Shown here: one piece after another, positions 1-64,000 of the stretch
Layout of the letters: each line of letters begins with the position of its first letter
Position numbering within the stretch: position 1 is the stretch's first letter
IMG/VR virus record: IMGVR_UViG_3300023174_002543
Coordinates: 186,001 to 250,000 of that record
DNA length: 64,000 nucleotides
Strand: one strand, 5' to 3'
Notes under the pieces: model-generated
What the model was told of the DNA's origin: nothing
The model's database searches: none
What the model saw: the letters and a program-made list of their open reading frames with translations, nothing else
Made by a program: the position numbers and the translations under genes

Positions 1-460
1 CAATGGTTAATGTTGGGCTAACATATGTACCGGGATTAAAATCAGCACTTGTTGGAATAGCAGGCAATTCAATAGAAATAATACCACGACTAATAATTGG
101 ACTACCGCTAATGTTCAATGTAGTACTACGAATACCAACGTTAGTCACACCTGCTACTACACCACTTAAACTACCACTGACACTTATAGTTACGTTTCCG
201 TTACTATTATCCAATGTAATACCTGTACCGGATGTAAGTTTAGTAACCCCTGTATTAAGTATGCTTAGTGAATTGGCACTGGGATTAGTTACTAATATGC
301 CAGTACTGCCCGTGACGGTTAAATACGGGCTAGAATTGGTGAATAGATTTTCAAAGTTTGTTTCTACTTTAGTAAAGGCGGTATATAAATCATCAGAACC
401 CGTAGCCTGATTTTGTACCCCTACATTAATTATTTGTCTTCCTGGAATTGTATCTGCCAT
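1..460 (-). CDS. Partial structural protein with a T4 gp9/gp10-like baseplate or tail-fibre N-terminus (runs off the window)
   Basis: Not in the ORF track. Manual translation gives MADTIPGRQIINVGVQNQATGSDDLYTAFTKVETNFENLF..., resembling the IN.G....GTGD.L..A..K.N.NF..L start of baseplate/fibre proteins, then G/T/S/V-rich beta repeats. A GATAAATA motif lies upstream. Confidence 0.7.
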   Translation of the reverse strand, partial: MADTIPGRQIINVGVQNQATGSDDLYTAFTKVETNFENLFTNSSPYLTVTGSTGILVTNPSANSLSILNTGVTKLTSGTGITLDNSNGNVTISVSGSLSGVVAGVTNVGIRSTTLNISGSPIISRGIISIELPAIPTSADFNPGTYVSPTLTI

Positions 461-491
461 TTTATCACCCTATTGAGTATTTATCTTAAAT

Positions 492-815
492 CTAAACGCT
501 AAATGAACTTCCGCATCCACATGTACTTACCGTATTGGGATTGCTTATCTTAAATTCCGACCCCATTAAGTCCTCTGTATAATCAATTTCCGCGCCTTGC
601 ACATATTGAGCCGACATTGAGTCAACCAGGACACTTGTGGAACCTATCTCAAATTCAAAGTCATCTTCGTTTTTCATTTCATCTAGTGTAAAGCCATAAC
701 TAAATCCAGCACATCCTCCACCTTGCACAAACATACGTAGTTTGAGATCAGGATTGTTTTCCTCTGCTAAAATATCTGCTATCTTAACTTGTGCTGATTG
801 TGTTATTGTTATCAT
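492..815 (-). CDS. erpA: A-type Fe-S carrier (ErpA/IscA/HesB family)
   Basis: GGGCAGFSY and C-terminal TCGCGSSF motifs. Confidence 0.93.
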
Positions 816-1357
816 ATATATCCTCTTACTTTATCAAAGAAACTTGGTTTATTTACTTCTGGACCTTTTACGTCACCATGACGTTTATGTTGGCTAGCAT
901 AATCATAGTACTTACCAACAACATCAAATCCTGGTTTAAAGAATATAGCTGCGGGTGGTCTGCTCATACGTAACATACCTACACGTTCTTTACCTTCTGG
1001 TGCAGTAACAATACCCTTTGTATTGTAGTCAACTTTTTGCAACCATGCATTGGGTTTTAACTTCACAAGCCAGACGTATGGATGCTCCCCGGCAAACAAA
1101 CTATCTGCATTAATATATTCTTTTAAGGGATAGAACCAAAGAGCCGGACGTCCCTTCCCTGCACCGATATAGTCTACACTAAAGTCAGGATCTTCTAGGT
1201 CGGGACTACGACCAAACTTTTGTTTTGCACTGAATGCTAATTGGTCCAATCTAGTGAAACGCACAAAGTATTCACCAGAACCATGTTTACGTACATCACG
1301 CATAATTTGATCCTTGATGCTGACCTTGGCTTCAGTAATAAATTCAGTAGCTCTCAT
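812..1357 (-). CDS. Putative capsid-packaged protein with [10 protein letters not shown] leader; function unknown
   Basis: Leader shared with the next two genes; single domain of about 170 aa. Confidence 0.6.
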
Positions 1358-1361
1358 TATT

Positions 1362-2948
1362 TTATTTCTTTATAGGTTTCCAATGGAATATAATCATACC
1401 CATATTAGGATATTCTTCATGTTGCCATTTTGGTCCTAATATATTCTGAATTACTGGGACGAAATATTTACGATACAAACTAGCACGGTTATCGCCTTTG
1501 GCAGTAAATGATATAGCCGGCGGCCGAGCCTTAGCCATGTATTCAGGCAACTGCTTTTTAACAATATTGAGAACTGTGCTTAATATCTTAATCGTTGATT
1601 TACTAGCCGAAGTAGGCATCTCGGGTGCATCATAATCTCCATTCACTGTAAACGTAATATGTAATGTGTCATTAAATTCACTACGGTCAAAGAATACATC
1701 TACCCAATGATTATCTACTGTAGAATGAAATAGGCTGCGCTTTCTTTTGTTATTGGGTTTATATTCACTAGGACTATCACCTAATTCAGTAAGTTGTTTT
1801 TGTGGTTTGATACGTGTTAATGTATAGATCGCGGCACTGGGATAATCTTTTCTTGTCAAATCGTAACCGGTACCAGTGATATATCTTTGAAGCATTCTAT
1901 CATACAGTCTAGCTCTACTGCCTGTAGGGTCATCATCTTTTTCTGCACTGAAATTCAACATCACCGGTTTACGCTTGGCAATGAATTGTTGCATGGCAGT
2001 CAACACAGTGGCAAACACACGCGGAGCATCGCCTTCTCCGGTGATCTCCATGTTTTCATCACGCTCAAACTCCACCATCCAGCTGTTGTCGCCCTGGGCC
2101 ATGAACAGTACAACTAATTCACTGCCGTCATCTAAGTCGGATGTAGCATGCCAGTCACCATTTGTTTTTTCCCAATGAACATTATAAGGTTGGTTAAAGG
2201 CTTCTAGTATACCTTGTTCTTTAAGTTGCGGTATCGGAACATATGCTAGTATATCTTTTTTATTCATTAACTCGGCAGCGGCCCATGCTCTATGTGTACC
2301 ATCTAATATATAACCTCTTGTATCTATAACAATAGGTCTCTTGTCTATATGATGCATACTATATTCACCTGCATGTCTAAAGTCTACAAATCTGCCACGA
2401 CCGTATGGATCATATGTATCAGGTTCTTGTTCTGCATCATCATACTCTTGGTCAGGTATATGTAGACTAGATAAAGGAACACGCTTCAATTGATATTGCG
2501 GATGACGCATTATTAATCTCTTTAAGAATCCACCACCTTGTTGGTCTTTAGGATGTATATCACCTACATAATTCCATACTTCTATATTGGATACAACATT
2601 AGAATTTGTTTCTTCCCAAACACGAACTTCTTCTCCACGGTGTTTATTCCAGAAACCTGCACCTGCATCAGTTTGGTCATAACTTCTAACAATCTTATAG
2701 CCAAGTTTTTTGATATAATCATACATCACTTTAGCAATACCTTGACCTTGATATTTTTCATTAACCCACAGGTCTTGTGGATCTAGCTCTTTGTCATCAC
2801 CCATATAGAATGTAACATGACCTAATACGTTATTACCCCAGTCATCAAGGGCATCAACCATTAACTCATAGTCATTCTTGGTTACTTTTAGTGTTATGCC
2901 TTCGTAGTCTACTAGTTTGGCTTCTGTTATAAATTCACTTGCTCTCAT
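1362..2948 (-). CDS. Multi-domain putative internal head protein: GNAT-like, ParB/Srx-like and two copies of a repeated ~130-aa domain
   Basis: MRASEFITEA leader. GNAT motif A (VNEKYQGQGIA...QTDAGAGFW). ParB motif (PIVID...ILDGTHRAWAA). Linkers VWEE, QGILEA and QLTE. Confidence 0.7.
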   Translation of the reverse strand: MRASEFITEAKLVDYEGITLKVTKNDYELMVDALDDWGNNVLGHVTFYMGDDKELDPQDLWVNEKYQGQGIAKVMYDYIKKLGYKIVRSYDQTDAGAGFWNKHRGEEVRVWEETNSNVVSNIEVWNYVGDIHPKDQQGGGFLKRLIMRHPQYQLKRVPLSSLHIPDQEYDDAEQEPDTYDPYGRGRFVDFRHAGEYSMHHIDKRPIVIDTRGYILDGTHRAWAAAELMNKKDILAYVPIPQLKEQGILEAFNQPYNVHWEKTNGDWHATSDLDDGSELVVLFMAQGDNSWMVEFERDENMEITGEGDAPRVFATVLTAMQQFIAKRKPVMLNFSAEKDDDPTGSRARLYDRMLQRYITGTGYDLTRKDYPSAAIYTLTRIKPQKQLTELGDSPSEYKPNNKRKRSLFHSTVDNHWVDVFFDRSEFNDTLHITFTVNGDYDAPEMPTSASKSTIKILSTVLNIVKKQLPEYMAKARPPAISFTAKGDNRASLYRKYFVPVIQNILGPKWQHEEYPNMGMIIFHWKPIKK

Positions 2949-4894
2949 AGTACTGCCAAATATTCTTTAAATTTATTGTGTCTATCTTGTAGTCCACTTA
3001 GACCGGGATTGATTGCATTGGTTACTTCTTTTGTGTTGCTAAAATTACTAACATTGGGTCTAACTTGATTCTTCCAGAACCATAGTGCAATTTGAGCACC
3101 TACATCTAGATTACTAGCCAGGTCGGGGTTTTTTACCAATCTATCATCTCCGAATATTTGCTTGCTTGCTCGGGTATAATTGTCACGTCCAGTCAACTGA
3201 ATAAAGCCACGACCTTTAAATAGTTCTCCGTCGCCTTTTACTTTGTTACCTAATTGTCTTGCCTTGCGCGGAGCTTCATATTTGGCAAATCTTTTTTTAT
3301 TGCCCACTTCCTTCATCTTACCAAAGTCCCAACTCTCATGCCGAGTCTGAGCCATGAATTGTGCCAGTTCTACTCCATTGAGTCCTGCGGCTTTAGCAGC
3401 AGTTTGTAGTGCAGCTTCAGCATCACTATTGTCACTTAATAATGTTACACCTTTTTCTTCTTCTTTGTCATCACGTGAAAACTTTGGAATCATTGATGTA
3501 AGTTTATCTTTAAATGAAGTTGTTGGTTGTGCAACTGGTTGTGCAACTTTAGTAGGCTCTTGCTTAAGAGTAGGCTTTACAGTAGCGGGCATTTTACTAA
3601 TAGGTTTAGAATAATCAGGTACTATAACTTTTTGTCCTATTTCTAACTTAGTATTACGACCCATCTTGTTGAGTTTGTATATCTCTAATGGATTTACATT
3701 GTTTTGTCTTGCTATACTGTAAACGGTATCTCCGGGTTCAACTATTTGTTGAACCATTTGAGGAGCCTTTGCATTAGCACCCATTGCCATCGCACCTGCC
3801 ATAGCACCTGTTGCTAGTGCAGATTTCCAATCTTCTTCTAACTCATTTTCTGTTACACCTTGCTTACTTTCATTCATACCCTCTGCACCATAATGAGCAA
3901 TTTTACCTGCTTTGTGCATGTTTTTTACTTGTTTGAATACTTTATCTAAATCATCAGTAACACGGACTATCCACCCTTGACTAGCGATATATTTAAATGG
4001 ATCACCGATGGGCATTTGTTTAATAGGCTTACTAGGATTTTCACTAAACCATTCACCTGTTGGTAATTGTCTGAAATCGCCAGCATCAAACACAGTTAAG
4101 TAAGTTTTACGACTACGCATTGCTGGCAAATCTTTTTGGTCAAAATAAACAATAGGTTGACCGTTTTGCGTAAACTCTACATAGCGTGTTTCATGTGCAT
4201 TGCCTGTAGCGTACAGTGCTGTTCTACGCGGATCACCGGCAAACAATCCTTTAGTAGTGTTAGTTTTAAGATTTTTGTTTTTCCAATAACTATCGTCACC
4301 TGTATCTAAACCACTCTGACTCCAATCATCCGTATGCTTGTATGCTTTGAGGCCAGACACAAAATCTGTGACAGGTTTAGAATCAATTCGTGTTACTGTT
4401 GCACCTTCCGCCACACCTTGTTTTAATCTACTCAATTCATATATAACTAAATCACCATTATCTGCACGAAAAGCCCTATAACCCCAGGCTTTGGCATAAC
4501 GAATCACCAGTCTGTCATACAACTTGGCACGACTCTCAGGATTTGGTTGAGGCTGGTCAGGCTCATAATATATTGTTGGATCAGTTGCTTTAATAGCTGA
4601 AAAACTCAATCTTGAAGGTTTGTATTTTTTGATGTATTTTTGTATAGCGTTTAACACCGTGGCAAAGATACGCTGTGCATCACCTTCGCCTGTGACTTCT
4701 TGGCTGTTGTTTCTATAAAATTCAACCTGCACTACTTCTTTGCCTTCGTCATCTTGTTGATTGTTGAACATGATGCTTAAATTTGTTCCGTCGGGCAATT
4801 TTGTGTTTAAATCAACGTCACCGTAATCGCTTTTTTCCCATTTGCCTTTATAGGGTTGGTCAAAGGCCTCTGTTATAAATTCACTTGCTCTCAT
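2945..4894 (-). CDS. Multi-domain virion-associated protein: repeated domain, unknown domain, LysM and GH19 lysozyme/chitinase
   Basis: Start moved to MRASEFITEA (ATGA overlap with the sod stop). LysM: VEPGDTVYSIARQNNV. GH19: AQTRHES, GRGFIQLTGRDNY, INPG. Linkers QGVAEG and QGVTEN. Confidence 0.8.
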   Translation of the reverse strand: MRASEFITEAFDQPYKGKWEKSDYGDVDLNTKLPDGTNLSIMFNNQQDDEGKEVVQVEFYRNNSQEVTGEGDAQRIFATVLNAIQKYIKKYKPSRLSFSAIKATDPTIYYEPDQPQPNPESRAKLYDRLVIRYAKAWGYRAFRADNGDLVIYELSRLKQGVAEGATVTRIDSKPVTDFVSGLKAYKHTDDWSQSGLDTGDDSYWKNKNLKTNTTKGLFAGDPRRTALYATGNAHETRYVEFTQNGQPIVYFDQKDLPAMRSRKTYLTVFDAGDFRQLPTGEWFSENPSKPIKQMPIGDPFKYIASQGWIVRVTDDLDKVFKQVKNMHKAGKIAHYGAEGMNESKQGVTENELEEDWKSALATGAMAGAMAMGANAKAPQMVQQIVEPGDTVYSIARQNNVNPLEIYKLNKMGRNTKLEIGQKVIVPDYSKPISKMPATVKPTLKQEPTKVAQPVAQPTTSFKDKLTSMIPKFSRDDKEEEKGVTLLSDNSDAEAALQTAAKAAGLNGVELAQFMAQTRHESWDFGKMKEVGNKKRFAKYEAPRKARQLGNKVKGDGELFKGRGFIQLTGRDNYTRASKQIFGDDRLVKNPDLASNLDVGAQIALWFWKNQVRPNVSNFSNTKEVTNAINPGLSGLQDRHNKFKEYLAVL

Positions 4895-5445
4895 AGACTC
4901 TTGCCCCAACGTGTATTGATGACATTCCAGTTTATGATCTTCCATTGTTCACGCAAATACTTCTTTTTATCGGCTCCGTAGTCAAGTGTCCAGGCATGTT
5001 CCCACCAATCAATTAATAACAATATATCATTACGAACTTCATGGTTTTTGATTGTTTTGAGTTTGCCATCACTTGCTAGATAAATCCAACCACTACCCTG
5101 TATAGTCATAGCCTCAGTCTCAATACTATCTTTGAGACCGTCGTAACTTCCATAATGCTTGTTTATAAATCCAAGCATAGGGCCGTTGGGCTTGTTATTG
5201 TTGCGTACCTCACGGAACTGAGGGAACAGAGTATTGTGTAGGAAAGCACCTGCGTAGTTAAATTCTTTATCACCTTCACCCTTGTTATATCTATCAGCAT
5301 ATCCATGTGCTAGTTTACCAAAGTGCAAGTCTAAGGCACCGGCACTGAATACAGGCTTTACATCCTTATATTCAAAATTTAACGGAATGATTTCTATATC
5401 TTGAGGCTTGTTTTTATCCTCAAGAAGGCTGATTATATCTCGCAT
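4891..5445 (-). CDS. sod: Fe/Mn superoxide dismutase
   Basis: LHFGK..HGY, FLHN, QGSGW and DWWEHAW motifs; the H/H/D/H metal ligands are present. Confidence 0.9.
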   Translation of the reverse strand: MRDIISLLEDKNKPQDIEIIPLNFEYKDVKPVFSAGALDLHFGKLAHGYADRYNKGEGDKEFNYAGAFLHNTLFPQFREVRNNNKPNGPMLGFINKHYGSYDGLKDSIETEAMTIQGSGWIYLASDGKLKTIKNHEVRNDILLLIDWWEHAWTLDYGADKKKYLREQWKIINWNVINTRWGKSL

Positions 5446-5471
5446 ACTTATATTTATCGTATGCGAGATAT
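5435..5471 (-). promoter_or_regulatory. 13-bp inverted repeat covering the sod start codon, with a late-promoter-like motif in the loop
   Basis: Minus strand reads ATATCTCGCATAC-GATAAATATAA-GTATGCGAGATAT. Confidence 0.75.
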
Positions 5472-5476
5472 GTTTA

Positions 5477-7816
5477 TCAGAAGCGTACTGCTAATTGAAT
5501 TTGTGCTATATCAGCAACGACTCCATTTTGTCTTTGTTGACCTATTTTTAGTATCATAGTAGAGTTGTTTTGTGCGTTATACATCAATGTTCCGTAAGCA
5601 GTAGATAGATTTTTATTGTTTTGTGCTACTTCCCCGGATACTGCCCAATTTTGATTAAATTGGTGTTCATAGCGCATTCCATACTCTGTAGTATCAACTG
5701 TTTGCTTTAGGTTAGTATAGTCAACTGCTGTTAGTGAAGAACCAGTTTCCATAACATAGTCACGTGAATTATGTTCTTTTCTAGCACCAACGAAAGGTCT
5801 GAATCCCTTCATAGCAGGGGTATATACACGCAAATGCGCCCAGGTATCCTGACCATGTGTATTAGCATTGTTACTCATACTTAATTCAGGTAATGTATGG
5901 AATGTATTATAAGTATTTTTGGATTGTCCTACATCAGTTTTAAATATCCAATCATTATGTACATATAGGTTATAGATAGTAAGTGCTTCTTTGTATAAAC
6001 TACCGCCACTGTTAGTGCCATCTAATACAGTGCTTATTCGGTTGTATTGTAAACCTAACAATGAAGAACGACTAATTCTATGCTCTGCACCAAATGTATC
6101 TATTGTTGCAGTATAACTATACCCATCTGATAAGTTAGACTTTGTTTTTGAACCATGTATATAAATGTTAATATCACGGTCATCAAAACTACGGTTAGAG
6201 ATTCTATCGTCTTTAACTAAGTTTCTACTTAATGGATCACTTAATAAACTATAGTTGATTCTAGTATTGGTTTCAGATAGTTTATCCATTTGGTCAATGC
6301 GTGTAGTATAGTTTTGATCCGTTGAGGTAATCTGAACATCATCTACAATAGTTGTAGTTGTTGTCACATCATTTCTTGTAGTAACTACGGTTACAGGAGT
6401 ATCTGTTGTAGTAGTTGTTGTACCATCACTCCAAGTAGTAACTGAAGTAGGAGTTGTAACGGTAGTTATAGTTACCGGTGTTGTATTAGTAACCACAGTA
6501 GTTACAGGTGTTGTACTAGTTAGTGTGGTAGTACGAATGATATTGAGTTCTCTTACACCACGCTCACCTCTAGTATTAGCATATGTAGTAACATCAACGG
6601 TTGAACCCCTTGTTATATTACTTGTTGTTACTGTTGTACCTGGTGTTTCTGTTACTACAACCGATGATGTGCCCGGTGTAGTACTGACTACTGTAGGTGC
6701 AGGTGTAGACATACTGCTTACAGAGCCTGCGGTTCCTGGATTAGCAATAGAACCAACTAATGTACTTGTGCTGGTTGATGTGTTATTACTATCATAGTAA
6801 TAGGTAACTTCACCTATCTGTACGCTATCACATGCTAATGTACCTAATGCTGATTGACAACCTGATATTGAACCATACGTATCAATAGCCTTAATGCTAG
6901 GGAATGTTATAAAGTAATAAACATATGGATTATTATTATTAATAGTAATCATACTTGTTTGAGTATAACGACCGCTGACATTTTCTAATGTTGTACTTTG
7001 ATTTGCAGTAATCTCAGTCCAAGTACGACCATCATTACTACCATACAAGGTAAACTTAGTAGGATCTCTTGGTACAAAGTCGTTAGCAGTAGTAAATTTA
7101 ATACCATTGATGACTTTACCTGCATTCAATGTAATTGTAAATCCTGCATTAGCACGGTCAAAGTTTAAATATTTCGTACCACTACTTCCGTCAACTGCCT
7201 TAGTTGCACCTTCACCACTTGGACTATTACTACTTGTAGGAGTAACAGTACTGATAATGCTACTTGTAACTGCTGTATAGTTTACAGTAGGTGCAACAGT
7301 TTGTCCTGCGGCTAATGGAGTAGTTGAACCACCTACACTCAATGCATTAACTTGTGATAATGTTGGATTGCGTGTTCCAGTCCATGACAACCCACTAGTG
7401 TTAGCAAAACCTTGTGTCATACTAAACAACTGACCGGTGTTGTTATCATTGCCCACAAAGAAGAAATAGTCTGTGCCCATATTAATAATATGCCCAGTGC
7501 CCATTACTGCTTTTTGAACGCCTGCTGAATTATATTGAATAGCATTGTATGGATTTGTGCTGTTACCTGTAGCTACAAATTTAATATAGTCTCCGGAAGA
7601 CCAACTTAGTTGACCACTTGTCCATGGAATCTTATATGCTGTTCCAGGATTTTTACTATAGATTTGACAAGTGGTCGTATTCATACAAGCATTAACATTC
7701 CACTGACTATCTGCTATCTGTGCTTGACCAAATTGTAAATCTGTAAAATCTGCACTTGCATTTACGCTCATGGCGGTAAGCAGAGCCATAATGGCTCCCT
7801 TTAAAAATCTTATCAT
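5477..7816 (-). CDS. Autotransporter-like outer-membrane protein: signal peptide, F5/8 type C (discoidin)-like domain, Thr-rich stalk, C-terminal beta-barrel
   Basis: Signal peptide ending ASA. Discoidin pattern AVDGSSGTK...RDPTKFTLYGSNDGRTW. Alternating beta-strand C-terminus ending in Phe (QLAVRF). Confidence 0.7.
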   Translation of the reverse strand: MIRFLKGAIMALLTAMSVNASADFTDLQFGQAQIADSQWNVNACMNTTTCQIYSKNPGTAYKIPWTSGQLSWSSGDYIKFVATGNSTNPYNAIQYNSAGVQKAVMGTGHIINMGTDYFFFVGNDNNTGQLFSMTQGFANTSGLSWTGTRNPTLSQVNALSVGGSTTPLAAGQTVAPTVNYTAVTSSIISTVTPTSSNSPSGEGATKAVDGSSGTKYLNFDRANAGFTITLNAGKVINGIKFTTANDFVPRDPTKFTLYGSNDGRTWTEITANQSTTLENVSGRYTQTSMITINNNNPYVYYFITFPSIKAIDTYGSISGCQSALGTLACDSVQIGEVTYYYDSNNTSTSTSTLVGSIANPGTAGSVSSMSTPAPTVVSTTPGTSSVVVTETPGTTVTTSNITRGSTVDVTTYANTRGERGVRELNIIRTTTLTSTTPVTTVVTNTTPVTITTVTTPTSVTTWSDGTTTTTTDTPVTVVTTRNDVTTTTTIVDDVQITSTDQNYTTRIDQMDKLSETNTRINYSLLSDPLSRNLVKDDRISNRSFDDRDINIYIHGSKTKSNLSDGYSYTATIDTFGAEHRISRSSLLGLQYNRISTVLDGTNSGGSLYKEALTIYNLYVHNDWIFKTDVGQSKNTYNTFHTLPELSMSNNANTHGQDTWAHLRVYTPAMKGFRPFVGARKEHNSRDYVMETGSSLTAVDYTNLKQTVDTTEYGMRYEHQFNQNWAVSGEVAQNNKNLSTAYGTLMYNAQNNSTMILKIGQQRQNGVVADIAQIQLAVRF

Positions 7817-7904
7817 TGTAGAACTCCTTTGTTATTTTTATTATTGTTTGTCTACAATAATATTTAACTAAAGAGTTGGTGCAATCAATGCTAGTATTTA
7901 TTTT

Positions 7905-8798
7905 TTAGCAGTTGTACACGCCTGGATCCATAACTATAGTACCATTACCGTCTGAATTATACCAACTACCTCCGCCAGCACCAGCACCACTGTATGGGCT
8001 ATCCGAACTACGTGATAATCCTATGAAGGTTAACTGGTGTCCTACTGCACTGTTATCTTCTGCTAATGTAGGATTTCCATACCCAAGTGATTGAATCAAT
8101 GCGATACAATTTGAAACAGCAGGTAATGGTGCAGTTGGAACTGTAATTGTACTTGATGTTGGATTATATACATACGAATTTGAAACTATGCGAATATCTG
8201 TTTGATAACCTACAAAAGGTAAACCATCTTGCGGATTTGGCCAACCATTACCAATAGTCAATGAATTAGATTCATACACTATATTGTCTGTTTGCGTACC
8301 ACCGCAACGAACTCCGTTAACCCAAACGGCCTCTACATTACTATTGGCAGCATTTCTACTTACTGCAATATGATACCAAACATTTTTTACAAAATTTGTA
8401 CTAGGTACATATATATTTTGACCAACAAAATATCCATCTACTCTTATGTTTGAATTATTAACTGTTTGACTACCGTCCCAATAATTATCATTAACATATA
8501 TTCCTAGATAGTGCGGTTGTCTTGTGGTATCGCTTGGACTACCTATAAAAGTACCTACGCATCTACTAGCACTATTATCCCATTTAACCCATCCCTCTAC
8601 TGTAAATGAACGGGTAGTAGTTGGTCTTGCTTTACCAGTTATGAGATTATAAGGTCCGGTATAATCTGTGTTATTTACGATAGCGTCATTTGGAGTAGAA
8701 CCGGATCCACCTCCACCTCCGCCTGTGCCGGCTCCGAATGTGATCCCTTTGCCTATTGTTAGGCCTGCGTGTAATGTTAATGTTAATGGTGCAACCAT
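7905..8798 (-). CDS. LamG/concanavalin-A-like lectin domain protein, probably virion-associated
   Basis: FTVEGWVKW, WYHIAVSR and FVGYQTDIRI motifs; Gly linker. Confidence 0.75.
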   Translation of the reverse strand: MVAPLTLTLHAGLTIGKGITFGAGTGGGGGGSGSTPNDAIVNNTDYTGPYNLITGKARPTTTRSFTVEGWVKWDNSASRCVGTFIGSPSDTTRQPHYLGIYVNDNYWDGSQTVNNSNIRVDGYFVGQNIYVPSTNFVKNVWYHIAVSRNAANSNVEAVWVNGVRCGGTQTDNIVYESNSLTIGNGWPNPQDGLPFVGYQTDIRIVSNSYVYNPTSSTITVPTAPLPAVSNCIALIQSLGYGNPTLAEDNSAVGHQLTFIGLSRSSDSPYSGAGAGGGSWYNSDGNGTIVMDPGVYNC

Positions 8799-8834
8799 GA
8801 TAATCCTTTTTAATTATCACGTATTTATCTCTTT

Positions 8835-9050
8835 TTAACGTCTACGGGTAATTCTGCCCTTAGATAAATCATAGGGGCTAAACTCTACCTCTACAGTATC
8901 GCCTAATAATATCTTAATATCGTGCTTACGCATTCTACCACTAATATAGCCCATTATGATATTACTACCGGGCATCTCTATCCTAAACATAGCGTTGGGT
9001 AATACTTCTACTACCTTCCCGTCTAGTTTAATACCTTCTTCTTTTGCCAT
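8835..9050 (-). CDS. infA: Translation initiation factor IF-1
   Basis: 71 aa; G.VVE.LPNAMF, ISGRMRK..I.IL.GD.V.VE.SPYDL.KGRI. Confidence 0.96.
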
Positions 9051-9440
9051 TTATCTCCTCATTTTACTGATATCTTGAGCCTCTTCATCACTAAAGATGG
9101 GTACTGCATTGCTCTTATGCATAGTACCGATACCAATAATTTTAGTACCTGTGTATTTTGGAATTTGTTTTACACTTGCAATACCATCACCCGTGTTACG
9201 ACTTGGAATATGTGTAGTTGTGCGACCTGCAGGGGCGGATAATTTATATGTGAGTGGCTCGGCTTTTAACGCACGTTTACGTTTCTTGTCGTCCTGCTCT
9301 ACTTCCCAACGCTTTTGCAATTCTTTCCAAGAGGCGTCTAGTTCACGTGCCTTACGTGCTTCCTCTGCATTACGGAATTTGAATTTACCCTTACGCTTAC
9401 CGGTCAATGTTAGAGCCGGACCTACTAAGTGCATAGTCAT
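9051..9440 (-). CDS. Conserved hypothetical phage protein
   Basis: C-terminal YTG..I.GI.TMHKSNAVP motif typical of large myoviruses; upstream TTGACA-N17-TATACT. Confidence 0.65.
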   Translation of the reverse strand: MTMHLVGPALTLTGKRKGKFKFRNAEEARKARELDASWKELQKRWEVEQDDKKRKRALKAEPLTYKLSAPAGRTTTHIPSRNTGDGIASVKQIPKYTGTKIIGIGTMHKSNAVPIFSDEEAQDISKMRR

Positions 9441-9501
9441 AATGATAATTGTTGAGTTGACATAGTTGTTAGTATAGCACAAATAGGATTTATTGTCAAC
9501 C

Positions 9502-9912
9502 TTATTTTTTTAAGATTTTCCACATTTCTTCCGCATGTAATATCTCTTTTTCCATTTCGCGGTACTCATCACCCAATTTCTTGAGTTTTTCCCACTTTTC
9601 TTCTAACTTTTCATTTGGGTGTAATATAGCTAATCTTTTTTCTATGTTATCTATTAACTTAGTAAGGCTTTTACCTTTTATTTTAACATCACCTTCAAAC
9701 TCAGCATCACCGCCAACTAGTAATGATGCACCCTTAAGGTTAGGATCTGCACTTATAGTGTAAGGGCCAGAACCAGTACTTACAGTCCACGGGCTTGTGT
9801 TTGTAGTTGTTGTAGTTCCCCAGGTAATTGTGCTACTTGCACCGTTACTCATTAATACTTGTCCTGATGTGCCTGTGATAGGGCTAGTATATGTATATGT
9901 GGGACTACTCAT
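9502..9912 (-). CDS. Hypothetical protein (S/T-rich N-terminus, coiled-coil C-terminus)
   Basis: Co-oriented ORF abutting its neighbours. Confidence 0.6.
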   Translation of the reverse strand: MSSPTYTYTSPITGTSGQVLMSNGASSTITWGTTTTTNTSPWTVSTGSGPYTISADPNLKGASLLVGGDAEFEGDVKIKGKSLTKLIDNIEKRLAILHPNEKLEEKWEKLKKLGDEYREMEKEILHAEEMWKILKK

Positions 9913-10103
9913 TATTTCTTAGCCTTACTGATAATATAACGACCTTTATCATCAACACTAAACTCTAGCGTATCACCCTCTTTCCAACCTAGTTTACGTA
10001 ATAATGGAGGGGGTAATGGGATAACTACATCCCCGTTCTCGTCAAATGTAGTTACTTCATAACTTTCTTTACTAGGAACGAAATTCTTTGATGATTTTGT
10101 CAT
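9912..10103 (-). CDS. AbrB/MazE-type DNA-binding protein
   Basis: G.VVIPLP..LLRKLGWKEGDTLEF motif. Confidence 0.75.
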   Translation of the reverse strand: MTKSSKNFVPSKESYEVTTFDENGDVVIPLPPPLLRKLGWKEGDTLEFSVDDKGRYIISKAKK

Positions 10104-10126
10104 TTGTGTATTATAGTACTTTTTTC

Positions 10127-10681
10127 TTAGATAGTCAAATCTCTTTTACCCACATATGGATTATAGATTTTTTCTAATTGTTGTATAGTGTGACCAGTAC
10201 TTTCATCACTATGTTTAACTGCAATGCCACCTGCACTAGCCCAAGCACTCAAGTACTTTCCGAAGTCATCTACTAATACTTGTGGTTTACCGTTTTTAGT
10301 AGCATATTTATATTTTGCACTTGTAAAGATAGCATTACTGCTAGTACCCGGATTGTAAGTGTCTAACCATTCACGCTTACCTTTGATGCTTGCTTGCCCC
10401 TCCATTCTAAGAGGAGCACTTAATACAGTAAAAGGTATTTTGTTTCTATGTAACCAAGCAATGATTACCTGTCCACCAGGTAATGGATCTAAGTCTCTAA
10501 AAAAATGATATACATTTTCGGGACCTGATTTTGCCAATCTAACGATTGCTTCCTCAGGGTTTGTGATATCTTTATAATGTTTAACTTTTTCTATCTCAGC
10601 CCAACGACCAAAGAAGTCGGCTTGAACTCCATCCATATCAAGGTATAAATGGGGCATTGATTCGATTTCTTGGATTTTCAT
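10127..10681 (-). CDS. HAD-family 5'(3')-deoxyribonucleotidase
   Basis: LYLDMDGVQADF, LSAP, K..WL and LVDD motifs. Confidence 0.85.
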   Translation of the reverse strand: MKIQEIESMPHLYLDMDGVQADFFGRWAEIEKVKHYKDITNPEEAIVRLAKSGPENVYHFFRDLDPLPGGQVIIAWLHRNKIPFTVLSAPLRMEGQASIKGKREWLDTYNPGTSSNAIFTSAKYKYATKNGKPQVLVDDFGKYLSAWASAGGIAVKHSDESTGHTIQQLEKIYNPYVGKRDLTI

Positions 10682-10785
10682 ATTAATAGTATACTATATT
10701 GTATTTAGTATGTCAATATTTATTTGACCAAAATCAAATAAATACTAATAAGAAGTATTATAACTAAAGTATAAGGAGTCAATCT

Positions 10786-11562
10786 GTGGATCCATTAACA
10801 CTGTTTGCGTTAGCCAACGGGGCAGTAGCCGCTGTTAAGAAAGGGTGTCAATTATATAAGGACATCAAAGGCGCCGCGGGTGATGTTAAAGCAGTATTAA
10901 AGGATCTTGACGAACAGTTTAGTAAAGCACATCCACCAGAAAAGCCAGCAAGTCCTGAGGCACGTAAACAGTTCATAGAAGAAAAAAATCGTGTTATTGA
11001 ATTGAATAAACGTGACGGTGAAACTGCCGGTATATACACCGAACTAGGTGAACATCTAGGTGCATACTATGACAACTACTACAAGTGCATGGCTGTGTTT
11101 GAGGAAGAAGAAAAACGTGCAAAGACTGAGGTTTATCACGGAGATGCTAGTTTAGGTAAACGCGCCTTACAACGTGTTTTAATGCGTAAACAACTAGAAC
11201 AGATGGGTGTGGAATTACGTGAGATAATGGTCTATCAAAGTCCAGCCGAATTGGGTGCGTTGCACACTGAAGTTGAAGAAATGATGAAAGAAATGGGCAA
11301 ACAACAAAAAATTCTAATTGCCCAGCAAATGCAACGTGACCGTGCCATGGCAATTAAAAGACGTAAAAAAAATGAAAATCTTTGGATACAGGCAACATGG
11401 GGAGTAGGCGCAATTATAATCATTGCAGCATTTAGCATAATGTTAGCAATGGTAGTAGAATCACGTAGGAATTTATATCCTCAATTAGGCAATCAATGGA
11501 TACCTAAAACAGAACAACAACGTAAAAAAGAAGCAGAACCACAAATATACATAGGAAGGTAA
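10786..11562 (+). CDS. Hypothetical coiled-coil membrane protein
   Basis: AAGGAG RBS and upstream ATAAATA motif; one C-proximal TM helix. Confidence 0.7.
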   Translation: MDPLTLFALANGAVAAVKKGCQLYKDIKGAAGDVKAVLKDLDEQFSKAHPPEKPASPEARKQFIEEKNRVIELNKRDGETAGIYTELGEHLGAYYDNYYKCMAVFEEEEKRAKTEVYHGDASLGKRALQRVLMRKQLEQMGVELREIMVYQSPAELGALHTEVEEMMKEMGKQQKILIAQQMQRDRAMAIKRRKKNENLWIQATWGVGAIIIIAAFSIMLAMVVESRRNLYPQLGNQWIPKTEQQRKKEAEPQIYIGR

Positions 11563-11780
11563 CCATGATAATATGGCAGATAATAATAAAAAAGAAGAAT
11601 ACGAATCCTTATGGGAATCATTTGTTGATATGGGAATTAAAAAGGCTTTATTACTAGTATGGTCTGTGTATATAGTAGCATATATTGCAGCCATGGCTAT
11701 ATTGTATTGGGCCCACAAACATTATAGATAAAATAAATAATTATATGAAATTATCACTATATACAATTAATACACATCAT

Positions 11781-11803
11781 GCCCCTATTTTGGGGCTTTT
11801 TTT
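11781..11803 (+). terminator. Intrinsic terminator
   Basis: GCCCC-TATTTT-GGGGC followed by a T run. Confidence 0.55.
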
Positions 11804-11816
11804 AGGAGGAAAACCT

Positions 11817-11954
11817 ATGAGTTGGTTTAATAGAAAACCCAGATTAAGAGAACCAAGCAGACCTTCTGCGCCACATCGCACTAGTCCAGTCTCAGAAAAA
11901 ATATTAAAAGAAGCAAAAAAATTAGGTCCAAAGAAAAAACTAAAAAAAGAATGA
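11817..11954 (+). CDS. Small basic protein (MSWFNRKPR...)
   Basis: AGGAGG RBS just upstream of the ATG. Confidence 0.5.
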   Translation: MSWFNRKPRLREPSRPSAPHRTSPVSEKILKEAKKLGPKKKLKKE

Positions 11955-12206
11955 AGTATTAGTTTACCCAAGTTTTATCTTTATAAATATATACAAAGGT
12001 AACTTATATGATAACAAAAATGATATGTAGGTTGCGTAAACTTTTAATATATGTATTCAAGGAAATACCAATTATATTGTTACTTGAGATATGGACTATC
12101 GCTAGGGTGTTGTCAACCTTAACGATAGTATTCTATATTATAATTAACAATTTTTTGAAAAATAATGTTGATGCTTGTATATTAAGTTTTTTTAAATAGG
12201 CTATTT

Positions 12207-12515
12207 ATGAAATTTTTATACACACTTTTACTATTATCAGTTATGACAACTGCAAATGCTCAAGTCTCAGAAACTATTACAACCGTTATGCCATGCGGTG
12301 AAACAAAACTTATTACTGATAAGTTAAAAAACAGTTATAATGAGAACCCTATTATAATCGGTATAGCCGATGATGAGGTTAATAGTTTAATGTCATTGTG
12401 GGCTAATACTAAAACCGGTAGTTGGACACTAGTTGCATCTAGTCAAGGACTAAGTTGCATTATAGGTACTGGAAAAAATTTAAAGGTTGTCGAGTCTGCT
12501 GGCAAGACTATTTAA
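12207..12515 (+). CDS. Secreted or periplasmic protein with two Cys
   Basis: Signal peptide ending ANA; N..TGSWT...C....G pattern common in phages. Confidence 0.7.
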   Translation: MKFLYTLLLLSVMTTANAQVSETITTVMPCGETKLITDKLKNSYNENPIIIGIADDEVNSLMSLWANTKTGSWTLVASSQGLSCIIGTGKNLKVVESAGKTI

Positions 12516-12877
12516 AACACCATTGTCAATATAAACAAGTATGTTATCTGATGTGCCATTTGGTCTAATCCCAAGTGATTCCAAAATTGAATTTTTGACA
12601 CATCTGTCTCCCCATAATTCATTTTAGTCCAGTCAATGTGATAATGCAATAAACTGTCAATAATTGCCAATATCATAGCATATAAAAAGTAACCTTGACC
12701 AGTAATCGCTAGTATACAGAATAAAGTAGCTATACCATGTTTGATGCTATGTGTCATACCTTGCATACTACCATAGATGCCCTTATGTTCCAACTCGCTT
12801 TTGGTTTGTGCGGCAAAATCAATATACCAATGTTTGATTTGCAATAGTATGTATAGTGTGATTAATTCAACTGACAT
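12512..12877 (-). CDS. DUF3307-like membrane protein
   Basis: HW..DF, H..ID..K and G.DQ..H motifs with TM helices. Confidence 0.75.
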   Translation of the reverse strand: MSVELITLYILLQIKHWYIDFAAQTKSELEHKGIYGSMQGMTHSIKHGIATLFCILAITGQGYFLYAMILAIIDSLLHYHIDWTKMNYGETDVSKIQFWNHLGLDQMAHQITYLFILTMVF

Positions 12878-12885
12878 GTTTTTCC

Positions 12886-13325
12886 TTATTTTCTGATGGG
12901 TGTATAATCAACGTTTGGGGTGGGTGAATAATCTTTGGTAAAGCTATTACGCATCTCATCACCATACTTTAATGTGATATAACTAAAGAGTGTATCTTTA
13001 CCTTCATTTATTCCTATACGCAAATAGTTTAGCCACTTGATTTTTTCATGGATATGCTTTTTAAGATTGATATCTTTTAGTATATCATCAAAGTTATTTG
13101 ATTCACGGTAAAAAGTAATGTACTTCATTTTTTCCAAAGTATAAAGTTTATATAGTCTGTCTCTGATTCAAAATAGAATGTATATTTGCCGGGAAGTAAT
13201 CCTGCCATACCTTGTATATCATAACCCCAATCTGCAATGCATTGGTTTTGACACCAATTCATTATAGGTGCAAGCTGACCAAACTTAATGTCAATTTCAG
13301 TCTTGTACTGTGTGTTGGGTGACAT
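12886..13325 (-). CDS. Two small hypothetical proteins (12886-13128 and 13125-13325)
   Basis: Overlapping co-oriented ORFs ending F..I.LK(Y/W). Confidence 0.55.
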
Positions 13326-13815
13326 TGACTCCACTCTTATTTAAGAAATTTATACCATCATCGCTACGATAAGTGTTACGGTATAAAACGTTGTTAATAC
13401 CACTTTGGTAGATAAGTTTGGCACAGTCCAAACATGGAGCATGGGTAATAAACAAAGTAGCACCCACACCAGATTCGTTAGATTTAGCAAGTTTCGCAAT
13501 CGCATTCGTTTCAGCATGTAATACCTCGGGCTTAGTTTTTAGTCCGTAACGCACATCACGTTGGACACTATCGTGCCATTCTTCATACGGATACTTTTCT
13601 GCAAACTCATCTGGATCCAACCATCCGCCTGCTCCAGGATCATAAACTTTGTCTTCACAGTTATTATCCCAACCACTGGGCATACCGTTATACCCAATAG
13701 ATATGATTCTATCATCTTTAACAATGATGGCACCAACTTTCAATCGTATAGCATGGCTTAACTGACTTGTACGTTCGGCTACATCCATGAAATAGTTAAT
13801 AAACTTTTGTTTCAT
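13297..13815 (-). CDS. dCMP deaminase
   Basis: GYNG.P, HAETNA and PCLDC zinc-deaminase motifs. Confidence 0.92.
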   Translation of the reverse strand: MKQKFINYFMDVAERTSQLSHAIRLKVGAIIVKDDRIISIGYNGMPSGWDNNCEDKVYDPGAGGWLDPDEFAEKYPYEEWHDSVQRDVRYGLKTKPEVLHAETNAIAKLAKSNESGVGATLFITHAPCLDCAKLIYQSGINNVLYRNTYRSDDGINFLNKSGVNVTQHTVQD

Positions 13816-14971
13816 TTAACATAAAATGTTTTAATATGGTCTCTGGCTGCTTTGTTGTTTAATATACTTAGCACGTGATTGGTCTCGTTATATTTTTCAC
13901 AAAAATATTGACCTAATTTTTTATCACCTTTGATTTGTTCAAATAAGAAGCCCTTGAAAAATTGTTCAAACTCTTGTTCATCAATTTTGAAATTGCTCCT
14001 ATTTTTACCCAATGATTGTAATTCTAATTGTTTTGCTAAATTATCAAACATATCAATCCCACAAGTTACGATAATACTTACCAAACAAATCAAGACCTTC
14101 TTGTATGCGGTCTTCGTGTTTCTTGTGTCCTACATGGTCATACCAATGTTCATCTGGATTTTTATCAACCATTTGATATGTCGCTTCCATTACACCTGTT
14201 ATAGGATTAGGATAAAGTTTATCAGTTTCTTTCCAATCATACTTTGCCTCACCGTGATGATACTTACTATCGTAGTCTCCGTCAGCAATTTGCTGAAAGC
14301 TCCAAATCATTTTGTCTAATGCATCGTCCCATGATTTGATTCGTTCATTGAATAGTTCGTCAACATTTTCTTTGTAAAAATCAAAACTATCTTGATTGTT
14401 ATAACTCTCACCGCCTACTTCTGAGAAGTCATGGGGCACACCGTGCTTTGTTGCTTTCAGTTGTAACAACATGGGGTAGATAATCATAGCCAGGGTATGA
14501 TCCATATTCCATGTATCATATTTGTCTATTTGTATATCAACTTTTCTATTCCCATTGCCTTTAGGAAAAGGACCAATTTTAATCTTCATGCTTTACTTTT
14601 TCTATAACTTCGCCGTCATAGTGATATGCTTGTTTATCATGGAAGACGAACACATCTGTTAATTTTGTATATTCTCTGCACCGTTTACAAAGTTCCTCTA
14701 ATGTAGAAGCCTGACATACAAAGTTGCTTTGGTCTACTGTGTACAAATACAATTCATCATTAATAGTTTCCGTTTTAAACATCATCGACCTTGCGACTTC
14801 TAACACATGTTCATCTTCTGTATTAAGTCTCTCAATATCTTCTATTTCAATTTCTCTTCCGGTCATTTTTTCAAATAGGCTAAGCATACGCATTACTGCC
14901 ATAAACTCGCCTACATGATACCCTACTATAAGGATAAGGATAATTTCAAGTAGTGTGTAAAAGTCTTCCAT
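13812..14971 (-). CDS. Three hypothetical proteins (13812-14051, 14053-14589, 14579-14971)
   Basis: Tightly packed co-oriented ORFs. Confidence 0.6.
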
Positions 14972-14988
14972 AGAATATACCTCTACTT

Positions 14989-15270
14989 TTATTTATTAAT
15001 TGTAAGATTAGACCATTGTTTCAATTTTTCAAACTTCTTCATTTTGGCTTCAAAGATGCCTTGATCGGTTATGCCAACTTTACAGTCAACTAATAATTCA
15101 ACCATAGCCATCAAGTCACCAATTTCTTCTTCAAGCATACTAAGATTAGTTCGTTCTTTACCTGGCTTTAGTTGGTCAGGGCCAAAACGAAAACACTTAC
15201 TAATTGCTTGTGTTACTTCTGCACACTCTTCCATAAGGATGAGTAATGTTTCTCTCAAATCTTCATTCAT
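14989..15270 (-). CDS. MazG-like nucleotide pyrophosphohydrolase
   Basis: EECAEV...EEEIGDL motifs. Confidence 0.75.
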   Translation of the reverse strand: MNEDLRETLLILMEECAEVTQAISKCFRFGPDQLKPGKERTNLSMLEEEIGDLMAMVELLVDCKVGITDQGIFEAKMKKFEKLKQWSNLTINK

Positions 15271-15272
15271 TT

Positions 15273-15488
15273 TTATTTGTCCCATGTATTCAATTCAGTA
15301 ACAATGTGTTCTAAAGCCTCTGTAACTTCCCATGTACCATGCGGGGGTGCATAGACGAATGTTACATTTTCTAATATACCGTTTTCTCTTGTAATTGTGT
15401 TAGTGTAGATAGATATAATTTCAGTAATTTTAATTGCTACTTTATTACCCTTATGGGCTTCAGTTGCATTTGTCAATGTTATAAACAT
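15273..15488 (-). CDS. Small hypothetical protein
   Basis: MFITLT...V.E..E.I pattern; translationally coupled. Confidence 0.55.
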   Translation of the reverse strand: MFITLTNATEAHKGNKVAIKITEIISIYTNTITRENGILENVTFVYAPPHGTWEVTEALEHIVTELNTWDK

Positions 15489-15955
15489 TATTTTATTCCT
15501 TGTAAATATTCTTCGTGTTGTATCCAGTCTGATTTTTTATCAGAACCTTTTAAGAAACCCCAATCACGTTGTTGTGGTCCCATGAAGAATAATGTAGTAG
15601 CAGGTCCAACATTCTCATCAAGTTCTAACCAGTGATAGTCTTTTGCACCTCGTATAATAACAGAGCCTGGCCTACGCCACACTTGGAACTCTGCAATCTT
15701 TTTGCCCTCGTTATTAAAGACAGGAGTGTGTTCCCAGTATCCACCTTTGATGATAACTGTCATATAGGGCCAGGGATGGTCATGAAAGATTGGATCATCA
15801 CTAATCAATATTTTATGTAATGTGACATTAAATGGGAACCATTTGCGGTCTTTAAGAAAGACATAGTATCTATGCATATAGTCACGACCTGTTCTGCGGT
15901 CTGGGATTAAACGATAGCGACCTAACTTATCCATTACTCGGTGAAACCAACTCAT
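15488..15955 (-). CDS. Cupin-fold protein
   Basis: HDHPW...GGY.E...H motif; AGGAG RBS and an upstream sigma70-like promoter. Confidence 0.75.
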   Translation of the reverse strand: MSWFHRVMDKLGRYRLIPDRRTGRDYMHRYYVFLKDRKWFPFNVTLHKILISDDPIFHDHPWPYMTVIIKGGYWEHTPVFNNEGKKIAEFQVWRRPGSVIIRGAKDYHWLELDENVGPATTLFFMGPQQRDWGFLKGSDKKSDWIQHEEYLQGIK

Positions 15956-16005
15956 AACATCTCCTATAGAGTATTATAGCACATAAATGATTTTATGTAA
16001 ACAGA

Positions 16006-16028
16006 AAAAGGGCATTAAATGCCCTTTT
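16006..16028. terminator. Bidirectional intrinsic terminator
   Basis: AAAAGGGCA-TTAAA-TGCCCTTTT. Confidence 0.75.
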
Positions 16029-16045
16029 CTTAGTGCTAGTCTAAA

Positions 16046-16300
16046 TTAGACTTGCTCTGCCAACGCACGATAGCCAGCGGCTACAACTGCACGGCTAGGA
16101 GTACCCAAACGGTACTTGGTAAAAGTTTGACCAAGACGATTAGTACGCTTGTTAGCGTAAATTGCAAAACCGTTAAAACGCAATGCGCTAACAGATGCAG
16201 TTGGGTTAGCAATACCAAAACGATGGGTAATTTGCTTTGCGGTGAGTTCTTCACCTTTACGTAGTGCCTCTAAGAGGGCTTGTGATTTAGTCACGTTCAT
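16046..16300 (-). CDS. Small winged-HTH-like DNA-binding protein
   Basis: Start moved to MNVTKSQ after AAGGA; L.ALR.GEELTAKQI..RFGIANP. Confidence 0.65.
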   Translation of the reverse strand: MNVTKSQALLEALRKGEELTAKQITHRFGIANPTASVSALRFNGFAIYANKRTNRLGQTFTKYRLGTPSRAVVAAGYRALAEQV

Positions 16301-16396
16301 TTTATTTTCCTTAAATGTTTCATTGTTCTCACAATGTACAAAGATTATACGATATTCTTTGCGCTTATGCAATACATATTGGACACCTTGTTTCAC

Positions 16397-17245
16397 TTAA
16401 ATGTCCAAATATTTTAACTGAAAACTATCAGCATGTTCATCGTGGCCCTTATATCCTCTTGGATTGCACACAATACGTGTGTTACCAATCATATAATCAA
16501 ATGGTTCATGCGTATGACCATGAGTCCACAATGCAATTTGTGGGTGATTCAAAATGAATTCACTCAACTCACTATGGTATCCACCATTCATCAACATATC
16601 ACCTTTGTATCTATCATGGATTGATTGGTGACTTGGTGTATGGTGACCTACAATAACACACTTCTGGTCTTTTCTATCGGCTAGAACATTTTTAAAGTAA
16701 CTCATTGTTTGCGAATGGCGATACATTGTTTGTGCCGGTCGTAACTTAGTGAAACCTTTTTCATCATTGCGAATAATGCGATAGTCATTCATCATGTCCG
16801 TTAGTGCATGAAGTGTTAGTGGATCACCTTTATTACAATCAGTCCACAATGTAGCACCAATGAATGTTACATCATTGATAACTTTCAAATCGTTTTCTAA
16901 AAAGTAAACGTTGGGAAACTTAGCACATTCTTCTCGCAAATGGTCCAAACTAGCCTTCCAACGACCATGATAGAATTCGTGATTACCTGCAATGTAAATC
17001 ACATGTGGGAATTGAAAACTACAGCGGCTAAGGAAGTCACGGAAGCGCAACGCTACGACCTGTCTACGACCAAGGTCAGCAAGATTAATGTTACTATACA
17101 TTCCATAACTCATTTCCGGATGATTATGTAAATCTTCCGCAATCATAATATCACCGCCGAGGATAAGTACCTCCGCACCTTCTTCGTTTTTAAGGTTGAT
17201 ATCTTCAAATTCTAAATGTAGGTCACTACATACTGCTATTTTCAT
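16397..17245 (-). CDS. Calcineurin-like metallophosphoesterase
   Basis: SDLH, GGD, AGNHE, GHH.P, HGHTH and NPRGY motifs. Confidence 0.92.
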   Translation of the reverse strand: MKIAVCSDLHLEFEDINLKNEEGAEVLILGGDIMIAEDLHNHPEMSYGMYSNINLADLGRRQVVALRFRDFLSRCSFQFPHVIYIAGNHEFYHGRWKASLDHLREECAKFPNVYFLENDLKVINDVTFIGATLWTDCNKGDPLTLHALTDMMNDYRIIRNDEKGFTKLRPAQTMYRHSQTMSYFKNVLADRKDQKCVIVGHHTPSHQSIHDRYKGDMLMNGGYHSELSEFILNHPQIALWTHGHTHEPFDYMIGNTRIVCNPRGYKGHDEHADSFQLKYLDI

Positions 17246-17592
17246 TTTAATCCTTCAACGTGTTTGCACTTGCCCCTAAATACAAATCCAGGGCATGAAC
17301 ATGTATGTCCATTTTCTTCTTCAGTAACAGTATATTCGTTGCCTTTACTACCTTTAACTATCCATGACTTTGATACTTGTTTAAGTTCGTCAATATGGAT
17401 ATAACCATATGTATTTGGGATTTCTTTGAAAGTACGACCGCGTGTGTCAATACGAATAAAATTCTTTAATGTACGAACCTCTTTCGAACCATGCGGTACA
17501 TAAGCATACAATTTAGTTTTGTCATCACTCAAGTAATAAGCATGGTTGGGACAATCAACATCCCATTTAGTAGTTTCTTGAAATAACTTCAT
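17242..17592 (-). CDS. SWIM zinc-finger protein
   Basis: C-terminal CSCPGF...CKH. Confidence 0.75.
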   Translation of the reverse strand: MKLFQETTKWDVDCPNHAYYLSDDKTKLYAYVPHGSKEVRTLKNFIRIDTRGRTFKEIPNTYGYIHIDELKQVSKSWIVKGSKGNEYTVTEEENGHTCSCPGFVFRGKCKHVEGLK

Positions 17593-17659
17593 AACATCTC
17601 CCTTTGATATCTTATTATAGTACCAAAAGGAGATATTGTCAACATCTTACTTGTTGTTT

Positions 17660-18265
17660 TTATACAACATTATTTGTAATACGTTTTTCTAACACTTTAT
17701 CCGCTAGCCCATACTCCACTGCTTGGGTAGCACTCATAAAATTATCACGTTCCATATCAGCAGATAATTGTTCAAATGTTTTACCCACACTATTATGCTT
17801 AACATAAATGTTAGTGAGGTTCTTTTTCATCTCAATAATTTCATTTACCTGAATAAGCATATCAGTTGCTTGCCCACGTGCGCCACCTGATGGCTGGTGA
17901 ATCATGTGTCGTGCATTGGGAAGAATAAAACGCTTACCGGGGGAGCCTGCTTGTGCAAGTAAACTACCCATTGAACATGCCTGACCCATAACAATTGTAT
18001 GTACATCTGGTCCGATAAATTGCATTGCATCATAGATAGCCATACCAGCAGTTACACTACCACCTGGGCTATTGATGTAAACTGAAATGTCTTTATTGCT
18101 ATCTTCGCTTTCTAAGAATAACAATTGGGCAACAATAAGATTTGCCATTTGGTCATGAACCTCACCCTCAAGTAAGATAACACGGTCACGCATTAATCGA
18201 CTATAAATGTCGTAACTACGTTCACCCTTTGATGTTTGTTCAATAACGATTGGTACTAATGCCAT
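17660..18265 (-). CDS. clpP: Clp protease proteolytic subunit
   Basis: YDIYSRL, YINSPGG, QACSMG (catalytic Ser), MIHQP (His), RDNFM. Confidence 0.97.
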
Positions 18266-18326
18266 ATAACTTCCTATAAAATAGTAATTATTATATAAGA
18301 AATTTACTTGATTGTCAAGTGTTTAG

Positions 18327-19922
18327 TTATCTTTTTTTGACCACTGATTGCTTGCTGCGACCCACATTACCGCCTGCTTTAACCTGTTGTGATAGTTTGG
18401 TAACTTTATCGGGTTCGGCTATACTTTGTGAAATTTCGGGTTCGTCAATATCTACATCTGGCGTAGTGTCAACATCAATATATGGACCGTCTGGGCCCAT
18501 ATCTTCATAGTCACTTGCGTTACGACCTAACTTGAAACTAAACCCAGCACTACTTGGTTCTACTGCACTAGATTTGTTTTCCATAGTTACAACGCCTTCA
18601 AGTTTTGAGGGCCATTGTGTAGCAAATGTTATCTCACCATTAGAATTGTAATCGGTGTATTGTTGAATAAAGTTCATTTCTAAAACTTGTAGAATAGTAT
18701 CTGCAAATTCTGGAACAACTGCTTTACTGTTAACTAACTGTGCAATGGTTTTCTTAATCTTATAAACCATTTTACCACCGTCACTAGCCTTCTCACTGTT
18801 AACATCATTTATTAAAGGTTGATATACTTGCGGTAATTGTAATGATTGTATACCCTTTTCATTCTTTTGACCCTTGATACTATTAATACTTGCAATACAT
18901 TGTTGTTGTAGTTTAGGAGCCTTGCTTTCAAATGGTAAAAATTTATGCCAAACTTTTGGTACACCGTTTGGACTAACTGAATATAAGAAATCCATAATCT
19001 TAAATGCCTGTACAATAGTACTTGGACCAGTCTCATCTTTACCTGCCTGACATAATTCAATTAATCTAACTGCATTCTTTAATTTTGCATTACGTTTGAT
19101 ATCTGGACTTATCTTCAACCCTGATATTGCAGGAGCTGCTCCACCACCGGTACCTTTACTACTGATATTCAAACTATGGCTTGTATTTGGATTTTTAATA
19201 ACTGCATAACTATCAGCAATGTTATTGTTAGCCGCACTAGGGAAGTTCAATGTTAACTCACCGATATCACCACCTAGCCACTCTAAGAACTGTTGCTTTC
19301 TTGGGAAGCGACTACGACCATATAATAATGCCAGTACACCCAAGTATTCACCTGCATAATCAACAATTGCTTTGCGTTCTGATTCTTTTGCTTTTTCTAA
19401 ATATTCAGGTGGTAATTGACAATATTCACCTGCAATAATATATTGTGCTAGTTGAATAACTACTCTACCATAGTCTGTACTTTGAAGTACTTGATTGCCT
19501 GCAATTTGTTCGTATAAATCCGTAGCAGGAATATCTCTGTCTGTAATCTTAATTAAACTTGGTTTCAGTAATACGGATTCTTTTGTACTACCGCCAAATT
19601 CTTCATTCTTGGCCAATTGTGACATCGGAATTTCTTGTCCGTCTTTAGTTAAGATAGTTGTTTTCTCACCCTTGAACGTACCGTCCTTCTTCATTTTAGT
19701 TAGACGCTTTGCCTCATTTGGATCAATAAAGATTTGGTCACCTGTTACATTGTCAATGAAGGGTTGATTTGTGGATATCTTTTGAATCAATAACGTCCAA
19801 CGTGCAGGGTCTTTGTTTATTTGGGTGGGGGTTAAGCCGTTAGCAAAAAGAGTTTGAGGAGCATTAGGATCCTTCTTTGTTGCTTCTTCTAAATTTTCTA
19901 GTATTGTTAATAAATCACGCAT
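18327..19922 (-). CDS. Large late protein with an MRDLL..LE leader and a possible PD-(D/E)xK nuclease-like core
   Basis: AGEY.G...FP...N..ADSY...NISSKG pattern; TAAATA 6 nt before the ATG. Confidence 0.55.
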   Translation of the reverse strand: MRDLLTILENLEEATKKDPNAPQTLFANGLTPTQINKDPARWTLLIQKISTNQPFIDNVTGDQIFIDPNEAKRLTKMKKDGTFKGEKTTILTKDGQEIPMSQLAKNEEFGGSTKESVLLKPSLIKITDRDIPATDLYEQIAGNQVLQSTDYGRVVIQLAQYIIAGEYCQLPPEYLEKAKESERKAIVDYAGEYLGVLALLYGRSRFPRKQQFLEWLGGDIGELTLNFPSAANNNIADSYAVIKNPNTSHSLNISSKGTGGGAAPAISGLKISPDIKRNAKLKNAVRLIELCQAGKDETGPSTIVQAFKIMDFLYSVSPNGVPKVWHKFLPFESKAPKLQQQCIASINSIKGQKNEKGIQSLQLPQVYQPLINDVNSEKASDGGKMVYKIKKTIAQLVNSKAVVPEFADTILQVLEMNFIQQYTDYNSNGEITFATQWPSKLEGVVTMENKSSAVEPSSAGFSFKLGRNASDYEDMGPDGPYIDVDTTPDVDIDEPEISQSIAEPDKVTKLSQQVKAGGNVGRSKQSVVKKR

Positions 19923-19931
19923 AATATGTAT

Positions 19932-20423
19932 TTAGCACTTGAACAAATCTTGGTGTTTAAACCAACGTTTTTGTCCATGACTAGTTTTTAGCGCAATACC
20001 GTGTTTAGCTAATTTGTCACGGAATACAAAGAAACTAGGACCGTGACTTAGAATGAAATCTTTACCTTTTCTATAACGCTTGGGTCCATCTATATCCCAT
20101 TGATATTGATGACACATTTCATGTGCTAGTGTAGTTACCATCCACTGCGGGCAGAACCATTTATCCATCATTTTTATAGTACAGTAACTCCCTGTATAGT
20201 TTATTGAAGTTTCTGCTATACACATGCCCCAGTATTTCTTACAATGACTAGCTAAAACTAACTTTGGCATATGTAGTTTATTGTCAAAAATTAACCAATT
20301 CAGTTGTTCATATACATGTCTAATATCACTTTTTGAGGGTCTATAGGGTAATTTTCTCTGTAAATAAACAGGGGGAAGAGGAAAATCCATTATTTCTTCT
20401 AAGGAGTAGTTAATGAGTTTCAT
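19932..20423 (-). CDS. SprT-like zinc metalloprotease
   Basis: TLAHEMCH and HG..F motifs. Confidence 0.8.
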   Translation of the reverse strand: MKLINYSLEEIMDFPLPPVYLQRKLPYRPSKSDIRHVYEQLNWLIFDNKLHMPKLVLASHCKKYWGMCIAETSINYTGSYCTIKMMDKWFCPQWMVTTLAHEMCHQYQWDIDGPKRYRKGKDFILSHGPSFFVFRDKLAKHGIALKTSHGQKRWFKHQDLFKC

Positions 20424-20492
20424 ACATATATTTATGAAAAATATACTACTTTAGTGCAAACCAACTAAATAATAGTACAAGGAGAATTTATC

Positions 20493-20774
20493 ATGGAATT
20501 GATTATTGGAATCGCAGTTATTGCAGTTGTTGGTTATTTTGTTTTACGCAAAAAACCAGAAGTAGTGCAAGAAATCGTTGAGGAAGTTAAAGAAGTCGAG
20601 AAAAAAGCTGAAGTAGCAGTTGCTAAGGTTGAAGCAGAAGTTAAAGAAGTTGCTAAAAAGACTACCACCCGTGTTAAAAAAGCATTGGATGTTAATCAAG
20701 ATGGCAAGGTCAATGCTAAAGACGCAGTTGCTGCCGTTAAAAAAGCACGTAAACCACGTGCCCCTAAGGCGTAA
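20493..20774 (+). CDS. Small membrane-anchored protein with an EF-hand-like loop and Lys/Ala-rich tail
   Basis: N-terminal TM; DVNQDGKVNAKD; AGGAG RBS. Confidence 0.7.
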   Translation: MELIIGIAVIAVVGYFVLRKKPEVVQEIVEEVKEVEKKAEVAVAKVEAEVKEVAKKTTTRVKKALDVNQDGKVNAKDAVAAVKKARKPRAPKA

Positions 20775-20796
20775 TTCTTTAATTAAACATTAACGG

Positions 20797-20819
20797 AAAT
20801 AGGGCTACGGCCCTATTTT
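20797..20819 (+). terminator. Intrinsic terminator
   Basis: AAATAGGG-CTACGG-CCCTATTT. Confidence 0.7.
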
Positions 20820-20822
20820 ACT

Positions 20823-21518
20823 ATGATTTTTGGCTTTGATATAATTAGTGATTTAAACCTAACAGAGAATGATATCTTTGATTGGGAAGGAAAGCCAACA
20901 AGTCTTTATTGTGTGCTTGCAGGTAACATATCTAGCGACCTGCACGTACTCTATAAAACTATCAAACATTTGAGTAAGTTATATCAAGGTGTTTTTTATA
21001 TAGATGGTTTTATAGAAAATAGCCAAATAGAAGATAAAGACCGCGTTATAGATGAAATATCAAAAATATTCACTGGTATGAAAAATGCAGTATATCTACA
21101 TAACAATGTAGTTGTAGTAGAGGGAGTAGCATTAGTAGGAGTGAATGGGTGGTACGGAAATCAAGCCACTACACAAGGAGACACACTCAATCTAAGAATG
21201 AATAGGTATGATGATTTGGCATACCTGCAAAAAACAATAGAGAAATTGCAACTTCATATAGATGTAAAACAAATCGTAATAATTTCTAATAGTATACCTT
21301 CTATTGAATTGTATTTTGGTGAGAAACCTAATATAGATCCAGCTGAGATAAATCTAAATTATGTGTTAGATACTGATACTGAGAGTAAAATAACTACTTG
21401 GGTATTCGGAACACATAAAAAAATAGTTGACACCAAAATTAACGGTGTCAACTATTTTAATAACCCTTGTCTTACTAAGATTCCTTATTACCCTAAAAGA
21501 ATCAATATAGAAGTTTAA
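20823..21518 (+). CDS. Degenerate metallophosphoesterase-fold protein
   Basis: Motif order is preserved but the ligands are altered (SDLN, AGNI, GFIE, FGTH). Confidence 0.65.
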   Translation: MIFGFDIISDLNLTENDIFDWEGKPTSLYCVLAGNISSDLHVLYKTIKHLSKLYQGVFYIDGFIENSQIEDKDRVIDEISKIFTGMKNAVYLHNNVVVVEGVALVGVNGWYGNQATTQGDTLNLRMNRYDDLAYLQKTIEKLQLHIDVKQIVIISNSIPSIELYFGEKPNIDPAEINLNYVLDTDTESKITTWVFGTHKKIVDTKINGVNYFNNPCLTKIPYYPKRINIEV

Positions 21519-21826
21519 ACTTCGCTTTCAATTTTGACTTGTAAGGGGAAACCTTCTTGTCTTGCATCAAGTGTAACTTCAATTCCCTTTTGTTCTGCAA
21601 TCTCGTATGGCAATACTGCAACTACAGCACTTCCTTGTTCATGTATACCTACTGTGATATTTTGTGCGGTATCACTGGTATAATTAAAGTGATCCACTAA
21701 ACTACGTACTACAAAATCCATAGAAGTTAGTTCATCATTTAAATAGATAACCTTGAACATAGGGGGTTCTTGGATAGCTAGATTAGGCTTGATTTTAATT
21801 TTTGTATCTATATGTGTTGATGCCAT
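21515..21826 (-). CDS. clpS: ClpS N-degron adaptor
   Basis: PP.FKVI.LND..T.MDFVV...IH.QG.AVV...YEIAE.K...FPL. Confidence 0.93.
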   Translation of the reverse strand: MASTHIDTKIKIKPNLAIQEPPMFKVIYLNDELTSMDFVVRSLVDHFNYTSDTAQNITVGIHEQGSAVVAVLPYEIAEQKGIEVTLDARQEGFPLQVKIESEV

Positions 21827-21893
21827 TTTAAACCCTTAAAGTTAGTAGTGCATATTTCTATACACTACTTTTATTTACAATAAATGTATTATA

Positions 21894-22340
21894 CTATTTA
21901 GTGTAGTTTATTGCAATACTCTTGGGTTTTTTGTCTTCCGGGACTAAACGTTCGCATGTAATAGTCAAAATACCGTTATTATGCTCGGCATTTTTAACTT
22001 CCATGTGTTCTCCTAAGATAAATTCACGTTGGAAGTTTCTATAACTAATACCACGGTGTAGATATTCTTTTGGTTTATCCAAATCCTGAATTTTGTTACC
22101 AGTGACAGTAAGCATACGATTTTCTATCTCAATAGAAATTTCCCCTTGAGTAAATCCTGCAACTGCAATTTCAATTGCAAAATTGTCCTCAGAGATTTGT
22201 ACCACATTGTACGGTGGGTAATTATTATTTGTTTGTGTTGCATTCATACGCATCAATTCGTCTAACATAGAATCAAATCCTATGCCAAATCTATGAATTG
22301 CAGGTATGTCTAATGAACGTAATGATAATGTGTTTGTCAT
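21894..22340 (-). CDS. Small heat-shock protein (Hsp20/IbpA-like)
   Basis: IGFD, NYPPYNV, AVAGF, YLHRGI..R.F and NGIL motifs; start moved to the ATG after AGGAG. Confidence 0.95.
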   Translation of the reverse strand: MTNTLSLRSLDIPAIHRFGIGFDSMLDELMRMNATQTNNNYPPYNVVQISEDNFAIEIAVAGFTQGEISIEIENRMLTVTGNKIQDLDKPKEYLHRGISYRNFQREFILGEHMEVKNAEHNNGILTITCERLVPEDKKPKSIAINYTK

Positions 22341-22346
22341 GTTTTT

Positions 22347-22394
22347 CTCCTTATTAAGCAAGTATATGACAAGCGGGCCTCGAAAGCGCCCGCT
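22347..22394 (-). promoter_or_regulatory. ROSE-like RNA thermometer in the hsp20 leader
   Basis: CUUGCU pairs with AGGAG leaving a bulged G; upstream GC-rich hairpin closed by a UUCG loop. Confidence 0.65.
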
Positions 22395-22408
22395 ATCTTT
22401 ATAGAATC

Positions 22409-24340
22409 TTATTTAGATTCTTTTACCTCTGCATCAACCACTGTTGACTCATCAACGGGTTTTGCAGTTTCTTCTGTAGTAGCAGTTGGATTTGCTGCCT
22501 CTTCAGCCTTCTTCTTGGCTTCTTCTTCCTCATACTTAAACTTAGTAATTGGACCGATAGCCTCGTATAACTTAGGAATACTATCTTGGATTGCTTTAGG
22601 ATCATCACCTTCCATAGCAGTTTCAACAGCCTTAATAGCTTCGTCTGCTTTGTTGCGTTCTTCTTCGGTGACCTTATCCTTATAAGCCTCAAAGTCTTTC
22701 TTAAAGCCAAACAATGTACCTTCAGCACTATTACGTGCTTGTACTAATTCAACATGTTTCTTATCGGCTTCAGCATTCAACTCACCATCTTTAACCATTT
22801 GTTGAATTTCTGCTTCACTTAATCCTGAATTAGCCTTGATAGTGATTTTGTTCTCTTTACCAGTACCTTTGTCCTTAGCGGACACTTTGAGAATACCGTT
22901 AGCATCAATATCTAATGTAACTTCAATCTGTGGTTGACCACGTGGTGCTGGTGGAATGTCACCCAAACTAAACTCACCCAATACTTTATTATATTGGAAT
23001 AGTTCACGTTCACCTTGACCTACTTTAATAGTAACTGCCGGCTGATTGTCATCCGCAGTACTAAAAGTTTGTGAATGTTTAGTTGGGATAGTTGTATTCT
23101 TGTTAATCAATTTAGTGAATACACCACCGACTGTTTCGATACCAAGACTCAATGGAGTAACGTCAAGTAATAGAACGTCACTACGGCCACCACTCAATAC
23201 ATCACCCTGAATAGCAGCACCTGCGGCAACTGCTTCGTCTGGGTTAACATCTTTGCGTGGTGCCTTGCCGAATAATGATTCAACAACTTCTTGCACCTTA
23301 GGCATACGTGTCATACCGCCAACTAAGATAACTTCATCAATGTCACCTGCACTAACATTAGCATCTTGCATAGCCTGACGACATGGAGCCAAACTACGTT
23401 GGATTAACTCGTCAACCAATTGTTCTAATTTAGAACGTGATAGTTTAACGTTCATGTGCTTAGGACCATTTGCATCGGCTGTAATATATGGCAAGTTAAC
23501 ATCTGTTTGTGCTGAACTTGATAATTCAATCTTAGCCTTTTCTGCGGCTTCTTTTAGTCGTTGTAGTGCCAACACATCTTTACTTAAATCAACTCCGTTG
23601 TCTTTCTTAAACTCATCAATTAAGAAATCCATAATACGTTGGTCAAAGTCTTCACCACCTAAGAATGTATCACCGTTCGTAGACAATACTTCGATTTGTT
23701 TGTCACCGTCAACATCTGCTAATTCAATGATAGATACGTCAAATGTACCACCACCTAAGTCATAGACTGCAATTTTACGGTCACGTTTTTCTTGTTTATC
23801 AACACCATATGCTAGTGCGGCCGCTGTTGGCTCGTTAATAATACGCAATACTTCTAAGCCTGCAATTTTACCTGCATCCTTAGTTGCTTGACGTTGACTA
23901 TCGTTAAAGTAAGCAGGAACTGTAATAACTGCTTGGGTTACATCATGTCCAAGATAGTCTTCGGCAGTCTTTTTCATCTTGCGTAGTACTTCGGCACTAA
24001 TTTGCGGGGGTGCTAACTTTTCATCATTAACTTGTACCCATGCATCACCGTTATCGTTCTGTACGATTTTGTATGGCATTAGGTCAATATCTTTTTGCAC
24101 AGCCTGTTCATTAAACTTACGTCCAATTAAACGTTTGCTTGCATAGATTGTGTTCTTTGGATTTGTAACTGCTTGGCGTTTGGCGCTTGCACCAACCAAG
24201 ATTTCATCGTTTGCGTAGGCAACGATTGAGGGTGTAGTTCTAGCACCTTCTGAATTTTCAATTACTTTGGGGATTCCGTTTTCGATAACGGCTACGCATG
24301 AATTTGTGGTACCCAAATCGATACCGATGACTTTGCTCAT
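22409..24340 (-). CDS. dnaK: Hsp70 chaperone DnaK
   Basis: Full length; [25 protein letters not shown] and [13 protein letters not shown] motifs. Confidence 0.98.
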
Positions 24341-24345
24341 TTTTT

Positions 24346-24406
24346 TCTCCTTTAAAAAGCAAGATGTTTATATAGACCTGACTATCAGCGTCCATATGTA
24401 TTTATA
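24346..24406 (-). promoter_or_regulatory. dnaK leader: TATAAATA late promoter plus a ROSE-like SD hairpin
   Basis: TATAAATA at 24399-24406; hairpin at 24375-24392; UCUUGCUU...AAGGAGA. Confidence 0.6.
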
Positions 24407-24446
24407 TATTTTACATTGTTGCGTAAAATATTTGTATATTATTGGG

Positions 24447-24665
24447 TTAATATTGTTTAGGGGGAAGTGTTTGGTCACGCAAATACTTTTTCCAACGACT
24501 CTTTGCTTTACTCTTATCTATCTTACGCTTAGTAGTGGGTTTTACAAATTCTTGTCTATCACGGATTTCTTGGATTAATCCTGACTCTAAGATTTTTTTT
24601 TTGAATTTACGTAATGCTTTTTCAACATTTCCGTCTGGTCCTACTATTACTTTTCTTCCTGGCAT
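24447..24665 (-). CDS. rpsU: Ribosomal protein bS21
   Basis: VEKALRKFKKK...G...E.R.RQ.FVKPT..RK. Confidence 0.9.
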   Translation of the reverse strand: MPGRKVIVGPDGNVEKALRKFKKKILESGLIQEIRDRQEFVKPTTKRKIDKSKAKSRWKKYLRDQTLPPKQY

Positions 24666-25855
24666 ATGATTGGTGTTGGTTTAATAATCTGCTCCCTACT
24701 TATATTTATCTTTTTAACATTAAACTTACGATATTCACGTGTCCGATACATATGGCACATTAATGCTTTTTCAATTTCAGTGTGCAAGCCCCTAGCACCG
24801 GTCTTTAGTGCTAGTGTATTTTCTGCTAATTGATCCAATGCATCTTCTGTAAAGGTCAAATCAATTTCATCTAATTTAAGCAAATATTGATATTGACTGA
24901 TATAGTTGTTTTTCACATCTGTAAGAATATGTATTAATTGTTCTTTAGTGAGGTTTTTTACACTAATAGTGGTTGTAAAACGACCTACAAATTCCGGAAT
25001 TAATCCAAACTTAGTCAAGTCATCAGGGGTGACTTCTGACAAATCACCTTCTATTTTACTATCTTTAATGTCTGCGGCAAATCCAATACTAGTACCATTG
25101 GTGCGTTTTGCTATAATTTCTTTTAATCCTACAAATGCACCACCTGCAATGAATAATATATTTTTAGTATCAATCTCAACCATGTCTGAACCAGGGTGTT
25201 TACGTCCACCTTGATTAGGTACACGACAAACTGTACCCTCAACTAACTTAAGCAATGCTTGCTGTACGCCCTCACCTGACACATCACGGGTAATGCTAGT
25301 ACTTTCACTTTTACGGGCAATTTTGTCAATTTCATCAATGAATACGATACCCTTTTCAGCTAAAGATTTGTCTCCTCCAGCCGCGTTAAGCAACATACTA
25401 ATCATTGATTCAACATCATCACCTACATATCCGGCTTCGGTTAAACTAGTAGCATCGGCAACAACAAACGGAACCTTTAAATACTTGGCGGCAGTTTTAG
25501 CCAATAGTGTTTTACCACTACCAGTTGGACCAACTAACAATACATTGCCTTTTTGAATTTCTAAGTCTTTGGGAGGACGACTAATACGCTTATAATGATT
25601 AGTGATTGCGACACTTAACACTATTTTAGCACTATCTTGACCCACAATATGTTGGTCCAAATATTCTTTAATACTTTCAGGATCATATTGGGGTTCTTCT
25701 TGTGGACCTGAGGTTTCATCAACTATTAATTCTTGGCAAAGTTCAACACAATCGCTACAGATTGCTACACTTTCACCTACGATTAATTTTTTGACTGTTT
25801 CTTTACTAGTACCACAAAAACTACAATGAGTGAGTTGTTTATTTTCTTCTGTCAT
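24647..25855 (-). CDS. clpX: ClpX ATPase
   Basis: CSFC/CSDC zinc domain, [29 protein letters not shown] loop, GARGL. Confidence 0.97.
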
Positions 25856-25891
25856 TATAATACTTATCTAAGTACAAATACTTGATAGAAT

Positions 25892-26863
25892 TTATACTTT
25901 ACCTAAGCATACATTTCTGTTAGAAGTCATATATACGTTAACATGATCCATGCGTTTTAGGTCATTGAATGTTTTACTATCCTTAGGAATAGTATATGCG
26001 GCATTAACAGTAAAAGGATCAATCATACCAATTGCACTAAAATTAGGGTAATCACCGCAACCACGAATGATAGAATTACCATTTACATCTACTACTTCAA
26101 CTACGGAGAACATGGTGATGAATATAGACTCAAATGTTTTCTTGTAAATTTTTTCATCATTGATAAACAATTCAAGTTTTTCATCAAATGCACTAAATGA
26201 TGATTTAGGTTTACGCCATATTGAAATTTTTCTATATGTAGATTTACCATCATCACTTACTCTGTTTAAATTTTCAACCAATGAATCTACCCATTTTGGA
26301 TTCCAAGTAACAACGGCAGATATCTCAATAATCATATCTCGGTCATTGTTTAATTTAATTTTAGTGGATGTTACATTAGAATTGAATGCACTTTTCGGGT
26401 ATCCATTGAGAAGATTACCTATTAATTTTTCCGCATCGTCACGTTCTTTACTATAAGAATCATATTGTGCATATATCCTAGACGAATCTAATACACCTTT
26501 TTTATTACCGGTACTTAAAATTACATCAGCAATTTGACTGTTCTTAACTTTAACATCCATAGTAATACTATAACCCAAACTAGTGTGTGATTGGTCAATG
26601 AGTTTGAAATCATCGACATAACCACTGCTATGTTTTAGAATTTGGTCACGTACTAGTACGTTATTGGTTGCTTGTTTTTCAGTTATTACTATCGCACCAA
26701 CAGCCATTTCAACTGCTAATTGAAATCCATTACGTCTAGCCTCTTCTACTGTTTTACCAGTACCGAGCACTCGTACATAACCATTTTCTACTTTGGCTTC
26801 TTTAGAAGGTGTGCTTGCACAGGCCGAAAGTATCAGCACTAGCACTATGGCTAGATATTTCAT
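25892..26863 (-). CDS. Lipoprotein (LPP20/FlgT-N-like)
   Basis: Lipobox LSAC; G.G.T.EEA...A...AV pattern. Confidence 0.7.
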   Translation of the reverse strand: MKYLAIVLVLILSACASTPSKEAKVENGYVRVLGTGKTVEEARRNGFQLAVEMAVGAIVITEKQATNNVLVRDQILKHSSGYVDDFKLIDQSHTSLGYSITMDVKVKNSQIADVILSTGNKKGVLDSSRIYAQYDSYSKERDDAEKLIGNLLNGYPKSAFNSNVTSTKIKLNNDRDMIIEISAVVTWNPKWVDSLVENLNRVSDDGKSTYRKISIWRKPKSSFSAFDEKLELFINDEKIYKKTFESIFITMFSVVEVVDVNGNSIIRGCGDYPNFSAIGMIDPFTVNAAYTIPKDSKTFNDLKRMDHVNVYMTSNRNVCLGKV

Positions 26864-27486
26864 TTCATTCTATTGGCAAGTTGATTACGAACGGCTTCGC
26901 TATCCAAATCCCAACGAATGGTAACTGCTACTTCTTGAGGACCAATTACTTCTTCTTTGATTTTTATAAAACCTTTAAGTATTGCACTTGAGTTTGTTTT
27001 GATTGTTTCAGTTAATTGAACAACCGTATCGTTTTGGTTCTCACGCAAACTAGTATTTGCGGCTTCTTTATCAGTCATTTCAACTGTTGAACCATCTGCA
27101 TTACCGGATTTAACAACATCTTTTGCTTTTTCAATGTTCTTGGCAATAGTAGTGTTAACACGGTTAGTACTAATTTCTTTATTTAAGAATTCACTTACAT
27201 TGCTATTCGCCCTCATTTCGGCAATAGTCAACGCATTTTTACGGTTGCTAGTTGTAGCACCGAATGTTGGTGCAGTACCGGTTGACTCAATGGCAACAAT
27301 CTTACAATTACTACCTAAACCAAACCATTCACATTTGGTTTCAACTTTGATTTTTTCACTTACAAAGTTGGTAGACAATTTTTGACTTGTGATGGGTCCG
27401 GAACTATTAGCACCGTCTACCGACTTCATACTAGAACATGCAGACAAAAGTACTACAATTGCTACTGCTGAAAGTTTGAGTTTCAT
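26860..27486 (-). CDS. Lipoprotein (LPP20-like)
   Basis: Lipobox LSAC; upstream TTGACA-N17-TATACT. Confidence 0.7.
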   Translation of the reverse strand: MKLKLSAVAIVVLLSACSSMKSVDGANSSGPITSQKLSTNFVSEKIKVETKCEWFGLGSNCKIVAIESTGTAPTFGATTSNRKNALTIAEMRANSNVSEFLNKEISTNRVNTTIAKNIEKAKDVVKSGNADGSTVEMTDKEAANTSLRENQNDTVVQLTETIKTNSSAILKGFIKIKEEVIGPQEVAVTIRWDLDSEAVRNQLANRMK

Positions 27487-27549
27487 AAAAACCTCTCTGA
27501 GTTAAACTATGAACATAGTATAACATTATTCGGAATTATTGTCAACCTT

Positions 27550-29349
27550 TTAGATGGTATTTTTGTCTTCTTTTATGTATTGGGCAATTGCGTCTTGTTC
27601 AGCAGGAGTCAAATGATCCGGATCATATTCTCCGCTAGCAATTTTCTCAATTAAATGTTGGATATAACCATCTTCAGATAGATGACTATCAGTATTTTCA
27701 CGGTTTACTTCTATCCATTTTCTACCGTTAAATTTAAAAATTCTATGCGGAATAACATCAATACGGGTAAACATATCACCTAAAGCTGGTACTTTGGGAA
27801 AATTATCACCGAATGTAACGTTTGGTTCAGTAGGATCATCAACTTTTAATTTTAAATCATTGACAAGATGTAAGTCGGGGCGCAAATCAGAGAGAACACT
27901 TTTATGCATTCTTTTCCCACCGTATACTATGTAATCGCCGGGACTGTCTTTTAGTAGATTACTTAACTCAATGTCTTCTTCTTTTGGAGCTTCAAAAGCA
28001 GGTCCTGTTTGTACCCATTCGCCTGTTGTTAAATCTTTAAAGCCTTCAAAGTTAGGTGTATCATCCTTTTTAACTTCTGGTTCCTCTATTTGCTCACGTA
28101 TAGTCATAGTGTGTTGCTTTAAGAAACCTACAGATACTGAATCATCCTCTTTAGTTGTAATAACTGGGTCTGTATAATCTGGTTCGTGATCCTCTTCTAC
28201 AAACTTGTATTCAATATCAATTGCAGGTGTTTTAGACGTAACAGGTTCTTCTACCTTTTCTTCAACTACAGGAATGTTGTCAGCAGGATTTGAGTTAGTG
28301 ACTACCAGTTGAATAGGTTCAGAACCATCAAAGGGCCCATCTAATACATCACACTCTTTATTTGGACAGAATAATCCAATGCCAGGTGCCTTAACAAGAG
28401 GAGTATTGCAAATATGGCAATTAATTGGATCATCTAATTCTTTAACTACATCTTCATCTATCGGAAATAATTCGTCTTTGTTAGTAAGTTCACCTGTTGG
28501 TAAATCTTCTTTGGCACGTTCACGTAATGCCGCTAGTGCTTCCTCATTAATTGGACCGTCATCTTGTTCGTATTTGTGTTTGTCTTCTTTTTCTTCTTTA
28601 AGCCAACCAAATGTCATTTGAGCCGCTAATAGCATAACAATTGCTAACGGGTCAAACACAATAACAATAAGAATAATAACCCAAGTTACTGCACGTTCTA
28701 ACACATTAGTATCAGGGTTGTCACCATAGACAAATGCCGCTATGTACTTGATTGGCCCTACTTCTGCTTCAACCTTACGAACCTCGGCTGCGATGGGTGC
28801 CCTTTCTTCGCTAAGGGCGGCAACAGTTTTCTGTTCGGTCGCAATCTCAGATTGAAGGCGGACACGTTCTTTTTGCTGTGCTCTTCGGATTTGAACAGCT
28901 TTCTCGGCACCTTTTTCATCATTGCTTCGACCCATAACTTGGTCCACAGCCTCATCCATTTGTTTAAGCGCCTTCCGGTTCGCATCTATGTTGTCCTTTG
29001 CTGTTTTGATTTTTTCGTCATATACTGCAATCTTACTTTGTACATCACCACTTACTAATGTTTGGTCACTATGTGCTTTGCTTAAAAAACCAAAAATACC
29101 TAAACTAGTAATAACCATTAAAATAACAACGGCAATAATAGCATATGACTTCATTAAAAATGGAGCTTGTGTCCATCGTGCTTTTACCCAACTTGCAATA
29201 ACAAGTTTACCTACCTCAAGACTGATACCCATAACCATGATAGGTATTGCCGCGGCAGAGAATATCGCAACCAAACCTGCGACAGAATAATAAATGGCAA
29301 CCGCTGAAATAGTTAAGCCGGAAAGTAGGAGTAATATAGCTAGGATCAT
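27550..29349 (-). CDS. Membrane protein with four TMs, a coiled coil and an acidic C-terminal region containing a zinc ribbon
   Basis: S..A.YYS..GL, GIFGFLSKAH, EVGPIKY and FDPLA motifs typical of large myoviruses; CHIC...C...C. Confidence 0.75.
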   Translation of the reverse strand: MILAILLLLSGLTISAVAIYYSVAGLVAIFSAAAIPIMVMGISLEVGKLVIASWVKARWTQAPFLMKSYAIIAVVILMVITSLGIFGFLSKAHSDQTLVSGDVQSKIAVYDEKIKTAKDNIDANRKALKQMDEAVDQVMGRSNDEKGAEKAVQIRRAQQKERVRLQSEIATEQKTVAALSEERAPIAAEVRKVEAEVGPIKYIAAFVYGDNPDTNVLERAVTWVIILIVIVFDPLAIVMLLAAQMTFGWLKEEKEDKHKYEQDDGPINEEALAALRERAKEDLPTGELTNKDELFPIDEDVVKELDDPINCHICNTPLVKAPGIGLFCPNKECDVLDGPFDGSEPIQLVVTNSNPADNIPVVEEKVEEPVTSKTPAIDIEYKFVEEDHEPDYTDPVITTKEDDSVSVGFLKQHTMTIREQIEEPEVKKDDTPNFEGFKDLTTGEWVQTGPAFEAPKEEDIELSNLLKDSPGDYIVYGGKRMHKSVLSDLRPDLHLVNDLKLKVDDPTEPNVTFGDNFPKVPALGDMFTRIDVIPHRIFKFNGRKWIEVNRENTDSHLSEDGYIQHLIEKIASGEYDPDHLTPAEQDAIAQYIKEDKNTI

Positions 29350-29360
29350 AGTGTATATAT

Positions 29361-29558
29361 TTAGTCTTTAAATAAATGTCCGAATGTATTGTTAAACTCG
29401 TCTAGTTGCATAACTAGTTTTCTAGGTAAACTAGCATTCATTGAAATAAAATAATGAACCCATAATCCATCTTCTCTTTCTTTAAGTTGGATTATCTCAA
29501 TCATTGCCCCGTCTTCAAACGAAAACTTCTTACCTATTAAATCTAAATAATCATCCAT
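29361..29558 (-). CDS. Small hypothetical protein
   Basis: Co-oriented ORF. Confidence 0.5.
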   Translation of the reverse strand: MDDYLDLIGKKFSFEDGAMIEIIQLKEREDGLWVHYFISMNASLPRKLVMQLDEFNNTFGHLFKD

Positions 29559-30399
29559 TGTTAACATCTTCAACTAATGAACCACATTCTGGACAAGTAT
29601 CCTCACCATCATCGTTAGATTTTGTGTCGGTCCAATCACCGGTCCATTTACACTCTGTACACTTCATGGGAACTACATCACTTGTCGCTACTAATTCATC
29701 AAACTCACGTTTCAATTCTTCTAATGCGTTTTCTAATTCTGTTTCATCGACCGGTTCTTCCTCACGACTATCCATCATTACCCAACCTTCATGGCAATCA
29801 GGACAATGATATTGCCCACTCAATTCAGGCAAGTCACTTTCTTTATGCATAGCACCACAACTAAAACAAGGAACTTCTTCCTCAGCGTCTTTGGCTTCTT
29901 TGGCCCATCGTGCGGAACGTTCATCAGATTCTTTTTTATCTTTGATGCCTGCTTCGGTTAACTCAGTGTCACTATCACACATTGGGCAAACTTTCTTTGG
30001 TTCATCAAGGTCTTTGCCATCACTGTCTTGCCATTGCCAATCAGCATCATAATTCTGACCAACCCATTTACATTTAGTACACTTGTGTGTTGGTTCGGGT
30101 GGAGAAGGTTCGTGATGGTAACTATCTTCATCACCATATTCGTAAGTAACCTCATACCCGCCTTTACGGTCAGTCCAACAATCATCATATTGGAATTCCC
30201 AATCTATTTCAATATCATTTTCCCAGGCTTCATTGATGATATCCTCAATATCAGCTTCACCATTTTCAAGTTGCTCTAACAAACTAGCAATTTCATCTTC
30301 ATCCATATCAGGATAAATTTCACTCAATATATCTTCATCAAGTTCATAAGTATATTGGCGGTCTGTGCTATGCCATTCATGTTTTACGATAGTTACCAT
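29551..30399 (-). CDS. Highly acidic protein with three CxxC...CxxC zinc ribbons
   Basis: CTKC/CPMC, CFSC/CPDC and CTEC/CPEC pairs. Confidence 0.7.
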   Translation of the reverse strand: MVTIVKHEWHSTDRQYTYELDEDILSEIYPDMDEDEIASLLEQLENGEADIEDIINEAWENDIEIDWEFQYDDCWTDRKGGYEVTYEYGDEDSYHHEPSPPEPTHKCTKCKWVGQNYDADWQWQDSDGKDLDEPKKVCPMCDSDTELTEAGIKDKKESDERSARWAKEAKDAEEEVPCFSCGAMHKESDLPELSGQYHCPDCHEGWVMMDSREEEPVDETELENALEELKREFDELVATSDVVPMKCTECKWTGDWTDTKSNDDGEDTCPECGSLVEDVNNG

Positions 30400-30424
30400 T
30401 TGTAATCCTTAAAAGTTTAACTTA

Positions 30425-31687
30425 TTATATGCTACTATTTAAATCTTGTACAGACAATCGGGAAAGAATTTCTTCTTGGGTATCCAAATCTTCTGGCTTA
30501 GTATGTAAGTCACATGCCGTATACAACCATCCAACACCCCTGCGTCTTCCTGGATTCCCGCAATTTTCACATGTCCTACTTGAAAATCCCTCAGCCATAC
30601 TTACCAAGCCTCTAATGTAGTCATCACCACCATTATAATAAAACCTCAATGTACCAAACTTTTCTTTAATTTGACTTGCAACTACTTGGTGTGGTGCTTC
30701 CGGAACTTGTCTTGGTTGATTTCTTTTAATTTCAAACTCTACGTTCTCATAAGTCTTTTCGTTTGGGCTATCTCCATAAGTAAAATATTTGACTAACCCA
30801 GATTTATCACCCTTCAGTGCCTTAGCCAGCAAACGATTATATTTTAATGCACGGACACGTTGATTACGTTTCCAATCAATATGATGTTGTATCTGATTAC
30901 ACAATAAATCTAATATGTTGTACCATCCTGTGCCACATTCAAAACCCCAACACATTGCGGTTTCTTGCATAGGTTTATATCTATCTCTAAAAATTTTAGG
31001 ATACTTTTTAACTAAGTCATCATCTAGTTTAGAATTCATTGGTTCTTCCTTCTTTTAACCTCATGTATTACGCGCCTTACATGGTCTACTATTTTGTTGT
31101 AATCTTCGGATCCTTCTACAGGCCAAGTTTTTTCTCTGAAATATTCACCCTCTGCGATAACTCCGATAAATGCCATAATCACACACATGAAAATCATCAT
31201 TGGTTGTGTATACACTATACCAAAAAATATACCTACTGTACTAACCGTATACAGTAGGTAAAATCCATATTGTATGAATTTATCTTTTTTATCCTTCATA
31301 CCTTATCTCTTGGTAGGCACTGATAACTTCGGTTAGCATTGATTGATTGTTTCATACGAACAACCATACATTCTTTTTTAGTATTAAAATAATCAACCAC
31401 GTCATATTCAACTTTAGCAATACCATTTATATTAGTCATAAAAATTGCAACTAATACCCACTCATTCATACAACACGTCCTAATCCTAACCAAATTAACT
31501 GCTCAAGTTCAGTTTGATAGTCCTGTCCAATCCTACGTTTTTGATAAATGGACTCTAGTATTTCTTTACCATCTCCATAGTCCGTGACTCCCGATCCACG
31601 TGACTCCAATTCTTCAATCAAATCATCGGTATCAAAGTCACCCAAGTCAACGTCAACTTCTACTTCTGTGTAAATTGTTTTATACAT
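30425..31687 (-). CDS. Four hypothetical proteins (30425-31039, 31036-31299, 31296-31469, 31466-31687)
   Basis: Coupled ORFs; the first has the QIKEKFG.LRFY and CENCG motifs common in phages. Confidence 0.6.
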
Positions 31688-33024
31688 TATTTGTCATCCC
31701 TAAATCTAACAAAGCGAGGGAAACGTAAACTATACGTACCATCACGATTTTGTGTAATCACATCGCACATGATTTCAGCAGTACGACCAATGATGTGATT
31801 AGTGTTAGCCCAAAACTCATCACGATCATCATCGCTAAAACCACTTCCCACATTGACGGAGATTTCTTTTCCGTCATCGAATCCCGAACAAACCAGTGCA
31901 CCAAGTCGTCCTTCATTTCTTCCAGTACCTTCTTCGACACCTATGACCTCCAAGTCTACAGTAATGACAGGCTTCCACTTCATCCAGTCTGTACTACGCT
32001 TACAGACATATGGCGCATCAACATTCTTAATCATAATGCCCTCGAATCCAAGATTCACTTGATCCTTAGCATATCGTTCTAATTGATTTTTACCTGCCGC
32101 TGTATCCAAATCAACCATGATATGTGGTAACAATTCAACATTAGGCATGTCATCAATGATACTACGCATATCTTCTAAAATGTTAATGCGTTTGTGTAGT
32201 TGTGCATTCCAATGACCTTCACGGAAAGCATCAATTGGTAGAATGTCAAATACATTAAACACACTATCCTCTGCTTGTACATCAGTCTTGCGGCGCGCCT
32301 GACGCATAAGTTCTTGGAATGTATTACCAATCACTTCACCATCCATCACAAAGCCCATGCTCAAGTTACTACTTGCGGCTTTATGTGTAAGTTTTACAAA
32401 GTTCTCACGTATTTGATTTTCAATATGACCAAAGTTGTCAAACTGTTTACCATTGCGACTGAAACAAATAGTGACAATATTGCCATCCTCATCAGGGATA
32501 GCTGTCAACAACACACGAACGCCGTCAAGTTTAGGCTCAAGACGTTTGATGCCTTTCATCTCTGGACGACCTTCACTATTAGTTGCTAGTTGACAACCAA
32601 AGATTGGTACTTCATATTCAGTACCTTTACAAATCTTATTGATTGTCTTATCACTGATACCTGCTCGTAAGTCTCTACGCAACACTGGTGCTAAGAATGT
32701 GTTCCATTCAATACTATCAAACCGCTCAGACATATTTTGTACAGCATCACGTGCCGCATGACCTGTCAATTTACGTTGGCTAAGTTGATACATCAACATA
32801 TTGAATTCATCCCAGGGATTTTCTGCGTCAACAATACCTACAGTATCGGGTACTTGACGAATACCAAATGTAACATAGGGATTATAACAGGCGTTGGTAA
32901 AACCCAAGAAAATTTGACTATTGCGACTGCCTAGGACACTTGCCTCAAGAGCCTGCAAAATTACATCTTCTTTATGAAGGCGACTATCGCTCTCGTTTAA
33001 TTTATTAATCCAACTTGCACTCAT
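31687..33024 (-). CDS. ATP-dependent DNA ligase
   Basis: EPKLDGVR, DGE, FD, EGIMIK, W.K.KP and SLRFPRF motifs. Confidence 0.95.
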   Translation of the reverse strand: MSASWINKLNESDSRLHKEDVILQALEASVLGSRNSQIFLGFTNACYNPYVTFGIRQVPDTVGIVDAENPWDEFNMLMYQLSQRKLTGHAARDAVQNMSERFDSIEWNTFLAPVLRRDLRAGISDKTINKICKGTEYEVPIFGCQLATNSEGRPEMKGIKRLEPKLDGVRVLLTAIPDEDGNIVTICFSRNGKQFDNFGHIENQIRENFVKLTHKAASSNLSMGFVMDGEVIGNTFQELMRQARRKTDVQAEDSVFNVFDILPIDAFREGHWNAQLHKRINILEDMRSIIDDMPNVELLPHIMVDLDTAAGKNQLERYAKDQVNLGFEGIMIKNVDAPYVCKRSTDWMKWKPVITVDLEVIGVEEGTGRNEGRLGALVCSGFDDGKEISVNVGSGFSDDDRDEFWANTNHIIGRTAEIMCDVITQNRDGTYSLRFPRFVRFRDDK

Positions 33025-33033
33025 TTATATCTC

Positions 33034-33210
33034 CTATGCCATTTTGTCAATGTTACTACCTTTGTCAAGGTCTTGCGGTCTAATTTGTTCTAATTCACGT
33101 TGTCTATCTTTGATAACTTTAATCTGTTGTTGTTTAATTGTTTCTTGATGGGCAAGTTTCTGTAACTCAATTTTATGAGCCATTGCTGGATTAATTCTAT
33201 CAACCTTCAT
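33034..33210 (-). CDS. 58-aa protein MKVDRINP...KGSNIDKMA (not in the ORF track)
   Basis: AGGAG RBS; manual translation. Confidence 0.55.
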   Translation of the reverse strand: MKVDRINPAMAHKIELQKLAHQETIKQQQIKVIKDRQRELEQIRPQDLDKGSNIDKMA

Positions 33211-33260
33211 CTATGTCACTCCTATGTTATAGTCAGTGTCAAAATAAAGCAGATAGGTTT

Positions 33261-34055
33261 TCATTTTGGCATCATCAATGCATTGAAGTTTGAAGGAACA
33301 ACAATAGTCTGTACTTGACCGTTCTTGATACCTTCACTGATATTCAACATGGCTTGTGCTTGCATGAATGCAATACTAGCACCTGAGTTATTAGCCAATG
33401 CTGCCATTCTGCGACTTTCTGCTTCGGCAGTTTTTACTTCAACTTCCTTTTGCTTGAGTTCGTTTTTGCTACGAACCAATGCATTTGCAGATTCAACCAC
33501 TGTATCGCTAGGCAACACATTACGAATCATCACTTGACTGATTGTGATACTGCCATCTAGTTTTTCTTCGGCAAGATTGCGAGTAATCTCATCCTTGATG
33601 TAGTTCTCCATGTCAGTGCGATTGTCTGCCATGTCCAGTGCTTCGTGCTTGCGGGCTGATTTGTAAATAGCATTGCGGGCATTTTGCACAATGTAGTTAT
33701 ACATCACATAAGTGTCACCACGAAACTCAGCGTGAAAACTCTTGTTCTTGGTTGCGTACAACTCACTTACTTGTTGTGGGTTGATGTTGTAAACAACTAC
33801 AGCATCAAAGTCTTTCATTGTAGAATTGTCTTTAGCAACAGGAGTCATGTTCTCCAATGTCACATTAACGTCCTTGATAGGGAATGTAAGCACATCACCG
33901 ATCAATGTTTGATTGAATGATCCGGGCATCAATTCACCTGGCTGAACCTGTCTATCAAAGCCAACTCGCACGCCAACTTCACCTGTTTCAATACGTGTAC
34001 AACCTGTTGCCAAAACTGCAGCAGCAAGAATAGAGAGGGTGAAAATACGTTTCAT
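33261..34055 (-). CDS. SPFH/band-7 lipoprotein
   Basis: Lipobox ATGC, RIETGEVGV, coiled-coil C-terminus. Confidence 0.85.
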   Translation of the reverse strand: MKRIFTLSILAAAVLATGCTRIETGEVGVRVGFDRQVQPGELMPGSFNQTLIGDVLTFPIKDVNVTLENMTPVAKDNSTMKDFDAVVVYNINPQQVSELYATKNKSFHAEFRGDTYVMYNYIVQNARNAIYKSARKHEALDMADNRTDMENYIKDEITRNLAEEKLDGSITISQVMIRNVLPSDTVVESANALVRSKNELKQKEVEVKTAEAESRRMAALANNSGASIAFMQAQAMLNISEGIKNGQVQTIVVPSNFNALMMPK

Positions 34056-34064
34056 TATGTTTCC

Positions 34065-35055
34065 TTAAAATAAAATAACAATCAACATTAACAGCACTAT
34101 TGCTGTCAATGCACATAGTATACTATAACCAAGCAATTTTGTCAATGCCCATTTGTCTTTCCCGGACAAATCCCTGTAGCCTTTTATGCCAAAATAAAAC
34201 ACGAAAAACACAAACAAAAATGCCAATATAATTTTAATCATTCTTCAACTCCAAATGTATTTTTAAAATCTTTAACGCAAAACAATATACTGTTAGCATT
34301 TTGTTTAGTAACCTCTGATTGAAGTTCATGTTGAAAAGCCACGCATTGACTAAAAGTATCATGCTTGCCCAATTCACCTAGAGGGAAAGACTGCTCAAAG
34401 GGTTCAAACAAAACTAAAATCAATGACCACATGATATTACCAGCTACTGTTGTAAAAGACTTTCAATCCTAAAAATATTTCTGCTTTGGCTTCAATACAG
34501 AATTTTAAATCATCGTGATAATAAATGTTATCTGCAGGATTACCAAAAAAGAAACCTGTTGTATTAGGCAAATGTCTTTTCTTAATGTCTTTTTCAAGCC
34601 TACTAATATCTTCCCATGATAATTCAAGTTCAATACCATTGAAGGTTTTAGTACCACCTTTTTCACGATATAGATTTTCCATCCAGCCATGTAGGTTAGG
34701 ATGCTTACGCCAATATGCTAATTCACGCGGTTTGGTTATAGTGCTTGAATCTTTTTCCCAATCATAGTTTTCATAATATTCTTTCATCTTGTCGGCTTTA
34801 GAGGCGACATAAGCATACATATCTAAACCCATATTAATCTCCAAAAACTAAAATTATAATTGCTAAAAATAATGACCAGCCAAGATGACCTAGCATCAAC
34901 AACATGAGTACACCAATCCAAGCCATTTATTTTGCCTGCTCAATCGCAATTGCTTTTGTTTTCTCAATACTGTTGTCCACCATTTTAGCAATACCGCTAA
35001 AACCTACGGTAGCGACTACAATACCAAAAACTGTACCAATGATAAAAGTCTTCAT
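34065..35055 (-). CDS. Cluster of small early ORFs (34065-34241 membrane, 34238-34432, 34437-34832, 34927-35055)
   Basis: 34437-34832 has the MGLDMY...YWRK...Y.SSW phage motif; others are from manual translation. Confidence 0.55.
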
Positions 35056-35108
35056 ACGAACTCCTGTGTGTAAAGATGATTATAGTATACTATATTGCGT
35101 AATATATG

Positions 35109-35762
35109 TCAAGTTAATTTGACCCGACTCAATTGGGTACTATTGTCACGGTGTGCTTTAACAGTACCATTGACAATGATATTTTGTCCAACTGGGATAC
35201 TTTCTTTGTAAGAAAAAAACACTACCTCATCTGCGGGTGTAACTCCGGTAATAAAATTCACATTATATCTATGTGAGAAAATAGATTTTAGTACTTCCAA
35301 TTTAATTAGTGTAGCCTTTAATCCGGGCTTGCTAATGTAGCCACCTTGTGCAAATTTAATACGTTGGTCAACATTATCCCGTGCAACCGCACGTACATAA
35401 GAATTGGGCAAACTTGCAATAACTGCTAGGTCAAAGTTTTCGGTGATAACATCACGATTGCTAATCAACATAACATTATTATCAAAGTCATTAAGTTTGA
35501 TACCTTTAAGAACCTTGAATGTAAGACCTTGATAATATTGACGAACCTTTTTACCTTGCTCACGGTTTTCATCAGTAATTTGGGTAGTATCTTCCATCAA
35601 TGATACTATGATTTCACGATTAGCACGTGTACCATTCGTAAGTTGGTCGCTAGTTAATTCATTTAATTTTATATAACTGCCGTTAACTTGTTGAGCCTGA
35701 CATGCTGCGGCCCAAACATCATTGGCATTATAATTCAGTACAGGTTTTTTATGTACAGCCAT
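35109..35762 (-). CDS. Hypothetical protein with a C-terminal OB-fold-like region
   Basis: GTVKAH...TQLSRVK ending. Confidence 0.6.
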   Translation of the reverse strand: MAVHKKPVLNYNANDVWAAACQAQQVNGSYIKLNELTSDQLTNGTRANREIIVSLMEDTTQITDENREQGKKVRQYYQGLTFKVLKGIKLNDFDNNVMLISNRDVITENFDLAVIASLPNSYVRAVARDNVDQRIKFAQGGYISKPGLKATLIKLEVLKSIFSHRYNVNFITGVTPADEVVFFSYKESIPVGQNIIVNGTVKAHRDNSTQLSRVKLT

Positions 35763-36238
35763 TATACAGTCTCCACTTGTTTCAATGCAAACTCTAAACT
35801 AACCAATTCAGTCATGTCGCCGCTAGTAACATACCAAACATCGTCACGCATGATGTACATAAACTCACAACCCATATCTTGGTAGTATTCAACTGCCTCA
35901 GAAAATTTAGTAAATGTTTTATAGCCTTGGTCTTCTTCGCCGCGGTCACGACCATAGAATGTAGACCAACCTTTAGATTCTGCTTCCTCATACAAAGCAA
36001 TAAGGGCATCAACGTCGGGCGACTTGTCGTTGATTTCAAATTTGCTAAATGGGTGTTGTTCGCCGATATTAGGACGCAAACTAGAAAGATTACCAAGTGC
36101 TACCAGATAATTTGCTTTGGGACTATCATAATGCTTTTGCAAAATTTCACCATTGTGTTCCAAGTAACCGTCCCAATGACAGTATACCATTTTGCAGTTA
36201 TCACCATGCATCACACCAATTGCTGAACGTGTAGCCAT
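35762..36238 (-). CDS. Conserved early phage protein
   Basis: MATRS.IG...YCHWDGY...G..L motif. Confidence 0.7.
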   Translation of the reverse strand: MATRSAIGVMHGDNCKMVYCHWDGYLEHNGEILQKHYDSPKANYLVALGNLSSLRPNIGEQHPFSKFEINDKSPDVDALIALYEEAESKGWSTFYGRDRGEEDQGYKTFTKFSEAVEYYQDMGCEFMYIMRDDVWYVTSGDMTELVSLEFALKQVETV

Positions 36239-36245
36239 TTGCAAA

Positions 36246-38752
36246 CTCCTTTAATTAACTGATTAAGACTCTATTATATACCCAAAGTGATTTATTGTCA
36301 ACCTTTTTCGACCACGGTCAAATCGTTGACCCACTCTAGTTCCATCAATGCATCTTCCTCATTATCAAACCCTACCGCATCATGTCCTGATGCATAGTGT
36401 TTAATGTAGAATTTTCCGTTGCCCGGGCTTGCCTCAGTATCGATACCAACTTCACCGACACCTTCAACTATTCTAACAATGAAATCCATGTTATACTCCT
36501 ACTCTATACGTATTATAATTACGGATTTTGCTTTGGCGATTAGTATGGCTTTCGTTGAAACGGATTTCATAGCCACGTTCACGCAGGGCAGTAATCAATA
36601 CTGACAAATCACAATCCTCTTCCAAGAAAGCATTCTCACCTTTTTGATAACTATAAGTAGAGATTTTATCAGCGATACCAAGTTTCACCAATTTGGACTT
36701 AGCAATACGTGCCCAAGCATGACCTGGATCTGCAAAAACTTTGATAGAGATTTTTTTAGTCATTTGTACTCCTTAGACCAAATCAACTTGTACTTGTTTG
36801 CCACGGAAAGTGTCACCGAGACCTGTTGGAATCGTTTCGTTTTTGCGTTTGGCTTCATAACGCAAATAAGACAATTTAATCATTGCGTCCCAGCAAAGTG
36901 AGCGGGCGTTAACTGTAGCAAATTGCTCGGTCATTTGCTGGATTGTCATATAAAAACCAACGTCATTTTCACTACCGTCACCCTTGAAAATGATACGGAA
37001 TTTTTGTGAATTTTTGAAACCGTCAATGATAGTTTTTGTACGCATTTTGTAGTCCTTTTCTTTACTGTCTAAGATTCTATTATATACCCAAATCCATTTA
37101 TTGTCAAGCCATTTTGTATGATTTTATGAATTCAGGACCAACATCTAGACTAACAAAAGTATCACCTTGCATACCTTGCTCAGAATAAGAAACATCAGTA
37201 CCTAATTCTAGTCTAGAAAGTAATACTTTTACATTACTTAAAAATTCTTTATCCGTATAGATGAGGCCGTAAACATTCACATTCCAAGTATCAGGGCTAA
37301 AGTGTACCCTTAGTTCACCAAACTCCCAATCATCAGATGTATACGAAAGTTCTAATCCGGTAACTAGTACTGTTTTAGCCAGGTTAGACCAATAACCAGA
37401 ACCATCTGTACTCAACTTTGTATTAACTTTAATCATTAATTGCTCCAAAAAGATTCGCTAGAGGGTGAACAGAAATACGGGGTATCATACCGTTCCTTGT
37501 ATGTCTTACCAGTCATTAAATTTTGCTTAATTTCATAAGTTTGGAACATCTCAACAATGAAGCCCAACTTGCGTTTTGATTCAGCAACAGCCTCGATATA
37601 GTCTTTAGTAGAAGGGGCAAAATCTTCTTTTTTAATAAGACGTTTACCTTCTTTGACACGTTTGTCAGATTTGTAAATTTCAAGTGTGTAGCAAAGCATT
37701 TGTGACATTTGTGTTCCTTTAATCAATCAATACAAGTATTATATACCCAAATCCATTTATTGTCAACCTCAGGCCGCTTTTCTAAAGTAATTATAGGGCA
37801 ATCCCTGAGTAAAGCAAAAGTATTCATAATCACCGTTAGCACCCTCAGCATCCATCAACCAAGCAATCACACGTTCACGATTGGTACCAGTGTGCATGAG
37901 GTTAGTAATAGTATCCTCAAACTTAGCAATAGCCGCTGCCTCAGCAATTTTACGTTGGGCATCCTCTTGTTCAATAGCAGTAGCCAATGAAGCAAACTCT
38001 GCTTCAAATACCTCAAGGGTCCAACCAGAAGTGTCAACACCGCGAGGGCGAACGCCATAAGCATCCTTGTACATATCCCAATATGTGCATTGGGCTTGTT
38101 CCAACTCAGACATTTCTTCCCAAGATTTGAATTCGTTTGACATTTTGTACTCCTTTAATCAACTAACTAAGACTCTATTATATACCCAAATCCATTTATT
38201 GTCAAGTTTTGGATTTCTCAGCACCGACGATTTCCCAATGATTTCCGTCACATTTGACAAAAATCTTACGACCGAAAACTGTCACAAAACCATACTCACC
38301 GTCTTGGTAGACGTTGACCGGATCAGGGATAATGGTCACCGTGCGGGGTGTCTCACAGTAATCCCAACGCCTAGTAGGAAGTTTGTTTTTGAAATACATG
38401 TAATTCTGACTACCTGTAACAAAAAGTTTTACCTTCATAACTAGCTCCTTTAATCAATCAATACAAGTATTATATACCCAAACCGATTTATTGTCAAATT
38501 TTGGGTTGTTGTTATTCTGCAACAGGAGCAAACATTTTTGCGCCCTCAACCATAAATATCCTATACGCTTGCATGGTCTTTTCGCTATAGACCATTCGAC
38601 CGTCTTTTTGAATGTCAGCTAAAAGTTCTAATAGACCTAGACCCAAAAATTCTTGTTCTTTTTTAAGTTGGGCTATTGCAGTTTCAATTTTCATAACAAC
38701 TCCTTTAATCAATCAATACATGTATTATATGCCCAAAATGATTTATTGTCAA
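36246..38752 (-). repeat. Six dispersed ~55-bp direct repeats, each a consensus sigma70 promoter plus RBS
   Basis: Copies at about 36246-36301, 37053-37107, 37715-37766, 38150-38205, 38445-38497 and 38700-38752. Consensus TTGACAATAAAT..(T)TTTGGG(T/C)ATATAATA...AAAGGA, with a 17-nt spacer in all. Confidence 0.92.
36298..38694 (-). CDS. Eight small early ORFs between the repeats (36298-36489, 36491-36763, 36773-37045, 37104-37436, 37436-37708, 37769-38143, 38202-38438, 38512-38694)
   Basis: Each follows a repeat RBS or is coupled to the previous ORF; 36491-36763 has DPGHAW...LEEDCD. Confidence 0.7.
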
Positions 38753-38759
38753 GCCGTGG

Positions 38760-38784
38760 AAAAGCCCCGACTAGCAGGGCTTTT
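38760..38784 (-). terminator. Intrinsic terminator upstream of the early cassette array
   Basis: AAAAGCCC-N9-GGGCTTTT. Confidence 0.65.
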
Positions 38785-38797
38785 GAAACTAAAAGTA

Positions 38798-39070
38798 TTA
38801 CTTTTTAGTTGTAGTACTTTGATTTACAAAACCATACATTTTTTCTGCGGTTTCTAAAATCTGCTCTAATCCAGGAAACTCTGGTGCGGCAACTGAATTA
38901 ACAAGTTGTCCTGTTGCAGGATCTTTCTTTGCAGTTAGTTCCCAACCAGCAAATTTCATGCTGTATTCTTTTTCTACAAAATCTTTAGCCATTCCAAGAA
39001 CATCGCTGCGAATTTCGTATCCGTTTTTACTGAATTTTACTTCAGGCATTTTTGGTGTAAAATCTGACAT
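38798..39070 (-). CDS. Conserved hypothetical protein
   Basis: KNGYEIR..L.MAK motif; own TTGACT-N17-TATAAT and AGGAG. Confidence 0.65.
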   Translation of the reverse strand: MSDFTPKMPEVKFSKNGYEIRSDVLGMAKDFVEKEYSMKFAGWELTAKKDPATGQLVNSVAAPEFPGLEQILETAEKMYGFVNQSTTTKK

Positions 39071-39215
39071 ATTGTCTCCTGTGTTTGTGTGTAAATTATA
39101 TAGCCATTAAGATTGAAAGTCAATCTAGTTTGGGTTTATCTACCCTTTAAACTAGAATCGTTTCTATGTTTTTTAATAGCTTGGATGGCTTCTAAGATGC
39201 TTAGAATAAATTTTT

Positions 39216-39401
39216 TCATAGTATACCTCTAGATATTTTCATGTTGTATTCAACTGTAAGACGTTCCACATCACCTGAATGTTGTGGGTTACGCTCAGTA
39301 ATATATTGTTCTAAACTAGAACCATATGAAGTGTCGTTTGAAATTTTGGCAACTTTATAACCGGCATAAGCCAATGCTACAATAAGTAGAGTTATTAACA
39401 T
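39216..39401 (-). CDS. Small protein (DUF3563-like)
   Basis: LE.YI..RNPQ...DVE.L motif. Confidence 0.5.
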   Translation of the reverse strand: MLITLLIVALAYAGYKVAKISNDTSYGSSLEQYITERNPQHSGDVERLTVEYNMKISRGIL

Positions 39402-39402
39402 A

Positions 39403-39690
39403 TTACTTTGTTTTCTTGCTTGCAGCTTTAGCAGGTGCTGTTGGTGCGAATTTATCTAAACCATATGCTGAAATAAGGTCTTTAACAAAGTCTTTCTTTG
39501 TAACAAGTGTACCAAAATTCAACATTGTTTCAATGTTTGTGTCTAATACTGATTTAGTGTATTCTGTTTGGGCTTGAACGAATTTAGTCATCGTTTCTGC
39601 TAGACCTTCGTGTTTAACGAAAGCTGAAACGAATTGTAGTTTACCCTTTTGTACCGCATCAACGGCATCGTGTGTGAAAGATTGAATCAT
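39403..39690 (-). CDS. Phasin-like amphipathic helical protein
   Basis: D.VQ..K..FV..FV.......FV.AQT.YTK pattern; AGGAG RBS. Confidence 0.5.
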   Translation of the reverse strand: MIQSFTHDAVDAVQKGKLQFVSAFVKHEGLAETMTKFVQAQTEYTKSVLDTNIETMLNFGTLVTKKDFVKDLISAYGLDKFAPTAPAKAASKKTK

Positions 39691-39962
39691 AATTTTCTCC
39701 TATGTGTGTGTATGATTTTGGGTTTTTATACAGAACCCATAACTGCACAAGTATTTATGCCTGTGAATTTTTATTATAACATACTTCTCTGTATTTGTGT
39801 AGAGCCTTGACTCTAATTAGAGCCAATCGTATTGTTACATAATCTGATAACGGTTCATCATCAATTTCATGATGGACTATCTTCGGGCGATCAAACCCTC
39901 TTTGTAAGTCTAGTTCGTCTGGTCCGGGCGGACCGTTACCTTCATCATCAATGTCAAATATT

Positions 39963-40172
39963 TTATTTGGATGCCTTACTATCTTTAGCAGGTTTCTTTG
40001 CGTCCTTGGCAGTGCTAGAACTTTTACTGGGACTTTTGGTGGTGTCCACCTTTGCATCCTTACTGTGGTCTTTTTTCTTTGCCAATTTAACACCCGAATC
40101 AGTTACGGTTGGTTCATTTGCATATGCTACGAATGTGAATGTTGCTAGAATGATTGCGATAAGTTGTTTCAT
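39963..40172 (-). CDS. Small secreted Lys-rich protein
   Basis: Signal peptide ending AYA; low-complexity K/D/S tail. Confidence 0.6.
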   Translation of the reverse strand: MKQLIAIILATFTFVAYANEPTVTDSGVKLAKKKDHSKDAKVDTTKSPSKSSSTAKDAKKPAKDSKASK

Positions 40173-40239
40173 TTTATGTTCCTTTAAAAATATTACTCAT
40201 ATATATAACGCGGTAGCCCGCGTTATCGTTGACAAGTAT

Positions 40240-40416
40240 TTATCCGCCTCTACCACTTCGTCTTACTACACTAGCACCACCGAATCCCTTTGTATTTGCT
40301 TTTGGCCCTTGTTTCTTTGGTGCTTTACCTAATCCAGGATGCTCGCCTTGATTTTTCTTTTTAGCATCGTTAGCCATATTGATGAATGGGTTCTTGCTTT
40401 TCTTTTCTTCTGTCAT
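40240..40416 (-). CDS. 58-aa basic Gly-rich protein (not in the ORF track)
   Basis: MTEEKKSKNPF...VVRRSGRGG; coupled to the upstream stop. Confidence 0.55.
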   Translation of the reverse strand: MTEEKKSKNPFINMANDAKKKNQGEHPGLGKAPKKQGPKANTKGFGGASVVRRSGRGG

Positions 40417-41743
40417 TATCGTACCTTTACTGATTTAAGATATTCTGATATGTTACCATACAGACTAACCAACATAGCAATCTTACTGTCATATAATCTT
40501 ATGAAAGGTTTCTTGCTATCTTCTACTTTATTTACGCCTATGTAGTAGGGACATTTTAATTTTTTATTTAACTCTAATAGATAATTATGCCAGCCGCCAC
40601 CAGACTTGGTATCTATTGTAAAATCGTAATTATAAAATTCTATTTTGGCATACCTGAATGATAAATCACCGATATCAGATAATCGTAGTCCGCCATCTGG
40701 TCTTTGAACCATCCACCATTTTTTCATGGCTTCTTCTTGTGTCCAAGTAGGACCGTCTATATCTAATTCTTTGATAATTTGTTGTGTGACTAATTCTTTA
40801 TAAGATAGTTTAGTCATCTGGATAAACTCTAGTGCCGGTAGATAGAAACACGACACTAAATTTATCTGTTTTGAATTGGTTGTTTAATTTGCGACAGAGA
40901 TTTCTGGCGTGCCCTGGATTACTAAAACTAGTCTTCTTATATTTGGGCACAGTATTGCTATCTAAGTAATGTGAACTTTTTAAATTGATAGGTTGGTCAT
41001 CATAGAAGACTGCCCATATTCCACTGGCTTCTACGATTTGGTCACATTTATAACTTGTTTTATCTACTATCTCTAATAGAACTTTTGGTTGTGTTCTACT
41101 CATTACCAACGCTCCCCTCTCATAACTACTTGTATGTTATCATCTACTGTATGTCCACGCTGGTCTAACATGATTTTCATAATATCGTCACGTAATTGTT
41201 TAGCTTCATTTAACGGTAATACAACTTGTACCGCGTTGCGGGTTTCTGCTAACGCAACTTTGTCAATAAACTTTTTTACATTTATCATCAAGTATTTATG
41301 CTACTATTTAACTCATCCTCGGTATTAAATGGCCCGAGATACTCATATCTACATACAAAAATGTACTTTGGACAAAAAATATTGACAAATTCTGTATTTT
41401 GTTTGACTGCAAACCAGCCGGCTGCATGATAGCATTTGCTTTTTGGTTCTTTAGTAAACAAATGTAGTTTGCGTTTTACATCAAATACACTATTATAAAC
41501 TTTACTTTTTCCTGTAGGAAAATTAGAAAATGTAACTGCTACTGTATCTTGTGGTTTACGAAATTTTTCAAATTCAATCTTTTTGAATTTTTCAATTTGT
41601 TTAGTACTGTTATAATGTTCAATATTGTTTCCAATCTTTACATCAAATCCTGTACCTTGACTCTCTACGTTTCCTATTTTTTTATCACCGTCCGTGATAA
41701 CCCAATATTGATTTTTGATAATTGGTTTTGCTACTAAGTTCAT
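40416..41743 (-). CDS. Four conserved hypothetical proteins (40416-40817, 40810-41103, 41103-41288, 41288-41743)
   Basis: Coupled ORFs; motifs GLRL...CPYY, KYKKTSFSNPGHA and CPK...Y.GPF. Confidence 0.65.
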
Positions 41744-42204
41744 TCTTCGTCCTCTTCTTCGTCTTCTTCCCAACCAAATTCATCTGATATGAATTCTTTG
41801 TATTCTTCTGGGTCTTCGTCTTGGGTAAGCGTATCATCATCAAAGTACTCGCCGTCCCAATCAGCCACACCTGCAAATCCTATACCTGGTTCAAAATACT
41901 TTAATTTAAATATACAATCAGGGTTTTCTTCACCCCATGATTTGAATGCCTCAATAGGCGGGGACCATGCAGTATCAAATGATATAGTAAGTACCTTATC
42001 ATCTTCTGACACATCGAATTGTGCATCACTTACTTCCCACTTAGTACCCCATGCATTAATTTGCTTATGATACCATTCAGGATCATTCTCCTCCATTGGA
42101 ACTAAATGATTAAGTAATTTATCTTTTTCGATAGCATCAACTAATGCTTTGATTTTTTCAACAGGTGCTATAATAGTAACCTGATTCATACACCAATTAG
42201 GCAT
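41740..42204 (-). CDS. DUF1281/YubB ferredoxin-like domain protein
   Basis: MPNWC.N, WGTKW, FDTAWSPP and Y.EPG..F.G motifs. Confidence 0.8.
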   Translation of the reverse strand: MPNWCMNQVTIIAPVEKIKALVDAIEKDKLLNHLVPMEENDPEWYHKQINAWGTKWEVSDAQFDVSEDDKVLTISFDTAWSPPIEAFKSWGEENPDCIFKLKYFEPGIGFAGVADWDGEYFDDDTLTQDEDPEEYKEFISDEFGWEEDEEEDEE

Positions 42205-43534
42205 TTACAATCTCCTTGAGTTCTCTTACACGATATGCAACAATCACCGGACCATTACGCCATGCCCTGCCACCATCAATCTTTTTATTCCACATATCAC
42301 ATCTAGCATTAGCCTCTTCTAATGTATCACAGAGGTTGTGTATCTCCCAACGCTCAGGTACTGTTTTGAATTTTAACAATCTATCTATTGCATAATTAGA
42401 CATTGTTATGATCCTTTGTTAGTTCTGCTAGAAATAAAAAATGTTCGTATGCCTTTTTAACTGCAGGTACAGACAACAACTTGTCTGCCTCTATTTGCAT
42501 TACTTTAACTGCATCTTCGGCTACTTCTCTAGCACTAGGCCATTCTAACATACGTGCATCTTCACCGAATTCTTTTACTAGATTTTCCCAAGCCTCTTGT
42601 TGCCCTTTAGTAATAGGTGCTCGTTTAGGGCGCATATCACTGGCCTTTCTTATTGCCTCACTAATCTTATCTTCTGCTACACGACCTGCGGCAATCATCG
42701 GTGCATATGCAGGATTTACATTATAACGTGTGCTTTGCCCGCCTGGATAGCAAATTACCAAATGACTACCTTTAGGAAACGAATCCATAAGTGTCTGGTC
42801 ATACTCATGCACAGGAACATACCTGCGCCCAACTTTTTTGTAAAAAATTTCCTTCATAGCCTAAATTTCTTTAGATATTCTTTAACAAAACTCAAATCTT
42901 CACAATCATATGAGGGTTTTCTAGGGGCCACTGGGATATCACTTAAATCGTCTAAGCCATAATTCTCAGCATAGTATTCAACTAGACTATCAATCACTGC
43001 GGCAAGCATACGCTCATCCATCATCTTTAATGCGTCAAGGTTAACTCTAATTTCTTTATCATTCATGTTACTCTCCTAGTTTATCCCAAATATATTCTGA
43101 TTCTTTTACGTATGCTACTGGGTTAATCCAACCTCTGTCAATACACTCAGCTAAAATCAAACCATATTCACGTGGGCAACTTTTAGAAACTTCAAAACCT
43201 GCACGTGGTGTAATTGTTATTCCGTTCTTGATGTACCAACCAGGATCACCTATTTTGATAGTTTTAATTTTCTGTTTTGGTTCAGTGATTTTAATCATTT
43301 GTAAGCCTTAACATCTTTATGTTTAACTCGAATAAAGTTATAAACTTTATCTTCAAATTTGATAGGTAAATCTAAGTGTACACTAATATATGGACCTTCA
43401 ATTTCATTAAGTTGCGTATCATTACCTACTGTACCTACAAATGGAATACCATTCCATTTACCTATGATACGATCACCTATGTTCCATTTAGCCTTGTATC
43501 TGTTTAGTGAAAAATAATCTGCTAAACTTGGCAT
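42197..43534 (-). CDS. Five small hypothetical proteins (42197-42403, 42396-42857, 42854-43066, 43068-43298, 43295-43534)
   Basis: Coupled co-oriented ORFs. Confidence 0.55.
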
Positions 43535-44526
43535 AGTACCCCCTTGTATGGATTGTTTAACCACTTGCTATATGTCTCGGCATTCTGTGATATCTTCTCA
43601 AGTTCGTACTTACCACAGAATTTCATCAAGTGAATGCCTACTTGAGGTGTAGTTTCAAGCCTAACACCAGTTTTAATAGCATTGTCAACATTAGTCTTTA
43701 CCCAATCAGGCTGACATGTCAAGTCAATCAATTGACGATTGCGCTCATAGTCGTCCTTAACACGATGCTCGACACCATCATGGTCAACCCAGCGTTGCAG
43801 CATCATGTTATTCCAATTAAAACCTTGCTTAGTACGATCCTCGTATGCTTCCATCAAGCCGATTTTGTTCTTAGTACCTTTCTCACGCACACCTGGATAT
43901 GCCGAAAACACATTGTCGCTTGAATCACCGCGCATACATTTTTTGAAAAGCAACCATTGAGGATCTTCTAAGAGTTTGGGCTCTTTAGTTTTCTTATCAA
44001 CGATTAGTTTTCCTTTATCATCAAAATATCCATCTGGGGTGATAAGTTGGTTAGTGATTCCATTGTACTGATGTACTGTATCTGATATAAGCTGGATATA
44101 ATCGCCATCAGAACTAATAATAAAAATTTTATCATTTGGGTGTAAGTGTATAAATCTTGCAATTAAATCGTCAGCCTCTGCTTGCGGTTCACGCAATACG
44201 CTAACGTTCGTTTTCTCTTTTAGAAATGTAGTGAACTTTTCATAAGTATCCCAAAACATTTCCGATTCTTCTTTTTCTGCCTCAGTCAATGCCTGATTAG
44301 CAACTGCTCGTTGTGCCTTGTAGGGCTTGTATAGGTCTTTGCGAAACGACCTACCTTCTAAGCAAAACACAACGTGGTCAATGCCAAATTTGCGTACAAT
44401 CTGATTGACACTCGCAAGTGTCAAGTGTAGTGCCATTCCCACTTTCTCCCACGGGTCACTATTACGTGATGCAACGTGACGGGCACGGAAGAAAGTGTTG
44501 GCAGTGTCGATAAGTGCGTAGTTCAT
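43522..44526 (-). CDS. rnh: T4 RNase H-like 5'-3' exonuclease (FEN family)
   Basis: LID..N, YKA.R, EADD, SSDGDY.QL, GD.SDNV and N..LIDL motifs. Confidence 0.9.
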   Translation of the reverse strand: MNYALIDTANTFFRARHVASRNSDPWEKVGMALHLTLASVNQIVRKFGIDHVVFCLEGRSFRKDLYKPYKAQRAVANQALTEAEKEESEMFWDTYEKFTTFLKEKTNVSVLREPQAEADDLIARFIHLHPNDKIFIISSDGDYIQLISDTVHQYNGITNQLITPDGYFDDKGKLIVDKKTKEPKLLEDPQWLLFKKCMRGDSSDNVFSAYPGVREKGTKNKIGLMEAYEDRTKQGFNWNNMMLQRWVDHDGVEHRVKDDYERNRQLIDLTCQPDWVKTNVDNAIKTGVRLETTPQVGIHLMKFCGKYELEKISQNAETYSKWLNNPYKGVLCQV

Positions 44527-44562
44527 GTGTGTATTATATACGTATATTTAGATTTTGTCAAG

Positions 44563-45354
44563 TTATTTCAATTTAATTTGGGCAACGTTTAATCGTGCAA
44601 ACACATCGTGCCCAAATTCCCAGCCTTCCGGCATACTTGTTTGTAAGTCTAATTCATTGTCTAATAACTCTGCCTCTTCATTTGTAATCAATACTATTGC
44701 TAAATTATTTTTAATCATTTGTGCAATTTCGGTCACGCTATGTTTTTCCATAGTCATTGTTACCGCTTGATTATAGATAAGGATACAAGGAACAATATGT
44801 TCACGGTAGGTGTTTTCTTTAGTACGATTAACTGATTCACCAATTGTAATCAAATAGTCAATACTATCTCCCTCAAGCAATGCTCGGGTATTTTCTAAGC
44901 CAAATCCATCTTCACTGTCAATAAAGTATTTGAAACGTTTGGCAATCTTTTCAAAGATATTACGTTCACTTACCTCACGTGCAATTGGCTTAATTGCCTG
45001 ACCTCGTACCTTACGTACAATAGTAGTAATGGATTCGATGATTCCAACTAGAACCCAAAAGTTTTCGAGTACATCTCCGTCAAAGTGTACATTGATAAAA
45101 TCTTTTTCGTCCTTGCGCTTTTCACTACGCTTGCCTTTTTTCTCAACAAACCCTGCATCAATAAATTGTTGACGCATAGTAGCAACATCTTCTGGTCTTG
45201 CTAACCAGCCTATTGTATAGTGATTCTTTTTAATCTCGCATTTGATTCCGTTATTGGAATATAATACGTATACCCCGCGGTCATGGTATATGCGTTCAGT
45301 ATAACCACGATCCTCACAGGACTGTTTGAACAAGTCAAAAGAGATTTCGGACAT
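44563..45354 (-). CDS. Hypothetical protein with a possible His-Me (HNH-like) nuclease motif
   Basis: REHIVP...IT.EE...LD; own TTGACA-N17-TATAAT at 45379-45407. Confidence 0.5.
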   Translation of the reverse strand: MSEISFDLFKQSCEDRGYTERIYHDRGVYVLYSNNGIKCEIKKNHYTIGWLARPEDVATMRQQFIDAGFVEKKGKRSEKRKDEKDFINVHFDGDVLENFWVLVGIIESITTIVRKVRGQAIKPIAREVSERNIFEKIAKRFKYFIDSEDGFGLENTRALLEGDSIDYLITIGESVNRTKENTYREHIVPCILIYNQAVTMTMEKHSVTEIAQMIKNNLAIVLITNEEAELLDNELDLQTSMPEGWEFGHDVFARLNVAQIKLK

Positions 45355-45412
45355 AATAACTTTCTGAGTTTATGTTTTATTATACACCCAAACTAGTTAC
45401 TTGTCAACCTTT

Positions 45413-46330
45413 TTATGTCAATTCAAAAAGAGTACTAAAGAGTGCGTTTTGTTGGGCAAGTTTTTCCGCTTTTCTCTCAGCGGCCCGGCGTCTGTGCCCT
45501 TCAGCAATTTTTTGCTTCGTTTCCTCGCTTCTAGGTTTACCCTTAAGTGCTTCACTGATTTTTTTATTAGCAATGGGGTCAAAGGGTTTTGGTTTTTTCT
45601 TCAAGCCTTTCATTGCTGCACTAACTGCGGCTCGATGTTCCGGTGATAATGGACCTCTAGGTTTCTGCTTCTTACCTCTCAAAGCATCACCAATTTTTTT
45701 CTTAGTTTCTTCGGAATGAACTGCGGGAGGTCTTTGTTTATTATTCTCTAGTCTAGTTTTAACTCGTTTATCTATAACTTCCTGTGGTATAGTTGACCCT
45801 AAATTTCTTTCCCGCAGTCGTTGAATTGCGAGTGCAGACGGTTTTCTTCCCATTTGTCTCTTGCTAATATTTTTGCAAAATTCTTCAGTACGAATTTTAC
45901 CTTTATTTCCCTCACCAATTTTTTTTCTAGTTTCAAGAGATACTGGTTTACCTTTTCTGCCTATAATACCCAATCTGTTTAGTTCACTTAATCTTTCCCT
46001 AGTCTCCGGTGACGGATTACTCATTCCCTCACCACCATCTGTTCGATTTAACAAAACACCGGTTTTAAGGTCTTTTCGCCCCCACCATCTAATCATTCTT
46101 CGTTCTAATGCAAATGCACCTAATTCAGTTAGATTATCTTCTAATATAACTATTCGAGATAATTCTTTGGGTTTAGAACCATTGGTATGTTTGTTATCAA
46201 CTGCACGATTTCCCTTACCTTTTCCTATGTAGTAGGGGGTTCCGGCGGTTGCTGTTATTGAGGTGTAGGCACGAATATACGCATAAATATAAAATCCTTT
46301 AGGAGGATTGTTTTTATCGTATATACGCAT
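45413..46330 (-). mobile_element. Free-standing GIY-YIG homing endonuclease with NUMOD3 repeats
   Basis: YIYAY...YYIGKG, E...I, N...GGEG, and repeated H/RS.ET(K/R).KI motifs. Confidence 0.85.
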
Positions 46331-46752
46331 TAACTTACTTCTGTGCGTCCATCACCTAAATCACGTGTTCTAATGGGGCGGACATCCCTATTTGTAGGAT
46401 CTGCTACTACTTGTTCATAGACCTCAAGTGCTATATTGCGACAAACTACTTGAAACCAACGATCGGCTATAACATCATCAGTGTCAGTATCTTTTTGTTT
46501 GTATCCCGCTTTTATCAAATTGATAATAAACTTATCATTCCAGTCAAGTTCAAATGCACCGTTGTGCATATCATTGGGATCAATATCTACTTTAGTAATT
46601 GCAATATAGGGTTCACCTGCTAATGTTGCTTTTTCTTTGTCTGATAACTCAAGTGCAACCTTAGGTTCTTTTGGCTTGCGTGGTTTCTTTGGTTTAGGCT
46701 CAACCTTTACAGGCTCTGGCTTTTTAAAAATACTTTTAATCTTATCAAACAT
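46330..46752 (-). CDS. Conserved hypothetical protein
   Basis: EP.I...G.FELDWN..F..L...GY...WF..VC motif. Confidence 0.65.
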
Positions 46753-46758
46753 AGTATA

Positions 46759-47868
46759 CTATTTACTGAAAACGTAAATGCCTTCAAATTTTTCTCTACC
46801 TTCATTACGAAAGTTACCAACACCTGGTCTAGTGTTTAATATCATTTTGATTGTCTTACGATATTTGAATCCTAAACTTTCAGCAGTACTTATCCATTTA
46901 TCAACTACAAAGAACTCGCCACCTATACCCTTGTAGTCAGCAATGTTAGTAGCAAACAATCCATCAACATTCAACCCATTATATATATTACGCATAGTTG
47001 GGACTACATAACCATCAAACCATTCATCCAATGTAGTATAACGATTCATACATTGTGTTGGTTCGTCACAATACTTTTCTAAGTTAAAGTAAGGCGGACT
47101 ACTGAATGCTAAGTCAATATTTTCTGGTTGATAGTCTTCACTAACAGTATTGTATAACTCCACATCATTGTCACAAAACTTTTGTAGATAGTTAAGATAT
47201 TTAAATGTTTCTGTATTTGGGTCTATACCTATATAGGTATAGTGCATATTACTAAGACTAGTGCCTAGCATTCGTCCACCGTATCCTGAACTATAATCAT
47301 ATATACGACCGAACATAGTAGGGCATAGATGTTCAATGATACTACGTGCGTTTAATGATTTAAAGTTTTGTATGTTCTCACCGGTTACTAACTCTAATGC
47401 AGTTCTAATTAATGTAGGATAAACTAATCTTGCGCCACCACTACGATGTTCAAAGCAAATACGAATGGCTCTATCTAGTTTAGTATCGTTTAAGAACCTA
47501 TCACGCAAACTATTACCTGCACGACCTTTTGGTAATGCAGTTAACATATTAGGGAATAAGAAACGATTGATTGTCTGTCCACCATTGTTACCTAAAGGTA
47601 GTATATCGTTATGTATCTCGTTATACTTTCTATCTTTTAGTGTGTTAATTTCATCTATTAATCCCTGTTCGGTGTAGTAATACATTGGAACAAGATTAAT
47701 ACTACGATATAGTTCTAGTATTTGTTTACGTACACCTTCTGGATCTTTAGCATAAACTTCTTCTGTAAACTTATCAAACTCAGGGTATAGGCTTTCATAA
47801 CCAGTAAACTTGTCACCGTGTATATGTTCAGGCTTTACACCCCAAATTTGATATAGTTCATCTATCAC
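46759..47868 (-). CDS. DNA amino-methyltransferase (N4-mC/N6-mA type)
   Basis: SAM motif YDYSSGYGGR, GIDPN, catalytic FSSPPYF. Confidence 0.82.
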   Translation of the reverse strand: MIDELYQIWGVKPEHIHGDKFTGYESLYPEFDKFTEEVYAKDPEGVRKQILELYRSINLVPMYYYTEQGLIDEINTLKDRKYNEIHNDILPLGNNGGQTINRFLFPNMLTALPKGRAGNSLRDRFLNDTKLDRAIRICFEHRSGGARLVYPTLIRTALELVTGENIQNFKSLNARSIIEHLCPTMFGRIYDYSSGYGGRMLGTSLSNMHYTYIGIDPNTETFKYLNYLQKFCDNDVELYNTVSEDYQPENIDLAFSSPPYFNLEKYCDEPTQCMNRYTTLDEWFDGYVVPTMRNIYNGLNVDGLFATNIADYKGIGGEFFVVDKWISTAESLGFKYRKTIKMILNTRPGVGNFRNEGREKFEGIYVFSK

Positions 47869-48869
47869 TTACAATATTTTTCGTAAAAGTCAATGCTAGC
47901 CAAGTTCTTAGCCTTAGACTCGCACATGATATCAAAGTTCTCATTGAAACTAGCCGCCCACTTGTTAACTTCAACATTCCAGTAGTAGTCACTATGGGCA
48001 CGTAGTTTTTGTTTGTTATGACCTTCAGTTAATAGTTGTGCATGATTGGGTCTAGTCTTTGTATCATGACCAACTAGAATGTCTTCACGACTAACGCTAT
48101 AGTGGAGAGTAGGACGCATTCCGCGCCAACTATCAATAACACGAATAACCCTAGAGTCCAAAGGGTCGATGTATTCACCTTCTCGGATCCAATGATGATG
48201 TATGTCAAGAACAATAGGCACCAAATCGGAAAGCTGCAAACAAGTATCCAATCCATGACTCATCTCCTCGTTCTCTATAGTTAAACAATTACGTGCCTCG
48301 GGACTTAGGCGGGTATATGCTTTACGAATACCATCAGGACCTTGACGACCACTAATATGTACATTGATTTTCATGTCTTGAAATTTACGACCATAGCCCA
48401 TCCAGCGAGCCATATCACAATGATATTCAAATTCACGTATGCTATTAGTAACAACTTCTTCACGTTCGCTTGCTAGTACAACAAACTGGTCAGGGTGAAA
48501 ACTAACACGAATGTCATTAGCACGTGCAGTCTCACCTAATGGTGCAAACCATTTAGACAACATATTTTGTACGTCAGATGATTGCCAGAAGTAAAGATAA
48601 TCGGGGTGCGTATAGAAACTAAGCATATCGCTAGTTAGTCGTAACATACGTAGTTCAGGAGGAAGTGTTGCAACTTTCTTAATCAATGCATGTGTGTTAA
48701 GAATATTTTTCTTAGCCACTTCAATGATTTTTTCTTCAACCATTTGCTTGTTATTGCGTTTTGCCCATGCCATTGTAGTGCCACCGGTGTTAAGACCCTC
48801 AGCACTAACAATCTCACCTTTTTTATTAATCTCTGCCCATTTGCAAGCAAAGCCTACACGTTTAGTCAT
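47865..48869 (-). CDS. uvsE: UV-damage endonuclease
   Basis: GFAC, R..SD, SFHPDQF..L.S, IEN, D.HHH, HYS, AHSD and E.K.K motifs. Confidence 0.92.
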   Translation of the reverse strand: MTKRVGFACKWAEINKKGEIVSAEGLNTGGTTMAWAKRNNKQMVEEKIIEVAKKNILNTHALIKKVATLPPELRMLRLTSDMLSFYTHPDYLYFWQSSDVQNMLSKWFAPLGETARANDIRVSFHPDQFVVLASEREEVVTNSIREFEYHCDMARWMGYGRKFQDMKINVHISGRQGPDGIRKAYTRLSPEARNCLTIENEEMSHGLDTCLQLSDLVPIVLDIHHHWIREGEYIDPLDSRVIRVIDSWRGMRPTLHYSVSREDILVGHDTKTRPNHAQLLTEGHNKQKLRAHSDYYWNVEVNKWAASFNENFDIMCESKAKNLASIDFYEKYCK

Positions 48870-48918
48870 AAAGTATTACCGTTATAGTTAGTCATACTGT
48901 AGTGTAGCATAGTTGTGA

Positions 48919-49749
48919 TTATTTGTCAATCTTTAATAAATCCTTAATATCATAAAGATGTTTCATGTACTCACTAACATTTCCCAACACACTAACTGCA
49001 ATATCACCTTCTCTACGAGGTCCATACTTAACGTCAATGGTAAGGTTGTTAACTGTTTCAAATATACTAACCATTTCTTTAACGGTATAACCTACACCAT
49101 GACCCAAACATTCAATATTATTGCTAGGTGTTTCTATGGCAGTACGCAATGCATCGCATATTTCATTCACGTGTACATAATCACGTACACAAGTACCATC
49201 CCAACTTTCATTGTAGTTTTTCCCAAAGATAGTAAATTCACCAGTGTCTTTTGCCTTGAATAAATTGTACATTAATCCATCAGGGTTAGTAGGTGCAAAT
49301 CCATCACTACCAATTACATTGTAAAATCTAAAGATAGTATATGGTATGTTTCTGTATTCACACATTTCTTTAATACAATCTTCAGCCGCTTTCTTACTTG
49401 TACCGTATGCGCTTTCGCATTTTTCGGCTGCACCTGTACTAGCAAAAATAAAATTATCTGTATCTACCCAAGTTAATAGATTCAATGAACCAATCATATT
49501 AGTCAAATAATAATCAGTGGGTGTCCTTTGACTTTCACCTACATTGACTAATGCGGCTAGATGTATAACTGCATCAAAATGTTCTTTCTTTAATGTAAAC
49601 TGGTTTTTGATATTTCTATTAAAGTGTCTACTAACTTTATATTGAGGATCTTTGATATCTAATCCCACAATCTCATACTCACCATCTAACATCTTACAAA
49701 GATGTGATCCTATGTAACCACTGTTACCTGTTATTAATATTTTTTTCAT
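48919..49749 (-). CDS. NAD-dependent nucleotide-sugar epimerase (GalE-like)
   Basis: TGNSGYIG, HLAA...VGES, YGTSK, RFYNV and DGTCVRDYVHV motifs. Confidence 0.9.
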   Translation of the reverse strand: MKKILITGNSGYIGSHLCKMLDGEYEIVGLDIKDPQYKVSRHFNRNIKNQFTLKKEHFDAVIHLAALVNVGESQRTPTDYYLTNMIGSLNLLTWVDTDNFIFASTGAAEKCESAYGTSKKAAEDCIKEMCEYRNIPYTIFRFYNVIGSDGFAPTNPDGLMYNLFKAKDTGEFTIFGKNYNESWDGTCVRDYVHVNEICDALRTAIETPSNNIECLGHGVGYTVKEMVSIFETVNNLTIDVKYGPRREGDIAVSVLGNVSEYMKHLYDIKDLLKIDK

Positions 49750-51083
49750 ACTAGTTCAAATAATCCTAATCCTGTTACTTCCTCTAATGGTTCATAGCTA
49801 GGATCCTTGGTTAGATAAGTTTCCTTGTCTGTATAGATTATACGATACTTGTGTTTATTTGTCAATACACTACGAATGTCATCAATGCAAATTAAACTAC
49901 GACCCAAATCTTTAATGTAATCACTATGTTTGACCGTAGTGTTCTCTAATATTTTGGCTGTGTTACTGTTTGATTGCTTTGGCTTAAACTCATTGAAACA
50001 TTCATTCCATTTATGAAATACATCTGATTCTAAATTTTGTGTATCTCGCAATGCATTTTTGTCATACCAAGATTTAGCAGTTGGGTAAGCGTGATATGCA
50101 TCCTTAACATCTTCTGCCATTTGTTTTTTATTAGTTACAAAGAAGAATCTACCTTTAAAATTATTAGTCCAACGTTGATTCTCTAAACAGAACGTGGGTA
50201 GTTGTGTAATCTGTTCATAGAAAGCCATACCATAACTCTCAACAATACTAGGATTGAATGCAACTCTTGCACTTGTAATGAAATCTACTTTTTCTTGACC
50301 AATAATACCTACTTTTATTTCATAAGGTACACCAATCTTCTTTAATCGTTCTTCAAATTTCTTAGCACCATTTGCGCTAGTCATTACCTTAGCGGGTAGT
50401 TTAGTTTGTTCAATCAGTTCTAAGAATAGTTCAGGGTTTTTGCCTTCTTCCCAACGACCAACAAACAATATACCCTCACGTGGCTTGTGATGTTCTTCTA
50501 GCAATCCTTGTTCTGTAATTGGAATAGGTAAATGATAAGATGATTCATCTAGGTTAAGCCAATTGTATTTGCTTTGTGTACCAACATATACACCGGGAGT
50601 ACTAAGTTGTTGACGCATCAACACATTGGTATTATATAAGAAAGGATTCTTTGTATCCTTAAAGATTTGACTTTCTAAATGAGTATATGCAATAACTTGA
50701 ATACAATCTTCAAGTCCCATTGTAATAGCAACCTGCACTGTTTCGTATGTGTTACAAATGAATGCATCATATAAATTATGTTCTAATGCTTCTACAATAC
50801 TATTTCGGAAGTTAGCCATACGTTCATAGTTGAATGTATCACCATACATAAAGATATTACTATGTGTTGTATAGGCTAATGACACTTTAGGATATATAAT
50901 ATTTGCCTTCAATGATTTAACAAACTCATTGTCTTTGGGTTCTTTATCAGTGATTATATCAACTTTAATGTTATGGCTATCCATCAATTCGCAAAAACTC
51001 TTTGCAAATTGCCCTATACCACCATGAGGTATAAGAGTTTGATAACTTACTAAGAAGCCAATTCTTTTATCATATGTTCTCAT
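49746..51083 (-). CDS. GT-B (GT4-like) glycosyltransferase
   Basis: GGIG, LFVGRWEEGK and PSIVESYGMAFYE motifs. Confidence 0.85.
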   Translation of the reverse strand: MRTYDKRIGFLVSYQTLIPHGGIGQFAKSFCELMDSHNIKVDIITDKEPKDNEFVKSLKANIIYPKVSLAYTTHSNIFMYGDTFNYERMANFRNSIVEALEHNLYDAFICNTYETVQVAITMGLEDCIQVIAYTHLESQIFKDTKNPFLYNTNVLMRQQLSTPGVYVGTQSKYNWLNLDESSYHLPIPITEQGLLEEHHKPREGILFVGRWEEGKNPELFLELIEQTKLPAKVMTSANGAKKFEERLKKIGVPYEIKVGIIGQEKVDFITSARVAFNPSIVESYGMAFYEQITQLPTFCLENQRWTNNFKGRFFFVTNKKQMAEDVKDAYHAYPTAKSWYDKNALRDTQNLESDVFHKWNECFNEFKPKQSNSNTAKILENTTVKHSDYIKDLGRSLICIDDIRSVLTNKHKYRIIYTDKETYLTKDPSYEPLEEVTGLGLFELV

Positions 51084-51624
51084 TGTTTTAATTTCCAAAT
51101 AATATGTTCATGTTTATCATGCCATTTACATTCAAAGACAGTGGCACCAGGTCCAGTATATAATGCAGTAAGTTTATAACCAAACTCTAACCATATAGGT
51201 TTATCTGATATGTTACACTTTACTGGAAACCAAGCAAATTTTAACTCTGTACCTACTAATTTATTATAAAACATTTCGTCTAGTGTCGTTGGTCTATACC
51301 CCGTGCCCATCATTTTTTACCACCAGTGACCCATTTAGTGTATGCTTCCACAAATAGTTTTTCACGTTCAGGATTATTAAGTTGTTTTACGTGTTCAACG
51401 AATCTAGGTACACCTCGATCGGCTGAGATTATCTCTAACAATCCTACATCAAGTTCAGTCAATGCAATTTTATTAGTAATATCAATAAACTTACCACTTG
51501 AATCTTTTTCCTGAGCAACCACTACATCAAGTTCAACCGTAACACCGTGAATCGTGCCTCTACCGGTGAGTGGCACTTTCATTACTGCACCCATGTCATT
51601 GTCTAAAATGCGTGTACTAATCAT
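51080..51624 (-). CDS. Two small hypothetical proteins (51080-51313, 51310-51624)
   Basis: Coupled ORFs. Confidence 0.5.
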
Positions 51625-51638
51625 TTAATATTTTCTTG

Positions 51639-52271
51639 TTATTCATTCATTCTCCATTTGTTCTCTGGTAATCCATAGTCCCACTTTGAATCCATTTCAA
51701 CATTCCATCTAGTAGTAGCAACATTGAAATCTGGTATCTTCATTTCTTTAGGGTTAGATGCCGGTTCTAAAATAACAATACGATTATTTGGTTGTGCAGC
51801 AAACTGTCCATTATCGCACTTGATAAAGTTAAAGGACTTATGATCCTCAACGTCTTCACTGTGTCCACAATCAAGAGTATTAAAATCGGGATGTGAGGAA
51901 TCAACAGTAAAAAGATATTCACCCTCTAACCATGAACCATCTTTCATTTTAATTTTACATCTCATATTTGCTATCATTGCTTTTTTAATTACAGTGATAT
52001 CATAAGACATGCTGTTCCATAATTGTAAAAAATCTAAAGGATACGGATCACCTTCTATAGGTTTCCAGCAGTAAGCATGTAATGGAAGTTTATCATATAA
52101 CGCACCATAGTGATTTAAGTACGATTCAATTCTAAATGCTTGGCTACGTTGAGACTTTATTGATATCCACCAACATGGTTCAAGTTCCCCTTGACCCTTC
52201 TCAAAATCATACAAAAATTCTCTGCGAATAAAACATTTTACTGGTGGCAAGTTTGCTACTAAAAAACTCAT
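51639..52271 (-). CDS. Conserved phage protein of unknown function
   Basis: G.Y.FTVD, EDHK and GQFAAQPNNR motifs seen in aquatic phages. Confidence 0.7.
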   Translation of the reverse strand: MSFLVANLPPVKCFIRREFLYDFEKGQGELEPCWWISIKSQRSQAFRIESYLNHYGALYDKLPLHAYCWKPIEGDPYPLDFLQLWNSMSYDITVIKKAMIANMRCKIKMKDGSWLEGEYLFTVDSSHPDFNTLDCGHSEDVEDHKSFNFIKCDNGQFAAQPNNRIVILEPASNPKEMKIPDFNVATTRWNVEMDSKWDYGLPENKWRMNE

Positions 52272-52272
52272 T

Positions 52273-52923
52273 TTAATATTTTCCTGATGCCAATACTATT
52301 TTACAAATATGTTCTAATCGTTCAATGTGTTCATAGGCACGCCATGGACTTGTGTCAATAGCAACTACTCCATGTCCTTTGATACCTACAATGTCATATG
52401 CGATGTTTCCATAGTCATCTAATTCTAATCTATAGTGACACTGGTCAGCAAGTTCTTGGCTAATTGGTTTCACATCTCCTACATTGGGCGCTACCTTTGT
52501 ATAACGATTAAGTTCTGGAAAACTATCACTAATTGTACTTAAATCAATACCGGCATGCATCGCAGCAATACAATATGTAGGATGAACGTGTACGACTACC
52601 CGCACATCGTCTGTATGTTGTCCCATTTCTTTTTGCAATCCAAAGTGTAAGGGGAGTTCTCCGCTGGGCTTTAAGTTAGCACTTATATCGGTATAAAATT
52701 CTTCCTGCCAAGATTTTGTTAAGAAAGGCGGGGAGGCACTGATATTATCAACTAATTTAATTTTCTTAAATTGATCGGGCTGTAATGTTTGCTTACGTAC
52801 ACCACTCGGGGTGATGTAGAAATGGTCACGGTCATGATGCCGAATACTCACATTGCCGTCACGACTTGTAATCCAATTACGCTTGTAGGCGTCTTCTAAT
52901 ACTTCACATATTGTTTCTAACAT
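52273..52923 (-). CDS. Class II aldolase/adducin-family metalloenzyme
   Basis: GNVS.R, ITPSG, PSGE..LH, HVHP and GHG motifs. Confidence 0.88.
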   Translation of the reverse strand: MLETICEVLEDAYKRNWITSRDGNVSIRHHDRDHFYITPSGVRKQTLQPDQFKKIKLVDNISASPPFLTKSWQEEFYTDISANLKPSGELPLHFGLQKEMGQHTDDVRVVVHVHPTYCIAAMHAGIDLSTISDSFPELNRYTKVAPNVGDVKPISQELADQCHYRLELDDYGNIAYDIVGIKGHGVVAIDTSPWRAYEHIERLEHICKIVLASGKY

Positions 52924-52926
52924 ATT

Positions 52927-53100
52927 TTAGGTTCCCCATTTTACGTTGAGCCATACTCGTTCATGTATGTAATGTAATACAGTTAACACTATATTAGCCC
53001 ATATTGCCCCACTCCACCCTGCCCAAATTGCAGTTACGCATGTAGCTATTATACGCCATACTATGGCTCTTACTATTGTTCTTTTGTGTGTTTCTGACAT
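52927..53100 (-). CDS. DUF2061-like small membrane protein
   Basis: ET..RT...AI.WR...Y.HER.W....WG. Confidence 0.7.
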   Translation of the reverse strand: MSETHKRTIVRAIVWRIIATCVTAIWAGWSGAIWANIVLTVLHYIHERVWLNVKWGT

Positions 53101-53957
53101 TAAGTTCCCCACTCGTTTTTGAATAGTGGCACTTGTAATCTATCACTGTACCGCCAGCCTTTTTGCATTGCCATTTCTGCCACTGCACGATTGTTAAGGG
53201 AATACACCCGCTCAACACCACCGACAGGCATAAGATACACGCTACCTTTAAAACCATTTTTACGGTACTCATTTACTGCTCTTTCTGCATCTTTTACATC
53301 ATGTTCAGTAGCAACTACCAATTTTAAATAAGTATGACCAACATCTTGGTATTGACACACAACATCTGGTTTGATAGCATCACTCCAACTTTCACCACTG
53401 CAAGGTAGTTTAGCACTTACACTAAATGTTAATGCATTGTATCCTCGTTCTTTATTGCCTAGAGTCCAGTTCAATAAATAGTGTCTGAAATCAGGTGTAA
53501 GAAGTTGTGTACCGTTTGTTTCAAAGGTCAATTCTTTGAGTGATTTCATCTTATCATTTTGTAATAAATCTATAAATGATTTTTGCCATCCGAGAAGAGG
53601 TTCACCGCCTGTAATAACTAGATGTTCATCTATCCAACGCTCATGAGGGAGCATATCCATAATTCCATCTACGATAGCATCAGTAGAGATAACAGCACTA
53701 AGATGTTTAAACCTAGGATCCCAACTAGCATAACTATCGCAACCAGTACTGACTAAAGGTAATTCCTTATAATTATTATATAAGTGTACTACTTGTGCAA
53801 TTTCTTCTGCCTCAGCACTTAACATACCACCGGGCATACCAAATCCCGCACATTTAAAATTACAACCGAATGTACGAAGGAATACGCTAGGCACACCCAT
53901 GTATCTACCTTCACCTTGTATACTATAAAACAACTCTGCGATTTTAATTTTGCTCAT
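53100..53957 (-). CDS. queE: 7-carboxy-7-deazaguanine synthase (radical SAM)
   Basis: [19 protein letters not shown]...CDS (insertion before the third Cys), TGGEP, ETNG. Confidence 0.9.
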
Positions 53958-54138
53958 TTTTAATCCATAGTTCTAATGCTTTTGCCGGATAAATCTGAAC
54001 AGAGCCTTTTTCAGTATCGCTTTCAACTGCATAGCCTTCAGGTGTCAATTCAGTTGAATATGTACCAACAACAACAACACCGTGCCATTGTGACCCGGAA
54101 ACTTTTTTTACTAAATCACCTAATTTAAATTTACTCAT
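53944..54138 (-). CDS. dfrB: Type II (R67/DfrB-family) SH3-fold dihydrofolate reductase homologue
   Basis: [17 protein letters not shown]...[14 protein letters not shown]....[10 protein letters not shown] is co-linear with the R67 core, including VQIY. Confidence 0.88.
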
Positions 54139-54713
54139 CTTGTTCCAACCAATTTGTTACTTGATCCTCTGCATCTACTTGGCTGGATGCATATACGGTA
54201 AATGTTGCAACACCATTGCGGCATCTAACATTGAACGGGACAGTACCATTAGGTAACCATCCGGTTTCTACTTCACGTTTTACTTCATAGAATTGCATGT
54301 CACTAGATTTAATTCTACCGAATAATTCATCGGCTATTTGTTTTGCTGTTTTCATTATTGATCCTTACCAATGTCTTATCACACCTGCTATGATAAAAAA
54401 GTTTGTTATTACATATATTAACACAATACAGGTGCGGATGCAAGCAATACGGTCAGCTTCCTGATCTGTATCACCTGACTTCTCTCCTAAACTTTTAGCC
54501 CAAAGTCTCCACATTTTTTTCATTTTTTACCTGTGGATAATAATATGTACAATCACTACGGCGTATGTCCCAACTGCTGCCTAGACCACCTAGGTGTTGT
54601 AGGGCCCATCTAGCACGGTCATGTGCTTGTGGCACTGCCATTGGCCAGGGCGTATTGTTGCGGCACTGAATGTACTGCTTTAGATAAACATAACTTTGTT
54701 CACGTGCCCACAT
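54131..54713 (-). CDS. Three small ORFs (54131-54355; 54365-54514 MWRLWAK.LGEK membrane peptide; 54495-54713)
   Basis: 54365-54514 translated manually; it matches a familiar small myovirus protein motif. Confidence 0.55.
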
Positions 54714-54839
54714 GTCTGCCCCTAATTTTACGCCACACTATTTCAAATGTGTCAGGCCTGATAAACACTTCCCATCCTTTGGGAATATGCTCAGGAAAAA
54801 GACTTGCCTTACCGTTACTGTGTTTATACAGTTTCATTC

Positions 54840-55289
54840 TTAACCTTCGTAAATAGCACTATTAGCACCGTGTTCTGCACATTCTACTTTAACGCAATAG
54901 CAACGGTTATTGGTATTAGCTCTAATTAAATTGTCAGCAAATGTGAAAGCATGTTGGGCAAACTTCTCTGCACCAACACCATCAAAAATTCTAATCTCTG
55001 CTAGATCCAATGCTTCTAGTTCTTTAAATTTAGATAGATGTGGATCTGATTTATCCAGTGCCAGCTTATGGTCGAAATGGTCTTCTAGCCATGCCTTAAG
55101 CATTTTAAGTCCACCGAAGTCTACTGCCCAATTTTTATCATCTAGTGTGTCACATCCAAATGTAAATGTAAAGGCTAGACTGTAACCATGTAGTAAATGA
55201 CAATGACTGTGGTCTGCATTGGGTTGTCTAAATACAGCACTTAGTCCAATGTTGTGTCCGTAATGTTTTGTTGAATAATATTTTGCCAT
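54840..55289 (-). CDS. queD: 6-carboxytetrahydropterin synthase
   Basis: HC..LHGY, W.VDFG.LK, FDH and E...NSA motifs. Confidence 0.9.
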   Translation of the reverse strand: MAKYYSTKHYGHNIGLSAVFRQPNADHSHCHLLHGYSLAFTFTFGCDTLDDKNWAVDFGGLKMLKAWLEDHFDHKLALDKSDPHLSKFKELEALDLAEIRIFDGVGAEKFAQHAFTFADNLIRANTNNRCYCVKVECAEHGANSAIYEG

Positions 55290-55292
55290 GTT

Positions 55293-55360
55293 AATTCTCC
55301 TATGTTAATTATAGCATAGGACGCAGAATTTGTATACCGGGATGAGCCCATAAGGCCGGT
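55293..55360 (-). promoter_or_regulatory. Structured queD leader: SD-sequestering hairpin with an extended -10 in the loop
   Basis: AAUUC..UCCUAUG pairs with CAUAGGA-GAAUU; TGcTATAAT overlaps the loop. Confidence 0.55.
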
Positions 55361-55365
55361 TATCT

Positions 55366-55833
55366 TTATTTACCTTTTTTGGCTTCTGCCTGATAAACAC
55401 GTTTACGTAAACTTGTACTACTGAAACTATGGTCACGCCCATTAAATACAATTTCAATGCCACGCTGAAAACATGCTTGATCTCCAGTAAATTGTTTACC
55501 TTCATATTCAATACCTAGTATACGAACATTAAGAGGTAATATCAATAACAAGTCAACCAAGTCTTGTTCAGTTTGATATACAACTACCTCATCAACATAG
55601 CGGCATGCACTTAGTTGAATTTGTCGTTCTACAATGCTTTGAATAGGTTTGTTCTTTGTATCAGGTCTATCAAGTGTTGGATCAGTTTGTAATCCCGCAA
55701 TCAAATAATCACAATGATTTTTTGCCTCACTAAGCATTGCAATATGACCTGCATGTAACATATCAAAAGTACTAAAGGTAATTCCAATTCGTTTACCATC
55801 TTTGTTAAGTTTTTTAATTTTATTGAATATCAT
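55366..55833 (-). CDS. TagD-like cytidylyltransferase (HxGH nucleotidyltransferase)
   Basis: TFD.LHAGH, R...L.A..YVDEV and SST motifs. Confidence 0.88.
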   Translation of the reverse strand: MIFNKIKKLNKDGKRIGITFSTFDMLHAGHIAMLSEAKNHCDYLIAGLQTDPTLDRPDTKNKPIQSIVERQIQLSACRYVDEVVVYQTEQDLVDLLLILPLNVRILGIEYEGKQFTGDQACFQRGIEIVFNGRDHSFSSTSLRKRVYQAEAKKGK

Positions 55834-56559
55834 TCTAACTCCGTAATTTCTTCTACTATTGGATCCGGTTCACCTTCTTCACTAAACCCATATGTAACTT
55901 CATATTCTCTACCTATATAATGAAATGTTTCAGTAAAGGTTCTTTGGTTGTTACTAGAATCTGTTGGACCAATCAATGCTAAAACTAATAGCATGTGTTC
56001 ACGTTCAGTCCCCAGTAAAGTTCTGCGTTTTTTCATGCCTATACTTTTTAAAAATTCAAGTGCTTCCTCTTGATTTCTGAAGGGTGAACGATTCATCTTT
56101 TTAATATCTCAATTATCTTTTCTTGTTCTTTTAGTTTGAGCCATTCTTCTTCTGGTGCAAATGTACTACATTTTCTTAATGATTCATCAATCAACCATTT
56201 AAGTTCGTATAGTTCTTGTTTAACACCCCAAGACACAAATCCATCATTACGTGGATTTGTGCATTCATAACGCATGGCCCATATGCCATGTTTAATAGCA
56301 TTTAAGTCCCAGTCTTTACGAAAGCCCATTATTCAACTCCCATACGGTCTTTAATGTAATCACTTATCCTACTAGAATGACTACGAATTTCTTTATCATT
56401 GAGAGATTGTATATTATTGTTAAAGGTTAATGCATGTTTGGCACATTCCTGAACAATCAACTCGGCGAACTTAGACATAAAGGCAGTTTGTTCTTCCCAA
56501 CTATCGCCAAAGTTTGATTTGGCCGCCTCAGACCAAAGTTGTTTAACTCGTTCGTTCAC
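55830..56559 (-). CDS. Three small hypothetical proteins (55830-56096, 56093-56329, 56329-56559)
   Basis: Coupled ORFs. Confidence 0.55.
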
Positions 56560-57239
56560 TTACAACCTTGTCGGGCAATTTGATAGAATTCAGCACGTGC
56601 AGCTGAATCAGTTTTGAACCCGCCACCTAATCGTGTAGTTACTGTTGAACTACCTGTATCCTCAACACCACGTGACTTTACACAATAATGTTGGGCGTCA
56701 ATCATAACTGCGACATCCTCTGTCTCTAAGATGAACTGTAAGGTGTGAAATACTTGTTCAGTTAGCCGTTCCTGTATTTGTGGACGCTTGCTGAAATATT
56801 CTACAATCCTGTTAATCTTACTAAGCCCTAAGACTTTATCTTTAGGGACATAAGCTACTGTCGCTAATCCATCTATGACCACAAAGTGATGTTCACAGTT
56901 AGATTGAACACTTACGTTACGCTCACATACCATTTCGTTGTACTTCATCTTATTATCGACTGTTGTACATTTTGGAAATGCCTCGTAATCTAAACCCCAG
57001 AAAATCTCATTCACATACATCTTAGCTACTCGCTTTGGTGTATCAATCAGACTATCATCAGTTAGGTCTAAACCTAATACTTCCATGATGCCTTGAAAAT
57101 GACTTTCAATTAACTCAATCTTACCCTTACGATCCATATGACCTGTATAAGTAGTTGGTGTTTCAACTCCCATCTTAACTAGATGTTCGTGTACTTTTAA
57201 TCCTAATTCAGGATCCGTTTTTGTTTTATTATAACTCAT
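56556..57239 (-). CDS. folE: GTP cyclohydrolase I
   Basis: TPKRVAKM, SNCEHH, GLSK..R, RPQIQERLT and H.C...RGV motifs. Confidence 0.96.
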   Translation of the reverse strand: MSYNKTKTDPELGLKVHEHLVKMGVETPTTYTGHMDRKGKIELIESHFQGIMEVLGLDLTDDSLIDTPKRVAKMYVNEIFWGLDYEAFPKCTTVDNKMKYNEMVCERNVSVQSNCEHHFVVIDGLATVAYVPKDKVLGLSKINRIVEYFSKRPQIQERLTEQVFHTLQFILETEDVAVMIDAQHYCVKSRGVEDTGSSTVTTRLGGGFKTDSAARAEFYQIARQGCK

Positions 57240-57298
57240 AGATAACCTTCCTTTGTGATGGTTTTGTTTTGATATTTTGTAACCGTTGTGTTACATAC

Positions 57299-57853
57299 TT
57301 ATTTATCTGTTTCTTCAATACTATTAAAAATATTCGCATTTGATGATGGACCAAACGGCCATGCAGCATTTGGATTTAACGGGGGACGTTCTTTTAATTC
57401 GATATTCTCTTTGATTATTGTTCCGTAATCATCTGTATAATCAATTTGAAATGGTGCAGCAATCATAACATATTCGTCTTCAAATTGCCAATCGTGATTA
57501 CCTTCATGTAACCAGGCAGCACCACCTCGTTCGTATTCATCATCTTCATCACCATCAAAGTAACAAGTCTTGATACGTTCTTGTTCTTCTTCAGTGATAT
57601 CATCACTAAATTCCCAATCAACATTAATGCTATCATCAAATTCAGTGCCCCAGCCTATGTCAGTTTTGCAATAAGCAAGATTAGTATCTTTATATGGAAG
57701 GTCAGTTTCTTCTTCAACAAACCCTTGTCCCCAACGATAAAGTTCTTCCATATTAAACCAGCTAGTAGTACCATCTGGATTTTCACGATACATTTCTACT
57801 CGCCAATAGACGCTTTTCTTTTCTAACGGTTTAATACAATAAACATTACCCAT
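57299..57853 (-). CDS. Acidic hypothetical protein, paralogue of 59031-59603
   Basis: KP..KKS...RWG..F; C-terminal AWPFGP. Confidence 0.65.
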   Translation of the reverse strand: MGNVYCIKPLEKKSVYWRVEMYRENPDGTTSWFNMEELYRWGQGFVEEETDLPYKDTNLAYCKTDIGWGTEFDDSINVDWEFSDDITEEEQERIKTCYFDGDEDDEYERGGAAWLHEGNHDWQFEDEYVMIAAPFQIDYTDDYGTIIKENIELKERPPLNPNAAWPFGPSSNANIFNSIEETDK

Positions 57854-57854
57854 G

Positions 57855-58631
57855 TTATTTCCTTATACGATTGTTGGCATTTTCAACTGCTTCTAGTATA
57901 CCAATGCTATTATCAGTTCGTTGCAATAAATCAATTATAGCACGAACATCTTTAGGAAAGCAAGCACCACCGTACCCTAAACTTCCATCTGGTCCAGGTA
58001 CATCTAAATGGCTATCACCCATTCTAGTATCTGTTTTCAACATACCTGTAAAGTGTTCCCAATTTCCACCTAGACTATCAACTAATATCTTATATTGATT
58101 CATCATAATAACCTTGTTAGCTAGGAAGGTATTCATAAAATACTTTACTAAACTAGCAGTTATCAAATCAGTAAACAAAATAGGTCCTGTAGTATTGATA
58201 GCACTTTGCGCTAACATATCTAATAAAAATAAATTGTCACCAGTGCCACCTATAAAGATGAATTTTGGATTAAGATAATCATGTATGGCGGTTTTTGCTA
58301 CAAGAAATTCTGGTATGTGCCATAGATTTTCAACACCCTCATACTGTTTCCAGAATACAGGGTCAGTTGTACTTTTTACAACAATATGTCCTTTATACGA
58401 TGCTAATTTATTTAGGGTAGTTCTTACTATAGAAGTATCACAACTACCGTCGGGATTACTTGGTGTAGGTACACATACAAAAATTACATGCGGCTCACTA
58501 TCAAGTAATTCTTGTATTGATACTGAACCACTAATAATCGGATCGTGAAATAATACAGTATTGTCAGTGCCTAACCAGCTAGCCTGTACTGCTTTACCCA
58601 CATATCCTAAACCAACAATACCCACTCGCAT
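57855..58631 (-). CDS. ugd: UDP-glucose/GDP-mannose 6-dehydrogenase family (lacks the C-terminal domain)
   Basis: GLGYVG, CVPTP, KST, PEFL, KY..N and GYGGACFPKD (catalytic Cys) motifs. Confidence 0.88.
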   Translation of the reverse strand: MRVGIVGLGYVGKAVQASWLGTDNTVLFHDPIISGSVSIQELLDSEPHVIFVCVPTPSNPDGSCDTSIVRTTLNKLASYKGHIVVKSTTDPVFWKQYEGVENLWHIPEFLVAKTAIHDYLNPKFIFIGGTGDNLFLLDMLAQSAINTTGPILFTDLITASLVKYFMNTFLANKVIMMNQYKILVDSLGGNWEHFTGMLKTDTRMGDSHLDVPGPDGSLGYGGACFPKDVRAIIDLLQRTDNSIGILEAVENANNRIRK

Positions 58632-58633
58632 TA

Positions 58634-58822
58634 TTAGGCCTTAGCTTCTTTACGTGCGGCTTTCTCAGCAGTAATTTCATTACGGCGTGCTTTGATTGCT
58701 TTAGCCATTTCTGCTAATGCTTTGCGGGCACGTGTGCCTGCTGCCGCGTTACCTTTTTCAAATTTTTCATGTTCTGCTAGGTAGGCTTCTAGTTGTGTGT
58801 TAATATCATTATGTGCGCTCAT
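58634..58822 (-). CDS. Hc1/histone-H1-like small DNA-binding protein
   Basis: KFEKGN.AAGTRARK.L..M....K..R motif. Confidence 0.75.
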   Translation of the reverse strand: MSAHNDINTQLEAYLAEHEKFEKGNAAAGTRARKALAEMAKAIKARRNEITAEKAARKEAKA

Positions 58823-59603
58823 AGTTTCTCCTTTGATTTACGCTTTGGTTTTGCCTCAGTAATTGTTACCGATGCAATTGCTTCTCTTACTTCTTTTAAT
58901 AGTTGTTCATCATCCCAAACAAGTTCAGTTGAACCATCCTCAAAAGTTTTTACAGTCAAATGCGTACCTTGATTAATCAAGGGCCAGCCACCTGATGGTA
59001 CGTTTTCTGTTTTCTTTTTACGTGTTGCCATTAATCTTCCTCTTTAGGACCTTCTTTTGGTCTATCAAAGGGCCATTTGACTGTTTCAATAGTAGACGCA
59101 AGTTCGGGTCCAAACGGCCACTGAGTGGGTTTTTCTAGCATTGCTCTTGCCTCAGCCTCAGAAGTTATAACCTCTAGTTGATTGTTAATTTCTTCTTCAG
59201 TCTGACCTGTGTGTATGATTTGCTCAGTATCACCATCAACACGTTCAATGATTAAATCACAATCAATAATCATTTCGGTATCACCTTGTGACCAATCATG
59301 TTCCTCTAAATCGTAATATGAATTTTCTTCTAAGAATTCTTCGAGCCATTCTTCTAGGTCTTCATCATCAACAGTGACTTCTTCCCAGCAACCATCATTA
59401 GTTTCTACTAACTCAGTTTCATAATCACAATTATAGATATCCACACCTGCTTCAATATCAGGGGGATTATCATCATCTGTATAAACAATAAATTCTCCCC
59501 AACGCCAGCCCGTTTCTGCTGTGATAGTTGCACCATCTTTGTGATAGTAATTACGTTCAATAATTGATTTTTTCCACTGGGGTTTTACGCTCCATTCAGC
59601 CAT
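58819..59603 (-). CDS. Small protein (58819-59031) and acidic protein with WPF motifs (59031-59603)
   Basis: Coupled ORFs. Confidence 0.6.
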
Positions 59604-59604
59604 T

Positions 59605-60780
59605 TTAGTATTTTCCTTCTCTAGTATGTTTACGATAATCTGTACTCATTCTAAGCATTGTATCACCTTTGCCTTCAAGTACGTCAATGATTCGGTCAAT
59701 CGTGCCGTCGTTGTAGTCACTAATCTTACCTATATGTTCACTCGGTTTCGCTAATAACTTTTCTAATTTGTCTAGTGCATCTTCTATTGACCAAGGAACA
59801 TATAATCTGGAATAATCATTGGCAAAAGTTTCAGGAAAACTCCGGTAAGCAGGATAAAGAACATTACAACCCAAAGCATCTGCTTCCGAGACAGTATTAC
59901 TGACCCAATCTTGTAACGCACAATTAAATACAACACGACTATCATTAACAATATTGTAATAATCATTTTTATCTAAATCCTCATTTAACGTTAATAGCCC
60001 TTTTGATTGTAAATCATGTGTTCGTTGCATGTAACTAAGATTGTTGCTTTTTAGTTTTGCACCACTACATACACAAAATTCTACATATGTATTTGGATGG
60101 CGCACGTTCCATGCTTCAATGAGGTCCATATAAAAGTCTGGTTGTTTCTCTTGGTCCCATCTTGCACTAAACACAACACGATGTTTGCGTTCATTGAATG
60201 GTTTGATAGAACTAACCCGAGACCTCACCTCTTCTTTACCGAATGCAAGACCTGATATATTATAGATTGGGGCTTCCCAGCCTGCAATCTTCATGTGCAT
60301 TACCATTTCTTCATTCGTAGCGAGTACACCATCGACAAAGCTATCCACCATCTTTTCATAATGCCCCATAAATTTAGACATATTCCATACGTGAACAAAA
60401 TCATCAGGATCAATGGATTGAGCAAGACAGCGAACAAAAATCCTAGGACGATTAATGCTGTCGATTTGATTAAGTATATAAGGAAGGCTCTCGATACCGG
60501 GTTGAAACATGTCCTCAAAGTAGATAACATCTTCATTATTAAGTTCTCCTGCTTTCATCATACGAATCAAATTCATTAGTTGCGACATACCGAAATATGT
60601 GCGACCATGTGCATCTAATACTTGCCCAGTAACAATCGCTTGGTCGTTACTTAGTGTTTCACCGGGGACAATGACATAATCAATGCCCCGTTTCTCAAAG
60701 ACAACACGATTCCACTCTTGTAATTGTAGAGTGTACCTTGCTTTATAAGGCTCTAGCCCCATATAGTAAAATTTACGCAT
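59605..60780 (-). CDS. GT-B glycosyltransferase
   Basis: F.ARW..EK.P, and QDWVSNT..EA...G....P...SFPE (variant E-x7-E region). Confidence 0.8.
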   Translation of the reverse strand: MRKFYYMGLEPYKARYTLQLQEWNRVVFEKRGIDYVIVPGETLSNDQAIVTGQVLDAHGRTYFGMSQLMNLIRMMKAGELNNEDVIYFEDMFQPGIESLPYILNQIDSINRPRIFVRCLAQSIDPDDFVHVWNMSKFMGHYEKMVDSFVDGVLATNEEMVMHMKIAGWEAPIYNISGLAFGKEEVRSRVSSIKPFNERKHRVVFSARWDQEKQPDFYMDLIEAWNVRHPNTYVEFCVCSGAKLKSNNLSYMQRTHDLQSKGLLTLNEDLDKNDYYNIVNDSRVVFNCALQDWVSNTVSEADALGCNVLYPAYRSFPETFANDYSRLYVPWSIEDALDKLEKLLAKPSEHIGKISDYNDGTIDRIIDVLEGKGDTMLRMSTDYRKHTREGKY

Positions 60781-60985
60781 GTCTACGTGCGTCCTCATCC
60801 CAACTGTTCTTTGCTGGCTTTCCAGTCATATACTTGTTGAATTGCCTAAATACATAACTACGCATATCGTACAATGTTGCCTCATCATACTTATAACCAT
60901 AATCTACGCAAAATTCTAAATACTTTTCTAAATCTTCAAAAATTTGACGAACTCTGTGGTTAGGTTGAAATGATTGTTTTGCCAT
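60773..60985 (-). CDS. Small conserved hypothetical protein
   Basis: IF.DLE.Y..FC..YGY.YDE..LY. Confidence 0.6.
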   Translation of the reverse strand: MAKQSFQPNHRVRQIFEDLEKYLEFCVDYGYKYDEATLYDMRSYVFRQFNKYMTGKPAKNSWDEDARRHA

Positions 60986-61000
60986 TTGTTTTTTTCTCTC

Positions 61001-61519
61001 TTAGATTACAATACTATTGTATGGTTTTGTTGTGTTATAATAAATCGTAGCACCGTTTTCACCGTCTTCTGAAACAGTAATTTCAATGTCACGATCAGGG
61101 TACCGTGTTGCGATAGTTTGATATAAATCATCACTTATCATTTCACAGCTTTTGTTATTCAATTCAAGTATGCCTTTACCGAATAAATTTTCGATCCAGC
61201 GTTTGAATTGAATGAACTCAATGTCACGATTATTGTGGAACACTTGAATGCCCACAGTAAAGTGAAATATATGACGATGCGGCATTCCTAAGAAACTCAC
61301 ATCATATTCGTCTCCCGTCTTTAGTGCGGGGTCATGATTGGCATCATAATATGCATGAATGCCTTCACGGCGTAGTGTAACCCATATCATACGCTTTGCC
61401 GCATCACTGATACGTGTGCGTTGTTCTGCTAAAGCCATTTGTCGTGGGTCAAATACTTCTTCTACTACTGTAGATTCTTGTACTACTTCTGTTACTTTAG
61501 TCTTTTTTGGTCTTGCCAT
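61001..61519 (-). CDS. QueD-paralogous T-fold protein, DpdL-like (putative CDG decarboxylase)
   Basis: EGIH, LGMPHRHIF (LxxxHRHxF), SCEM and VSEDGENGA motifs; start moved to MARPK. Confidence 0.65.
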   Translation of the reverse strand: MARPKKTKVTEVVQESTVVEEVFDPRQMALAEQRTRISDAAKRMIWVTLRREGIHAYYDANHDPALKTGDEYDVSFLGMPHRHIFHFTVGIQVFHNNRDIEFIQFKRWIENLFGKGILELNNKSCEMISDDLYQTIATRYPDRDIEITVSEDGENGATIYYNTTKPYNSIVI

Positions 61520-61520
61520 T

Positions 61521-61703
61521 TTAAAATGTCCTATTAAGTGTGGCCCATGTGAGCCATTGATGAAAGGTTTTGTAAACTGATTCTGCTTCACGTTCATCTT
61601 GCGGCACTTTTACACCACGAACATAAAAGCCTTCTTGTGTAATTTTTAGCATTTCGTCAGACGCATCATTAGCATAAAATGTTACTGTGTTTTTTGTTTC
61701 CAT
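61521..61703 (-). CDS. Small hypothetical protein
   Basis: GFYVRG..V...E.EA..VY..F..W. Confidence 0.5.
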   Translation of the reverse strand: METKNTVTFYANDASDEMLKITQEGFYVRGVKVPQDEREAESVYKTFHQWLTWATLNRTF

Positions 61704-61746
61704 GTATGTAGCACCTTTATTATCTGTGATCCAAGTTAAAATTTGA

Positions 61747-63318
61747 TTAGACTTCATTTAAGATTTTTTCCATCTCATCATCACTATCTTCTATCACTTC
61801 TTCAAATTCAACTTCTTCTGTATTTGCTTTTACTTCTTCAAACAATCCTGATTCTATGATAGAAATTGTATTAGTAGTTTTCTTACCACTCATACCTTGA
61901 CTACCGCTTTTAAATTGTTCCCATAACTTTTCATGTTTTTCAATTAAAGCAATTGATTCATCTTTAGTTTTACACGCAAATACTTGGTCAATGATATCTT
62001 TGAAAAGAATCTTTTCAAAACGCTGACTCATTAACATACTTGGAATTACACCTTGTTCATACTTACGATTAGCCTCTTGTACAGCATTCATGTGCATCCA
62101 AACATTATGACTTTGAATCAATGTATAACTCAATGTATCCCAACTTGTTTTAGTTTCTTTACCATGCTGACCTAAGAAACCTTGACCACGATAACACATA
62201 TCCTTAAGTACTAGTTTATCAGTTATTGGACTATCTGTAAAGACTTTATGGATACCTTCAGCCACAACTGCATCACTATATTTGCGAGTGTCATTTGCAT
62301 ACGACTTTTTCTCCGCAGTCTTTTCCATACTATATGACCACTTCTTGTTGTGTTCAATACTAGTATTAAAATATGCTAAGCCTTTTGCCGCGCCAAAGAA
62401 TGGGCTTGCACAATCAAATGTAATTTTGAGATTTGAGTTATGATATTTGCGTATTGCTTTTTGAATATCAGTAAATAATACCGCATACTCCATAATACTT
62501 GTACCCAAACAATGAATCAAATCGTGTTTTCCTGGTTGTAGTAAACCATCATGAATTATACCAACCATGCGTTTAAGCATTAACTCAACATCAATCTTAT
62601 TCTGTCCACCAAATGCCCAACCGTTAAAGTGATTGTCTGGATAGATATTTGGGTCACAATACTTTTTCATTTCTTCATACCAACTATCACTTTGTGTATG
62701 AGTACGACCTTGCAATACGTTTAAGAACTTACAACTACCATTGCGATTCTTAATGAAGTATTCATTATTGATATGTGTTGCTTTAATAGCATCTTCAATA
62801 GTTTTAATACCATGCGCTGATGTTTTAGTCTTTGGGTCTTGAATATGATAAGTTGTCAATGACTGTGAAGGAATATCTAAACACATACCGTAGTTCATGT
62901 ATGTATCCATCCATGTCAATACTTGTTGACGTTTCTTCATAGCACGGGGACAGTTAGGATCTTTCCAATCAGCGGGCCATTGTGCTTTAAGAATTTGGAA
63001 ACCACCTGAATCACCTAACATAAATGTGTTAGGGTCACGTTTACGAATAATTGATTCGTTATTGTCATCCTTAGTTACATCTAAGTTTGCATGACCTGCA
63101 CTATACAAGCCCCACTTATAATAGTAAAGACCTTTTTGTGCGTTTAAAAAGTTAAGACATTCAACATCACCATTGAACTGTGCAGGGATACGTGCAGCAT
63201 CAAAATAGTTCTCGCCTTCACGTTGTTTACCTAAGCCAGCAATATAAAAACTACTAATAGCAGGCAAGAATGTTGCCCACTCATCATTATGTTTTTGTGA
63301 TAAATTGTCTTGTTCCAT
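61747..63318 (-). CDS. dpdA: TGT-fold base-exchange enzyme (DpdA-like)
   Basis: GDSGGFQ, CLDIP, VLQG, WAFGG, HCLG and TFDCAS motifs; no CxCxxC zinc site; same locus as folE/queD/queE. Confidence 0.75.
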   Translation of the reverse strand: MEQDNLSQKHNDEWATFLPAISSFYIAGLGKQREGENYFDAARIPAQFNGDVECLNFLNAQKGLYYYKWGLYSAGHANLDVTKDDNNESIIRKRDPNTFMLGDSGGFQILKAQWPADWKDPNCPRAMKKRQQVLTWMDTYMNYGMCLDIPSQSLTTYHIQDPKTKTSAHGIKTIEDAIKATHINNEYFIKNRNGSCKFLNVLQGRTHTQSDSWYEEMKKYCDPNIYPDNHFNGWAFGGQNKIDVELMLKRMVGIIHDGLLQPGKHDLIHCLGTSIMEYAVLFTDIQKAIRKYHNSNLKITFDCASPFFGAAKGLAYFNTSIEHNKKWSYSMEKTAEKKSYANDTRKYSDAVVAEGIHKVFTDSPITDKLVLKDMCYRGQGFLGQHGKETKTSWDTLSYTLIQSHNVWMHMNAVQEANRKYEQGVIPSMLMSQRFEKILFKDIIDQVFACKTKDESIALIEKHEKLWEQFKSGSQGMSGKKTTNTISIIESGLFEEVKANTEEVEFEEVIEDSDDEMEKILNEV

Positions 63319-63707
63319 TAGCTTCCCATCATTTCTACTGGCTCATTACCTGGACTCTTAATAAGGGTTCTAATCATTTTGATTTGGTATTTTTTCTTTT
63401 CAATATCATTAACTAAGTCTTTGATACTAGGATGTTCTTGGGCTAATGCTTGTAATTCAAGTTCTTCAATACGTTTTTGTCTAGCCCAGTCAAGTAGACT
63501 TTCTGCTTCACCCGTGAGTCCTATGCTTGGCATAGCCATATTAAGCATGACCCAATTACTACCATCAAACACTTCCATATTTTGCGAACTAGTATTGTAT
63601 CGCATGTTACCCACACCTTGCAATCCTGAGTGCCCATTTACATAGGTACTAGCTATAGAATTGGTAACTGTTATATAACGCCCGAATGGTGTAATACTCT
63701 TAATCAT
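63318..63707 (-). CDS. Hypothetical protein
   Basis: G.MRYN....MEVFDG..W followed by a helical C-terminus. Confidence 0.6.
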   Translation of the reverse strand: MIKSITPFGRYITVTNSIASTYVNGHSGLQGVGNMRYNTSSQNMEVFDGSNWVMLNMAMPSIGLTGEAESLLDWARQKRIEELELQALAQEHPSIKDLVNDIEKKKYQIKMIRTLIKSPGNEPVEMMGS

Positions 63708-64000
63708 TTTGTGTGTGCTGGCAATAAGTAACTGTAATTAGCAAGACCGCTATCAACTGTAATCTCTAATGCACCTGCACCATTGATACGGAATACTTTG
63801 TCACCGGGAAGATTCAAAATACTGATTACATGCGTAATAGGCCACTTGAGTTTCTTTGACAATGAACCAGTAACACCACTTTGGAATACAAAATTACCAT
63901 TGTGTGTACTTACATCACCGAAGTCAAAATACAAATTACCATTTGCAATACGTGTTGCAAATGTTTCTTCTTCGCTATGCACCTGTGATTGTTTCTTTAG
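63704..64000 (-). CDS. Partial probable DNA polymerase sliding clamp (gp45-like), C-terminus
   Basis: GA..ITVDSG...Y.Y.LPA ending typical of jumbo-phage clamp homologues; runs off the window. Confidence 0.55.
   Translation of the reverse strand, partial: LKKQSQVHSEEETFATRIANGNLYFDFGDVSTHNGNFVFQSGVTGSLSKKLKWPITHVISILNLPGDKVFRINGAGALEITVDSGLANYSYLLPAHTK

What the first reader, a model, noticed from the sequence alone, without database searches (positions are those of the whole stretch)
812..4894. Putative capsid-targeted polyproteins: shared leader and protease-site-like linkers join swappable effector domains
SEEN: three consecutive genes begin [10 protein letters not shown] or MRASEFITEA, and two share an identical 26-bp start sequence. 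Domain boundaries fall at short recurring Glu motifs: VWEE, QGILEA (~2199-2216), QLTE (~1785-1796), QGVAEG (4403-4420) and QGVTENELEE (~3833-3862). The same domain follows ITEA-FDQPY at one gene's start and ILEA-FNQPY inside another, so the internal linker mimics the leader end. KNOWN: T4 internal proteins carry the capsid-targeting sequence MKTYQEFIAE, and the gp21 prohead protease cleaves after (I/L)-x-E. INFERENCE: these are polyproteins loaded into the prohead through one leader and cut into separate injected effectors (GNAT, ParB-like, repeated domain, LysM-GH19). The linkers would act as cassette junctions for domain shuffling.
Basis: partly seen in the sequence, partly recalled or inferred. 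Interest (0 to 1): 0.85.

Follow-up and report, generated by a model that had tools for sequence, protein, structure and literature searches.

The report
Capsid-loaded phage polyproteins with swappable cassettes
Three neighbouring genes of an uncultured 367-kb T4-related giant phage carry a T4-like capsid-targeting leader on chains of unrelated enzyme domains, and the short linkers between the domains look like prohead-protease cut sites and are demonstrably the DNA points where whole domains are swapped between phages.

Summary
The window lies in a 367-kb T4-related jumbo phage. That phage encodes a gp21-type (S77) prohead protease, a scaffold rich in [VILM]xE motifs, and a gp23-type capsid protein.

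The leader MRA(S/T)EFITE|A matches the T4 IPII/IPIII leader MKTYQEFIAE|A. It heads at least 7 genes in this genome and at least 146 very different ORFs in IMG/VR.

In g2 and g3 every homology breakpoint falls on a [VIL]xE motif. The AlphaFold model of g2 is disordered only at the leader and the three linkers (apart from one 3-residue loop). Across five domain families, nearly every copy is preceded by [VILM]xE, whether it follows a leader or another domain.

Two results are new:
- The commonest linker, QGVAE, is conserved as DNA (CAAGGTGTGGCGGAA) and uses rare codons.
- A 566-bp cassette of g3 is 99.3-99.6% identical to two differently built genes from other metagenomes. Identity starts at one linker and ends inside the next.

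Cassette exchange at linkers is therefore shown directly. Capsid targeting is strongly inferred. Internal cleavage is well supported but has no biochemical test. I rate this a new variant of the T4 internal-protein and polyvalent-protein systems.

The parts
5451..5457 (-). T4-late-promoter-like ATAAATA (GATAAATA), 5 nt upstream of the SOD-like start. It heads the coupled operon SOD-g3-g2-g1-IscA.
   Evidence: The same (G/A)ATAAATA-N5-8-ATG layout precedes many leader genes in IMG/VR loci.
4891..5445 (-). Fe/Mn superoxide-dismutase-like gene, first gene of the operon. Its N-terminal extension MRDIISLLE|D is leader-like, so it may also be cargo.
   Evidence: Pfam Sod_Fe_C E 7.5e-22. Sequence. 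Similar M-x3-x-hydrophobic-hydrophobic-E N-termini. Not tested further.
4868..4894 (-). g3 leader MRASEFITE (predicted capsid-targeting propeptide, cut after Glu9).
   Evidence: T4 IPII/IPIII MKTYQEFIAE|A. Leader census.
4406..4867 (-). g3 domain D (DUF6934 family, function unknown), residues 10-163, ending in the linker.
   Evidence: At least 1000 clusters at 50% identity carry this domain at any position in the protein.
4406..4420 (-). Linker QGVAE, encoded CAAGGTGTGGCGGAA. Predicted protease site (V-A-E|G) and demonstrated recombination junction.
   Evidence: Homology ends peak at residue 163. DNA conservation. Left breakpoint of the 99.6%-identical cassette is exactly at 4420.
3848..4405 (-). 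g3 DUF6886 domain cassette, residues 164-349. Possibly an ADP-ribosyltransferase-like fold, but this is only a lead.
   Evidence: Pfam DUF6886. 90-99% amino-acid identity in dozens of other architectures. ESM lead with score 0.85-0.88.
3848..3862 (-). Linker QGVTE (V-T-E|N). The right breakpoint of the exchanged cassette lies inside it, at 3855.
3764..3820 (-). Ala/Gly-rich hydrophobic segment (ALATGAMAGAMAMGANAKA) at the start of the muralytic module. It looks like a membrane or SAR-type segment.
   Evidence: Hydropathy maximum of the protein. Conserved in homologues of the module.
3617..3742 (-). LysM peptidoglycan-binding domain.
   Evidence: Pfam E 1.1e-9.
2948..3412 (-). GH19 muramidase/chitinase-like domain. 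The long Pro/Thr/Lys-rich LysM-GH19 linker has no [VILM]xE motif, so LysM and GH19 should stay joined.
   Evidence: Pfam and PHROG endolysin families. Motif list. A separate leaderless 206-aa GH19 ORF elsewhere in the genome is the likelier endolysin.
2922..2948 (-). g2 leader MRASEFITE.
   Evidence: AlphaFold pLDDT below 50 at residues 1-6.
2613..2921 (-). g2 GNAT acetyltransferase domain, residues 10-112, ending in VWE (2613-2621).
   Evidence: Pfam Acetyltransf_1. Homology ends peak at residue 112. pLDDT below 50 at residues 106-115. The same ...VRVWE| end is joined to different next domains.
2202..2612 (-). g2 ParB/Srx-like domain (ILDGTHRAWAA motif), residues 113-249, ending in QGILE (ILE = 2202-2210).
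   Evidence: Folded in AlphaFold. hhalign to a Pfam-validated ParB_N segment gives only 52% probability. No Pfam or PDB sequence hit.
1785..2201 (-). g2 domain D (DUF6934), residues 250-388, ending in QLTE (LTE = 1785-1793).
   Evidence: Pfam E 2.2e-7. pLDDT below 50 at residues 242-249 and 382-388. Homology breakpoints.
1365..1784 (-). g2 domain D2, a diverged paralogue of D, residues 389-528. Always preceded by Q[LI][NT]E|LG in relatives.
1331..1357 (-). g1 leader MRATEFITE.
   Evidence: Glu9 is invariant in 51 homologues while residues 2-8 vary. pLDDT below 50 at residues 1-9.
815..1330 (-). g1 mature part (172 aa, pI 9.6). A stable single-domain family with a weak ADP-ribosyltransferase-like signal.
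   Evidence: 339 clusters. AlphaFold pTM 0.71. Top Foldseek hits are all PARP/ART, but E is 0.09-5. ESM lead.
492..815 (-). IscA/ErpA-like Fe-S assembly gene, last gene of the coupled operon. It has no leader, so it is context and not cargo.
   Evidence: Pfam Fe-S_biosyn E 7.8e-18.

Best explanation
g1, g2 and g3 are cargo proteins of a T4-type capsid-loading system in an uncultured jumbo phage.

Proposed mechanism:
1. The 9-residue leader MRAxEFIxE is the local version of the T4 capsid-targeting sequence. It binds the scaffold core, so the whole chain is built into the prohead (inferred by homology).
2. The S77 prohead protease then cuts after Glu in [V/I/L/M]-x-E. This removes the leader and, in g2 and g3, separates the domains at the linkers (inferred).
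3. The predicted mature pieces are:
   - from g2: GNAT (12 kDa), ParB-like (16 kDa), D (16 kDa) and D2 (16 kDa);
   - from g3: D (18 kDa), DUF6886 (21 kDa) and hydrophobic-segment-LysM-GH19 (33 kDa);
   - from g1: one 20-kDa basic protein.
4. These pieces stay in the head and leave with the DNA. The GH19 module would help cross the wall. The enzymes would act early on host targets or defences (inferred; specific functions unknown).

Because the domains are cut apart, they need not be compatible with each other, so any in-frame cassette can be added. The linkers are also the DNA crossover points. The commonest linker is a conserved 15-nt element, and near-identical cassettes bounded by it sit in different architectures. 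This last point is shown, not inferred.
For: Machinery:
- S77 protease, 99.5 bits, and gp23-type capsid protein, 330 bits.
- The scaffold-like ORF has 29 [VILM]xE motifs against 12.4 +/- 2.9 in composition-preserving shuffles. This is the highest motif density in the genome.
- The protease itself has 10 motifs against 4.1 expected.
- The capsid protein has 4 motifs in its first 43 residues and only 1 in the other 355 (all; sequence; T4 gp23 alignment).

Leader:
- T4 IPII/IPIII start MKTYQEFIAE|A. Here it is MRA(S/T)EFITE|A.
- At least 7 leader genes occur in this genome.
- All 146 pattern matches in IMG/VR are at ORF starts, ahead of diverse proteins.
- Five of five large contigs with leader genes encode S77, with 3-7 leader genes each and none for the reversed pattern.
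- Synonymous codons vary freely, so selection acts on the peptide.

Linkers:
- 170 of 179 distinct contexts upstream of domain D are [VILM]xE|, and 177 of 179 have Glu at P1, against a 1.5% background.
- The same holds for DUF6886 (44 of 45 contexts), D2, GNAT and ParB-like, whether after a leader or after another domain.
- Homology breakpoints of g2 and g3 coincide with VWE112, ILE249, LTE388 and VAE163.
- In the AlphaFold model of g2, pLDDT is below 50 only at residues 1-6, 106-115, 242-249, 382-388 and one 3-residue loop (445-447). VNE62, MVE291 and LPE467 lie within or at the edge of strands or helices; LKE242 lies in the disordered second linker.
- The LysM-GH19 linker, which must stay intact, has no motif.

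Shuffling:
- Window 4420-3855 is 99.6% and 99.3% identical in DNA to two other architectures. Their flanks are unrelated and the crossover is inside the linkers.
- 11 of 20 internal breakpoints of DNA at least 93% identical lie within 15 nt of a GVAE-type motif, against 1.8% at random.
- GVAE is encoded GGTGTGGCGGAA in 18 of 34 cases although GTG and GCG are rare codons.
- 149 of 167 exact 15-mer matches in IMG/VR are in frame inside long ORFs.
Against: - There is no virion proteome, N-terminal data or cultured member. PA5oct, Vibrio phage 2.275.O, nt-1 and 6E35.1a lack this leader.
- [VILM]xE could in principle be the first residues of each domain rather than a cut site.
- Val dominates P3 in the linkers, whereas the classical T4 rule is Leu/Ile.
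- Some contexts before the LysM-GH19 module lack the motif.
- [VILM]xE is not depleted inside the cargo domains overall.
- The DNA-level conservation of QGVAE shows that at least part of the linker's conservation is not caused by the protease.
- Effector functions are guesses. D has no known function, and the ART-like signals for g1 and DUF6886 are weak.
Confidence: 0.7

Rival explanations
1. The proteins are capsid-targeted and lose only the leader. The internal linkers are flexible spacers and recombination junctions, and the multidomain proteins are injected intact, like classical polyvalent proteins or T4 Alt.
For: The QGVAE linker is conserved as DNA with rare codons. Crossovers lie in it. 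Recombination alone could therefore explain that linker's conservation. In SPN3US all identified protease cuts make N-terminal propeptides only (PMC10052503).
Against: Linkers that are not QGVAE (NVNE, EITE, RVWE, QLNE, QLTE, QGILE) share no DNA motif but keep hydrophobic-x-Glu at P3-P1 in about 95% of contexts. The motif is the same as the leader's end, so leader-borne and linker-borne copies of a domain would have identical mature N-termini. The one linker that must not be cut (LysM-GH19) lacks the motif.
Confidence: 0.2
2. The rare-codon, SD-like linker sequence (AAGGUGUGGCGG) is kept mainly as a translational pause at domain boundaries to aid co-translational folding. The Glu motif and the shuffling are by-products.
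For: GTG and GCG are 9.7% and 6.1% of Val and Ala codons in this genome, yet they dominate in the linker. AGGUG can pair with the anti-SD (my own knowledge).
Against: This does not explain the leader, the P3/P1 rule in linkers with other codons, or the exact coincidence of crossover points with the element. A pause at the linker comes while the last 30-40 residues of the domain are still in the ribosome tunnel (my own knowledge).
Confidence: 0.07
3. The shared N-terminus is not a capsid-targeting signal. It would instead be a translation-initiation or regulatory element, or a tag for another destination such as secretion or degradation.
For: g2 and g3 share 26 identical nt at the start. Many leader genes sit 5-8 nt after a late-promoter-like motif, so the first codons could matter for initiation on very short 5' ends.
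Against: Across 145 distinct leaders the codons vary freely at synonymous sites while the peptide is fixed. The peptide matches the experimentally defined T4 CTS at the targeting Phe and the processing Ile-x-Glu (PMC9026906). It is acidic, not a Sec or Tat signal. It co-occurs with S77 protease in 5 of 5 large contigs.
Confidence: 0.03

Closest known systems
T4 internal proteins IPI/IPII/IPIII and Alt with the capsid-targeting sequence (Mullaney & Black 1996; reviews PMC9026906, PMC3012670)
   Same: A short shared N-terminal propeptide on otherwise unrelated proteins. It ends in Ile-x-Glu|Ala and shares the E-F-I-x-E core. The phage has a gp21-family protease, a gp22-like scaffold and a gp23-type capsid. 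T-even internal proteins are also a diverse set that shares only the CTS.
   Different: T4 internal proteins are single small proteins. Here one leader carries 3-6 unrelated domains separated by further cut-site-like linkers. The leader is 9 rather than 10 residues and starts MRA rather than MKTYQ. The phage is a 367-kb uncultured jumbo phage of the RaK2/PA5oct-like capsid lineage.
Polyvalent proteins of phages and conjugative elements (Iyer et al. 2017, PMC5512222)
   Same: Many unrelated conflict-type domains (GNAT, ParB-like, lysozyme-type, ART, deaminase, NUDIX, zincin) in one injected polypeptide, with extreme architectural mosaicism.
   Different: In that model processing is by an MPTase domain within the protein itself. 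g2 and g3 have no peptidase domain, and their linkers instead match the prohead protease motif. A conserved N-terminal targeting leader and a DNA-conserved linker were not mentioned in the passages of that paper I searched.
Inner-body and ejection proteins of phiKZ-like phages (SPN3US gp245 substrates; PMC5694885, PMC10052503)
   Same: A gp21-related protease cuts after Glu in a short motif. Many head-internal proteins are ejected into the host.
   Different: Those propeptides are 100 residues or longer and all identified cuts yield N-terminal propeptides. No multi-effector polyproteins or shared 9-residue leader are described there.
Recombination at conserved motifs in T4-type phages: gp37/gp38 adhesin motifs (PMC3157838, citing Tetart 1998) and PeSL cassettes (PMC2839356, PMC4122927)
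   Same: Short conserved sequences flanking variable modules act as preferred crossover points for modular shuffling.
   Different: Here the element is a 12-15-nt in-frame coding linker between whole enzyme domains of capsid cargo, and it also encodes a protease-site motif.
T7 gp16 and other virion-internal muralytic proteins (my own knowledge)
   Same: A peptidoglycan hydrolase carried inside the capsid and ejected at infection to help cross the wall.
   Different: This is LysM-GH19 with an N-terminal hydrophobic segment, delivered as the last module of a CTS polyprotein. Its location in the virion has not been shown.

Membership tests
T4-type CTS-bearing internal head proteins | A short (about 10 aa) N-terminal propeptide shared by proteins that are otherwise unrelated | tested here: met
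   g1, g2, g3 and at least 4 more ORFs in the genome. 146 of 146 IMG/VR matches are at ORF starts with diverse downstream sequence.
T4-type CTS-bearing internal head proteins | The propeptide ends in the gp21 cleavage motif (L/I)-x-E and keeps the targeting aromatic residue | tested here: met
   F6-I7-T8-E9|A here against T4 F7-I8-A9-E10|A. Roles of T4 residues 4, 7, 8 and 10 are from PMC9026906. Glu9 is invariant in the g1 family.
T4-type CTS-bearing internal head proteins | The phage encodes a gp21-family prohead protease, a scaffold core and a gp23-type capsid | tested here: met
   Motif enrichment in the scaffold and in the capsid propeptide. 5 of 5 related large contigs encode the protease.
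T4-type CTS-bearing internal head proteins | The protein is present in heads and processed after the leader Glu | not testable with these tools
   No proteomics are available. Cultured relatives lack this leader.
Polyvalent proteins (Iyer et al. 2017) | Two or more unrelated effector-type domains in one phage polypeptide, with mosaic architectures | tested here: met
Polyvalent proteins (Iyer et al. 2017) | Processing by an in-built zincin-like MPTase domain | tested here: not met
   No peptidase domain was found in g2 or g3. HExxH modules do exist in other leader polyproteins: G000 254503-256002 and L248.
GH19 phage muramidase (endolysin-type) | GH19 catalytic domain with a cell-wall-binding domain | tested here: met
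   LysM E 1.1e-9, GH19 E 2.3e-8, PHROG endolysin E 8e-31. The catalytic Glu residues were only inspected by eye (HES...KE).
GNAT acetyltransferase | GNAT fold or profile match | tested here: met
   Pfam Acetyltransf_1, 25 bits against a cut-off of 20.7. Foldseek hits to GNAT structures.
ParB/Srx-like nuclease domain | Profile match to ParB_N, including the DGxHR box | tested here: inconclusive
   No Pfam hit at E<0.1. No PDB sequence hit. hhalign gives 52% probability over 24 columns centred on ILDGxHRxWA.
ADP-ribosyltransferase (g1, DUF6886) | ART fold and catalytic triad | tested here: inconclusive
   ESM scores 0.85-0.91. Foldseek top hits are PARP/ART, but E is 0.09-5 and TM about 0.2-0.3. 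No triad was identified.

The most novel reading that the evidence does not exclude
A large clade of uncultured T4-related phages runs a plug-and-play cargo system. A 12-15-nt in-frame element (GGTGTGGCGGAA, encoding GVAE) and its relatives serve two roles. They are the homologous-recombination site at which effector domains are exchanged between genomes, and they are the prohead-protease site that later frees each domain inside the capsid. One leader can then load any combination of injected enzymes, and new combinations arise without any need for the domains to fit each other.
Probability: 0.5. Interest if true: 0.9.

Novelty: new variant of a known kind. Interest (0 to 1): 0.8.

Why it matters
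- It would extend the T4 capsid-targeting principle from single small internal proteins to modular polyproteins. It would also tie protease specificity to genome plasticity in a way not described before.
- It gives a sequence rule (leader plus [VILM]xE linkers) that flags probable injected proteins in metagenomic phage genomes. At least 1000 clusters carry domain D alone. Among the modules are GNAT, deaminase, NUDIX, ParB-like, zincin and ART-like domains, which are candidates for host take-over or anti-defence roles.
- It makes the open question of what jumbo phages inject directly testable.
- The leader and linker could serve as a natural design for loading several proteins into phage heads in fixed ratios.

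Tried and rejected
- Megablast of the locus against GenBank phages found nothing. By tblastn, only KVP40-like Vibrio phages have domain D, at 30-32% identity.
- Cultured capsid relatives (PA5oct, Vibrio 2.275.O) and the KVP40-like phages nt-1 and 6E35.1a lack the 9-residue leader. No published virion proteome could therefore be used.
- A fragment alignment for whole g3 (A3) was misaligned and was not used. The first g2 alignment (A1) was discarded for the same reason.
- Foldseek of the whole g2 model gave EEP/TDP2-type hits with rmsd above 20 A and TM about 0.2. I treat these as an artefact of the tandem D-D2 arrangement. The fold of D stays unassigned. My reading of a GNAT-like core (beta4-GxGxA-alpha) is an impression from the secondary structure only.
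- Profile searches of D and of the ParB-like domain against PDB sequences found nothing meaningful.
- A general test of distance from HSP start to motif was noisy, with only 2-2.5-fold enrichment, because alignments run into the conserved linkers. It was replaced by per-domain context tables.
- I considered that [VILM]xE might be domain-intrinsic. I rejected this as the sole explanation because five unrelated domains and the leader share it.
- The library held no paper describing this leader or linker system. The only paper that mentions DUF6934 does so once, in a Flavobacterium genome report.

Full report
**What is in the sequence**

The three genes lie on the minus strand:
- g1, 812-1357, 181 aa
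- g2, 1362-2948, 528 aa
- g3, 2945-4894, 649 aa counted from the Met of MRASEFITEA

They form a tightly coupled operon with an upstream Fe/Mn-SOD-like gene (4891-5445) and a downstream IscA-like gene (492-815). ATGA start/stop overlaps occur at 4891-4894, 2945-2948 and 812-815. A T4-late-promoter-like GATAAATA sits 5 nt before the SOD start.

g2 and g3 share their first 26 nt exactly. g1 encodes almost the same peptide with different synonymous codons.

Pfam finds the following:
- GNAT and DUF6934 in g2
- DUF6934 (weak), DUF6886, LysM and GH19 in g3
- nothing in g1

g2 residues 247-452 align with g3 residues 7-264 (E 2e-32).

**What genome this is**

The window is G000:186001-250000 of a 367,104-bp IMG/VR virus record with 36.5% G+C. 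The record encodes:
- a gp21-family S77 prohead protease (99.5 bits)
- a gp23-type major capsid protein (330 bits) that is 66-72% identical to those of Sinorhizobium phage Phosso, Vibrio phage 2.275.O, Pseudomonas phage PA5oct and 121Q-like coliphages

**Evidence that this phage's protease uses the T4 rule**

I counted [VILM]xE motifs and compared them with composition-preserving shuffles:
- The scaffold-like ORF between protease and capsid genes has 29 motifs against 12.4 +/- 2.9 expected. None of 5000 shuffles reached 29. This is the highest motif density of any ORF of at least 150 aa in the genome.
- The protease has 10 motifs against 4.1 expected.
- The capsid protein has four motifs in its first 43 residues and one in the remaining 355, against 4.2 expected for that part.

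The capsid N-terminus aligns with mature T4 gp23* just downstream of those motifs.

**The leader**

I read T4 IPIII and IPII from the T4 record. Both begin MKTYQEFIAE|A. The local leader MRA(S/T)EFITE|A keeps E-F-I-x-E|A. In T4, residues 4 and 7 matter for targeting and residues 8 and 10 for processing (PMC9026906).

Distribution of the leader:
- This genome carries it, or close variants, on at least four more ORFs. Three have MRA-N/T-EF starts and one starts MRAHELEE. A further ORF starting MKINEIINE may be another variant.
All 146 matches are at ORF starts, in front of very different proteins.
- Synonymous codons vary freely (Ala: GCA 63, GCC 39, GCT 35, GCG 8). Selection therefore acts on the peptide.
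- Five of five large contigs that carry leader genes also encode an S77 protease. Each has 3-7 leader genes, and the reversed control pattern gave none.
- In the g1 family (339 clusters, nearly all stand-alone proteins of about 180 aa) Glu9 is invariant while residues 2-8 vary.

**The linkers as protein features**

Domain D was searched against 1.8 billion representative proteins using g3 residues 1-165 (leader plus domain D). It gave at least 1000 clusters (the cap), 215 of them at E below 1e-30. The domain sits at any position in proteins of 183-1759 aa.

The sequence just upstream of each domain copy follows one rule:
- For D, 170 of 179 distinct upstream contexts are [VILM]xE|, and 177 of 179 have Glu at P1. 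The background rate is 1.5%.
- This holds whether the domain follows a leader (…EFITE|AFDQPY) or another domain (QGVAE|AF, NVNE|AF, EITE|AF, RVWE|AF).
- The same rule holds for DUF6886 (44 of 45 contexts), D2 (Q[LI][NT]E|LG…), GNAT and the ParB-like domain.

In g2 and g3 the peaks of homology starts and ends lie at VWE110-112, ILE247-249, LTE386-388 and VAE161-163.

The AlphaFold model of g2 has mean pLDDT 82. pLDDT is below 50 only at residues 1-6, 106-115, 242-249, 382-388 and one 3-residue loop. Those stretches are the leader and exactly the three linkers. The non-junction motifs VNE62, MVE291 and LPE467 lie within or at the edge of strands or helices; LKE242 lies in the disordered second linker. 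In g1, residues 1-9 are disordered.

The long LysM-GH19 linker, which should stay intact, has no motif.

Leader-borne and linker-borne copies of a domain would have identical mature N-termini. This is what one expects if both junction types are cut.

**The linkers as DNA features (new)**

This analysis used only loci fetched through the leader pattern, so it is unbiased with respect to linker codons.
- In-frame GVAE is encoded GGTGTGGCGGAA in 18 of 34 cases. QGVAE is encoded CAAGGTGTGGCGGAA in 11 of 18 cases.
- GTG and GCG make up only 9.7% and 6.1% of Val and Ala codons in this genome. The probability of the 15-mer given the peptide is 0.0022.
- All four GTGTGGCGG 9-mers in the 367-kb genome are in-frame GVAE linkers of leader proteins.
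Of these, 149 are in frame inside open frames of at least 150 aa, and their flanks are almost all different.
- Many of those ORFs start with looser leader-like 8-9-mers of the form M-x3-[DEQ]-hydrophobic-hydrophobic-E.

**Direct evidence of cassette exchange**

The DUF6886 cassette of g3 (window 4420-3855) is 99.6% identical over 566 bp to a gene on one JGI metagenome contig. It is 99.3% identical over 570 bp to a gene on another. Both genes have different architectures on either side.

- Identity begins at the first base of CAAGGTGTGGCGGAA in one comparison and 4 nt upstream of it in the other. The upstream sequences are unrelated.
- Identity ends within the next linker, after CAAGGTGT. The window then continues …AACAGAA (VTE) while the other two continue …GGCGGAA (VAE). 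After that all three diverge.

Across all loci held, 11 of 20 true internal breakpoints of DNA at least 93% identical lie within 15 nt of a GVAE-type motif, against 1.8% for random positions in the same loci.

Precedents for recombination at short conserved motifs in T4-type phages are the gp37/gp38 adhesins and the PeSL cassettes (PMC3157838; PMC2839356 and PMC4122927).

**What the modules are**

- The GNAT, LysM and GH19 assignments are solid.
- The genome has a separate leaderless 206-aa GH19 ORF that is the likelier endolysin. The g3 module starts with an Ala/Gly-rich hydrophobic segment. It is therefore better read as a virion-borne wall-breaching module.
- D and D2 belong to DUF6934 and have no known function.
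- The ParB-like label is only weakly supported.
- g1 and DUF6886 give consistent but weak ADP-ribosyltransferase-like signals.
- Relatives combine the same cassettes with deaminase, NUDIX, M48/zincin, amidoligase and further GNAT and ParB domains.
- Predicted mature pieces are 12-33 kDa.

**Comparison with what is known**

- T-even internal proteins are diverse proteins that share only a CTS (PMC3012670).
- Polyvalent proteins are mosaic injected multidomain proteins thought to be processed by their own MPTase domain (PMC5512222).
- In SPN3US all identified protease cuts yield N-terminal propeptides (PMC10052503).
- I found no description of a CTS-led polyprotein with protease-motif linkers that are also DNA-conserved recombination junctions.

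**Verdict**

- Shown: the observation; the breadth of the leader and linker families; the coincidence of linkers with domain boundaries; cassette exchange at the linkers.
- Strongly inferred: capsid targeting through a T4-type CTS.
- Inferred with good but indirect support: cleavage at the internal linkers by the S77 protease.
- Speculative: the functions of the released pieces after injection.

Noticed in passing
window 5451-5457 (minus strand); also 8822-8828, 10717-10723, 20429-20435, 24399-24405: ATAAATA is under-represented in the window (21 copies against 35 expected). Several minus-strand copies (listed under 'where') lie 5-60 nt upstream of ORF starts. For the SOD-like gene, and for many IMG/VR leader genes, the motif ends only 5-8 nt before the ATG. 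This suggests T4-type late promoters with very short or leaderless 5' ends.
   Followed up: partly
window 4891-5445 (minus strand): The SOD-like protein has an N-terminal extension of about 20 residues, MRDIISLLE|DKNKPQ..., ahead of the SOD fold. Its first nine residues end in L-L-E, like the looser leaders seen. It may be another capsid cargo. The metal-ligand motifs look intact by eye.
   Followed up: no
G000:C1:254503-256002 (minus strand, outside the window), next to leader gene 253554-254486: A 499-aa ORF starts MRAHELEE and has six GVAE/GVME/VTE/VNE linkers. Three of them use the exact GGTGTGGCGGAA. It also has a CxxCxGxG zinc-finger-like module and a C-terminal HELTHH zincin motif. It is a further, more fragmented polyprotein.
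   Followed up: partly
G000:C1:304291-305130 (minus strand, outside the window): This leader protein (MRATEFIAE|L) has a D-like domain, then KQVNE|S, then a YunG-like C-terminal domain (both Pfam hits are weak). It is another two-module cargo.
   Followed up: partly
L003 2024-2944 (Vibrio phage nt-1 ORF252) and L004 2495-3355 (Vibrio phage 6E35.1a): Cultured KVP40-like T4 relatives carry domain D. It is internal after ...VNLTE|AFDKP in nt-1 and N-terminal after MIIFE|AFSRP in 6E35.1a. nt-1 ORF253 starts MIEFLTE|A. These isolates could be used to test cleavage at such junctions.
   Followed up: partly
G000:C1:285123-285743 (minus strand, outside the window): A leaderless 206-aa GH19-like ORF (weak Pfam hit, E 1e-3, with HES...KE motifs) is probably the true endolysin.
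   Followed up: partly
window 5477-7816 and 7905-8798 (minus strand): The 779-aa protein has an N-terminal signal-like segment, an F5/8 type C (discoidin) domain, a long Thr/Ser/Val-rich region and a C-terminal part that looks beta-rich. A 297-aa LamG/concanavalin-like protein follows it. They may be surface or fibre-associated proteins and are unrelated to the finding.
   Followed up: no
window 4406-4420; IMG/VR loci L132-L246: The linker core AAGGTGTGGCGG is G-rich in a genome with 36% G+C and contains an SD-like AGGTG. Whether it has a further role (translational pause, nuclease or recombinase target) is unexplained.
   Followed up: partly

Follow-up and report, generated by a model that had tools for sequence, protein, structure and literature searches.

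Two adjacent genes of a 367-kb jumbo phage, g528 and g649, carry three copies of one domain family of ~140 residues, and their products are probably head-loaded multi-part proteins that a protease cuts into domains and that are injected with the DNA, in the manner of the internal proteins (IPs) and Alt of phage T4. Both genes lie, with a third tandem gene, g181, in the window, the 64,000-nucleotide stretch of DNA analysed here. Their features are as follows (arrows mark cleavage-type sites; copy limits are set at the flanking x-E sites).

812–1,357, minus strand: g181, leader MRATEFITE↓A and a 172-residue basic body
1,362–2,948, minus strand: g528, which holds copies 2 and 3
1,365–1,784, minus strand: copy 3, diverged domain of the same family (leave-out profile score and hhalign)
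1,785–2,201, minus strand: copy 2, DUF6934/GNAT-like domain (AFNQPY...KQLTE; PF22028, E 2.2e-7, 31.4 bits)
2,202–2,612, minus strand: DGTHR-motif module of g528, ending ILE↓ (Atlas leads only)
2,613–2,921, minus strand: small GNAT acetyltransferase module of g528, ending VWE↓ (PF00583, E 2.5e-5)
2,922–2,948, minus strand: leader of g528, MRASEFITE↓A (sequence)
2,945–4,894, minus strand: g649, which holds copy 1
2,948–3,379, minus strand: GH19 muramidase/chitinase-type domain of g649 (PF00182, E 2.3e-8; phrog_181 endolysin, E 8e-31)
3,617–3,742, minus strand: LysM peptidoglycan-binding domain of g649 (PF01476, E 1.2e-9)
3,761–3,832, minus strand: Gly/Ala/Met-rich, weakly hydrophobic stretch of g649 (DWKSALATGAMAGAMAMGANAKAP), directly after LEE↓ (sequence reading)
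3,848–4,405, minus strand: middle module of g649, DUF6886 match, ending GVTE↓ (PF21820, 28.8 bits)
4,406–4,867, minus strand: copy 1, DUF6934/GNAT-like domain (AFDQPY...KQGVAE; 252.9 bits against the family profile)
4,868–4,894, minus strand: leader of g649, MRASEFITE, with a predicted protease site, ITE↓A, at its end (sequence)

The sequence-only reading had described an unnamed domain present three times in two genes. The threefold repeat is borne out by BLASTP, profiles and shuffles, while 'unnamed' was only half right: Pfam lists the domain as DUF6934 (PF22028) but describes no function for the family, and the only paper found to name it does so in a neighbour-gene listing for a Flavobacterium genome. 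Copies 1 and 2 share 48% identity (BLASTP, E 1.6e-32). Copy 2 scores above the PF22028 gathering score (31.4 bits; cut-off 27 bits), and copies 1 (16.5 bits) and 3 (14 bits) match under the 27-bit cut-off; in a six-frame genome search the model matches all three copies (E 3.6e-5, 1.5e-3 for copy 1, and 9.3e-3), copy 3 spanning its positions 7–108. Copy 3 shows 18–28% identity to the others, and its pairwise BLAST match is weak (E 0.016). Its mutual alignment with them, which the sequence-only reading had named as a point on which its claim could fail, is nevertheless secure: a leave-out profile of 89 sequences, from which copy-3-type sequences were excluded, scores 34.4 bits over residues 2–111 (E 1.3e-12), a value reached by none of 1,822 shuffles (highest 11.1). 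Profile–profile comparison with hhalign likewise aligns the copy-3 subfamily with the canonical family (90%, E 1.5e-6) and with a second subfamily (94.5%). All three copies thus belong to one domain family, within which copy 3 is basic (pI 9.4) and copies 1 and 2 are acidic. A fourth, diverged copy lies beyond the window (G000:C1, 304,294–305,157).

The family comprises at least five diverged subtypes. PF22028 matches 29 of 61 relatives (E up to 5e-15), and PHROGs 6387 and 16075 also match the domain. A Megablast comparison of the region with GenBank phages gave no matches, and a word-based search of proteins yielded only four for copy 2, the scan of related loci being far richer. Copies often occur two or three to a protein or genome, with four genes in nt-1, five copies in three genes in Agrobacterium phage Atu_ph07 and four copies in the present genome. 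Their fusion partners are varied (deaminase, GNAT, GH19, amidoligase, NUDIX, M48 and Pol-beta NTase) and are typical injected-effector domains; three proteins (L012, L083 and P0005) consist of a leader and the domain alone. These subtypes, multiple copies and varied fusions, together with the virion homologues of Atu_ph07 described below, support the earlier description of an amplified, diversifying cargo domain. An anti-defence role, also suggested by the sequence-only reading, is one candidate purpose among several; the Pfam and PHROG searches brought up no resemblance to known anti-defence families.

The AlphaFold2 model of copy 2 (pLDDT 84, pTM 0.81) shows four strands, a helix, a strand, a helix and two strands, in that order. 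The predicted fold, a sandwich, is GNAT-like and lacks helices α1–α2 of GNATs, as does ornithine decarboxylase antizyme. Antizyme and many GNATs are its matches in the PDB (Foldseek, E 2e-4 to 1e-2), and the core that the domain would share with them is β-α-β-α-β-β. VIA Z scores reach 8–9 with many GNATs and 8.7 with antizyme (TM 0.35–0.5), barely above the level (Z < 8) at which, by the tool's own note, a match may reflect a common arrangement. Conservation is highest at a G-x-G right before the first helix and at R..LY in the second helix; Y105 is invariant, and G60, G62, R101 and L104 are nearly so. In GNATs, the pyrophosphate loop and the motif B tyrosine occupy these positions. The second Gly of G-x-G is lost in copy 3 and in the Atu_ph07 copies. 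Homology to the small GNAT co-resident in g528 was considered and is rejected at the sequence level (hhalign, 1%).

A loose likeness to the N-terminal region of T4 Alt, proposed in the sequence-only reading, holds as a distant relationship, for which there is moderate support from hhalign, Foldseek neighbours and element order. Alt residues 1–165, represented by an alignment of 13 diverse sequences, match the superfamily over 139 columns (hhalign, 91.5%, E 8.8e-7; controls ≤1.5%), a significance reached only at this depth, shallow alignments of five sequences giving just 1–8%. Secondary-structure elements follow one another in the same order in the domain and in the Alt N-terminal model, which is of low confidence (pLDDT 60), and this model and copy 2 retrieve the same set of phage proteins in Foldseek, a result used solely for comparing neighbour lists. 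The HMMER family profile A3 finds nothing in the T4 genome, Alt included, and a word-based search with the Alt N-terminus has only near-identical Alt proteins among the 120 matches listed.

The three tandem genes begin alike, with MRA[ST]EFITE↓A. The ATG of g649 at 4,894 overlaps the stop of an upstream SOD-like gene (ATGA), and the start of g528 overlaps the stop of g649 in the same way (ATGA). At the DNA level the g649 and g528 leaders are near-identical, and the leader codons of g181, whose body has no family match in Pfam or PHROG, show synonymous differences from both. Three further leader-bearing genes lie elsewhere in the genome. Across 80 related viral contigs the leader pattern heads 105 coding-strand ORFs and none on the opposite strand, and it stands at the ORF start in 103 of the 105. 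It is kept at the protein level, with synonymous changes and changes at positions 4 and 8, in ORFs of unrelated content; 76 leader proteins lack the DUF6934 domain, and one related locus holds eight leader genes in succession.

Sites of the same type recur inside the proteins. A hydrophobic-x-Glu site is found at every domain junction of g528 and g649, copy 1 being flanked by ITE↓ on one side and VAE↓ on the other. Among non-redundant domain copies, [ILVM]-x-E, whose middle residue is variable, precedes 59 of 61 and follows 55 of 60 where the domain model ends (40% expected). The motif is short, occurring at 1.6% of positions, and the Glu that precedes the domain may have a structural role. 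Each protein joins two or more effector-type domains: GNAT, a weak ParB-like module and two DUF6934 copies in g528; DUF6934, DUF6886, LysM and GH19 in g649. The small GNAT module ends in V/I-W-E in most relatives. The DGTHR module (g528 residues 113–249) has no Pfam or PDB sequence match, and its Atlas leads (feature score 0.87; TM 0.45 by query to ParB_N clusters) allow it to be labelled only as possibly ParB/Srx-like. The middle module of g649 exceeds the PF21820 cut-off when scanned by itself. The Gly/Ala/Met-rich stretch that follows it, read from its composition, is possibly a membrane or export segment; at the matching position a homologue (L051) has a Tat-like RRGFLGG segment.

The machinery that such sites would call for is encoded in the same genome. 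A prohead protease of gp21 type (Peptidase_S77; PF03420, E 3.2e-29) and a gp23-type capsid protein (PF07068, E 1.9e-99) sit in the portal-scaffold-protease-capsid module of a T4-type head, ~120 kb from the cluster of leader genes, which is placed among auxiliary genes (SOD-like, IscA-like and IF-1). A gp21 homologue is also listed for Atu_ph07 (Table S3), in which the domain proteins, assigned by exact mass, are gp53 (87.07 kDa), gp482 (31.68 kDa) and gp483 (33.72 kDa), the last consisting of two domain copies and nothing more. All three were found by mass spectrometry in purified virions (9–31 peptides), with 37–56% sequence coverage of the fragments in mature particles. In gels, gp53 is most abundant in a band otherwise of ~20 kDa proteins, and gp482 and gp483 in bands otherwise of 13–16 kDa proteins, fragment sizes that could reflect degradation rather than processing.

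For the studied phage we infer the following course of targeting, cleavage and ejection. The three leader proteins would be co-transcribed, the DUF6934 domain being one module among them, and the nine-residue MRAxEFIxE leader, like the T4 capsid-targeting sequence (CTS), would draw each precursor into the prohead core. There the gp21-type protease would cleave after Glu at [ILVM]-x-E, at the leader end and at every domain junction, releasing four pieces from g528 (GNAT, ParB-like, copy 2 and copy 3) and three from g649 (copy 1, DUF6886 and the muralytic LysM-GH19). These pieces, of 12–33 kDa, would remain in the mature head and leave together with the DNA. In the newly infected cell the DUF6934 pieces would act as internal-protein-like effectors, probably by binding or acylating some component of the host, and most plausibly in the service of host takeover or counter-defence.

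The effector step has a sharper form, in which the domain works catalytically, as a minimal acyl-CoA transferase, and the injected paralogues acetylate host targets (RNA polymerase, translation factors or defence proteins, for instance), by analogy with Alt ADP-ribosylation and phiKMV Rac acetylation. The GNAT-like fold and the peak of conservation at G-x-G and R..LY speak for it, yet we hold it doubtful. GNAT Pfam models give no match over the domain, and hhalign puts it at 1% against the true GNAT beside it. The acetyl-CoA loop Q/R-x-x-G-x-G/A is not found: only G-x-G is conserved, in an acidic loop (GEGD) that is unusual for phosphate binding, and its second Gly is missing from copy 3 and from the Atu_ph07 copies. 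The missing helices α1–α2 are those of the substrate site, which the non-catalytic antizyme also lacks. It is unlikely, in turn, that the domain serves not as cargo but as an adaptor for capsid docking or packaging, a folded capsid-targeting sequence that binds the scaffolding core or DNA, brings enzymes in and is then removed. Such a role would suit a hub domain with many unrelated enzymatic partners and cleavage-type sites on both sides, and could also fit the N-terminus of T4 Alt, which has the domain but no IP-type leader; about two thirds of the domain-bearing ORFs are likewise without the MRAxEF leader. Those leaderless ORFs, however, mostly begin MNLKE↓L, a short propeptide-like N-terminus, and the Atu_ph07 fragments are kept in mature virions, unlike expelled scaffold pieces. 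In the leader-plus-domain proteins and in gp483, moreover, there is no cargo for the domain to carry, and since the stand-alone copies retain a leader, the domain seems insufficient for targeting; the adaptor is for this reason ranked below the cargo.

An account that dispenses with packaging takes g649 as an endolysin with an N-terminal extension, the x-E motifs as ordinary linker residues and the shared N-terminus as left over from a paralogue or as an element of translation or regulation. GH19 with LysM is indeed a common endolysin architecture, near-identical leader DNA in g649 and g528 is expected from a recent duplication, and the cluster lies away from the head genes. This account is nonetheless improbable: protein-level conservation of the leader, confined to N-termini, extends over 105 ORFs of unrelated content; the putative export or membrane segment stands 350 residues in, right after x-E sites, where it is sensible only once cleaved; and the Atu_ph07 homologues are virion proteins.

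Head-loaded, protease-processed cargo, the explanation preferred here, gives context and a testable role both to DUF6934 and to the uncharacterised N-terminal third of the long-studied T4 Alt. It suggests that the T4 capsid-targeting principle apparently reaches uncultivated 300–500-kb phages, in polyprotein form. The MRAxEFIxE leader and the x-E junctions make up a sequence rule for listing injected proteins, and such lists are a place to seek new host-takeover and counter-defence activities; the leaders could also be used, as the T4 CTS already is, to bring foreign proteins into the heads of jumbo phages. A broader reading, which we put forward only tentatively, is that DUF6934 and the Alt N-terminus form one ancient GNAT-derived head-internal family, deployed across phages with T4-type heads as CTS-led polyproteins and effectors. 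If true, the family would span Straboviridae, probably Ackermannviridae, and Atu_ph07-like and uncultivated jumbo phages; the prohead protease would unpack the polyproteins inside the capsid into ~15 kDa pieces, leaving some export signals N-terminal and usable only after the cut, and would thereby double as maturase of the whole effector repertoire; and the domain would define a new class of injected effectors that bind ligands or transfer acyl groups.

Several known systems bear comparison with this arrangement. Polyvalent proteins (Iyer et al. 2017, PMC5512222) likewise combine several effector-type domains per polypeptide, with GNAT, ParB-like, lysozyme-type, deaminase, NTase and amidoligase domains in common, and are delivered with the DNA, as predicted for the studied proteins, after processing before or during packaging; term searches of that paper turned up no mention of DUF6934. 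They use an in-built MPTase peptidase, whereas the studied phage would use a T4-type prohead protease acting at x-E sites, and the CTS-like N-terminal leader further sets the studied proteins apart. In phiKZ-like phages (201phi2-1, SPN3US), a gp21-related protease cuts many head-internal proteins after Glu, and these are subsequently ejected. These phages belong to a different lineage, in which no leader or domain in common with the studied phage was found. Their propeptide site logo is S/A/G-x-E, which differs from the site described here.

The closest parallels are with T4. Alt is head-packaged, gp21-processed and ejected; an I/L-x-E↓xFD start is common to it and the domain, and in T4 this start is cleaved, the record for Alt giving a loss of 6 N-terminal residues by a cut after MELITE. 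T4 also has a partial duplication of the N-terminal part of Alt, annotated alt.-1/alt.-2. The domain occurs once in Alt, at the N-terminus, but is repeated and found anywhere in the protein in the studied phage, and g528, g649 and g181 are not Alt orthologues, since a Pfam search finds no ADP-ribosyltransferase domain (PF03496) in them. The T4 internal proteins are single, small and basic; the studied proteins, by contrast, are long multi-domain precursors with internal cleavage-type sites, their body domains are unrelated to those of the IPs, and two of the domain copies, 1 and 2, are acidic. For IPIII, the first 10 residues are enough for packaging and residues 8 and 10 control processing, and CTS-like sequences stand on varied proteins in T4 relatives (PMC9026906). 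Despite a length of 9 rather than 10 residues, the leader MRA[ST]EFITE↓A resembles that of IPII and IPIII (MKTYQEFIAE↓A; T4 record), and in both phages an EFI-x-E↓A pattern heads otherwise unrelated proteins. Tandem, variable gene sets are a trait of IPI, IPII and IPIII as of the studied genes, both genomes pair a gp21-type protease with a gp23-type capsid protein, and the fate predicted for the studied proteins is the one that the T4 internal proteins meet, to be packaged, trimmed and ejected.

The repeated domain is real: PF22028 (DUF6934) matches copy 1 in the window gene g649 and copies 2 and 3 in the adjacent gene g528, which confirms the sequence-only reading of a domain of about 130 residues present three times in two genes. 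Copies 1 and 2 are 48% identical, and copy 3, which shares 18–28% identity with either, gives a weak hit in pairwise BLAST. The copy-3 subfamily aligns with the canonical family at 90% hhalign probability and with a second subfamily at 94.5%. Against a profile of 89 family members from which every copy-3-type sequence had been left out, copy 3 scores 34.4 bits (E 1.3e-12), the top of 1822 shuffles being 11.1, and it is a member of the family. The domain had also been described as unnamed; it does carry a placeholder name, DUF6934, and two PHROGs (6387 and 16075), and it has no described function, the one paper in the literature that names it doing so in a listing of neighbouring genes. The genes concerned and their surroundings are as follows.

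Features of the window and of the rest of the virus record (G000:C1, coordinates on the whole record)
Window 492–815, minus strand: IscA/HesB-like Fe-S assembly protein
Window 812–1357, minus strand: g181, last of three genes packed head to tail
Window 1362–2948, minus strand: g528, middle gene of the three
Window 2945–4894, minus strand: g649, head to tail with g528 and g181
Window 4891–5445, minus strand: Fe/Mn superoxide dismutase (SOD)-like gene (Sod_Fe_C, E 7.5e-22)
Window 5477–7816, minus strand: 779-residue protein with a signal-peptide-like N-terminus and an F5/8 type C (discoidin) domain
Window 8835–9050, minus strand: translation initiation factor IF-1
Window 22409–24340, minus strand: DnaK, ~68% identical to DnaK in Pseudomonas and Acinetobacter phage/prophage records
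Window 27550–29349, minus strand: 599-residue protein with a sub-threshold N-terminal Tetraspanin match (25.9 bits; cut-off 32.1)
G000:C1 59–65 kb: head module (portal, acidic protein, protease, scaffold, capsid)
G000:C1 62183–62818: gp21-type prohead protease of this module
G000:C1 304294–305157, minus strand, outside the window: fourth, diverged copy of the domain (type C) in a 278-residue protein
G000:C1 345827–346231, outside the window: small gene with a basic body and the leader-like N-terminus MRANEFISE|S
G000:C1 350513–350917, outside the window: small gene with a basic body and the leader-like N-terminus MKINEIINE|G

The virus record (367,104 bp, complete by CheckV estimate), of which the window covers bases 186,001–250,000, is that of a jumbo phage whose head is of the T4 type. 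It encodes a prohead protease of the T4 gp21 type (Peptidase_S77, E 3e-29) and a gp23-type major capsid protein (E 2e-99), and no close DNA-level relative of the region was found among GenBank phages. Genes of cellular type (DnaK, IF-1, IscA-like and SOD-like) are present in the window as well, and the similarity of the DnaK hints at a gammaproteobacterial host. ATGA start/stop overlaps occur at two junctions of the tandem genes. The overlap between the stop of the SOD-like gene and the start of g649 fixes the latter at 4894, bearing out the start assumed in the sequence-only reading, and the SOD-like gene thus appears to be co-transcribed with the genes downstream. The 779-residue product of the next gene also contains a long region rich in Thr and Val, and its C-terminal part has Phe as the last residue; it resembles an outer-membrane beta-barrel or autotransporter, an odd find in a phage. 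The C-terminus of the 599-residue protein weakly matches a virion structural PHROG.

An AF2 model of copy 2, computed from an alignment of 88 sequences from related viral contigs (pLDDT 84, pTM 0.81), is predicted to have four strands, a helix, a strand, a helix and two strands. Its matches in the PDB are ornithine decarboxylase antizyme and many GNAT acetyltransferases (Foldseek E 2e-4 to 1e-2; VIA Z 8–9, which barely exceeds the tool's 'common' level, so that we claim the fold class and not GNAT membership). These matches suggest a GNAT-like sandwich that lacks helices alpha1–alpha2, a fold assignment that appears to be new for DUF6934. The most conserved positions are a G-x-G ahead of the first helix and, in the second helix, R..LY; in GNATs these are the places of the cofactor loop and motif B. 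Counting against catalysis, GNAT Pfam models do not match the domain, and when its profile is compared with that of the true GNAT in the same protein the probability is 1%. Among predicted viral structures, copy 2 strongly matches (TM 0.6–0.8, E down to 4e-10) uncharacterised proteins of Agrobacterium phage Atu_ph07, Vibrio phages VP-1 and Kuja, Dickeya phage RC-2014, Erwinia phage phiEa2809, Shigella phage MK-13 and Aeromonas phage phiA8-29; uncultured-phage proteins annotated as ParB/Srx or cytidine deaminase fusions are also matched.

All three tandem genes start with the same nine-residue leader, MRA[ST]EFITE, followed by Ala. The leader of g181 differs from the other two by synonymous codons; conservation is therefore at the peptide level. 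It resembles the N-terminus of the T4 internal proteins IPII and IPIII, MKTYQEFIAE|A (the bar marks the predicted protease cut), and the IPI propeptide ends in ITE|A. In IPIII the first 10 residues constitute the capsid-targeting sequence (CTS), of which residues 8 and 10 control processing by gp21, and CTS-like leaders occur on varied proteins in T4 relatives (PMC9026906). The pattern M[RK]xx[ED][FILVM][ILVFM]xE, scanned over 80 related loci from viral contigs, is found in 105 ORFs on the gene strand against 0 on the opposite strand, and lies at the ORF start in all but two (103/105). Seventy-six leader proteins are without a DUF6934 domain, their bodies including GH19, LysM, amidoligase, DUF6321 and GP88 among others. 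One locus (L037:1364-11122) holds eight consecutive genes that each start MRAxEF[ILV]xE, and this array is the clearest relative of the variable internal-protein loci of T4. In the present phage the fourth-copy protein starts MRATEFIAE|LFQHGK and has an extra C-terminal module after VNE|S; the bodies of the two small genes with leader-like N-termini are without family assignment. Most domain-bearing ORFs without MRAxEF have a second conserved N-terminus, MNLKELDSFKLSDAV.FHD.LNP.LW (for example L067:4501-7017 and L066:5257-7317), whose first five residues are again an L-x-E site.

Sites of the same kind recur inside the proteins. In g528, ITE|A lies between the leader and the small GNAT, VWE|E between the small GNAT and the DGTHR-motif module, ILE|A between that module and copy 2, and LTE|L between the two domain copies. 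Copy 1 of g649 has ITE|A in front and VAE|G behind, while VTE|N and LEE|D lie in the stretch preceding a hydrophobic segment, LysM and GH19. Among relatives, [ILVM]-x-E, with the middle residue free, immediately precedes 59 of 61 non-redundant canonical copies, and in 55 of 60 a second such motif stands where the domain model ends (40% expected by chance); the small GNAT module ends in V/I-W-E in most relatives. The residues preceding the boundary Glu are disordered in the AF2 model (pLDDT <50). As judged from sequence, the x-E motif marks module boundaries regardless of the neighbouring module, the behaviour expected of a protease site; a structural capping residue would show such placement only for its own domain. 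In the T4 CTS, Asp at position 10 prevents the cut. A basic tail, NFADGKNP(G/Q)(R/D)KG, often follows the V-W-E of the small GNAT (as in loci L068, L009, L081 and L014), and it follows the DUF6934 domain in the proteins P0004 and P0007.

Published virion data bear on the fate of such proteins. Atu_ph07 (490 kb) encodes homologues of T4 gp20, gp21 and gp23 (Table S3, PMC6102473) and has five domain copies in three proteins. By their computed masses (87.07, 31.68 and 33.72 kDa) these three are gp53, gp482 and gp483 in the virion mass spectrometry table (PMC6102473). They were detected in virions with 31, 9 and 16 unique peptides, respectively, at 37–56% coverage. Gp53 peaks in band 9, where single-band proteins are of 19–24 kDa, and gp482 and gp483 in band 12, where these are mostly of 13–16 kDa; unprocessed proteins of 31–34 kDa peak in band 7 (PMC6102473). 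Gp483 consists of two domain copies and nothing more, each preceded by L-x-E. Read in this way, the proteome is indirect evidence consistent with proteins that are packaged and then cut into single domains; this reading appears to be new. In the T4-like Vibrio phage nt-1, four genes encode the domain, with L-x-E before each.

The best-supported reading is that the leader would direct the precursors to the prohead core, where the gp21-type protease would take off the leader and split the modules, and that the pieces would remain in the head and go into the next host together with the DNA. Once cut, the LysM-GH19 piece of g649 would begin with a Gly/Ala/Met-rich hydrophobic stretch (window 3761–3832). 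A g649 homologue (L051:5512-7077) has a Tat-like RRGFLGG at this position, after an internal x-E site, and another leader protein (L060:3184-3801) has a Pfam TAT_signal immediately behind the leader. Such segments right after x-E sites suggest that export or membrane insertion may be possible only after processing; an export signal made N-terminal only by a protease cut would be an unusual design.

As to the DUF6934 pieces themselves, the main rival is that the domain is a pure packaging adaptor. We favour effectors, acting by binding to, or acyl transfer on, a host component, because the domain is retained in virions and can stand alone behind a leader, and because there are several subtypes per genome and a conserved loop-and-helix motif. 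Anti-defence is a possible role of these pieces.

The sequence-only reading had noted a loose likeness to the N-terminus of Alt, the head-packaged ADP-ribosyltransferase (ART) of T4, and this proves right in substance, the relationship being distant. The family profile finds no match in the T4 genome, and shallow Alt alignments give hhalign probabilities of only 1–8%. With 13 Alt N-termini from at least 8 genera of T4-like phages set against a 34-sequence superfamily alignment, hhalign gives 91.5% (E 8.8e-7, 139 columns), reversed and column-shuffled controls giving at most 1.5%. The alignment begins at a common L-x-E|xFD motif, and the GenBank record of T4 alt has 6 residues removed, that is, a cut after MELITE. 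Pfam PF26846 is assigned to Alt in the protein database. Modelled with AF2 at low confidence (pLDDT 60), the Alt N-terminus shows the element order of copy 2, and the Foldseek viral neighbours of this model, after Alt orthologues, are the proteins retrieved by copy 2. We conclude that the domain and the Alt N-terminal domain are distantly related. T4 itself shows amplification of an Alt-N-type domain, since the annotation of its alt.-1 and alt.-2 (L085:5066-5451) traces them to an old duplication of the initial part of alt.

The CTS principle, gp21 processing, Alt, polyvalent proteins and the Pfam placeholder are already known. What appears to be new is the presence of CTS-like leaders on polyproteins in which each module boundary carries a protease-type site, a design that appears to span a large clade of mostly uncultivated jumbo phages with T4-type heads, together with the link between DUF6934 and the Alt N-terminus. 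The partner domains found in relatives (deaminase, GNAT, GH19, amidoligase, NUDIX, M48 and Pol-beta NTase) form the same repertoire as in polyvalent proteins, which are delivered with phage or plasmid DNA. The window proteins have no ART domain and are not Alt orthologues.

What the first reader, a model, noticed from the sequence alone, without database searches (positions are those of the whole stretch)
4891..5471. Late superoxide dismutase under hairpin control, with a possible packaging leader
SEEN: a perfect 13-bp inverted repeat buries the sod ATG, with GATAAATA in its 11-nt loop 5 nt before the ATG. The SOD has an extra N-terminus, MRDIISLLED, similar to MRDLLTILEN of 18327-19922, and it heads the cargo-gene operon. 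KNOWN: T4 e, soc and I-TevI are silenced on read-through RNA by hairpins that cannot form on late transcripts. INFERENCE: sod is strictly late, and may be packaged to protect the virion or early infection from oxidative stress.
Basis: partly seen in the sequence, partly recalled or inferred. Interest (0 to 1): 0.6.

Follow-up and report, generated by a model that had tools for sequence, protein, structure and literature searches.

The report
Hairpin-masked leaderless phage superoxide dismutase gene
A giant uncultured phage carries a superoxide dismutase gene whose start codon is hidden in an RNA hairpin, while a T4-style late promoter in the hairpin loop probably makes a leaderless, translatable message; whether the enzyme is packed into the virus particle remains open.

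Summary
On the minus strand, a perfect 13-bp inverted repeat (5459-5471 / 5435-5447) holds the sod ATG (5445-5443) in its 3' arm. GATAAATA sits in the 11-nt loop, 5 nt before the ATG.

GATAAATA is the most enriched 8-mer upstream of genes in this 367-kb genome. It precedes baseplate, tail-tube, adaptor and fibre genes. The genome also encodes a T4 gp55-type late sigma factor.

By T4 geometry the transcript should start at the A of the ATG, and there is no Shine-Dalgarno sequence. About 32-42 genes share this "motif, 4-5 nt, ATG" layout.

Among 43 distinct relatives with the same layout, 17 have a significant start-occluding stem, with arms that track synonymous codon changes. Controls gave 1/22 and 0/27. 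The closest relatives lack the hairpin, so it is labile, not essential.

The protein keeps all four Fe/Mn-SOD metal ligands. Its N-terminal leader MR[DE]xIx[LI]LE is conserved and ends in the L/I-x-E motif cut by T4-type prohead proteases, one of which the genome encodes. The next three genes carry a different leader, MRAsEFITEA, which resembles the T4 capsid-targeting sequence more closely.

Late, hairpin-gated, leaderless expression is well supported but not shown. Packaging is plausible and unproven.

The parts
5459..5471 (-). 5' arm of the 13-bp hairpin (ATATCTCGCATAC). It lies upstream of the promoter motif and is present only on read-through RNA.
5448..5458 (-). 11-nt loop, GATAAATATAA. 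It contains the late-promoter-type motif GATAAATA (5451-5458).
5435..5447 (-). 3' arm (GTATGCGAGATAT). It contains the sod ATG (5443-5445) and codons 2-4.
5476..5480 (-). Outer helix, 5' side (CUGAU). It overlaps the TGA stop codon (5477-5479) of the upstream 779-aa gene.
5429..5433 (-). Outer helix, 3' side (AUCAG), in sod codons 5-6.
4891..5445 (-). sod CDS, 184 aa, an Fe/Mn superoxide dismutase. The metal ligands H41, H70, D146 and H150 are conserved.
5416..5445 (-). Codons 1-10, the N-terminal leader MRDIISLLED. It is conserved as MR[DE][ILFY]Ix[LI]LE in all 80 relatives, and L7-L8-E9 fits the L/I-x-E protease motif.
2945..4894 (-). 649-aa gene coupled to sod by an ATGA overlap. It has the leader MRASEFITEA and LysM plus GH19/endolysin-like domains.
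1362..2948 (-). 528-aa gene with the leader MRASEFITEA and GNAT plus DUF6934 domains. Its ATG overlaps the previous stop codon.
812..1357 (-). 181-aa gene with the leader [10 protein letters not shown].
492..815 (-). IscA-like Fe-S assembly gene. In several relatives it is the gene directly coupled to sod.
5477..7816 (-). Upstream 779-aa gene with an F5/8 type C domain. Its transcripts would read into the hairpin. AATAAATA lies about 68 nt before its ATG.
7905..8798 (-). 297-aa Laminin_G_3 gene with its own GATAAATA (8822-8829) 23 nt before the ATG. In the closest relatives sod follows this gene directly.
8835..9050 (-). Phage IF-1. In many relatives it is the gene immediately upstream of sod.
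18327..19922 (-). 531-aa gene with the sod-like leader MRDLLTILEN. GCTAAATA (19929-19936) lies 6 nt before its ATG. It has no SD and no occluding hairpin.

Best explanation
sod encodes an intact Fe/Mn superoxide dismutase of a 367-kb uncultured jumbo phage that uses T4-type late transcription. The gene has its own late-type promoter element, GATAAATA, placed so that transcription should begin at the A of the ATG. The result is a leaderless mRNA whose 5'-terminal AUG is free. RNA that reads in from upstream also carries the 5' arm and folds into an 18-bp (13 + 5) hairpin that buries the AUG and codons 2-6. sod would then be translated only from its own promoter and not from read-through RNA. 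Shown here: the hairpin, the motif and its genome-wide association with structural genes, the late sigma factor, the absence of an SD, and the enrichment and covariation of occluding stems in relatives. Inferred: the transcription start, the timing, and the translational block. The leaderless design alone already discriminates against internal initiation. That would explain why the hairpin is an optional, evolutionarily labile reinforcement. The conserved N-terminal helix ending in L-L-E may be a cleavable capsid-targeting leader. This part is less likely than the rest (about 0.3).
For: GATAAATA is the most enriched 8-mer upstream of genes: 28 of 40 copies lie within 60 nt of a predicted start. 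The genes behind it include a baseplate wedge, tail tube, head-tail adaptor, tail fibres and virion structural proteins. A late sigma factor lies at genome 50127-51077 (phrog_12791, 1.4e-68; matches T4 gp55 at 1.3e-5).

The first T of the T4 TATAAATA box is at position -13 (PMC2988020). A 5-nt spacer therefore puts +1 on the A of the ATG.

The spacing from the motif to the ATG is bimodal. Of 131 NATAAATA copies, 30 lie 4-7 nt from an ATG, none lie 8-15 nt away, and the rest lie 16-29 nt away. ATAAATA-N4-5-ATG occurs 32 times, against 6 for the reversed control pattern. SD-like 4-mers occur in 4 of 42 genes of this class, against 59% of other genes and 10.7% of random positions.

In sod relatives the motif lies 4-7 nt from the ATG in 42 of 43 distinct upstream sequences.

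Hairpin statistics: z = -6.9, and it is one of only 7 long perfect inverted repeats in the genome. Another of the 7 straddles a GATAAATA and buries the SD of the adaptor gene. Occluding stems with shuffle p <= 0.05 occur in 17 of 43 relatives with the promoter. They occur in 1 of 22 relatives where sod is translationally coupled, and in 0 of 27 members of the 531-aa family.

Upstream arms pair better with their own start region than with those of other lineages: -10.3 versus -7.8 kcal/mol, Wilcoxon p = 1.3e-4. The arms follow synonymous changes: CGA/CGT/AGA at codon 2 and GAT/GAC/GAA at codon 3.

The T4 precedent (genes e, soc, 49, I-TevI) is reviewed in PMC3014915.

Leader: M1, R2 and E9 are invariant, and I5, L8 and K11 are nearly so. 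A prohead protease of the T4 gp21 family is present (PF03420, 99.5 bits; phrog_207). T4 gp21 cuts after L/I-x-E (PMC9026906). The PA5oct homologue gp261 carries the 'ESI-MS/MS' note in its GenBank record, which refers to mass spectrometry of purified virions (PMC7318152).
Against: There are no transcript 5' ends, timing data or protein data for this phage.

The closest relatives (91-94% aa identity) lack the hairpin. L162/L163 keep the same motif and spacer but have a different stem-loop upstream. L161/L164 have neither motif nor hairpin. More than half of the promoter-bearing lineages show no significant stem.

In this genome the two genes upstream of sod look late themselves. Read-through RNA would therefore also be late, and the hairpin would not create a temporal switch here.

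The test meant to separate sense-strand RNA pairing (G-U) from DNA or antisense pairing (A-C) was inconclusive: 19 versus 14 sequences, p = 0.09.

Leader: it differs from the genome's main CTS-like leader, MRAxEFIxE. Only one other protein family shares it. The Vibrio phage homologue lacks it. The PA5oct virion mass spectrometry also lists clearly non-structural enzymes. The conserved pairing of sod with an IscA-like gene suggests an intracellular role.
Confidence: 0.6

Rival explanations
1. The inverted repeat is a recent, largely neutral product of template-switch (quasi-palindrome) mutation next to a promoter and has no regulatory role.
For: The repeat is perfect (13/13), as expected for a young one. 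The closest relatives lack it, although they share the same promoter and spacer. The arms use different registers in different lineages, which fits repeated independent births.
Against: Occluding stems are enriched in exactly the promoter-bearing sod context: 17/43, against 1/22 and 0/27 in matched controls. One of those controls has the same ATGCGTGA coding start. Pairing is lineage-specific. A second long inverted repeat of the same design sits at another late gene.
Confidence: 0.15
2. The hairpin acts on the upstream message. It would be a 3' stabiliser, a processing site or a transcriptional insulator for the gene before sod, and hiding the AUG would be incidental.
For: The outer helix includes the upstream stop codon. 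L162/L163 and PA5oct have other stem-loops or terminators just before the sod promoter. Insulation of sod from upstream transcription is therefore a recurring theme.
Against: No U-tract follows the stem, and the terminator scan reports nothing at the hairpin. The 3' arm lies inside the sod coding sequence, which is costly for a mere terminator. The arms covary with sod codons.
Confidence: 0.12
3. The palindrome works at the DNA level. It could form a cruciform that presents the -10-like element single-stranded to the late polymerase, or it could be the binding site of a dimeric regulator.
For: The promoter motif always falls in the loop. The G-U versus A-C test did not clearly favour sense RNA.
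Against: The arm sequences differ between lineages while complementarity is kept, which argues against a protein-binding site. Most of the roughly 40 GATAAATA promoters have no such repeat.
Confidence: 0.08
4. The N-terminal leader is not a capsid-targeting signal. It would serve the enzyme inside the cell, for example in oligomerisation, in regulation, or as a tag read by the phage's own ClpXP/ClpS-type machinery. The SOD would then protect replication and Fe-S enzymes late in infection.
For: sod is conserved next to an IscA-like gene. The phage encodes ClpX-like, ClpP and DnaK proteins. The only other protein with this leader lies directly upstream of clpP. The leader differs from the MRAxEFIxE family.
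Against: The L-L-E ending with invariant E9 fits the T4-type protease motif. The leader resembles the T4 Alt N-terminus MELITELFDE in its pattern of hydrophobic and acidic residues. The PA5oct homologue is flagged in virion mass spectrometry.
Confidence: 0.5

Closest known systems
T4 genes e (lysozyme), soc, 49 and I-TevI: inhibitory hairpins bypassed by late promoters (reviewed in PMC3014915)
   Same: A helix sequesters the translation start on long transcripts. A TATAAATA-type late promoter lies in or next to the structure, so late transcripts lack the 5' strand. A gp55-type sigma factor is present.
   Different: The T4 late transcripts keep a Shine-Dalgarno leader. Here there is no SD and the spacing predicts a leaderless mRNA. 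The motif starts with G rather than T. The regulated gene is a SOD. The hairpin is present in only about 40% of related lineages.
Leaderless mRNAs (for example lambda cI from PRM; recognised through a 5'-terminal AUG, Brock et al. 2008, as cited in PMC5312081)
   Same: The -10-like element lies a few nt before an ATG. There is no SD. All members of the class start with ATG.
   Different: This is a large class (about 32-42 genes) driven by a phage late promoter in a T4-like transcription system. It is not enriched in T4, PA5oct or Vibrio phage 2.275.O. The phiKZ dRNA-seq study found no leaderless transcripts (PMC8244752).
T4 capsid-targeting sequences of IPII/IPIII (MKTYQEFIAEA) and the Alt propeptide (MELITELFDE)
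   Same: A cleavable-looking N-terminal peptide of about 10 residues with hydrophobic residues at positions 4 and 7-8 and an L/I-x-E site. The genome has a gp21-family protease. The neighbouring genes start MRAsEFITEA, which shares EFIxEA with T4.
   Different: sod's own leader, MRDIISLLED, lacks the EF core and is closer in pattern to Alt. No cleavage or packaging has been shown.
SOD homologue of Pseudomonas jumbo phage PA5oct (gp261, EST35_0261) and relatives MIJ3 and Callisto (annotated sodB)
   Same: 37% identity over residues 1-182. It has an N-terminal extension containing I-A-E followed by A. The gene has its own ATAAATA-containing promoter-like element after a terminator.
   Different: PA5oct has a 23-nt leader with an SD and no start-occluding hairpin. 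Its sod lies next to clpS and clpX, not next to cargo genes.

Membership tests
T4-type hairpin-gated late gene (e/soc/49/I-TevI type) | A stable helix sequesters the SD and/or the AUG on upstream-initiated RNA | tested here: met
   In the fold, 18 bp cover positions -2 to +17, with dG -21.5 and z -6.9. Stems are enriched and covary in relatives. This is a prediction only; there has been no structure probing.
T4-type hairpin-gated late gene (e/soc/49/I-TevI type) | A late promoter lies inside the structure, so late RNA lacks the 5' strand | tested here: met
   GATAAATA is in the loop. The motif is tied to structural genes genome-wide. The start site is inferred from T4 geometry and has not been mapped.
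T4-type hairpin-gated late gene (e/soc/49/I-TevI type) | gp55-type late sigma factor | tested here: met
   phrog_12791, 1.4e-68; matches T4 gp55 at E 1.3e-5.
T4-type hairpin-gated late gene (e/soc/49/I-TevI type) | Early or middle transcripts read through the gene | tested here: inconclusive
   Sigma-70-like promoters lie at 9499 and 10138-10716, and no terminator-like site lies between 9499 and sod on the minus strand. IF-1 is directly upstream of sod in many relatives. In this genome, two late-looking genes intervene.
T4-type hairpin-gated late gene (e/soc/49/I-TevI type) | Translation repressed on long RNA and relieved on late RNA | not testable with these tools
   Needs reporter, toeprint or ribosome-profiling experiments.
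Leaderless mRNA | No Shine-Dalgarno sequence, and an AUG start | tested here: met
   Only the loop and spacer sequence lie before the ATG. The class as a whole has SD-like 4-mers at background frequency.
Leaderless mRNA | Primary 5' end at the A of the AUG | not testable with these tools
This is inferred from the -13..-6 geometry and the sharp 4-5 nt spacing peak.
Fe/Mn superoxide dismutase | Three His and one Asp metal ligands in both domains | tested here: met
   H41, H70, D146 and H150 align to the ligands of 1UES/1QNN. They are invariant in 24 relatives. Sod_Fe_C scores 77.7 bits. Sod_Fe_N scores 20.8 bits, below the Pfam cut-off of 27.
Fe/Mn superoxide dismutase | Dismutase activity | not testable with these tools
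   Needs an enzyme assay.
T4-type capsid-targeting sequence | N-terminal peptide of about 10 residues ending in L/I-x-E, in a phage with a gp21-family protease | tested here: met
   L7-L8-E9, with E9 invariant. Protease: PF03420, 99.5 bits. Motif source: PMC9026906.
T4-type capsid-targeting sequence | Sequence similarity to the established CTS (T4 IPII/IPIII) or to the genome's own CTS-like consensus | tested here: not met
   MRDIISLLED shares only M, R and E9 with MRAsEFITEA, and lacks the EFIxEA core of T4 MKTYQEFIAEA. It resembles Alt MELITELFDE in pattern only.
T4-type capsid-targeting sequence | The protein is in the capsid, and the leader is removed | not testable with these tools
   The only evidence is the indirect PA5oct virion-MS flag on the homologue.

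The most novel reading that the evidence does not exclude
A large clade of uncultured jumbo phages places gp55-type late promoters 4-5 nt before start codons and so makes dozens of leaderless late mRNAs per genome, alongside a phage-encoded IF-1. At sod, an RNA hairpin additionally hides the AUG on read-through RNA. The SOD is then carried into the capsid by a cleavable MRDxIxLLE leader and injected with the DNA to blunt oxidative stress at the start of the next infection. It would be the first phage example of a packaged antioxidant enzyme.
Probability: 0.2. Interest if true: 0.8.

Novelty: new variant of a known kind. Interest (0 to 1): 0.6.

Why it matters
If the start site is confirmed, this extends the classic T4 arrangement (a hairpin that is bypassed by a late promoter) to a leaderless design. 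In that design the promoter itself defines the only translatable mRNA. It would also reveal a whole class of about 32-42 leaderless late genes in a T4-like transcription system, in a phage that also encodes IF-1. That makes the role of phage initiation factors directly testable. A packaged SOD would add an antioxidant to the list of proteins that phages inject. The family is abundant: 3,134 clusters at 90% identity matched at E <= 1e-5.

Tried and rejected
- **Sequencing runs.** No read-level 5'-end or expression evidence was obtained, and read laying was not used.
- **Complex prediction.** Complex prediction of SOD residues 1-45 with the scaffold-position protein and the prohead protease returned 'no answer' (score 0.00). 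This is not evidence either way.
- **Second hairpin.** A second hairpin inside the coding region (+21..+47; window 5399-5406 with 5418-5425) has no compensatory changes in 57 sequences. Protein conservation explains it, so it was dropped.
- **Strand test.** The G-U versus A-C test for RNA against DNA pairing was inconclusive.
- **AUG pairing probability.** P(AUG paired to an upstream base) from partition functions discriminated poorly in this AT-rich context: 0.68, against 0.47 for shuffled sequences.
- **Rfam.** Only one sub-threshold hit, on the opposite strand (27 bits against a gathering score of 90).
- **DNA search.** megablast of the region against the phage collection found no match.
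- **The 531-aa protein.** It has no match in the phage collection, no PHROGs hit and only one sub-threshold Pfam hit. The Atlas search gave only weak restriction-endonuclease-like leads.
- **PA5oct supplements.** The PA5oct supplementary tables are not held, so peptide counts for gp261 could not be checked.
- **SOD model.** The AlphaFold model has only moderate confidence (pLDDT 67). It was used only to note a short N-terminal helix (residues 2-11) followed by coil.
Full report
**Context**

The window is bases 186,001-250,000 of a single 367,104-bp contig with 36.5% G+C. It is an IMG/VR virus record rated 100% complete. Nearly all genes in the window are on the minus strand. The genome encodes several T4-like functions:
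- a T4 gp55-type late sigma factor, next to an SbcD/gp47-like gene;
- a T4 gp21-family prohead protease;
- DnaK, a ClpX-like protein, ClpP, an ATP-dependent ligase and IF-1.

No close DNA relative is in the phage collection. The SOD family is very large in metagenomes. At least 595 IMG/VR loci encode a relative, and 3,134 clusters at 90% identity matched at E <= 1e-5. One member sits on a 368,830-bp contig, and NCBI lists that protein under 'uncultured Caudovirales phage'.

**The observation**

On the minus strand the sequence reads ATATCTCGCATAC, then the loop GATAAATATAA, then GTATGCGAGATAT.
- The arms are at 5459-5471 and 5435-5447 and are 13/13 complementary, with an 11-nt loop.
- The sod ATG (5445-5443) lies in the 3' arm.
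- GATAAATA (5458-5451) is followed by the 5 nt TAAGT and then the ATG.
- Folding adds an outer 5-bp helix (5476-5480 with 5429-5433) that includes the TGA stop codon of the upstream gene.
- The read-through RNA folds at -21.5 kcal/mol, z = -6.9, with 0 of 200 shuffles folding as well.
- The RNA that starts at the ATG has an essentially open 5' end.
- Only 7 perfect inverted repeats with arms of 12 bp or more exist in the whole genome. Order-2 Markov simulations gave about 0.8 per genome with 12-bp arms and none longer.

**The gene**

The 184-aa product matches Sod_Fe_C (7.5e-22). It matches Sod_Fe_N weakly (20.8 bits, below the Pfam cut-off). It matches solved Fe/Mn SODs down to 5e-21.

The four metal ligands (H41, H70, D146, H150) align with those of the Porphyromonas SOD. 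They are invariant in 24 relatives. Residue 18 aligns with residue 4 of the solved enzyme, so about 14-17 N-terminal residues are extra.

**Is GATAAATA a promoter, and a late one?**

- It is the most enriched 8-mer upstream of predicted genes: 28 of 40 copies, about 22-fold enrichment.
- The genes behind it include a baseplate wedge subunit, tail tube, head-tail adaptor, tail fibres and several virion structural proteins.
- T4 late promoters are an 8-bp TATAAATA box whose first T is at -13. Relatives of T4 use variants at -13/-12 (PMC2988020).

Together with the gp55-type sigma factor, this makes the motif a late-type promoter element. This is an inference from sequence and homology. No transcript has been mapped.

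**A leaderless class**

The distance from NATAAATA to the next ATG that opens an ORF of at least 60 aa is sharply bimodal. Of 131 copies, 30 lie 4-7 nt away (10, 16, 2 and 2 copies at 4, 5, 6 and 7 nt). None lie 8-15 nt away, and the rest lie 16-29 nt away with an SD in between.

Allowing [AG]CTAAATA variants, 42 ORFs have the short spacing. They include the portal-position gene and a 4,273-aa ORF.
- ATAAATA-N4-5-ATG occurs 32 times, against 6 for the reversed control pattern.
- T4 gives 2 versus 2, PA5oct 9 versus 6, and Vibrio phage 2.275.O none.
- SD-like 4-mers occur in 4 of 42 of these genes. They occur in 59% of other genes and at 10.7% of random positions.

With the box at -13..-6, a 5-nt spacer puts +1 on the A of the ATG. 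The sod layout is therefore one instance of a genome-wide design that most simply yields leaderless late mRNAs.

**Comparative test of the hairpin**

The 80 best IMG/VR relatives (73-84% aa identity) give 65 distinct upstream sequences.

In 43 of them, an [ACGT][AC]TAAATA-type motif precedes the ATG. It lies 4-7 nt before it in 42. In the other 22, sod is translationally coupled to an upstream gene and there is no motif.

A stem between the segment upstream of the motif and the start region (-4..+16) beats shuffles at p <= 0.05 in these proportions:

| Set | Significant stems |
|---|---|
| sod relatives with the promoter motif | 17 of 43 |
| sod relatives translationally coupled, no motif | 1 of 22 |
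| 531-aa family (same ATGCGTGA start, same motif) | 0 of 27 |

The arms differ between lineages and follow synonymous changes. Examples:
- ATGTCTCGCA / TGCGAGACAT (L052, Asp codon GAC);
- TCACGCATTAAG / CTTAATGCGTGA (L059, Arg codon CGT, loop exactly AATAAATA);
- GTCTTTCATACG / TGTATGAGAGAT (L033, Arg codon AGA, with G-U pairs);
- ATTATTTCT / AGAAATAAT (L025).

Each upstream segment pairs better with its own start region than with those of other lineages: -10.3 versus -7.8 kcal/mol, Wilcoxon p = 1.3e-4. Relatedness among the sequences inflates such tests. The control sets and the variety of arm registers argue that complementarity itself is selected.

Within this genome, another of the 7 long inverted repeats (genome 305896-305924, 12-bp arms) straddles a GATAAATA and buries the GGAG of the head-tail adaptor gene. 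That is exactly the T4 gene e layout.

**Limits of the hairpin evidence**

The closest relatives (91-94% aa identity) do not have the hairpin.
- L162/L163 keep TGATAAATA-TAAGT-ATG but have a different stem-loop further upstream.
- L161/L164 have sod 6 nt after the Laminin_G_3 gene, with no motif.

The hairpin is therefore labile and probably arose several times. That fits a reinforcing role. An internal AUG without an SD is already a poor start, so the leaderless design alone restricts translation to the promoter-proximal RNA. PA5oct reaches similar insulation with a terminator followed by a promoter-like element and a normal leader.

In this genome the two genes upstream of sod are the 297-aa Laminin_G_3 gene, with its own GATAAATA, and the 779-aa F5/8-C gene. 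Both look late. 'Strictly late' therefore does not follow from the hairpin here.

In many relatives the gene directly upstream is phage IF-1. Sigma-70-like promoters lie upstream of IF-1 in the window, with no terminator-like site between the promoter at 9499 and sod. The T4-style scenario of early read-through and late release fits that arrangement better. The G-U versus A-C test could not separate RNA pairing from DNA pairing.

**The leader**

All 80 relatives begin MR[DE][ILFY]Ix[LI]LE, followed by K-x-K-P-Q. Several codons are used for the same residues, so selection acts on the peptide. A moderate-confidence model (pLDDT 67) shows a short helix at residues 2-11, followed by coil, before the SOD fold.

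The only other ORF in the genome with this start is the 531-aa gene at 18327-19922.
- This pair ranks 9th of 57,630 N-terminal decapeptide pairs.
- The 531-aa family keeps MR[DEN]-hydrophobic-hydrophobic-x-[LI][LI].
- Nearly all its members also keep an L/I/F-x-E followed by A or G near residue 13. They have the same short-spacing motif.

T4 gp21 cuts after L/I-x-E. The first 10 residues of T4 IPIII are the capsid-targeting sequence, with positions 4 and 7 needed for targeting and positions 8 and 10 for processing (PMC9026906).

I read the T4 N-termini from the T4 record itself. IPII and IPIII start MKTYQEFIAEA, and Alt starts MELITELFDED.

The three genes after sod start MRASEFITEA, MRASEFITEA and [10 protein letters not shown]. 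At least seven ORFs in the genome start MRA[STN]EF[IL]xE. That is a close match to the T4 EFIxEA core.

In relatives, the slot between sod and an IscA-like gene holds a variable set of different MRAxEFIxE genes, nearly all joined by ATGA overlaps. This resembles a hypervariable cargo cassette.

sod's own leader lacks the EF core. It resembles Alt only in its pattern of hydrophobic and acidic residues.

The PA5oct homologue (37% identity from residue 1, N-terminus containing I-A-E then A) carries the 'ESI-MS/MS' note. That note refers to mass spectrometry of purified virions, which also listed seven 'virion-unrelated enzymes' (PMC7318152). The Vibrio phage homologue has no extension.

I put packaging of the SOD at roughly 0.3. 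The main alternative is an intracellular role, suggested by the sod-IscA pairing and the phage Clp/DnaK set.

**Comparison with known systems, and verdict**

Mechanistically this is the T4 e/soc/49/I-TevI device (PMC3014915), with one real difference. The late RNA is predicted to be leaderless, so the promoter both removes the inhibitory strand and creates the only competent start.

My searches of the held literature found no description of a leaderless late class in a jumbo or T4-like phage. The phiKZ dRNA-seq study found no leaderless transcripts (PMC8244752), and AR9 leaders are 26-491 nt (PMC5312081). These searches are limited, so this is not proof of novelty.

I class the finding as a new variant of a known kind, with interest 0.6.

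Noticed in passing
whole genome G000 (for example window 19923-19936; genome 59106, 125589, 256002): About 32-42 genes have a T4-late-type motif (NATAAATA or [AG]CTAAATA) 4-5 nt before an ATG with no SD. This implies a large class of leaderless late mRNAs. The pattern is not enriched in T4, PA5oct or Vibrio phage 2.275.O.
   Followed up: partly
window 8835-9050 (-): Phage-encoded translation initiation factor IF-1 (PF01176, 5.5e-21). In many relatives it is the gene immediately upstream of sod. A link to leaderless translation is possible but was not tested.
   Followed up: partly
window 812-4894 (-); genome 253554, 304291, 345827 and others: At least seven ORFs begin MRA[STN]EF[IL]xE, close to the T4 IPII/IPIII capsid-targeting sequence MKTYQEFIAEA. 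Three of them follow sod in a row. In relatives, the slot between sod and an IscA-like gene holds variable, ATGA-coupled genes with this leader, which resembles a hypervariable cargo cassette.
   Followed up: partly
genome G000:C1:305896-305924 (outside the window): A perfect 12-bp inverted repeat straddles a GATAAATA and buries the GGAG Shine-Dalgarno of the head-tail adaptor gene (305130-305891). It is a second hairpin of the T4 gene e design.
   Followed up: partly
L161-L164 (closest sod relatives): Relatives with 91-94% identical SOD lack the start-occluding hairpin. Two keep the same promoter and spacer behind a different stem-loop. Two have sod 6 nt after the Laminin_G_3 gene. In this genome the 779-aa F5/8-C gene lies between Laminin_G_3 and sod.
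   Followed up: yes
window 18327-19922 (-): The 531-aa protein shares the sod-type leader and lies between a SprT-like gene and clpP. Pfam and PHROGs give no significant hit. The protein Atlas gives only weak restriction-endonuclease-like leads (scores 0.88-0.89, TM 0.3-0.5).
   Followed up: partly
window 21420-21458: A perfect 15-bp inverted repeat with TTGACA in both arms lies between convergent genes. It is the longest perfect repeat in the genome and may be a bidirectional terminator or promoter element.
   Followed up: no
genome G000:C1:298761-298790 and 318048-318083: Two further long perfect inverted repeats (12-bp and 14-bp arms) lie at or next to candidate start codons of minus-strand genes. 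Their role is unexamined.
   Followed up: no
window 5399-5406 / 5418-5425: An 8-bp inverted repeat inside sod codons 7-16 would form a hairpin at +21..+47 of the leaderless RNA. It shows no compensatory change in 57 sequences, so protein conservation explains it.
   Followed up: yes
genome 60920-65157 (head module): The head-module proteins also have N-termini with [LI][LI]xE motifs: MKLFEMFD (75 aa), MDNKKFEKLIDLIINE (303 aa), MFDAIKPLLDTGIINE (366 aa, scaffold position) and ...EALLE followed by G in the 398-aa ORF at the capsid-gene position. This fits gp21-type processing.
   Followed up: no

What the first reader, a model, noticed from the sequence alone, without database searches (positions are those of the whole stretch)
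5443..46765. Systematic leaderless-mRNA design for both early and late genes
SEEN: three sigma70 promoters with 17-nt spacers end exactly 6 nt before an ATG that has no SD. They precede the AbrB-like gene (10110-10138), the nucleotidase (10688-10716) and rnh (44533-44561). In addition, TAA(A/G)TA lies 4-8 nt before SD-less ATGs at 5445, 19922, 20423, 25855 (clpX), 29349, 41288 and 46752. KNOWN: transcription starts about 6-7 nt after the -10 box, and leaderless mRNAs initiate on 70S ribosomes and respond to initiation-factor levels. INFERENCE: the phage runs a leaderless class alongside strong-SD genes, and its own IF-1 and bS21 may tune the balance between them.
Basis: partly seen in the sequence, partly recalled or inferred. 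Interest (0 to 1): 0.7.

Follow-up and report, generated by a model that had tools for sequence, protein, structure and literature searches.

The report
Leaderless genes in a jumbo phage
An uncultivated 367-kb freshwater phage places two kinds of promoter so close to about one gene in eight that the messenger RNA should begin at the ATG itself, and its relatives keep this layout gene by gene, so it looks like a deliberate second way of starting protein synthesis.

Summary
All ten sites exist on the minus strand at the stated coordinates.

Genome-wide (367,104 bp), TAAATA is followed by an ATG opening an ORF of at least 50 aa at offsets 4 or 5 in 35 cases. The background is about 1 per offset. 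Near-consensus sigma70 promoters show a spike at exactly 6 nt.

These genes lack a Shine-Dalgarno (SD) site, use ATG almost exclusively, and carry a pyrimidine at -1 (78% against 42% for SD-led genes). The remaining promoters have 15-45-nt leaders with strong SD sites.

The phage encodes a T4 gp55-like late sigma factor. In T4 the late motif TATAAATA lies at -13 to -6, which predicts the observed 5-nt gap.

The layout is conserved:
- terL: 62 of 68 distinct relatives.
- clpX: 46 of 61.
- rnh: 22 of 52.
- The whole pattern recurs in three other complete genomes.
- It is absent from PA5oct, Atu_ph07 and Vibrio phage 2.275.O.

No transcription start mapping was possible, so "leaderless" remains an inference (confidence about 0.8). 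The translation-factor idea is only partly supported. IF-1 co-occurs with the trait (5 of 5 against 0 of 3), whereas bS21 is present in all eight genomes.

The parts
10110..10138 (-). Early sigma70-type promoter (TTGACT-17-TATAAT) ending 6 nt before the ATG at 10103 of the MazE/AbrB-like gene (9912-10103)
   Evidence: Pfam MazE_antitoxin 1.1e-7. The 6-nt spacing is kept in relative L184. Orthologues in G003 and G004 use GATAAGTA 4-5 nt from the ATG instead.
10688..10716 (-). Early sigma70-type promoter (TTGACA-17-TATACT) ending 6 nt before the ATG at 10681 of the 5'-nucleotidase gene (10127-10681)
   Evidence: Pfam NT5C 1.8e-8 aligned from residue 12. L184 keeps TATAAT + 6 nt. G003 and G004 have TATAAT + 6 nt; G002 has GATAAATA + 5 nt.
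44533..44561 (-). Early sigma70-type promoter (TTGACA-17-TATAAT) ending 6 nt before the ATG at 44526 of the rnh / 5'-3' exonuclease gene (43522-44526)
   Evidence: The Pfam 5_3_exonuc_N match starts at residue 4, so the ATG is the true start. The same geometry occurs in 22 of 52 distinct relatives and in G002, G003 and G004.
5443..5456 (-). Late motif GATAAATA (TAAATA 5451-5456) + 5 nt + ATG 5445 of an Fe/Mn superoxide dismutase gene (4891-5445)
   Evidence: conserved in G002 (gap 7) and G003 (gap 5).
19920..19934 (-). Late motif CTAAATA (19929-19934) + 6 nt + ATG 19922 of a 531-aa protein. The TAA of the motif is also the stop codon of the upstream gene.
   Evidence: gap 6 conserved in G002 and G004.
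20421..20434 (-). Late motif CATAAATA (20429-20434) + 5 nt + ATG 20423 of a SprT-like protein gene (19932-20423)
   Evidence: gap 4-5 conserved in G002, G003 and G004.
25853..25866 (-). Variant motif GATAAGTA (25861-25866) + 5 nt + ATG 25855 of clpX (24647-25855)
   Evidence: In 46 of 61 distinct relatives TAA[AG]TA (mostly GATAAGTA) ends 4-8 nt before the ATG.
29347..29363 (-). Late motif CTAAATA (29358-29363) + 8 nt + ATG 29349 of a 599-aa membrane or virion protein. The predicted 5' UTR is 2-3 nt.
   Evidence: G003 and G004 orthologues have CTAAATA + 4 nt.
41286..41298 (-). Late motif CATAAATA (41293-41298) + 4 nt + ATG 41288 of a 61-aa ORF (41103-41288)
   Evidence: gap 4 conserved in G002, G003 and G004.
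46750..46765 (-). TAAATA (46760-46765) + 7 nt + ATG 46752 of a 140-aa virion-structural-like protein. This is the weakest site.
   Evidence: The three complete relatives have an SD-like GAGAG/GAAAG leader here and no motif.
8835..9050 (-). Phage IF-1 gene, SD-led (GAGGAG), downstream of sigma70-type promoters
   Evidence: PF01176 3.8e-21; sequence context.
24447..24665 (-). Phage bS21 gene. TAAATA (24703-24708) lies 37 nt upstream, inside the 3' end of clpX. There is no well-placed SD.
   Evidence: PF01165 4.8e-14.
8799..8827 (-). Contrast example of the leadered late class: GATAAATA (TAAATA 8822-8827) + 23-nt leader with AAGGA + ATG 8798
   Evidence: Leadered and leaderless sites share the extended consensus.
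38144..38205 (-). Contrast example of the leadered early class: TTGACA-17-TATAAT + 33-nt leader with AAAGGAG + ATG 38143

Best explanation
The window lies in a 367-kb uncultivated freshwater jumbo phage with a T4-like core. The phage uses two promoter classes. The first is host sigma70-type early promoters (TTGACA-17-TATAAT). The second is late promoters of the T4 gp55 type, with consensus (G)ATAAATA and a minor GATAAGTA variant.

For a fixed subset of genes the promoter is placed so that the predicted transcription start is the A of the ATG, or 1-3 nt upstream of it. This subset comprises about 7-11 early genes and about 45 late genes, roughly 12% of all genes. In this window it comprises 3 early and 7 late genes. 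These mRNAs would have no 5' UTR and no Shine-Dalgarno site, and would be translated by the 5'-AUG / 70S route. All other promoters give 15-45-nt leaders with strong AAGGAG-type SD sites.

What is shown: the motifs, the spacing, the absence of SD, the near-exclusive ATG use, the -1 pyrimidine, the gp55 homologue and the conservation.

What is inferred: the start sites themselves and the mode of translation.

Likely consequences, also inferred:
- Only transcripts begun at the gene's own promoter are translatable, which gates protein synthesis in time and insulates it from read-through.
- Output is set lower than for SD-led genes; the major capsid gene is SD-led.
- A phage-supplied IF-1 could raise the efficiency of this channel.
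For: 1. Geometry. The T4 late motif occupies -13 to -6 (PMC1524935), which predicts 5 nt to +1. The observed gaps are 5 (21 genes) and 4 (14 genes). The sigma70 class peaks at exactly 6 nt. That is the same spacing as lambda PRM-cI, TAGATT-TAACGT-ATG.
2. The same promoter occurs in both classes. Leaderless and leadered TAAATA sites share A at -1 (69% and 75%, against 23% background) and G at -2.
3. A gp55-like late sigma factor is encoded (phrog_12791, 1.4e-68; phmmer against T4 gp55, 1.3e-6). The genes served include portal, terL, tail fibres and virion proteins.
4. There are no hidden starts. Most of these ATGs are the first start codon in their frame. Only 4 of 46 have a downstream SD plus start within 40 codons, against 24 of 161 in controls. 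Pfam matches begin at residues 4-18.
5. Transcription start signature. The base at -1 is a pyrimidine in 131 of 169 leaderless sites against 253 of 598 SD-led starts, P=3e-16.
6. Conservation. terL 62 of 68, clpX 46 of 61, rnh 22 of 52. Three further complete genomes show the same spikes. Orthologue class is retained: 16 of 24 late leaderless genes stay leaderless, and only 1 of 86 SD-led genes becomes leaderless. Promoter class can swap while the leaderless geometry stays.
7. It is not a stop-codon artefact. Only 5 of 46 motifs double as the upstream stop, and 25 of 46 lie more than 40 nt from the upstream gene.
Against: - No 5' end has been mapped. No RNA run holds this phage.
- Metatranscriptome contigs come only from relatives below 95% identity and show no end pile-ups.
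- The host is unknown, so neither the host RNA polymerase nor the ribosome's capacity for leaderless mRNA can be checked.
- The gp45 clamp was not found with Pfam profiles, and no gp33 homologue was looked for.
- Gaps of 4-8 nt mean that some transcripts would carry 1-3 nt before the AUG.
- Some clpX relatives have 18-26-nt leaders without an SD. The host may therefore translate SD-less leaders anyway, which weakens the need for strict leaderlessness.
- Site 46752 is not conserved.
Confidence: 0.8

Rival explanations
1. TAAATA next to the ATG is not a promoter there. It is an A/U-rich translation element, an SD-independent ribosome landing or standby site, on longer transcripts that start upstream.
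For: The motif is A/U-rich. Some clpX relatives have 18-26-nt SD-less leaders, and bS21 itself has no well-placed SD. SD-independent initiation therefore seems to work in this host.
Against: - The same extended motif also sits 15-29 nt upstream with an SD in between, which suits a promoter and not a fixed-distance ribosome element.
- The motif matches the T4 late promoter, and a gp55 homologue is encoded.
- An unrelated motif, the sigma70 -10 box, shows the equivalent spacing.
- The pyrimidine at -1 fits start-site choice.
- In many terL relatives a terminator hairpin lies directly upstream of the motif.
Confidence: 0.1
2. The pattern is an artefact of gene junctions. The TAA of TAAATA would be the stop codon of the upstream gene, and the short gap would reflect translational coupling.
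For: At 19922 the motif's TAA is the stop codon of the upstream gene. The genome is compact, with many short junctions.
Against: Only 5 of 46 motifs coincide with an upstream stop. 25 of 46 lie more than 40 nt from any same-strand upstream gene. The main gaps of 4 and 5 put the TAA out of frame with the downstream ORF. Control hexamers that contain TAA show no spike.
Confidence: 0.03
3. The start codons are mis-assigned. The true starts would be downstream ATG, GTG or TTG codons with SD sites, so the promoters would give normal short leaders.
For: One candidate (window 11745) has AGGAGG plus ATG 24 codons downstream. My simple gene caller over-extended several TTG starts.
Against: Only 4 of 46 have any downstream SD plus start, fewer than in SD-led controls. 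Domain matches and tblastn alignments reach residues 1-18. The ATG position is conserved in relatives.
Confidence: 0.04
4. The pattern is chance in an AT-rich genome.
For: GC content is 36.5%, and TAAATA occurs 398 times.
Against: Poisson P is 2e-11 to 6e-23 at offsets 4 and 5. Thirteen control hexamers are flat. The pattern replicates in three other genomes and is absent from three AT-rich outgroups.
Confidence: 0.01

Closest known systems
Thermus phages phiYS40 and P23-45: middle and late transcripts mostly leaderless
   Same: A lytic phage with a whole temporal class of leaderless mRNAs. The link to initiation-factor balance has been proposed for phiYS40 (IF2 up, IF3 down; PMC3594737 citing Sevostyanova 2007).
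   Different: - Those phages are unrelated, and their host phylum commonly uses leaderless genes itself (PMC12340547).
- Their promoters are host-sigma -10 types. Here the late class uses a T4 gp55-type motif.
- Here only about half of the late promoters are leaderless.
- Here the phage carries its own IF-1.
Lambda PRM-cI leaderless mRNA
   Same: The geometry is identical to the three early sites: -10 hexamer + 6 nt + ATG. The AbrB/MazE-like gene here is likewise a small DNA-binding regulator.
   Different: That is a single gene of a temperate phage. Here it is a genome-wide class in a lytic jumbo phage.
T4-type late transcription (gp55 sigma, TATAAATA at -13 to -6)
   Same: The motif core, the phage-encoded gp55 homologue, and the position upstream of structural genes.
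   Different: - The consensus here is (G/C)ATAAATA, with a GATAAGTA variant.
- gp45 was not identified, and no gp33 homologue was looked for.
- The cultured relatives PA5oct, Atu_ph07 and Vibrio 2.275.O place the motif 15-30 nt upstream with an SD. They show no offset 4-5 spike.
T4 late genes whose ribosome site is masked in early read-through transcripts (for example gene e; from my own knowledge)
   Same: The logic would be the same: only transcripts begun at the late promoter are translatable.
   Different: T4 achieves this with an RNA hairpin over an SD. Here it would be achieved by having no SD at all. This is inferred and not tested.

Membership tests
Leaderless mRNA genes | Transcription starts at, or within a few nt of, the start codon | not testable with these tools
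   No RNA run holds the phage. Contigs from relatives give no 5' ends. Only promoter geometry and the Y(-1)/A(+1) signature speak to it.
Leaderless mRNA genes | -10 element 6-7 nt upstream of the start codon, with no room for an SD | tested here: met
   Sigma70 class at 6-7 nt. Late motif at 4-5 nt, which equals the T4 distance to +1.
Leaderless mRNA genes | AUG start codon, since GUG and UUG work poorly without a leader | tested here: met
   All 7 early starts are ATG. Among called starts within 10 nt of TAAATA, 39 of 44 are ATG; 4 are GTG or TTG and one (41291) is a TTG overcall of the ATG at 41288.
T4-type gp55-dependent late promoters | -10-only motif resembling TATAAATA | tested here: met
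   (G)ATAAATA is enriched 10-fold upstream of genes.
T4-type gp55-dependent late promoters | Phage-encoded gp55-family sigma factor | tested here: met
   Genome 50127-51077: phrog_12791 1.4e-68, phrog_234 1.2e-21; phmmer against T4 gp55 1.3e-6.
T4-type gp55-dependent late promoters | gp45 sliding clamp and gp33 co-activator | tested here: inconclusive
   A gp44-like clamp loader was found. gp45 was not detected by phmmer, PF09116 or PF02916. The 229-aa neighbour is a BI-1-like membrane protein. gp33 was not searched.
T4-type gp55-dependent late promoters | Serves late or structural genes | tested here: met
   Portal, terL, tail fibre and virion structural proteins.
Sigma70-type early promoters | TTGACA and TATAAT hexamers 17 +/- 1 bp apart | tested here: met
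   About 48 such sites lie within 60 nt upstream of genes; the three in the finding have 0-1 mismatch.
phiYS40-like factor-assisted leaderless programme | Change in initiation-factor balance during infection | not testable with these tools
   Only gene content could be examined: IF-1 is present, and IF3 and S1 are absent.

The most novel reading that the evidence does not exclude
This freshwater jumbo-phage clade acquired IF-1 together with a switch of about one gene in eight to leaderless mRNAs. In this reading the phage IF-1, perhaps with the phage initiator-like tRNA, shifts host ribosomes toward 5'-AUG / 70S initiation. That would give the phage a private translation channel. The channel would time late proteins strictly by promoter firing and would stay open when SD-dependent initiation is impaired.
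Probability: 0.15. Interest if true: 0.85.

Novelty: new variant of a known kind. Interest (0 to 1): 0.62.

Why it matters
Leaderless mRNAs are usually seen as rare exceptions in phages such as lambda, or as a habit of certain host phyla. Here two different RNA polymerase holoenzymes, one with the host sigma70 and one with a phage gp55-type sigma, are both positioned to start at the ATG.

The choice between leaderless and SD-led is kept gene by gene across genomes that are about 75% identical in protein sequence. It survives even when the promoter class is exchanged. That points to selection on the leaderless state itself.

If mapping confirms it, the clade offers two things. One is a natural system for asking what leaderless translation is for: temporal gating, dosage, or resistance to ribosome-targeting conflict. 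The other is a testable role for the IF-1 genes found in huge phages.

It also matters for annotation. Gene callers that rely on an SD will mis-place these starts.

Tried and rejected
- RNA evidence. No run holding the window is on record as RNA. Metatranscriptomes found with the capsid gene hold only relatives below 95% identity, as short contigs. Laying them on the portal and terL regions gave no 5'-end pile-ups. This is uninformative and is not evidence against.
- Closest records. Megablast of 10 kb against phage records found nothing.
- Host identification through ClpX homologues failed, because all top hits are phage relatives. The host stays unknown.
- gp45 clamp. It was not found by phmmer or by two Pfam families. 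The 229-aa gene beside the clamp loader, guessed from T4 gene order, is a BI-1/YccA-like membrane protein.
- A(+4) enrichment, proposed as a leaderless signal, is weak: 62% against 48%, P=0.085.
- Initiator-like tRNA (C1xA72). It is present in the clade but also in PA5oct and Atu_ph07, so it does not mark the trait.
- bS21 as a marker of the trait is rejected, because it occurs in all eight genomes compared.
- The stop-codon/coupling, mis-annotation and chance explanations were tested and rejected.
- Two T4 hits of TAAATA + 5 nt + ATG lie inside the mobB and nrdG coordinate ranges, so they are chance.

Full report
**Context**

The window is bases 186,001-250,000 of a single 367,104-bp virus record, rated complete by CheckV, with 36.5% GC. 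DNA runs that hold it are lake and freshwater metagenomes.

Its large terminase is T4-like. The nearest cultured relatives are Pseudomonas phage PA5oct (50.6% identity), Sinorhizobium phage Phosso, Agrobacterium phage Atu_ph07 and Vibrio phage 2.275.O. Hundreds of uncultivated relatives at 70-94% protein identity exist in IMG/VR.

A simple codon-model gene caller gave 423 genes covering 95% of the genome, two thirds of them on the minus strand.

**Checking the observation**

- Three near-consensus promoters (TTGAC[T/A], 17-nt spacer, TATA[A/C]T) end exactly 6 nt before the ATGs at 10103, 10681 and 44526.
- The genes are a MazE/AbrB-like protein, an NT5C-type nucleotidase and a 5'-3' exonuclease (rnh).
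- TAAATA lies 4-8 nt before the ATGs at 5445 (superoxide dismutase), 19922, 20423 (SprT-like), 29349, 41288 and 46752.
- TAAGTA lies 5 nt before the ATG of clpX at 25855.

**Is it more than chance?**

- TAAATA is the most enriched non-SD hexamer in the 45 nt upstream of genes: 91 genes against 9 expected.
- The distance from the motif to the start codon is sharply bimodal. One peak is at 4-5 nt. A second is at 15-23 nt, where an SD lies in between.
- Independently of gene calls, 43 of 398 TAAATA copies have an ATG at offset 4 or 5. Of these, 35 open an ORF of at least 50 aa, against about one per neighbouring offset (Poisson P 2e-11 and 6e-23).
- Thirteen control hexamers of similar composition show nothing comparable.
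- For sigma70-like promoters, ATGs opening ORFs cluster at offset 6 (7 cases) and offset 7 (4 cases). There are none at offsets 0-2, 5 or 8, and the remaining promoters have 17-44-nt leaders with AAGGAG-type SD sites.
- In total about 46 late and 7-11 early genes fit the pattern.

**What the motifs are**

The phage encodes a homologue of the T4 late sigma factor gp55 (genome 50127-51077; phrog_12791 1.4e-68; phmmer against T4 gp55 1.3e-6). It also encodes a gp44-like clamp loader.

In T4 the late promoter TATAAATA occupies -13 to -6 relative to the start, and a CTAAATA variant is known from phage Aeh1 (PMC1524935). Five bases therefore separate the motif from +1. The commonest gap here is 5 (21 genes), followed by 4 (14 genes).

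Motifs next to an ATG and motifs followed by a leader share the same flanking preferences. A precedes the motif in 69% and 75% of cases, against 23% elsewhere, and G is enriched one base further upstream. They are therefore one promoter class.

The genes served include portal, large terminase, tail-fibre and virion proteins, along with auxiliary genes such as SOD and ClpX. The major capsid gene is SD-led inside an operon.

The early class has the same layout as the experimentally established leaderless lambda PRM-cI pair, TAGATT + 6 nt + ATG. I read that sequence from the lambda record. That TAGATT is the PRM -10 box comes from my own knowledge.

**Independent signatures**

1. These ATGs are nearly always the first start codon in their frame. 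Only 4 of 46 have a downstream in-frame start with an SD-like word within 40 codons, less than in SD-led controls (24 of 161). Pfam matches reach residues 4-18.
2. The base before the ATG is a pyrimidine, mostly T, in 131 of 169 candidate sites over four genomes. In SD-led starts, which prefer A, it is a pyrimidine in 253 of 598 (P=3e-16). This is the known preference of bacterial RNA polymerase for pyrimidine at -1 and purine at +1 (from my own knowledge). A purely translational element does not predict it.
3. Only 5 of 46 motifs double as the stop codon of the upstream gene, and 25 of 46 lie more than 40 nt from any same-strand upstream gene. Junction effects therefore do not explain the pattern.

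**Conservation**

| Gene | Distinct upstream regions | Result |
|---|---|---|
| terL | 68 | 62 have TAA[AG]TA ending 4-6 nt before the ATG; only 2 have an SD-like word |
| clpX | 61 | 46 keep the motif at 4-8 nt, nearly always as GATAAGTA |
| rnh | 52 | 22 have the sigma70 -10 box exactly 6 nt from the ATG; the others have 25-35-nt leaders |

For terL the sequence further upstream varies freely and often contains a terminator hairpin.

Three other complete genomes of the clade (349-360 kb) reproduce the whole-genome pattern. They show 31-37 ORFs at offsets 4-5 and a spike at offset 6 after sigma70 promoters.

Between this genome and G003, class is retained by orthologue. Of late-leaderless genes, 16 of 24 stay so. 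Of SD-led genes, 63 of 86 stay SD-led and only 1 of 86 becomes leaderless.

The AbrB-like and nucleotidase genes keep the leaderless geometry while the promoter type changes between genomes: sigma70 with -35, -10 only, GATAAATA or GATAAGTA. This suggests selection on the leaderless state itself.

**Outgroups**

PA5oct, Atu_ph07 (first 400 kb) and Vibrio phage 2.275.O show no spike at offsets 4-5 (0+5, 0+2 and 0+2 ORFs). They show only the 15-30-nt hump. The trait therefore belongs to the freshwater clade.

**Translation factors**

- IF-1 (8835-9050) is SD-led and lies downstream of sigma70-type promoters.
- bS21 (24447-24665) lies 37 nt downstream of a TAAATA inside the end of clpX and has no well-placed SD.
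- bS21 occurs in all five clade genomes and all three outgroups. IF-1 occurs in all five clade genomes and none of the outgroups.
- The genome has no IF3 or S1 domain.
- It has 33 tRNAs, one with the initiator-like C1xA72 mismatch. That tRNA also occurs in PA5oct and Atu_ph07.
- Published work says that IF1, IF2 and extra initiator tRNA stimulate leaderless translation, while IF3 inhibits it (PMC9031893).
- Published work also says that E. coli ribosomes lacking uS2 and bS21 favour the lambda cI leaderless mRNA (PMC10491246).

The IF-1 idea is therefore plausible and weakly supported by co-occurrence, which amounts to one evolutionary event. bS21 does not track the trait and, if it acts at all, should favour the SD-led class.

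**What is missing**

No 5' ends could be mapped, and the host is unknown. The gp45 clamp was not found. "Leaderless" is therefore an inference from sequence, which I hold at about 0.8.

**Comparison and novelty**

Whole leaderless temporal classes are known in Thermus phage phiYS40, where a shift in IF2 and IF3 was proposed (PMC3594737). Single leaderless genes are classic in lambda. Promoter -10 boxes adjacent to ORFs are common in Deinococcus-Thermus (PMC12340547).

A full-text search for papers holding both "leaderless" and "TATAAATA" returned nothing. The AR9 jumbo-phage study reports 5' UTRs of 26-491 nt.

I therefore rate this as a new variant of a known kind. T4-type late promoters and host-type early promoters are both fused to start codons. 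The arrangement covers about 12% of genes, is conserved gene by gene, and occurs in an uncultivated jumbo-phage clade that also carries IF-1.

Noticed in passing
window 9437-9499 (-): A perfect sigma70 promoter (-35 9494-9499, -10 9471-9476) is followed after 7 nt by an 8-codon mini-ORF (9437-9463). Its TGA overlaps the ATG of the next ORF, upstream of IF-1. Similar 1-19-codon ORFs follow perfect promoters at genome 154459, 163151, 163254 and 166884. This may be leaderless ribosome loading followed by re-initiation.
   Followed up: partly
window 44539-44555 and 10694-10710 (-): TAAATA sits inside the 17-nt spacer of the rnh and nucleotidase early promoters. In 17 of 52 rnh relatives it lies at a gap of 18 to the ATG. 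These may be dual early/late promoters.
   Followed up: partly
window 44536-44547: A perfect 12-bp palindrome, ATATACGTATAT, overlaps the rnh -10 box. It is kept in G002 but not in G003 or G004. It could be an operator.
   Followed up: partly
window 25861-25868 (-) and loci L185-L264: clpX keeps the G variant GATAAGTA, not GATAAATA, in most relatives. AbrB-like orthologues in G003 and G004 use it too. About five genes in this genome have it. It may be a separate (middle?) promoter subclass.
   Followed up: partly
window 24447-24720 (-): The bS21 gene overlaps the end of clpX by 19 nt. Its ATG has no SD within 20 nt; GGGAG lies 24 nt upstream, just after a TAAATA.
   Followed up: no
genome 155,200-170,100 (L008, L009): A cluster of 33 tRNA genes includes three tRNA-CAT. 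One of these has the C1xA72 initiator-like mismatch but lacks the three G-C pairs in the anticodon stem. It is also found in PA5oct and Atu_ph07.
   Followed up: yes
genome 113,949-138,410 (+), outside the window: A single open frame of about 8,150 codons, with an internal TAAATA + 5 nt + ATG at 125,589.
   Followed up: no
genome 278,821-279,510 (L012:8821-9510, -): A Bax-inhibitor-1/YccA-like membrane protein (PF01027, named "FtsH-binding" by JGI) sits beside the gp44-like clamp loader. It is widely conserved in the clade.
   Followed up: partly
G001 (IMGVR_UViG_3300027749_002876, 524,565 bp): This relative carries two copies each of IF-1 and bS21. It may be a concatemer or an assembly duplication.
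   Followed up: no
window 45413-46330 (-): A homing-endonuclease-like gene (phrog_314) lies between rnh and the virion-protein gene at 46752.
   Followed up: no
window 36200-38800 (-) and genome 174,400-183,500 (+): A family of near-identical early promoter-leader cassettes (TTGACAATAAATC...TTTGGGTATATAAT plus a 30-34-nt leader ending AAAGGAG) precedes many small ORFs. TTG triplets inside these leaders were mis-called as starts by my gene caller.
   Followed up: partly
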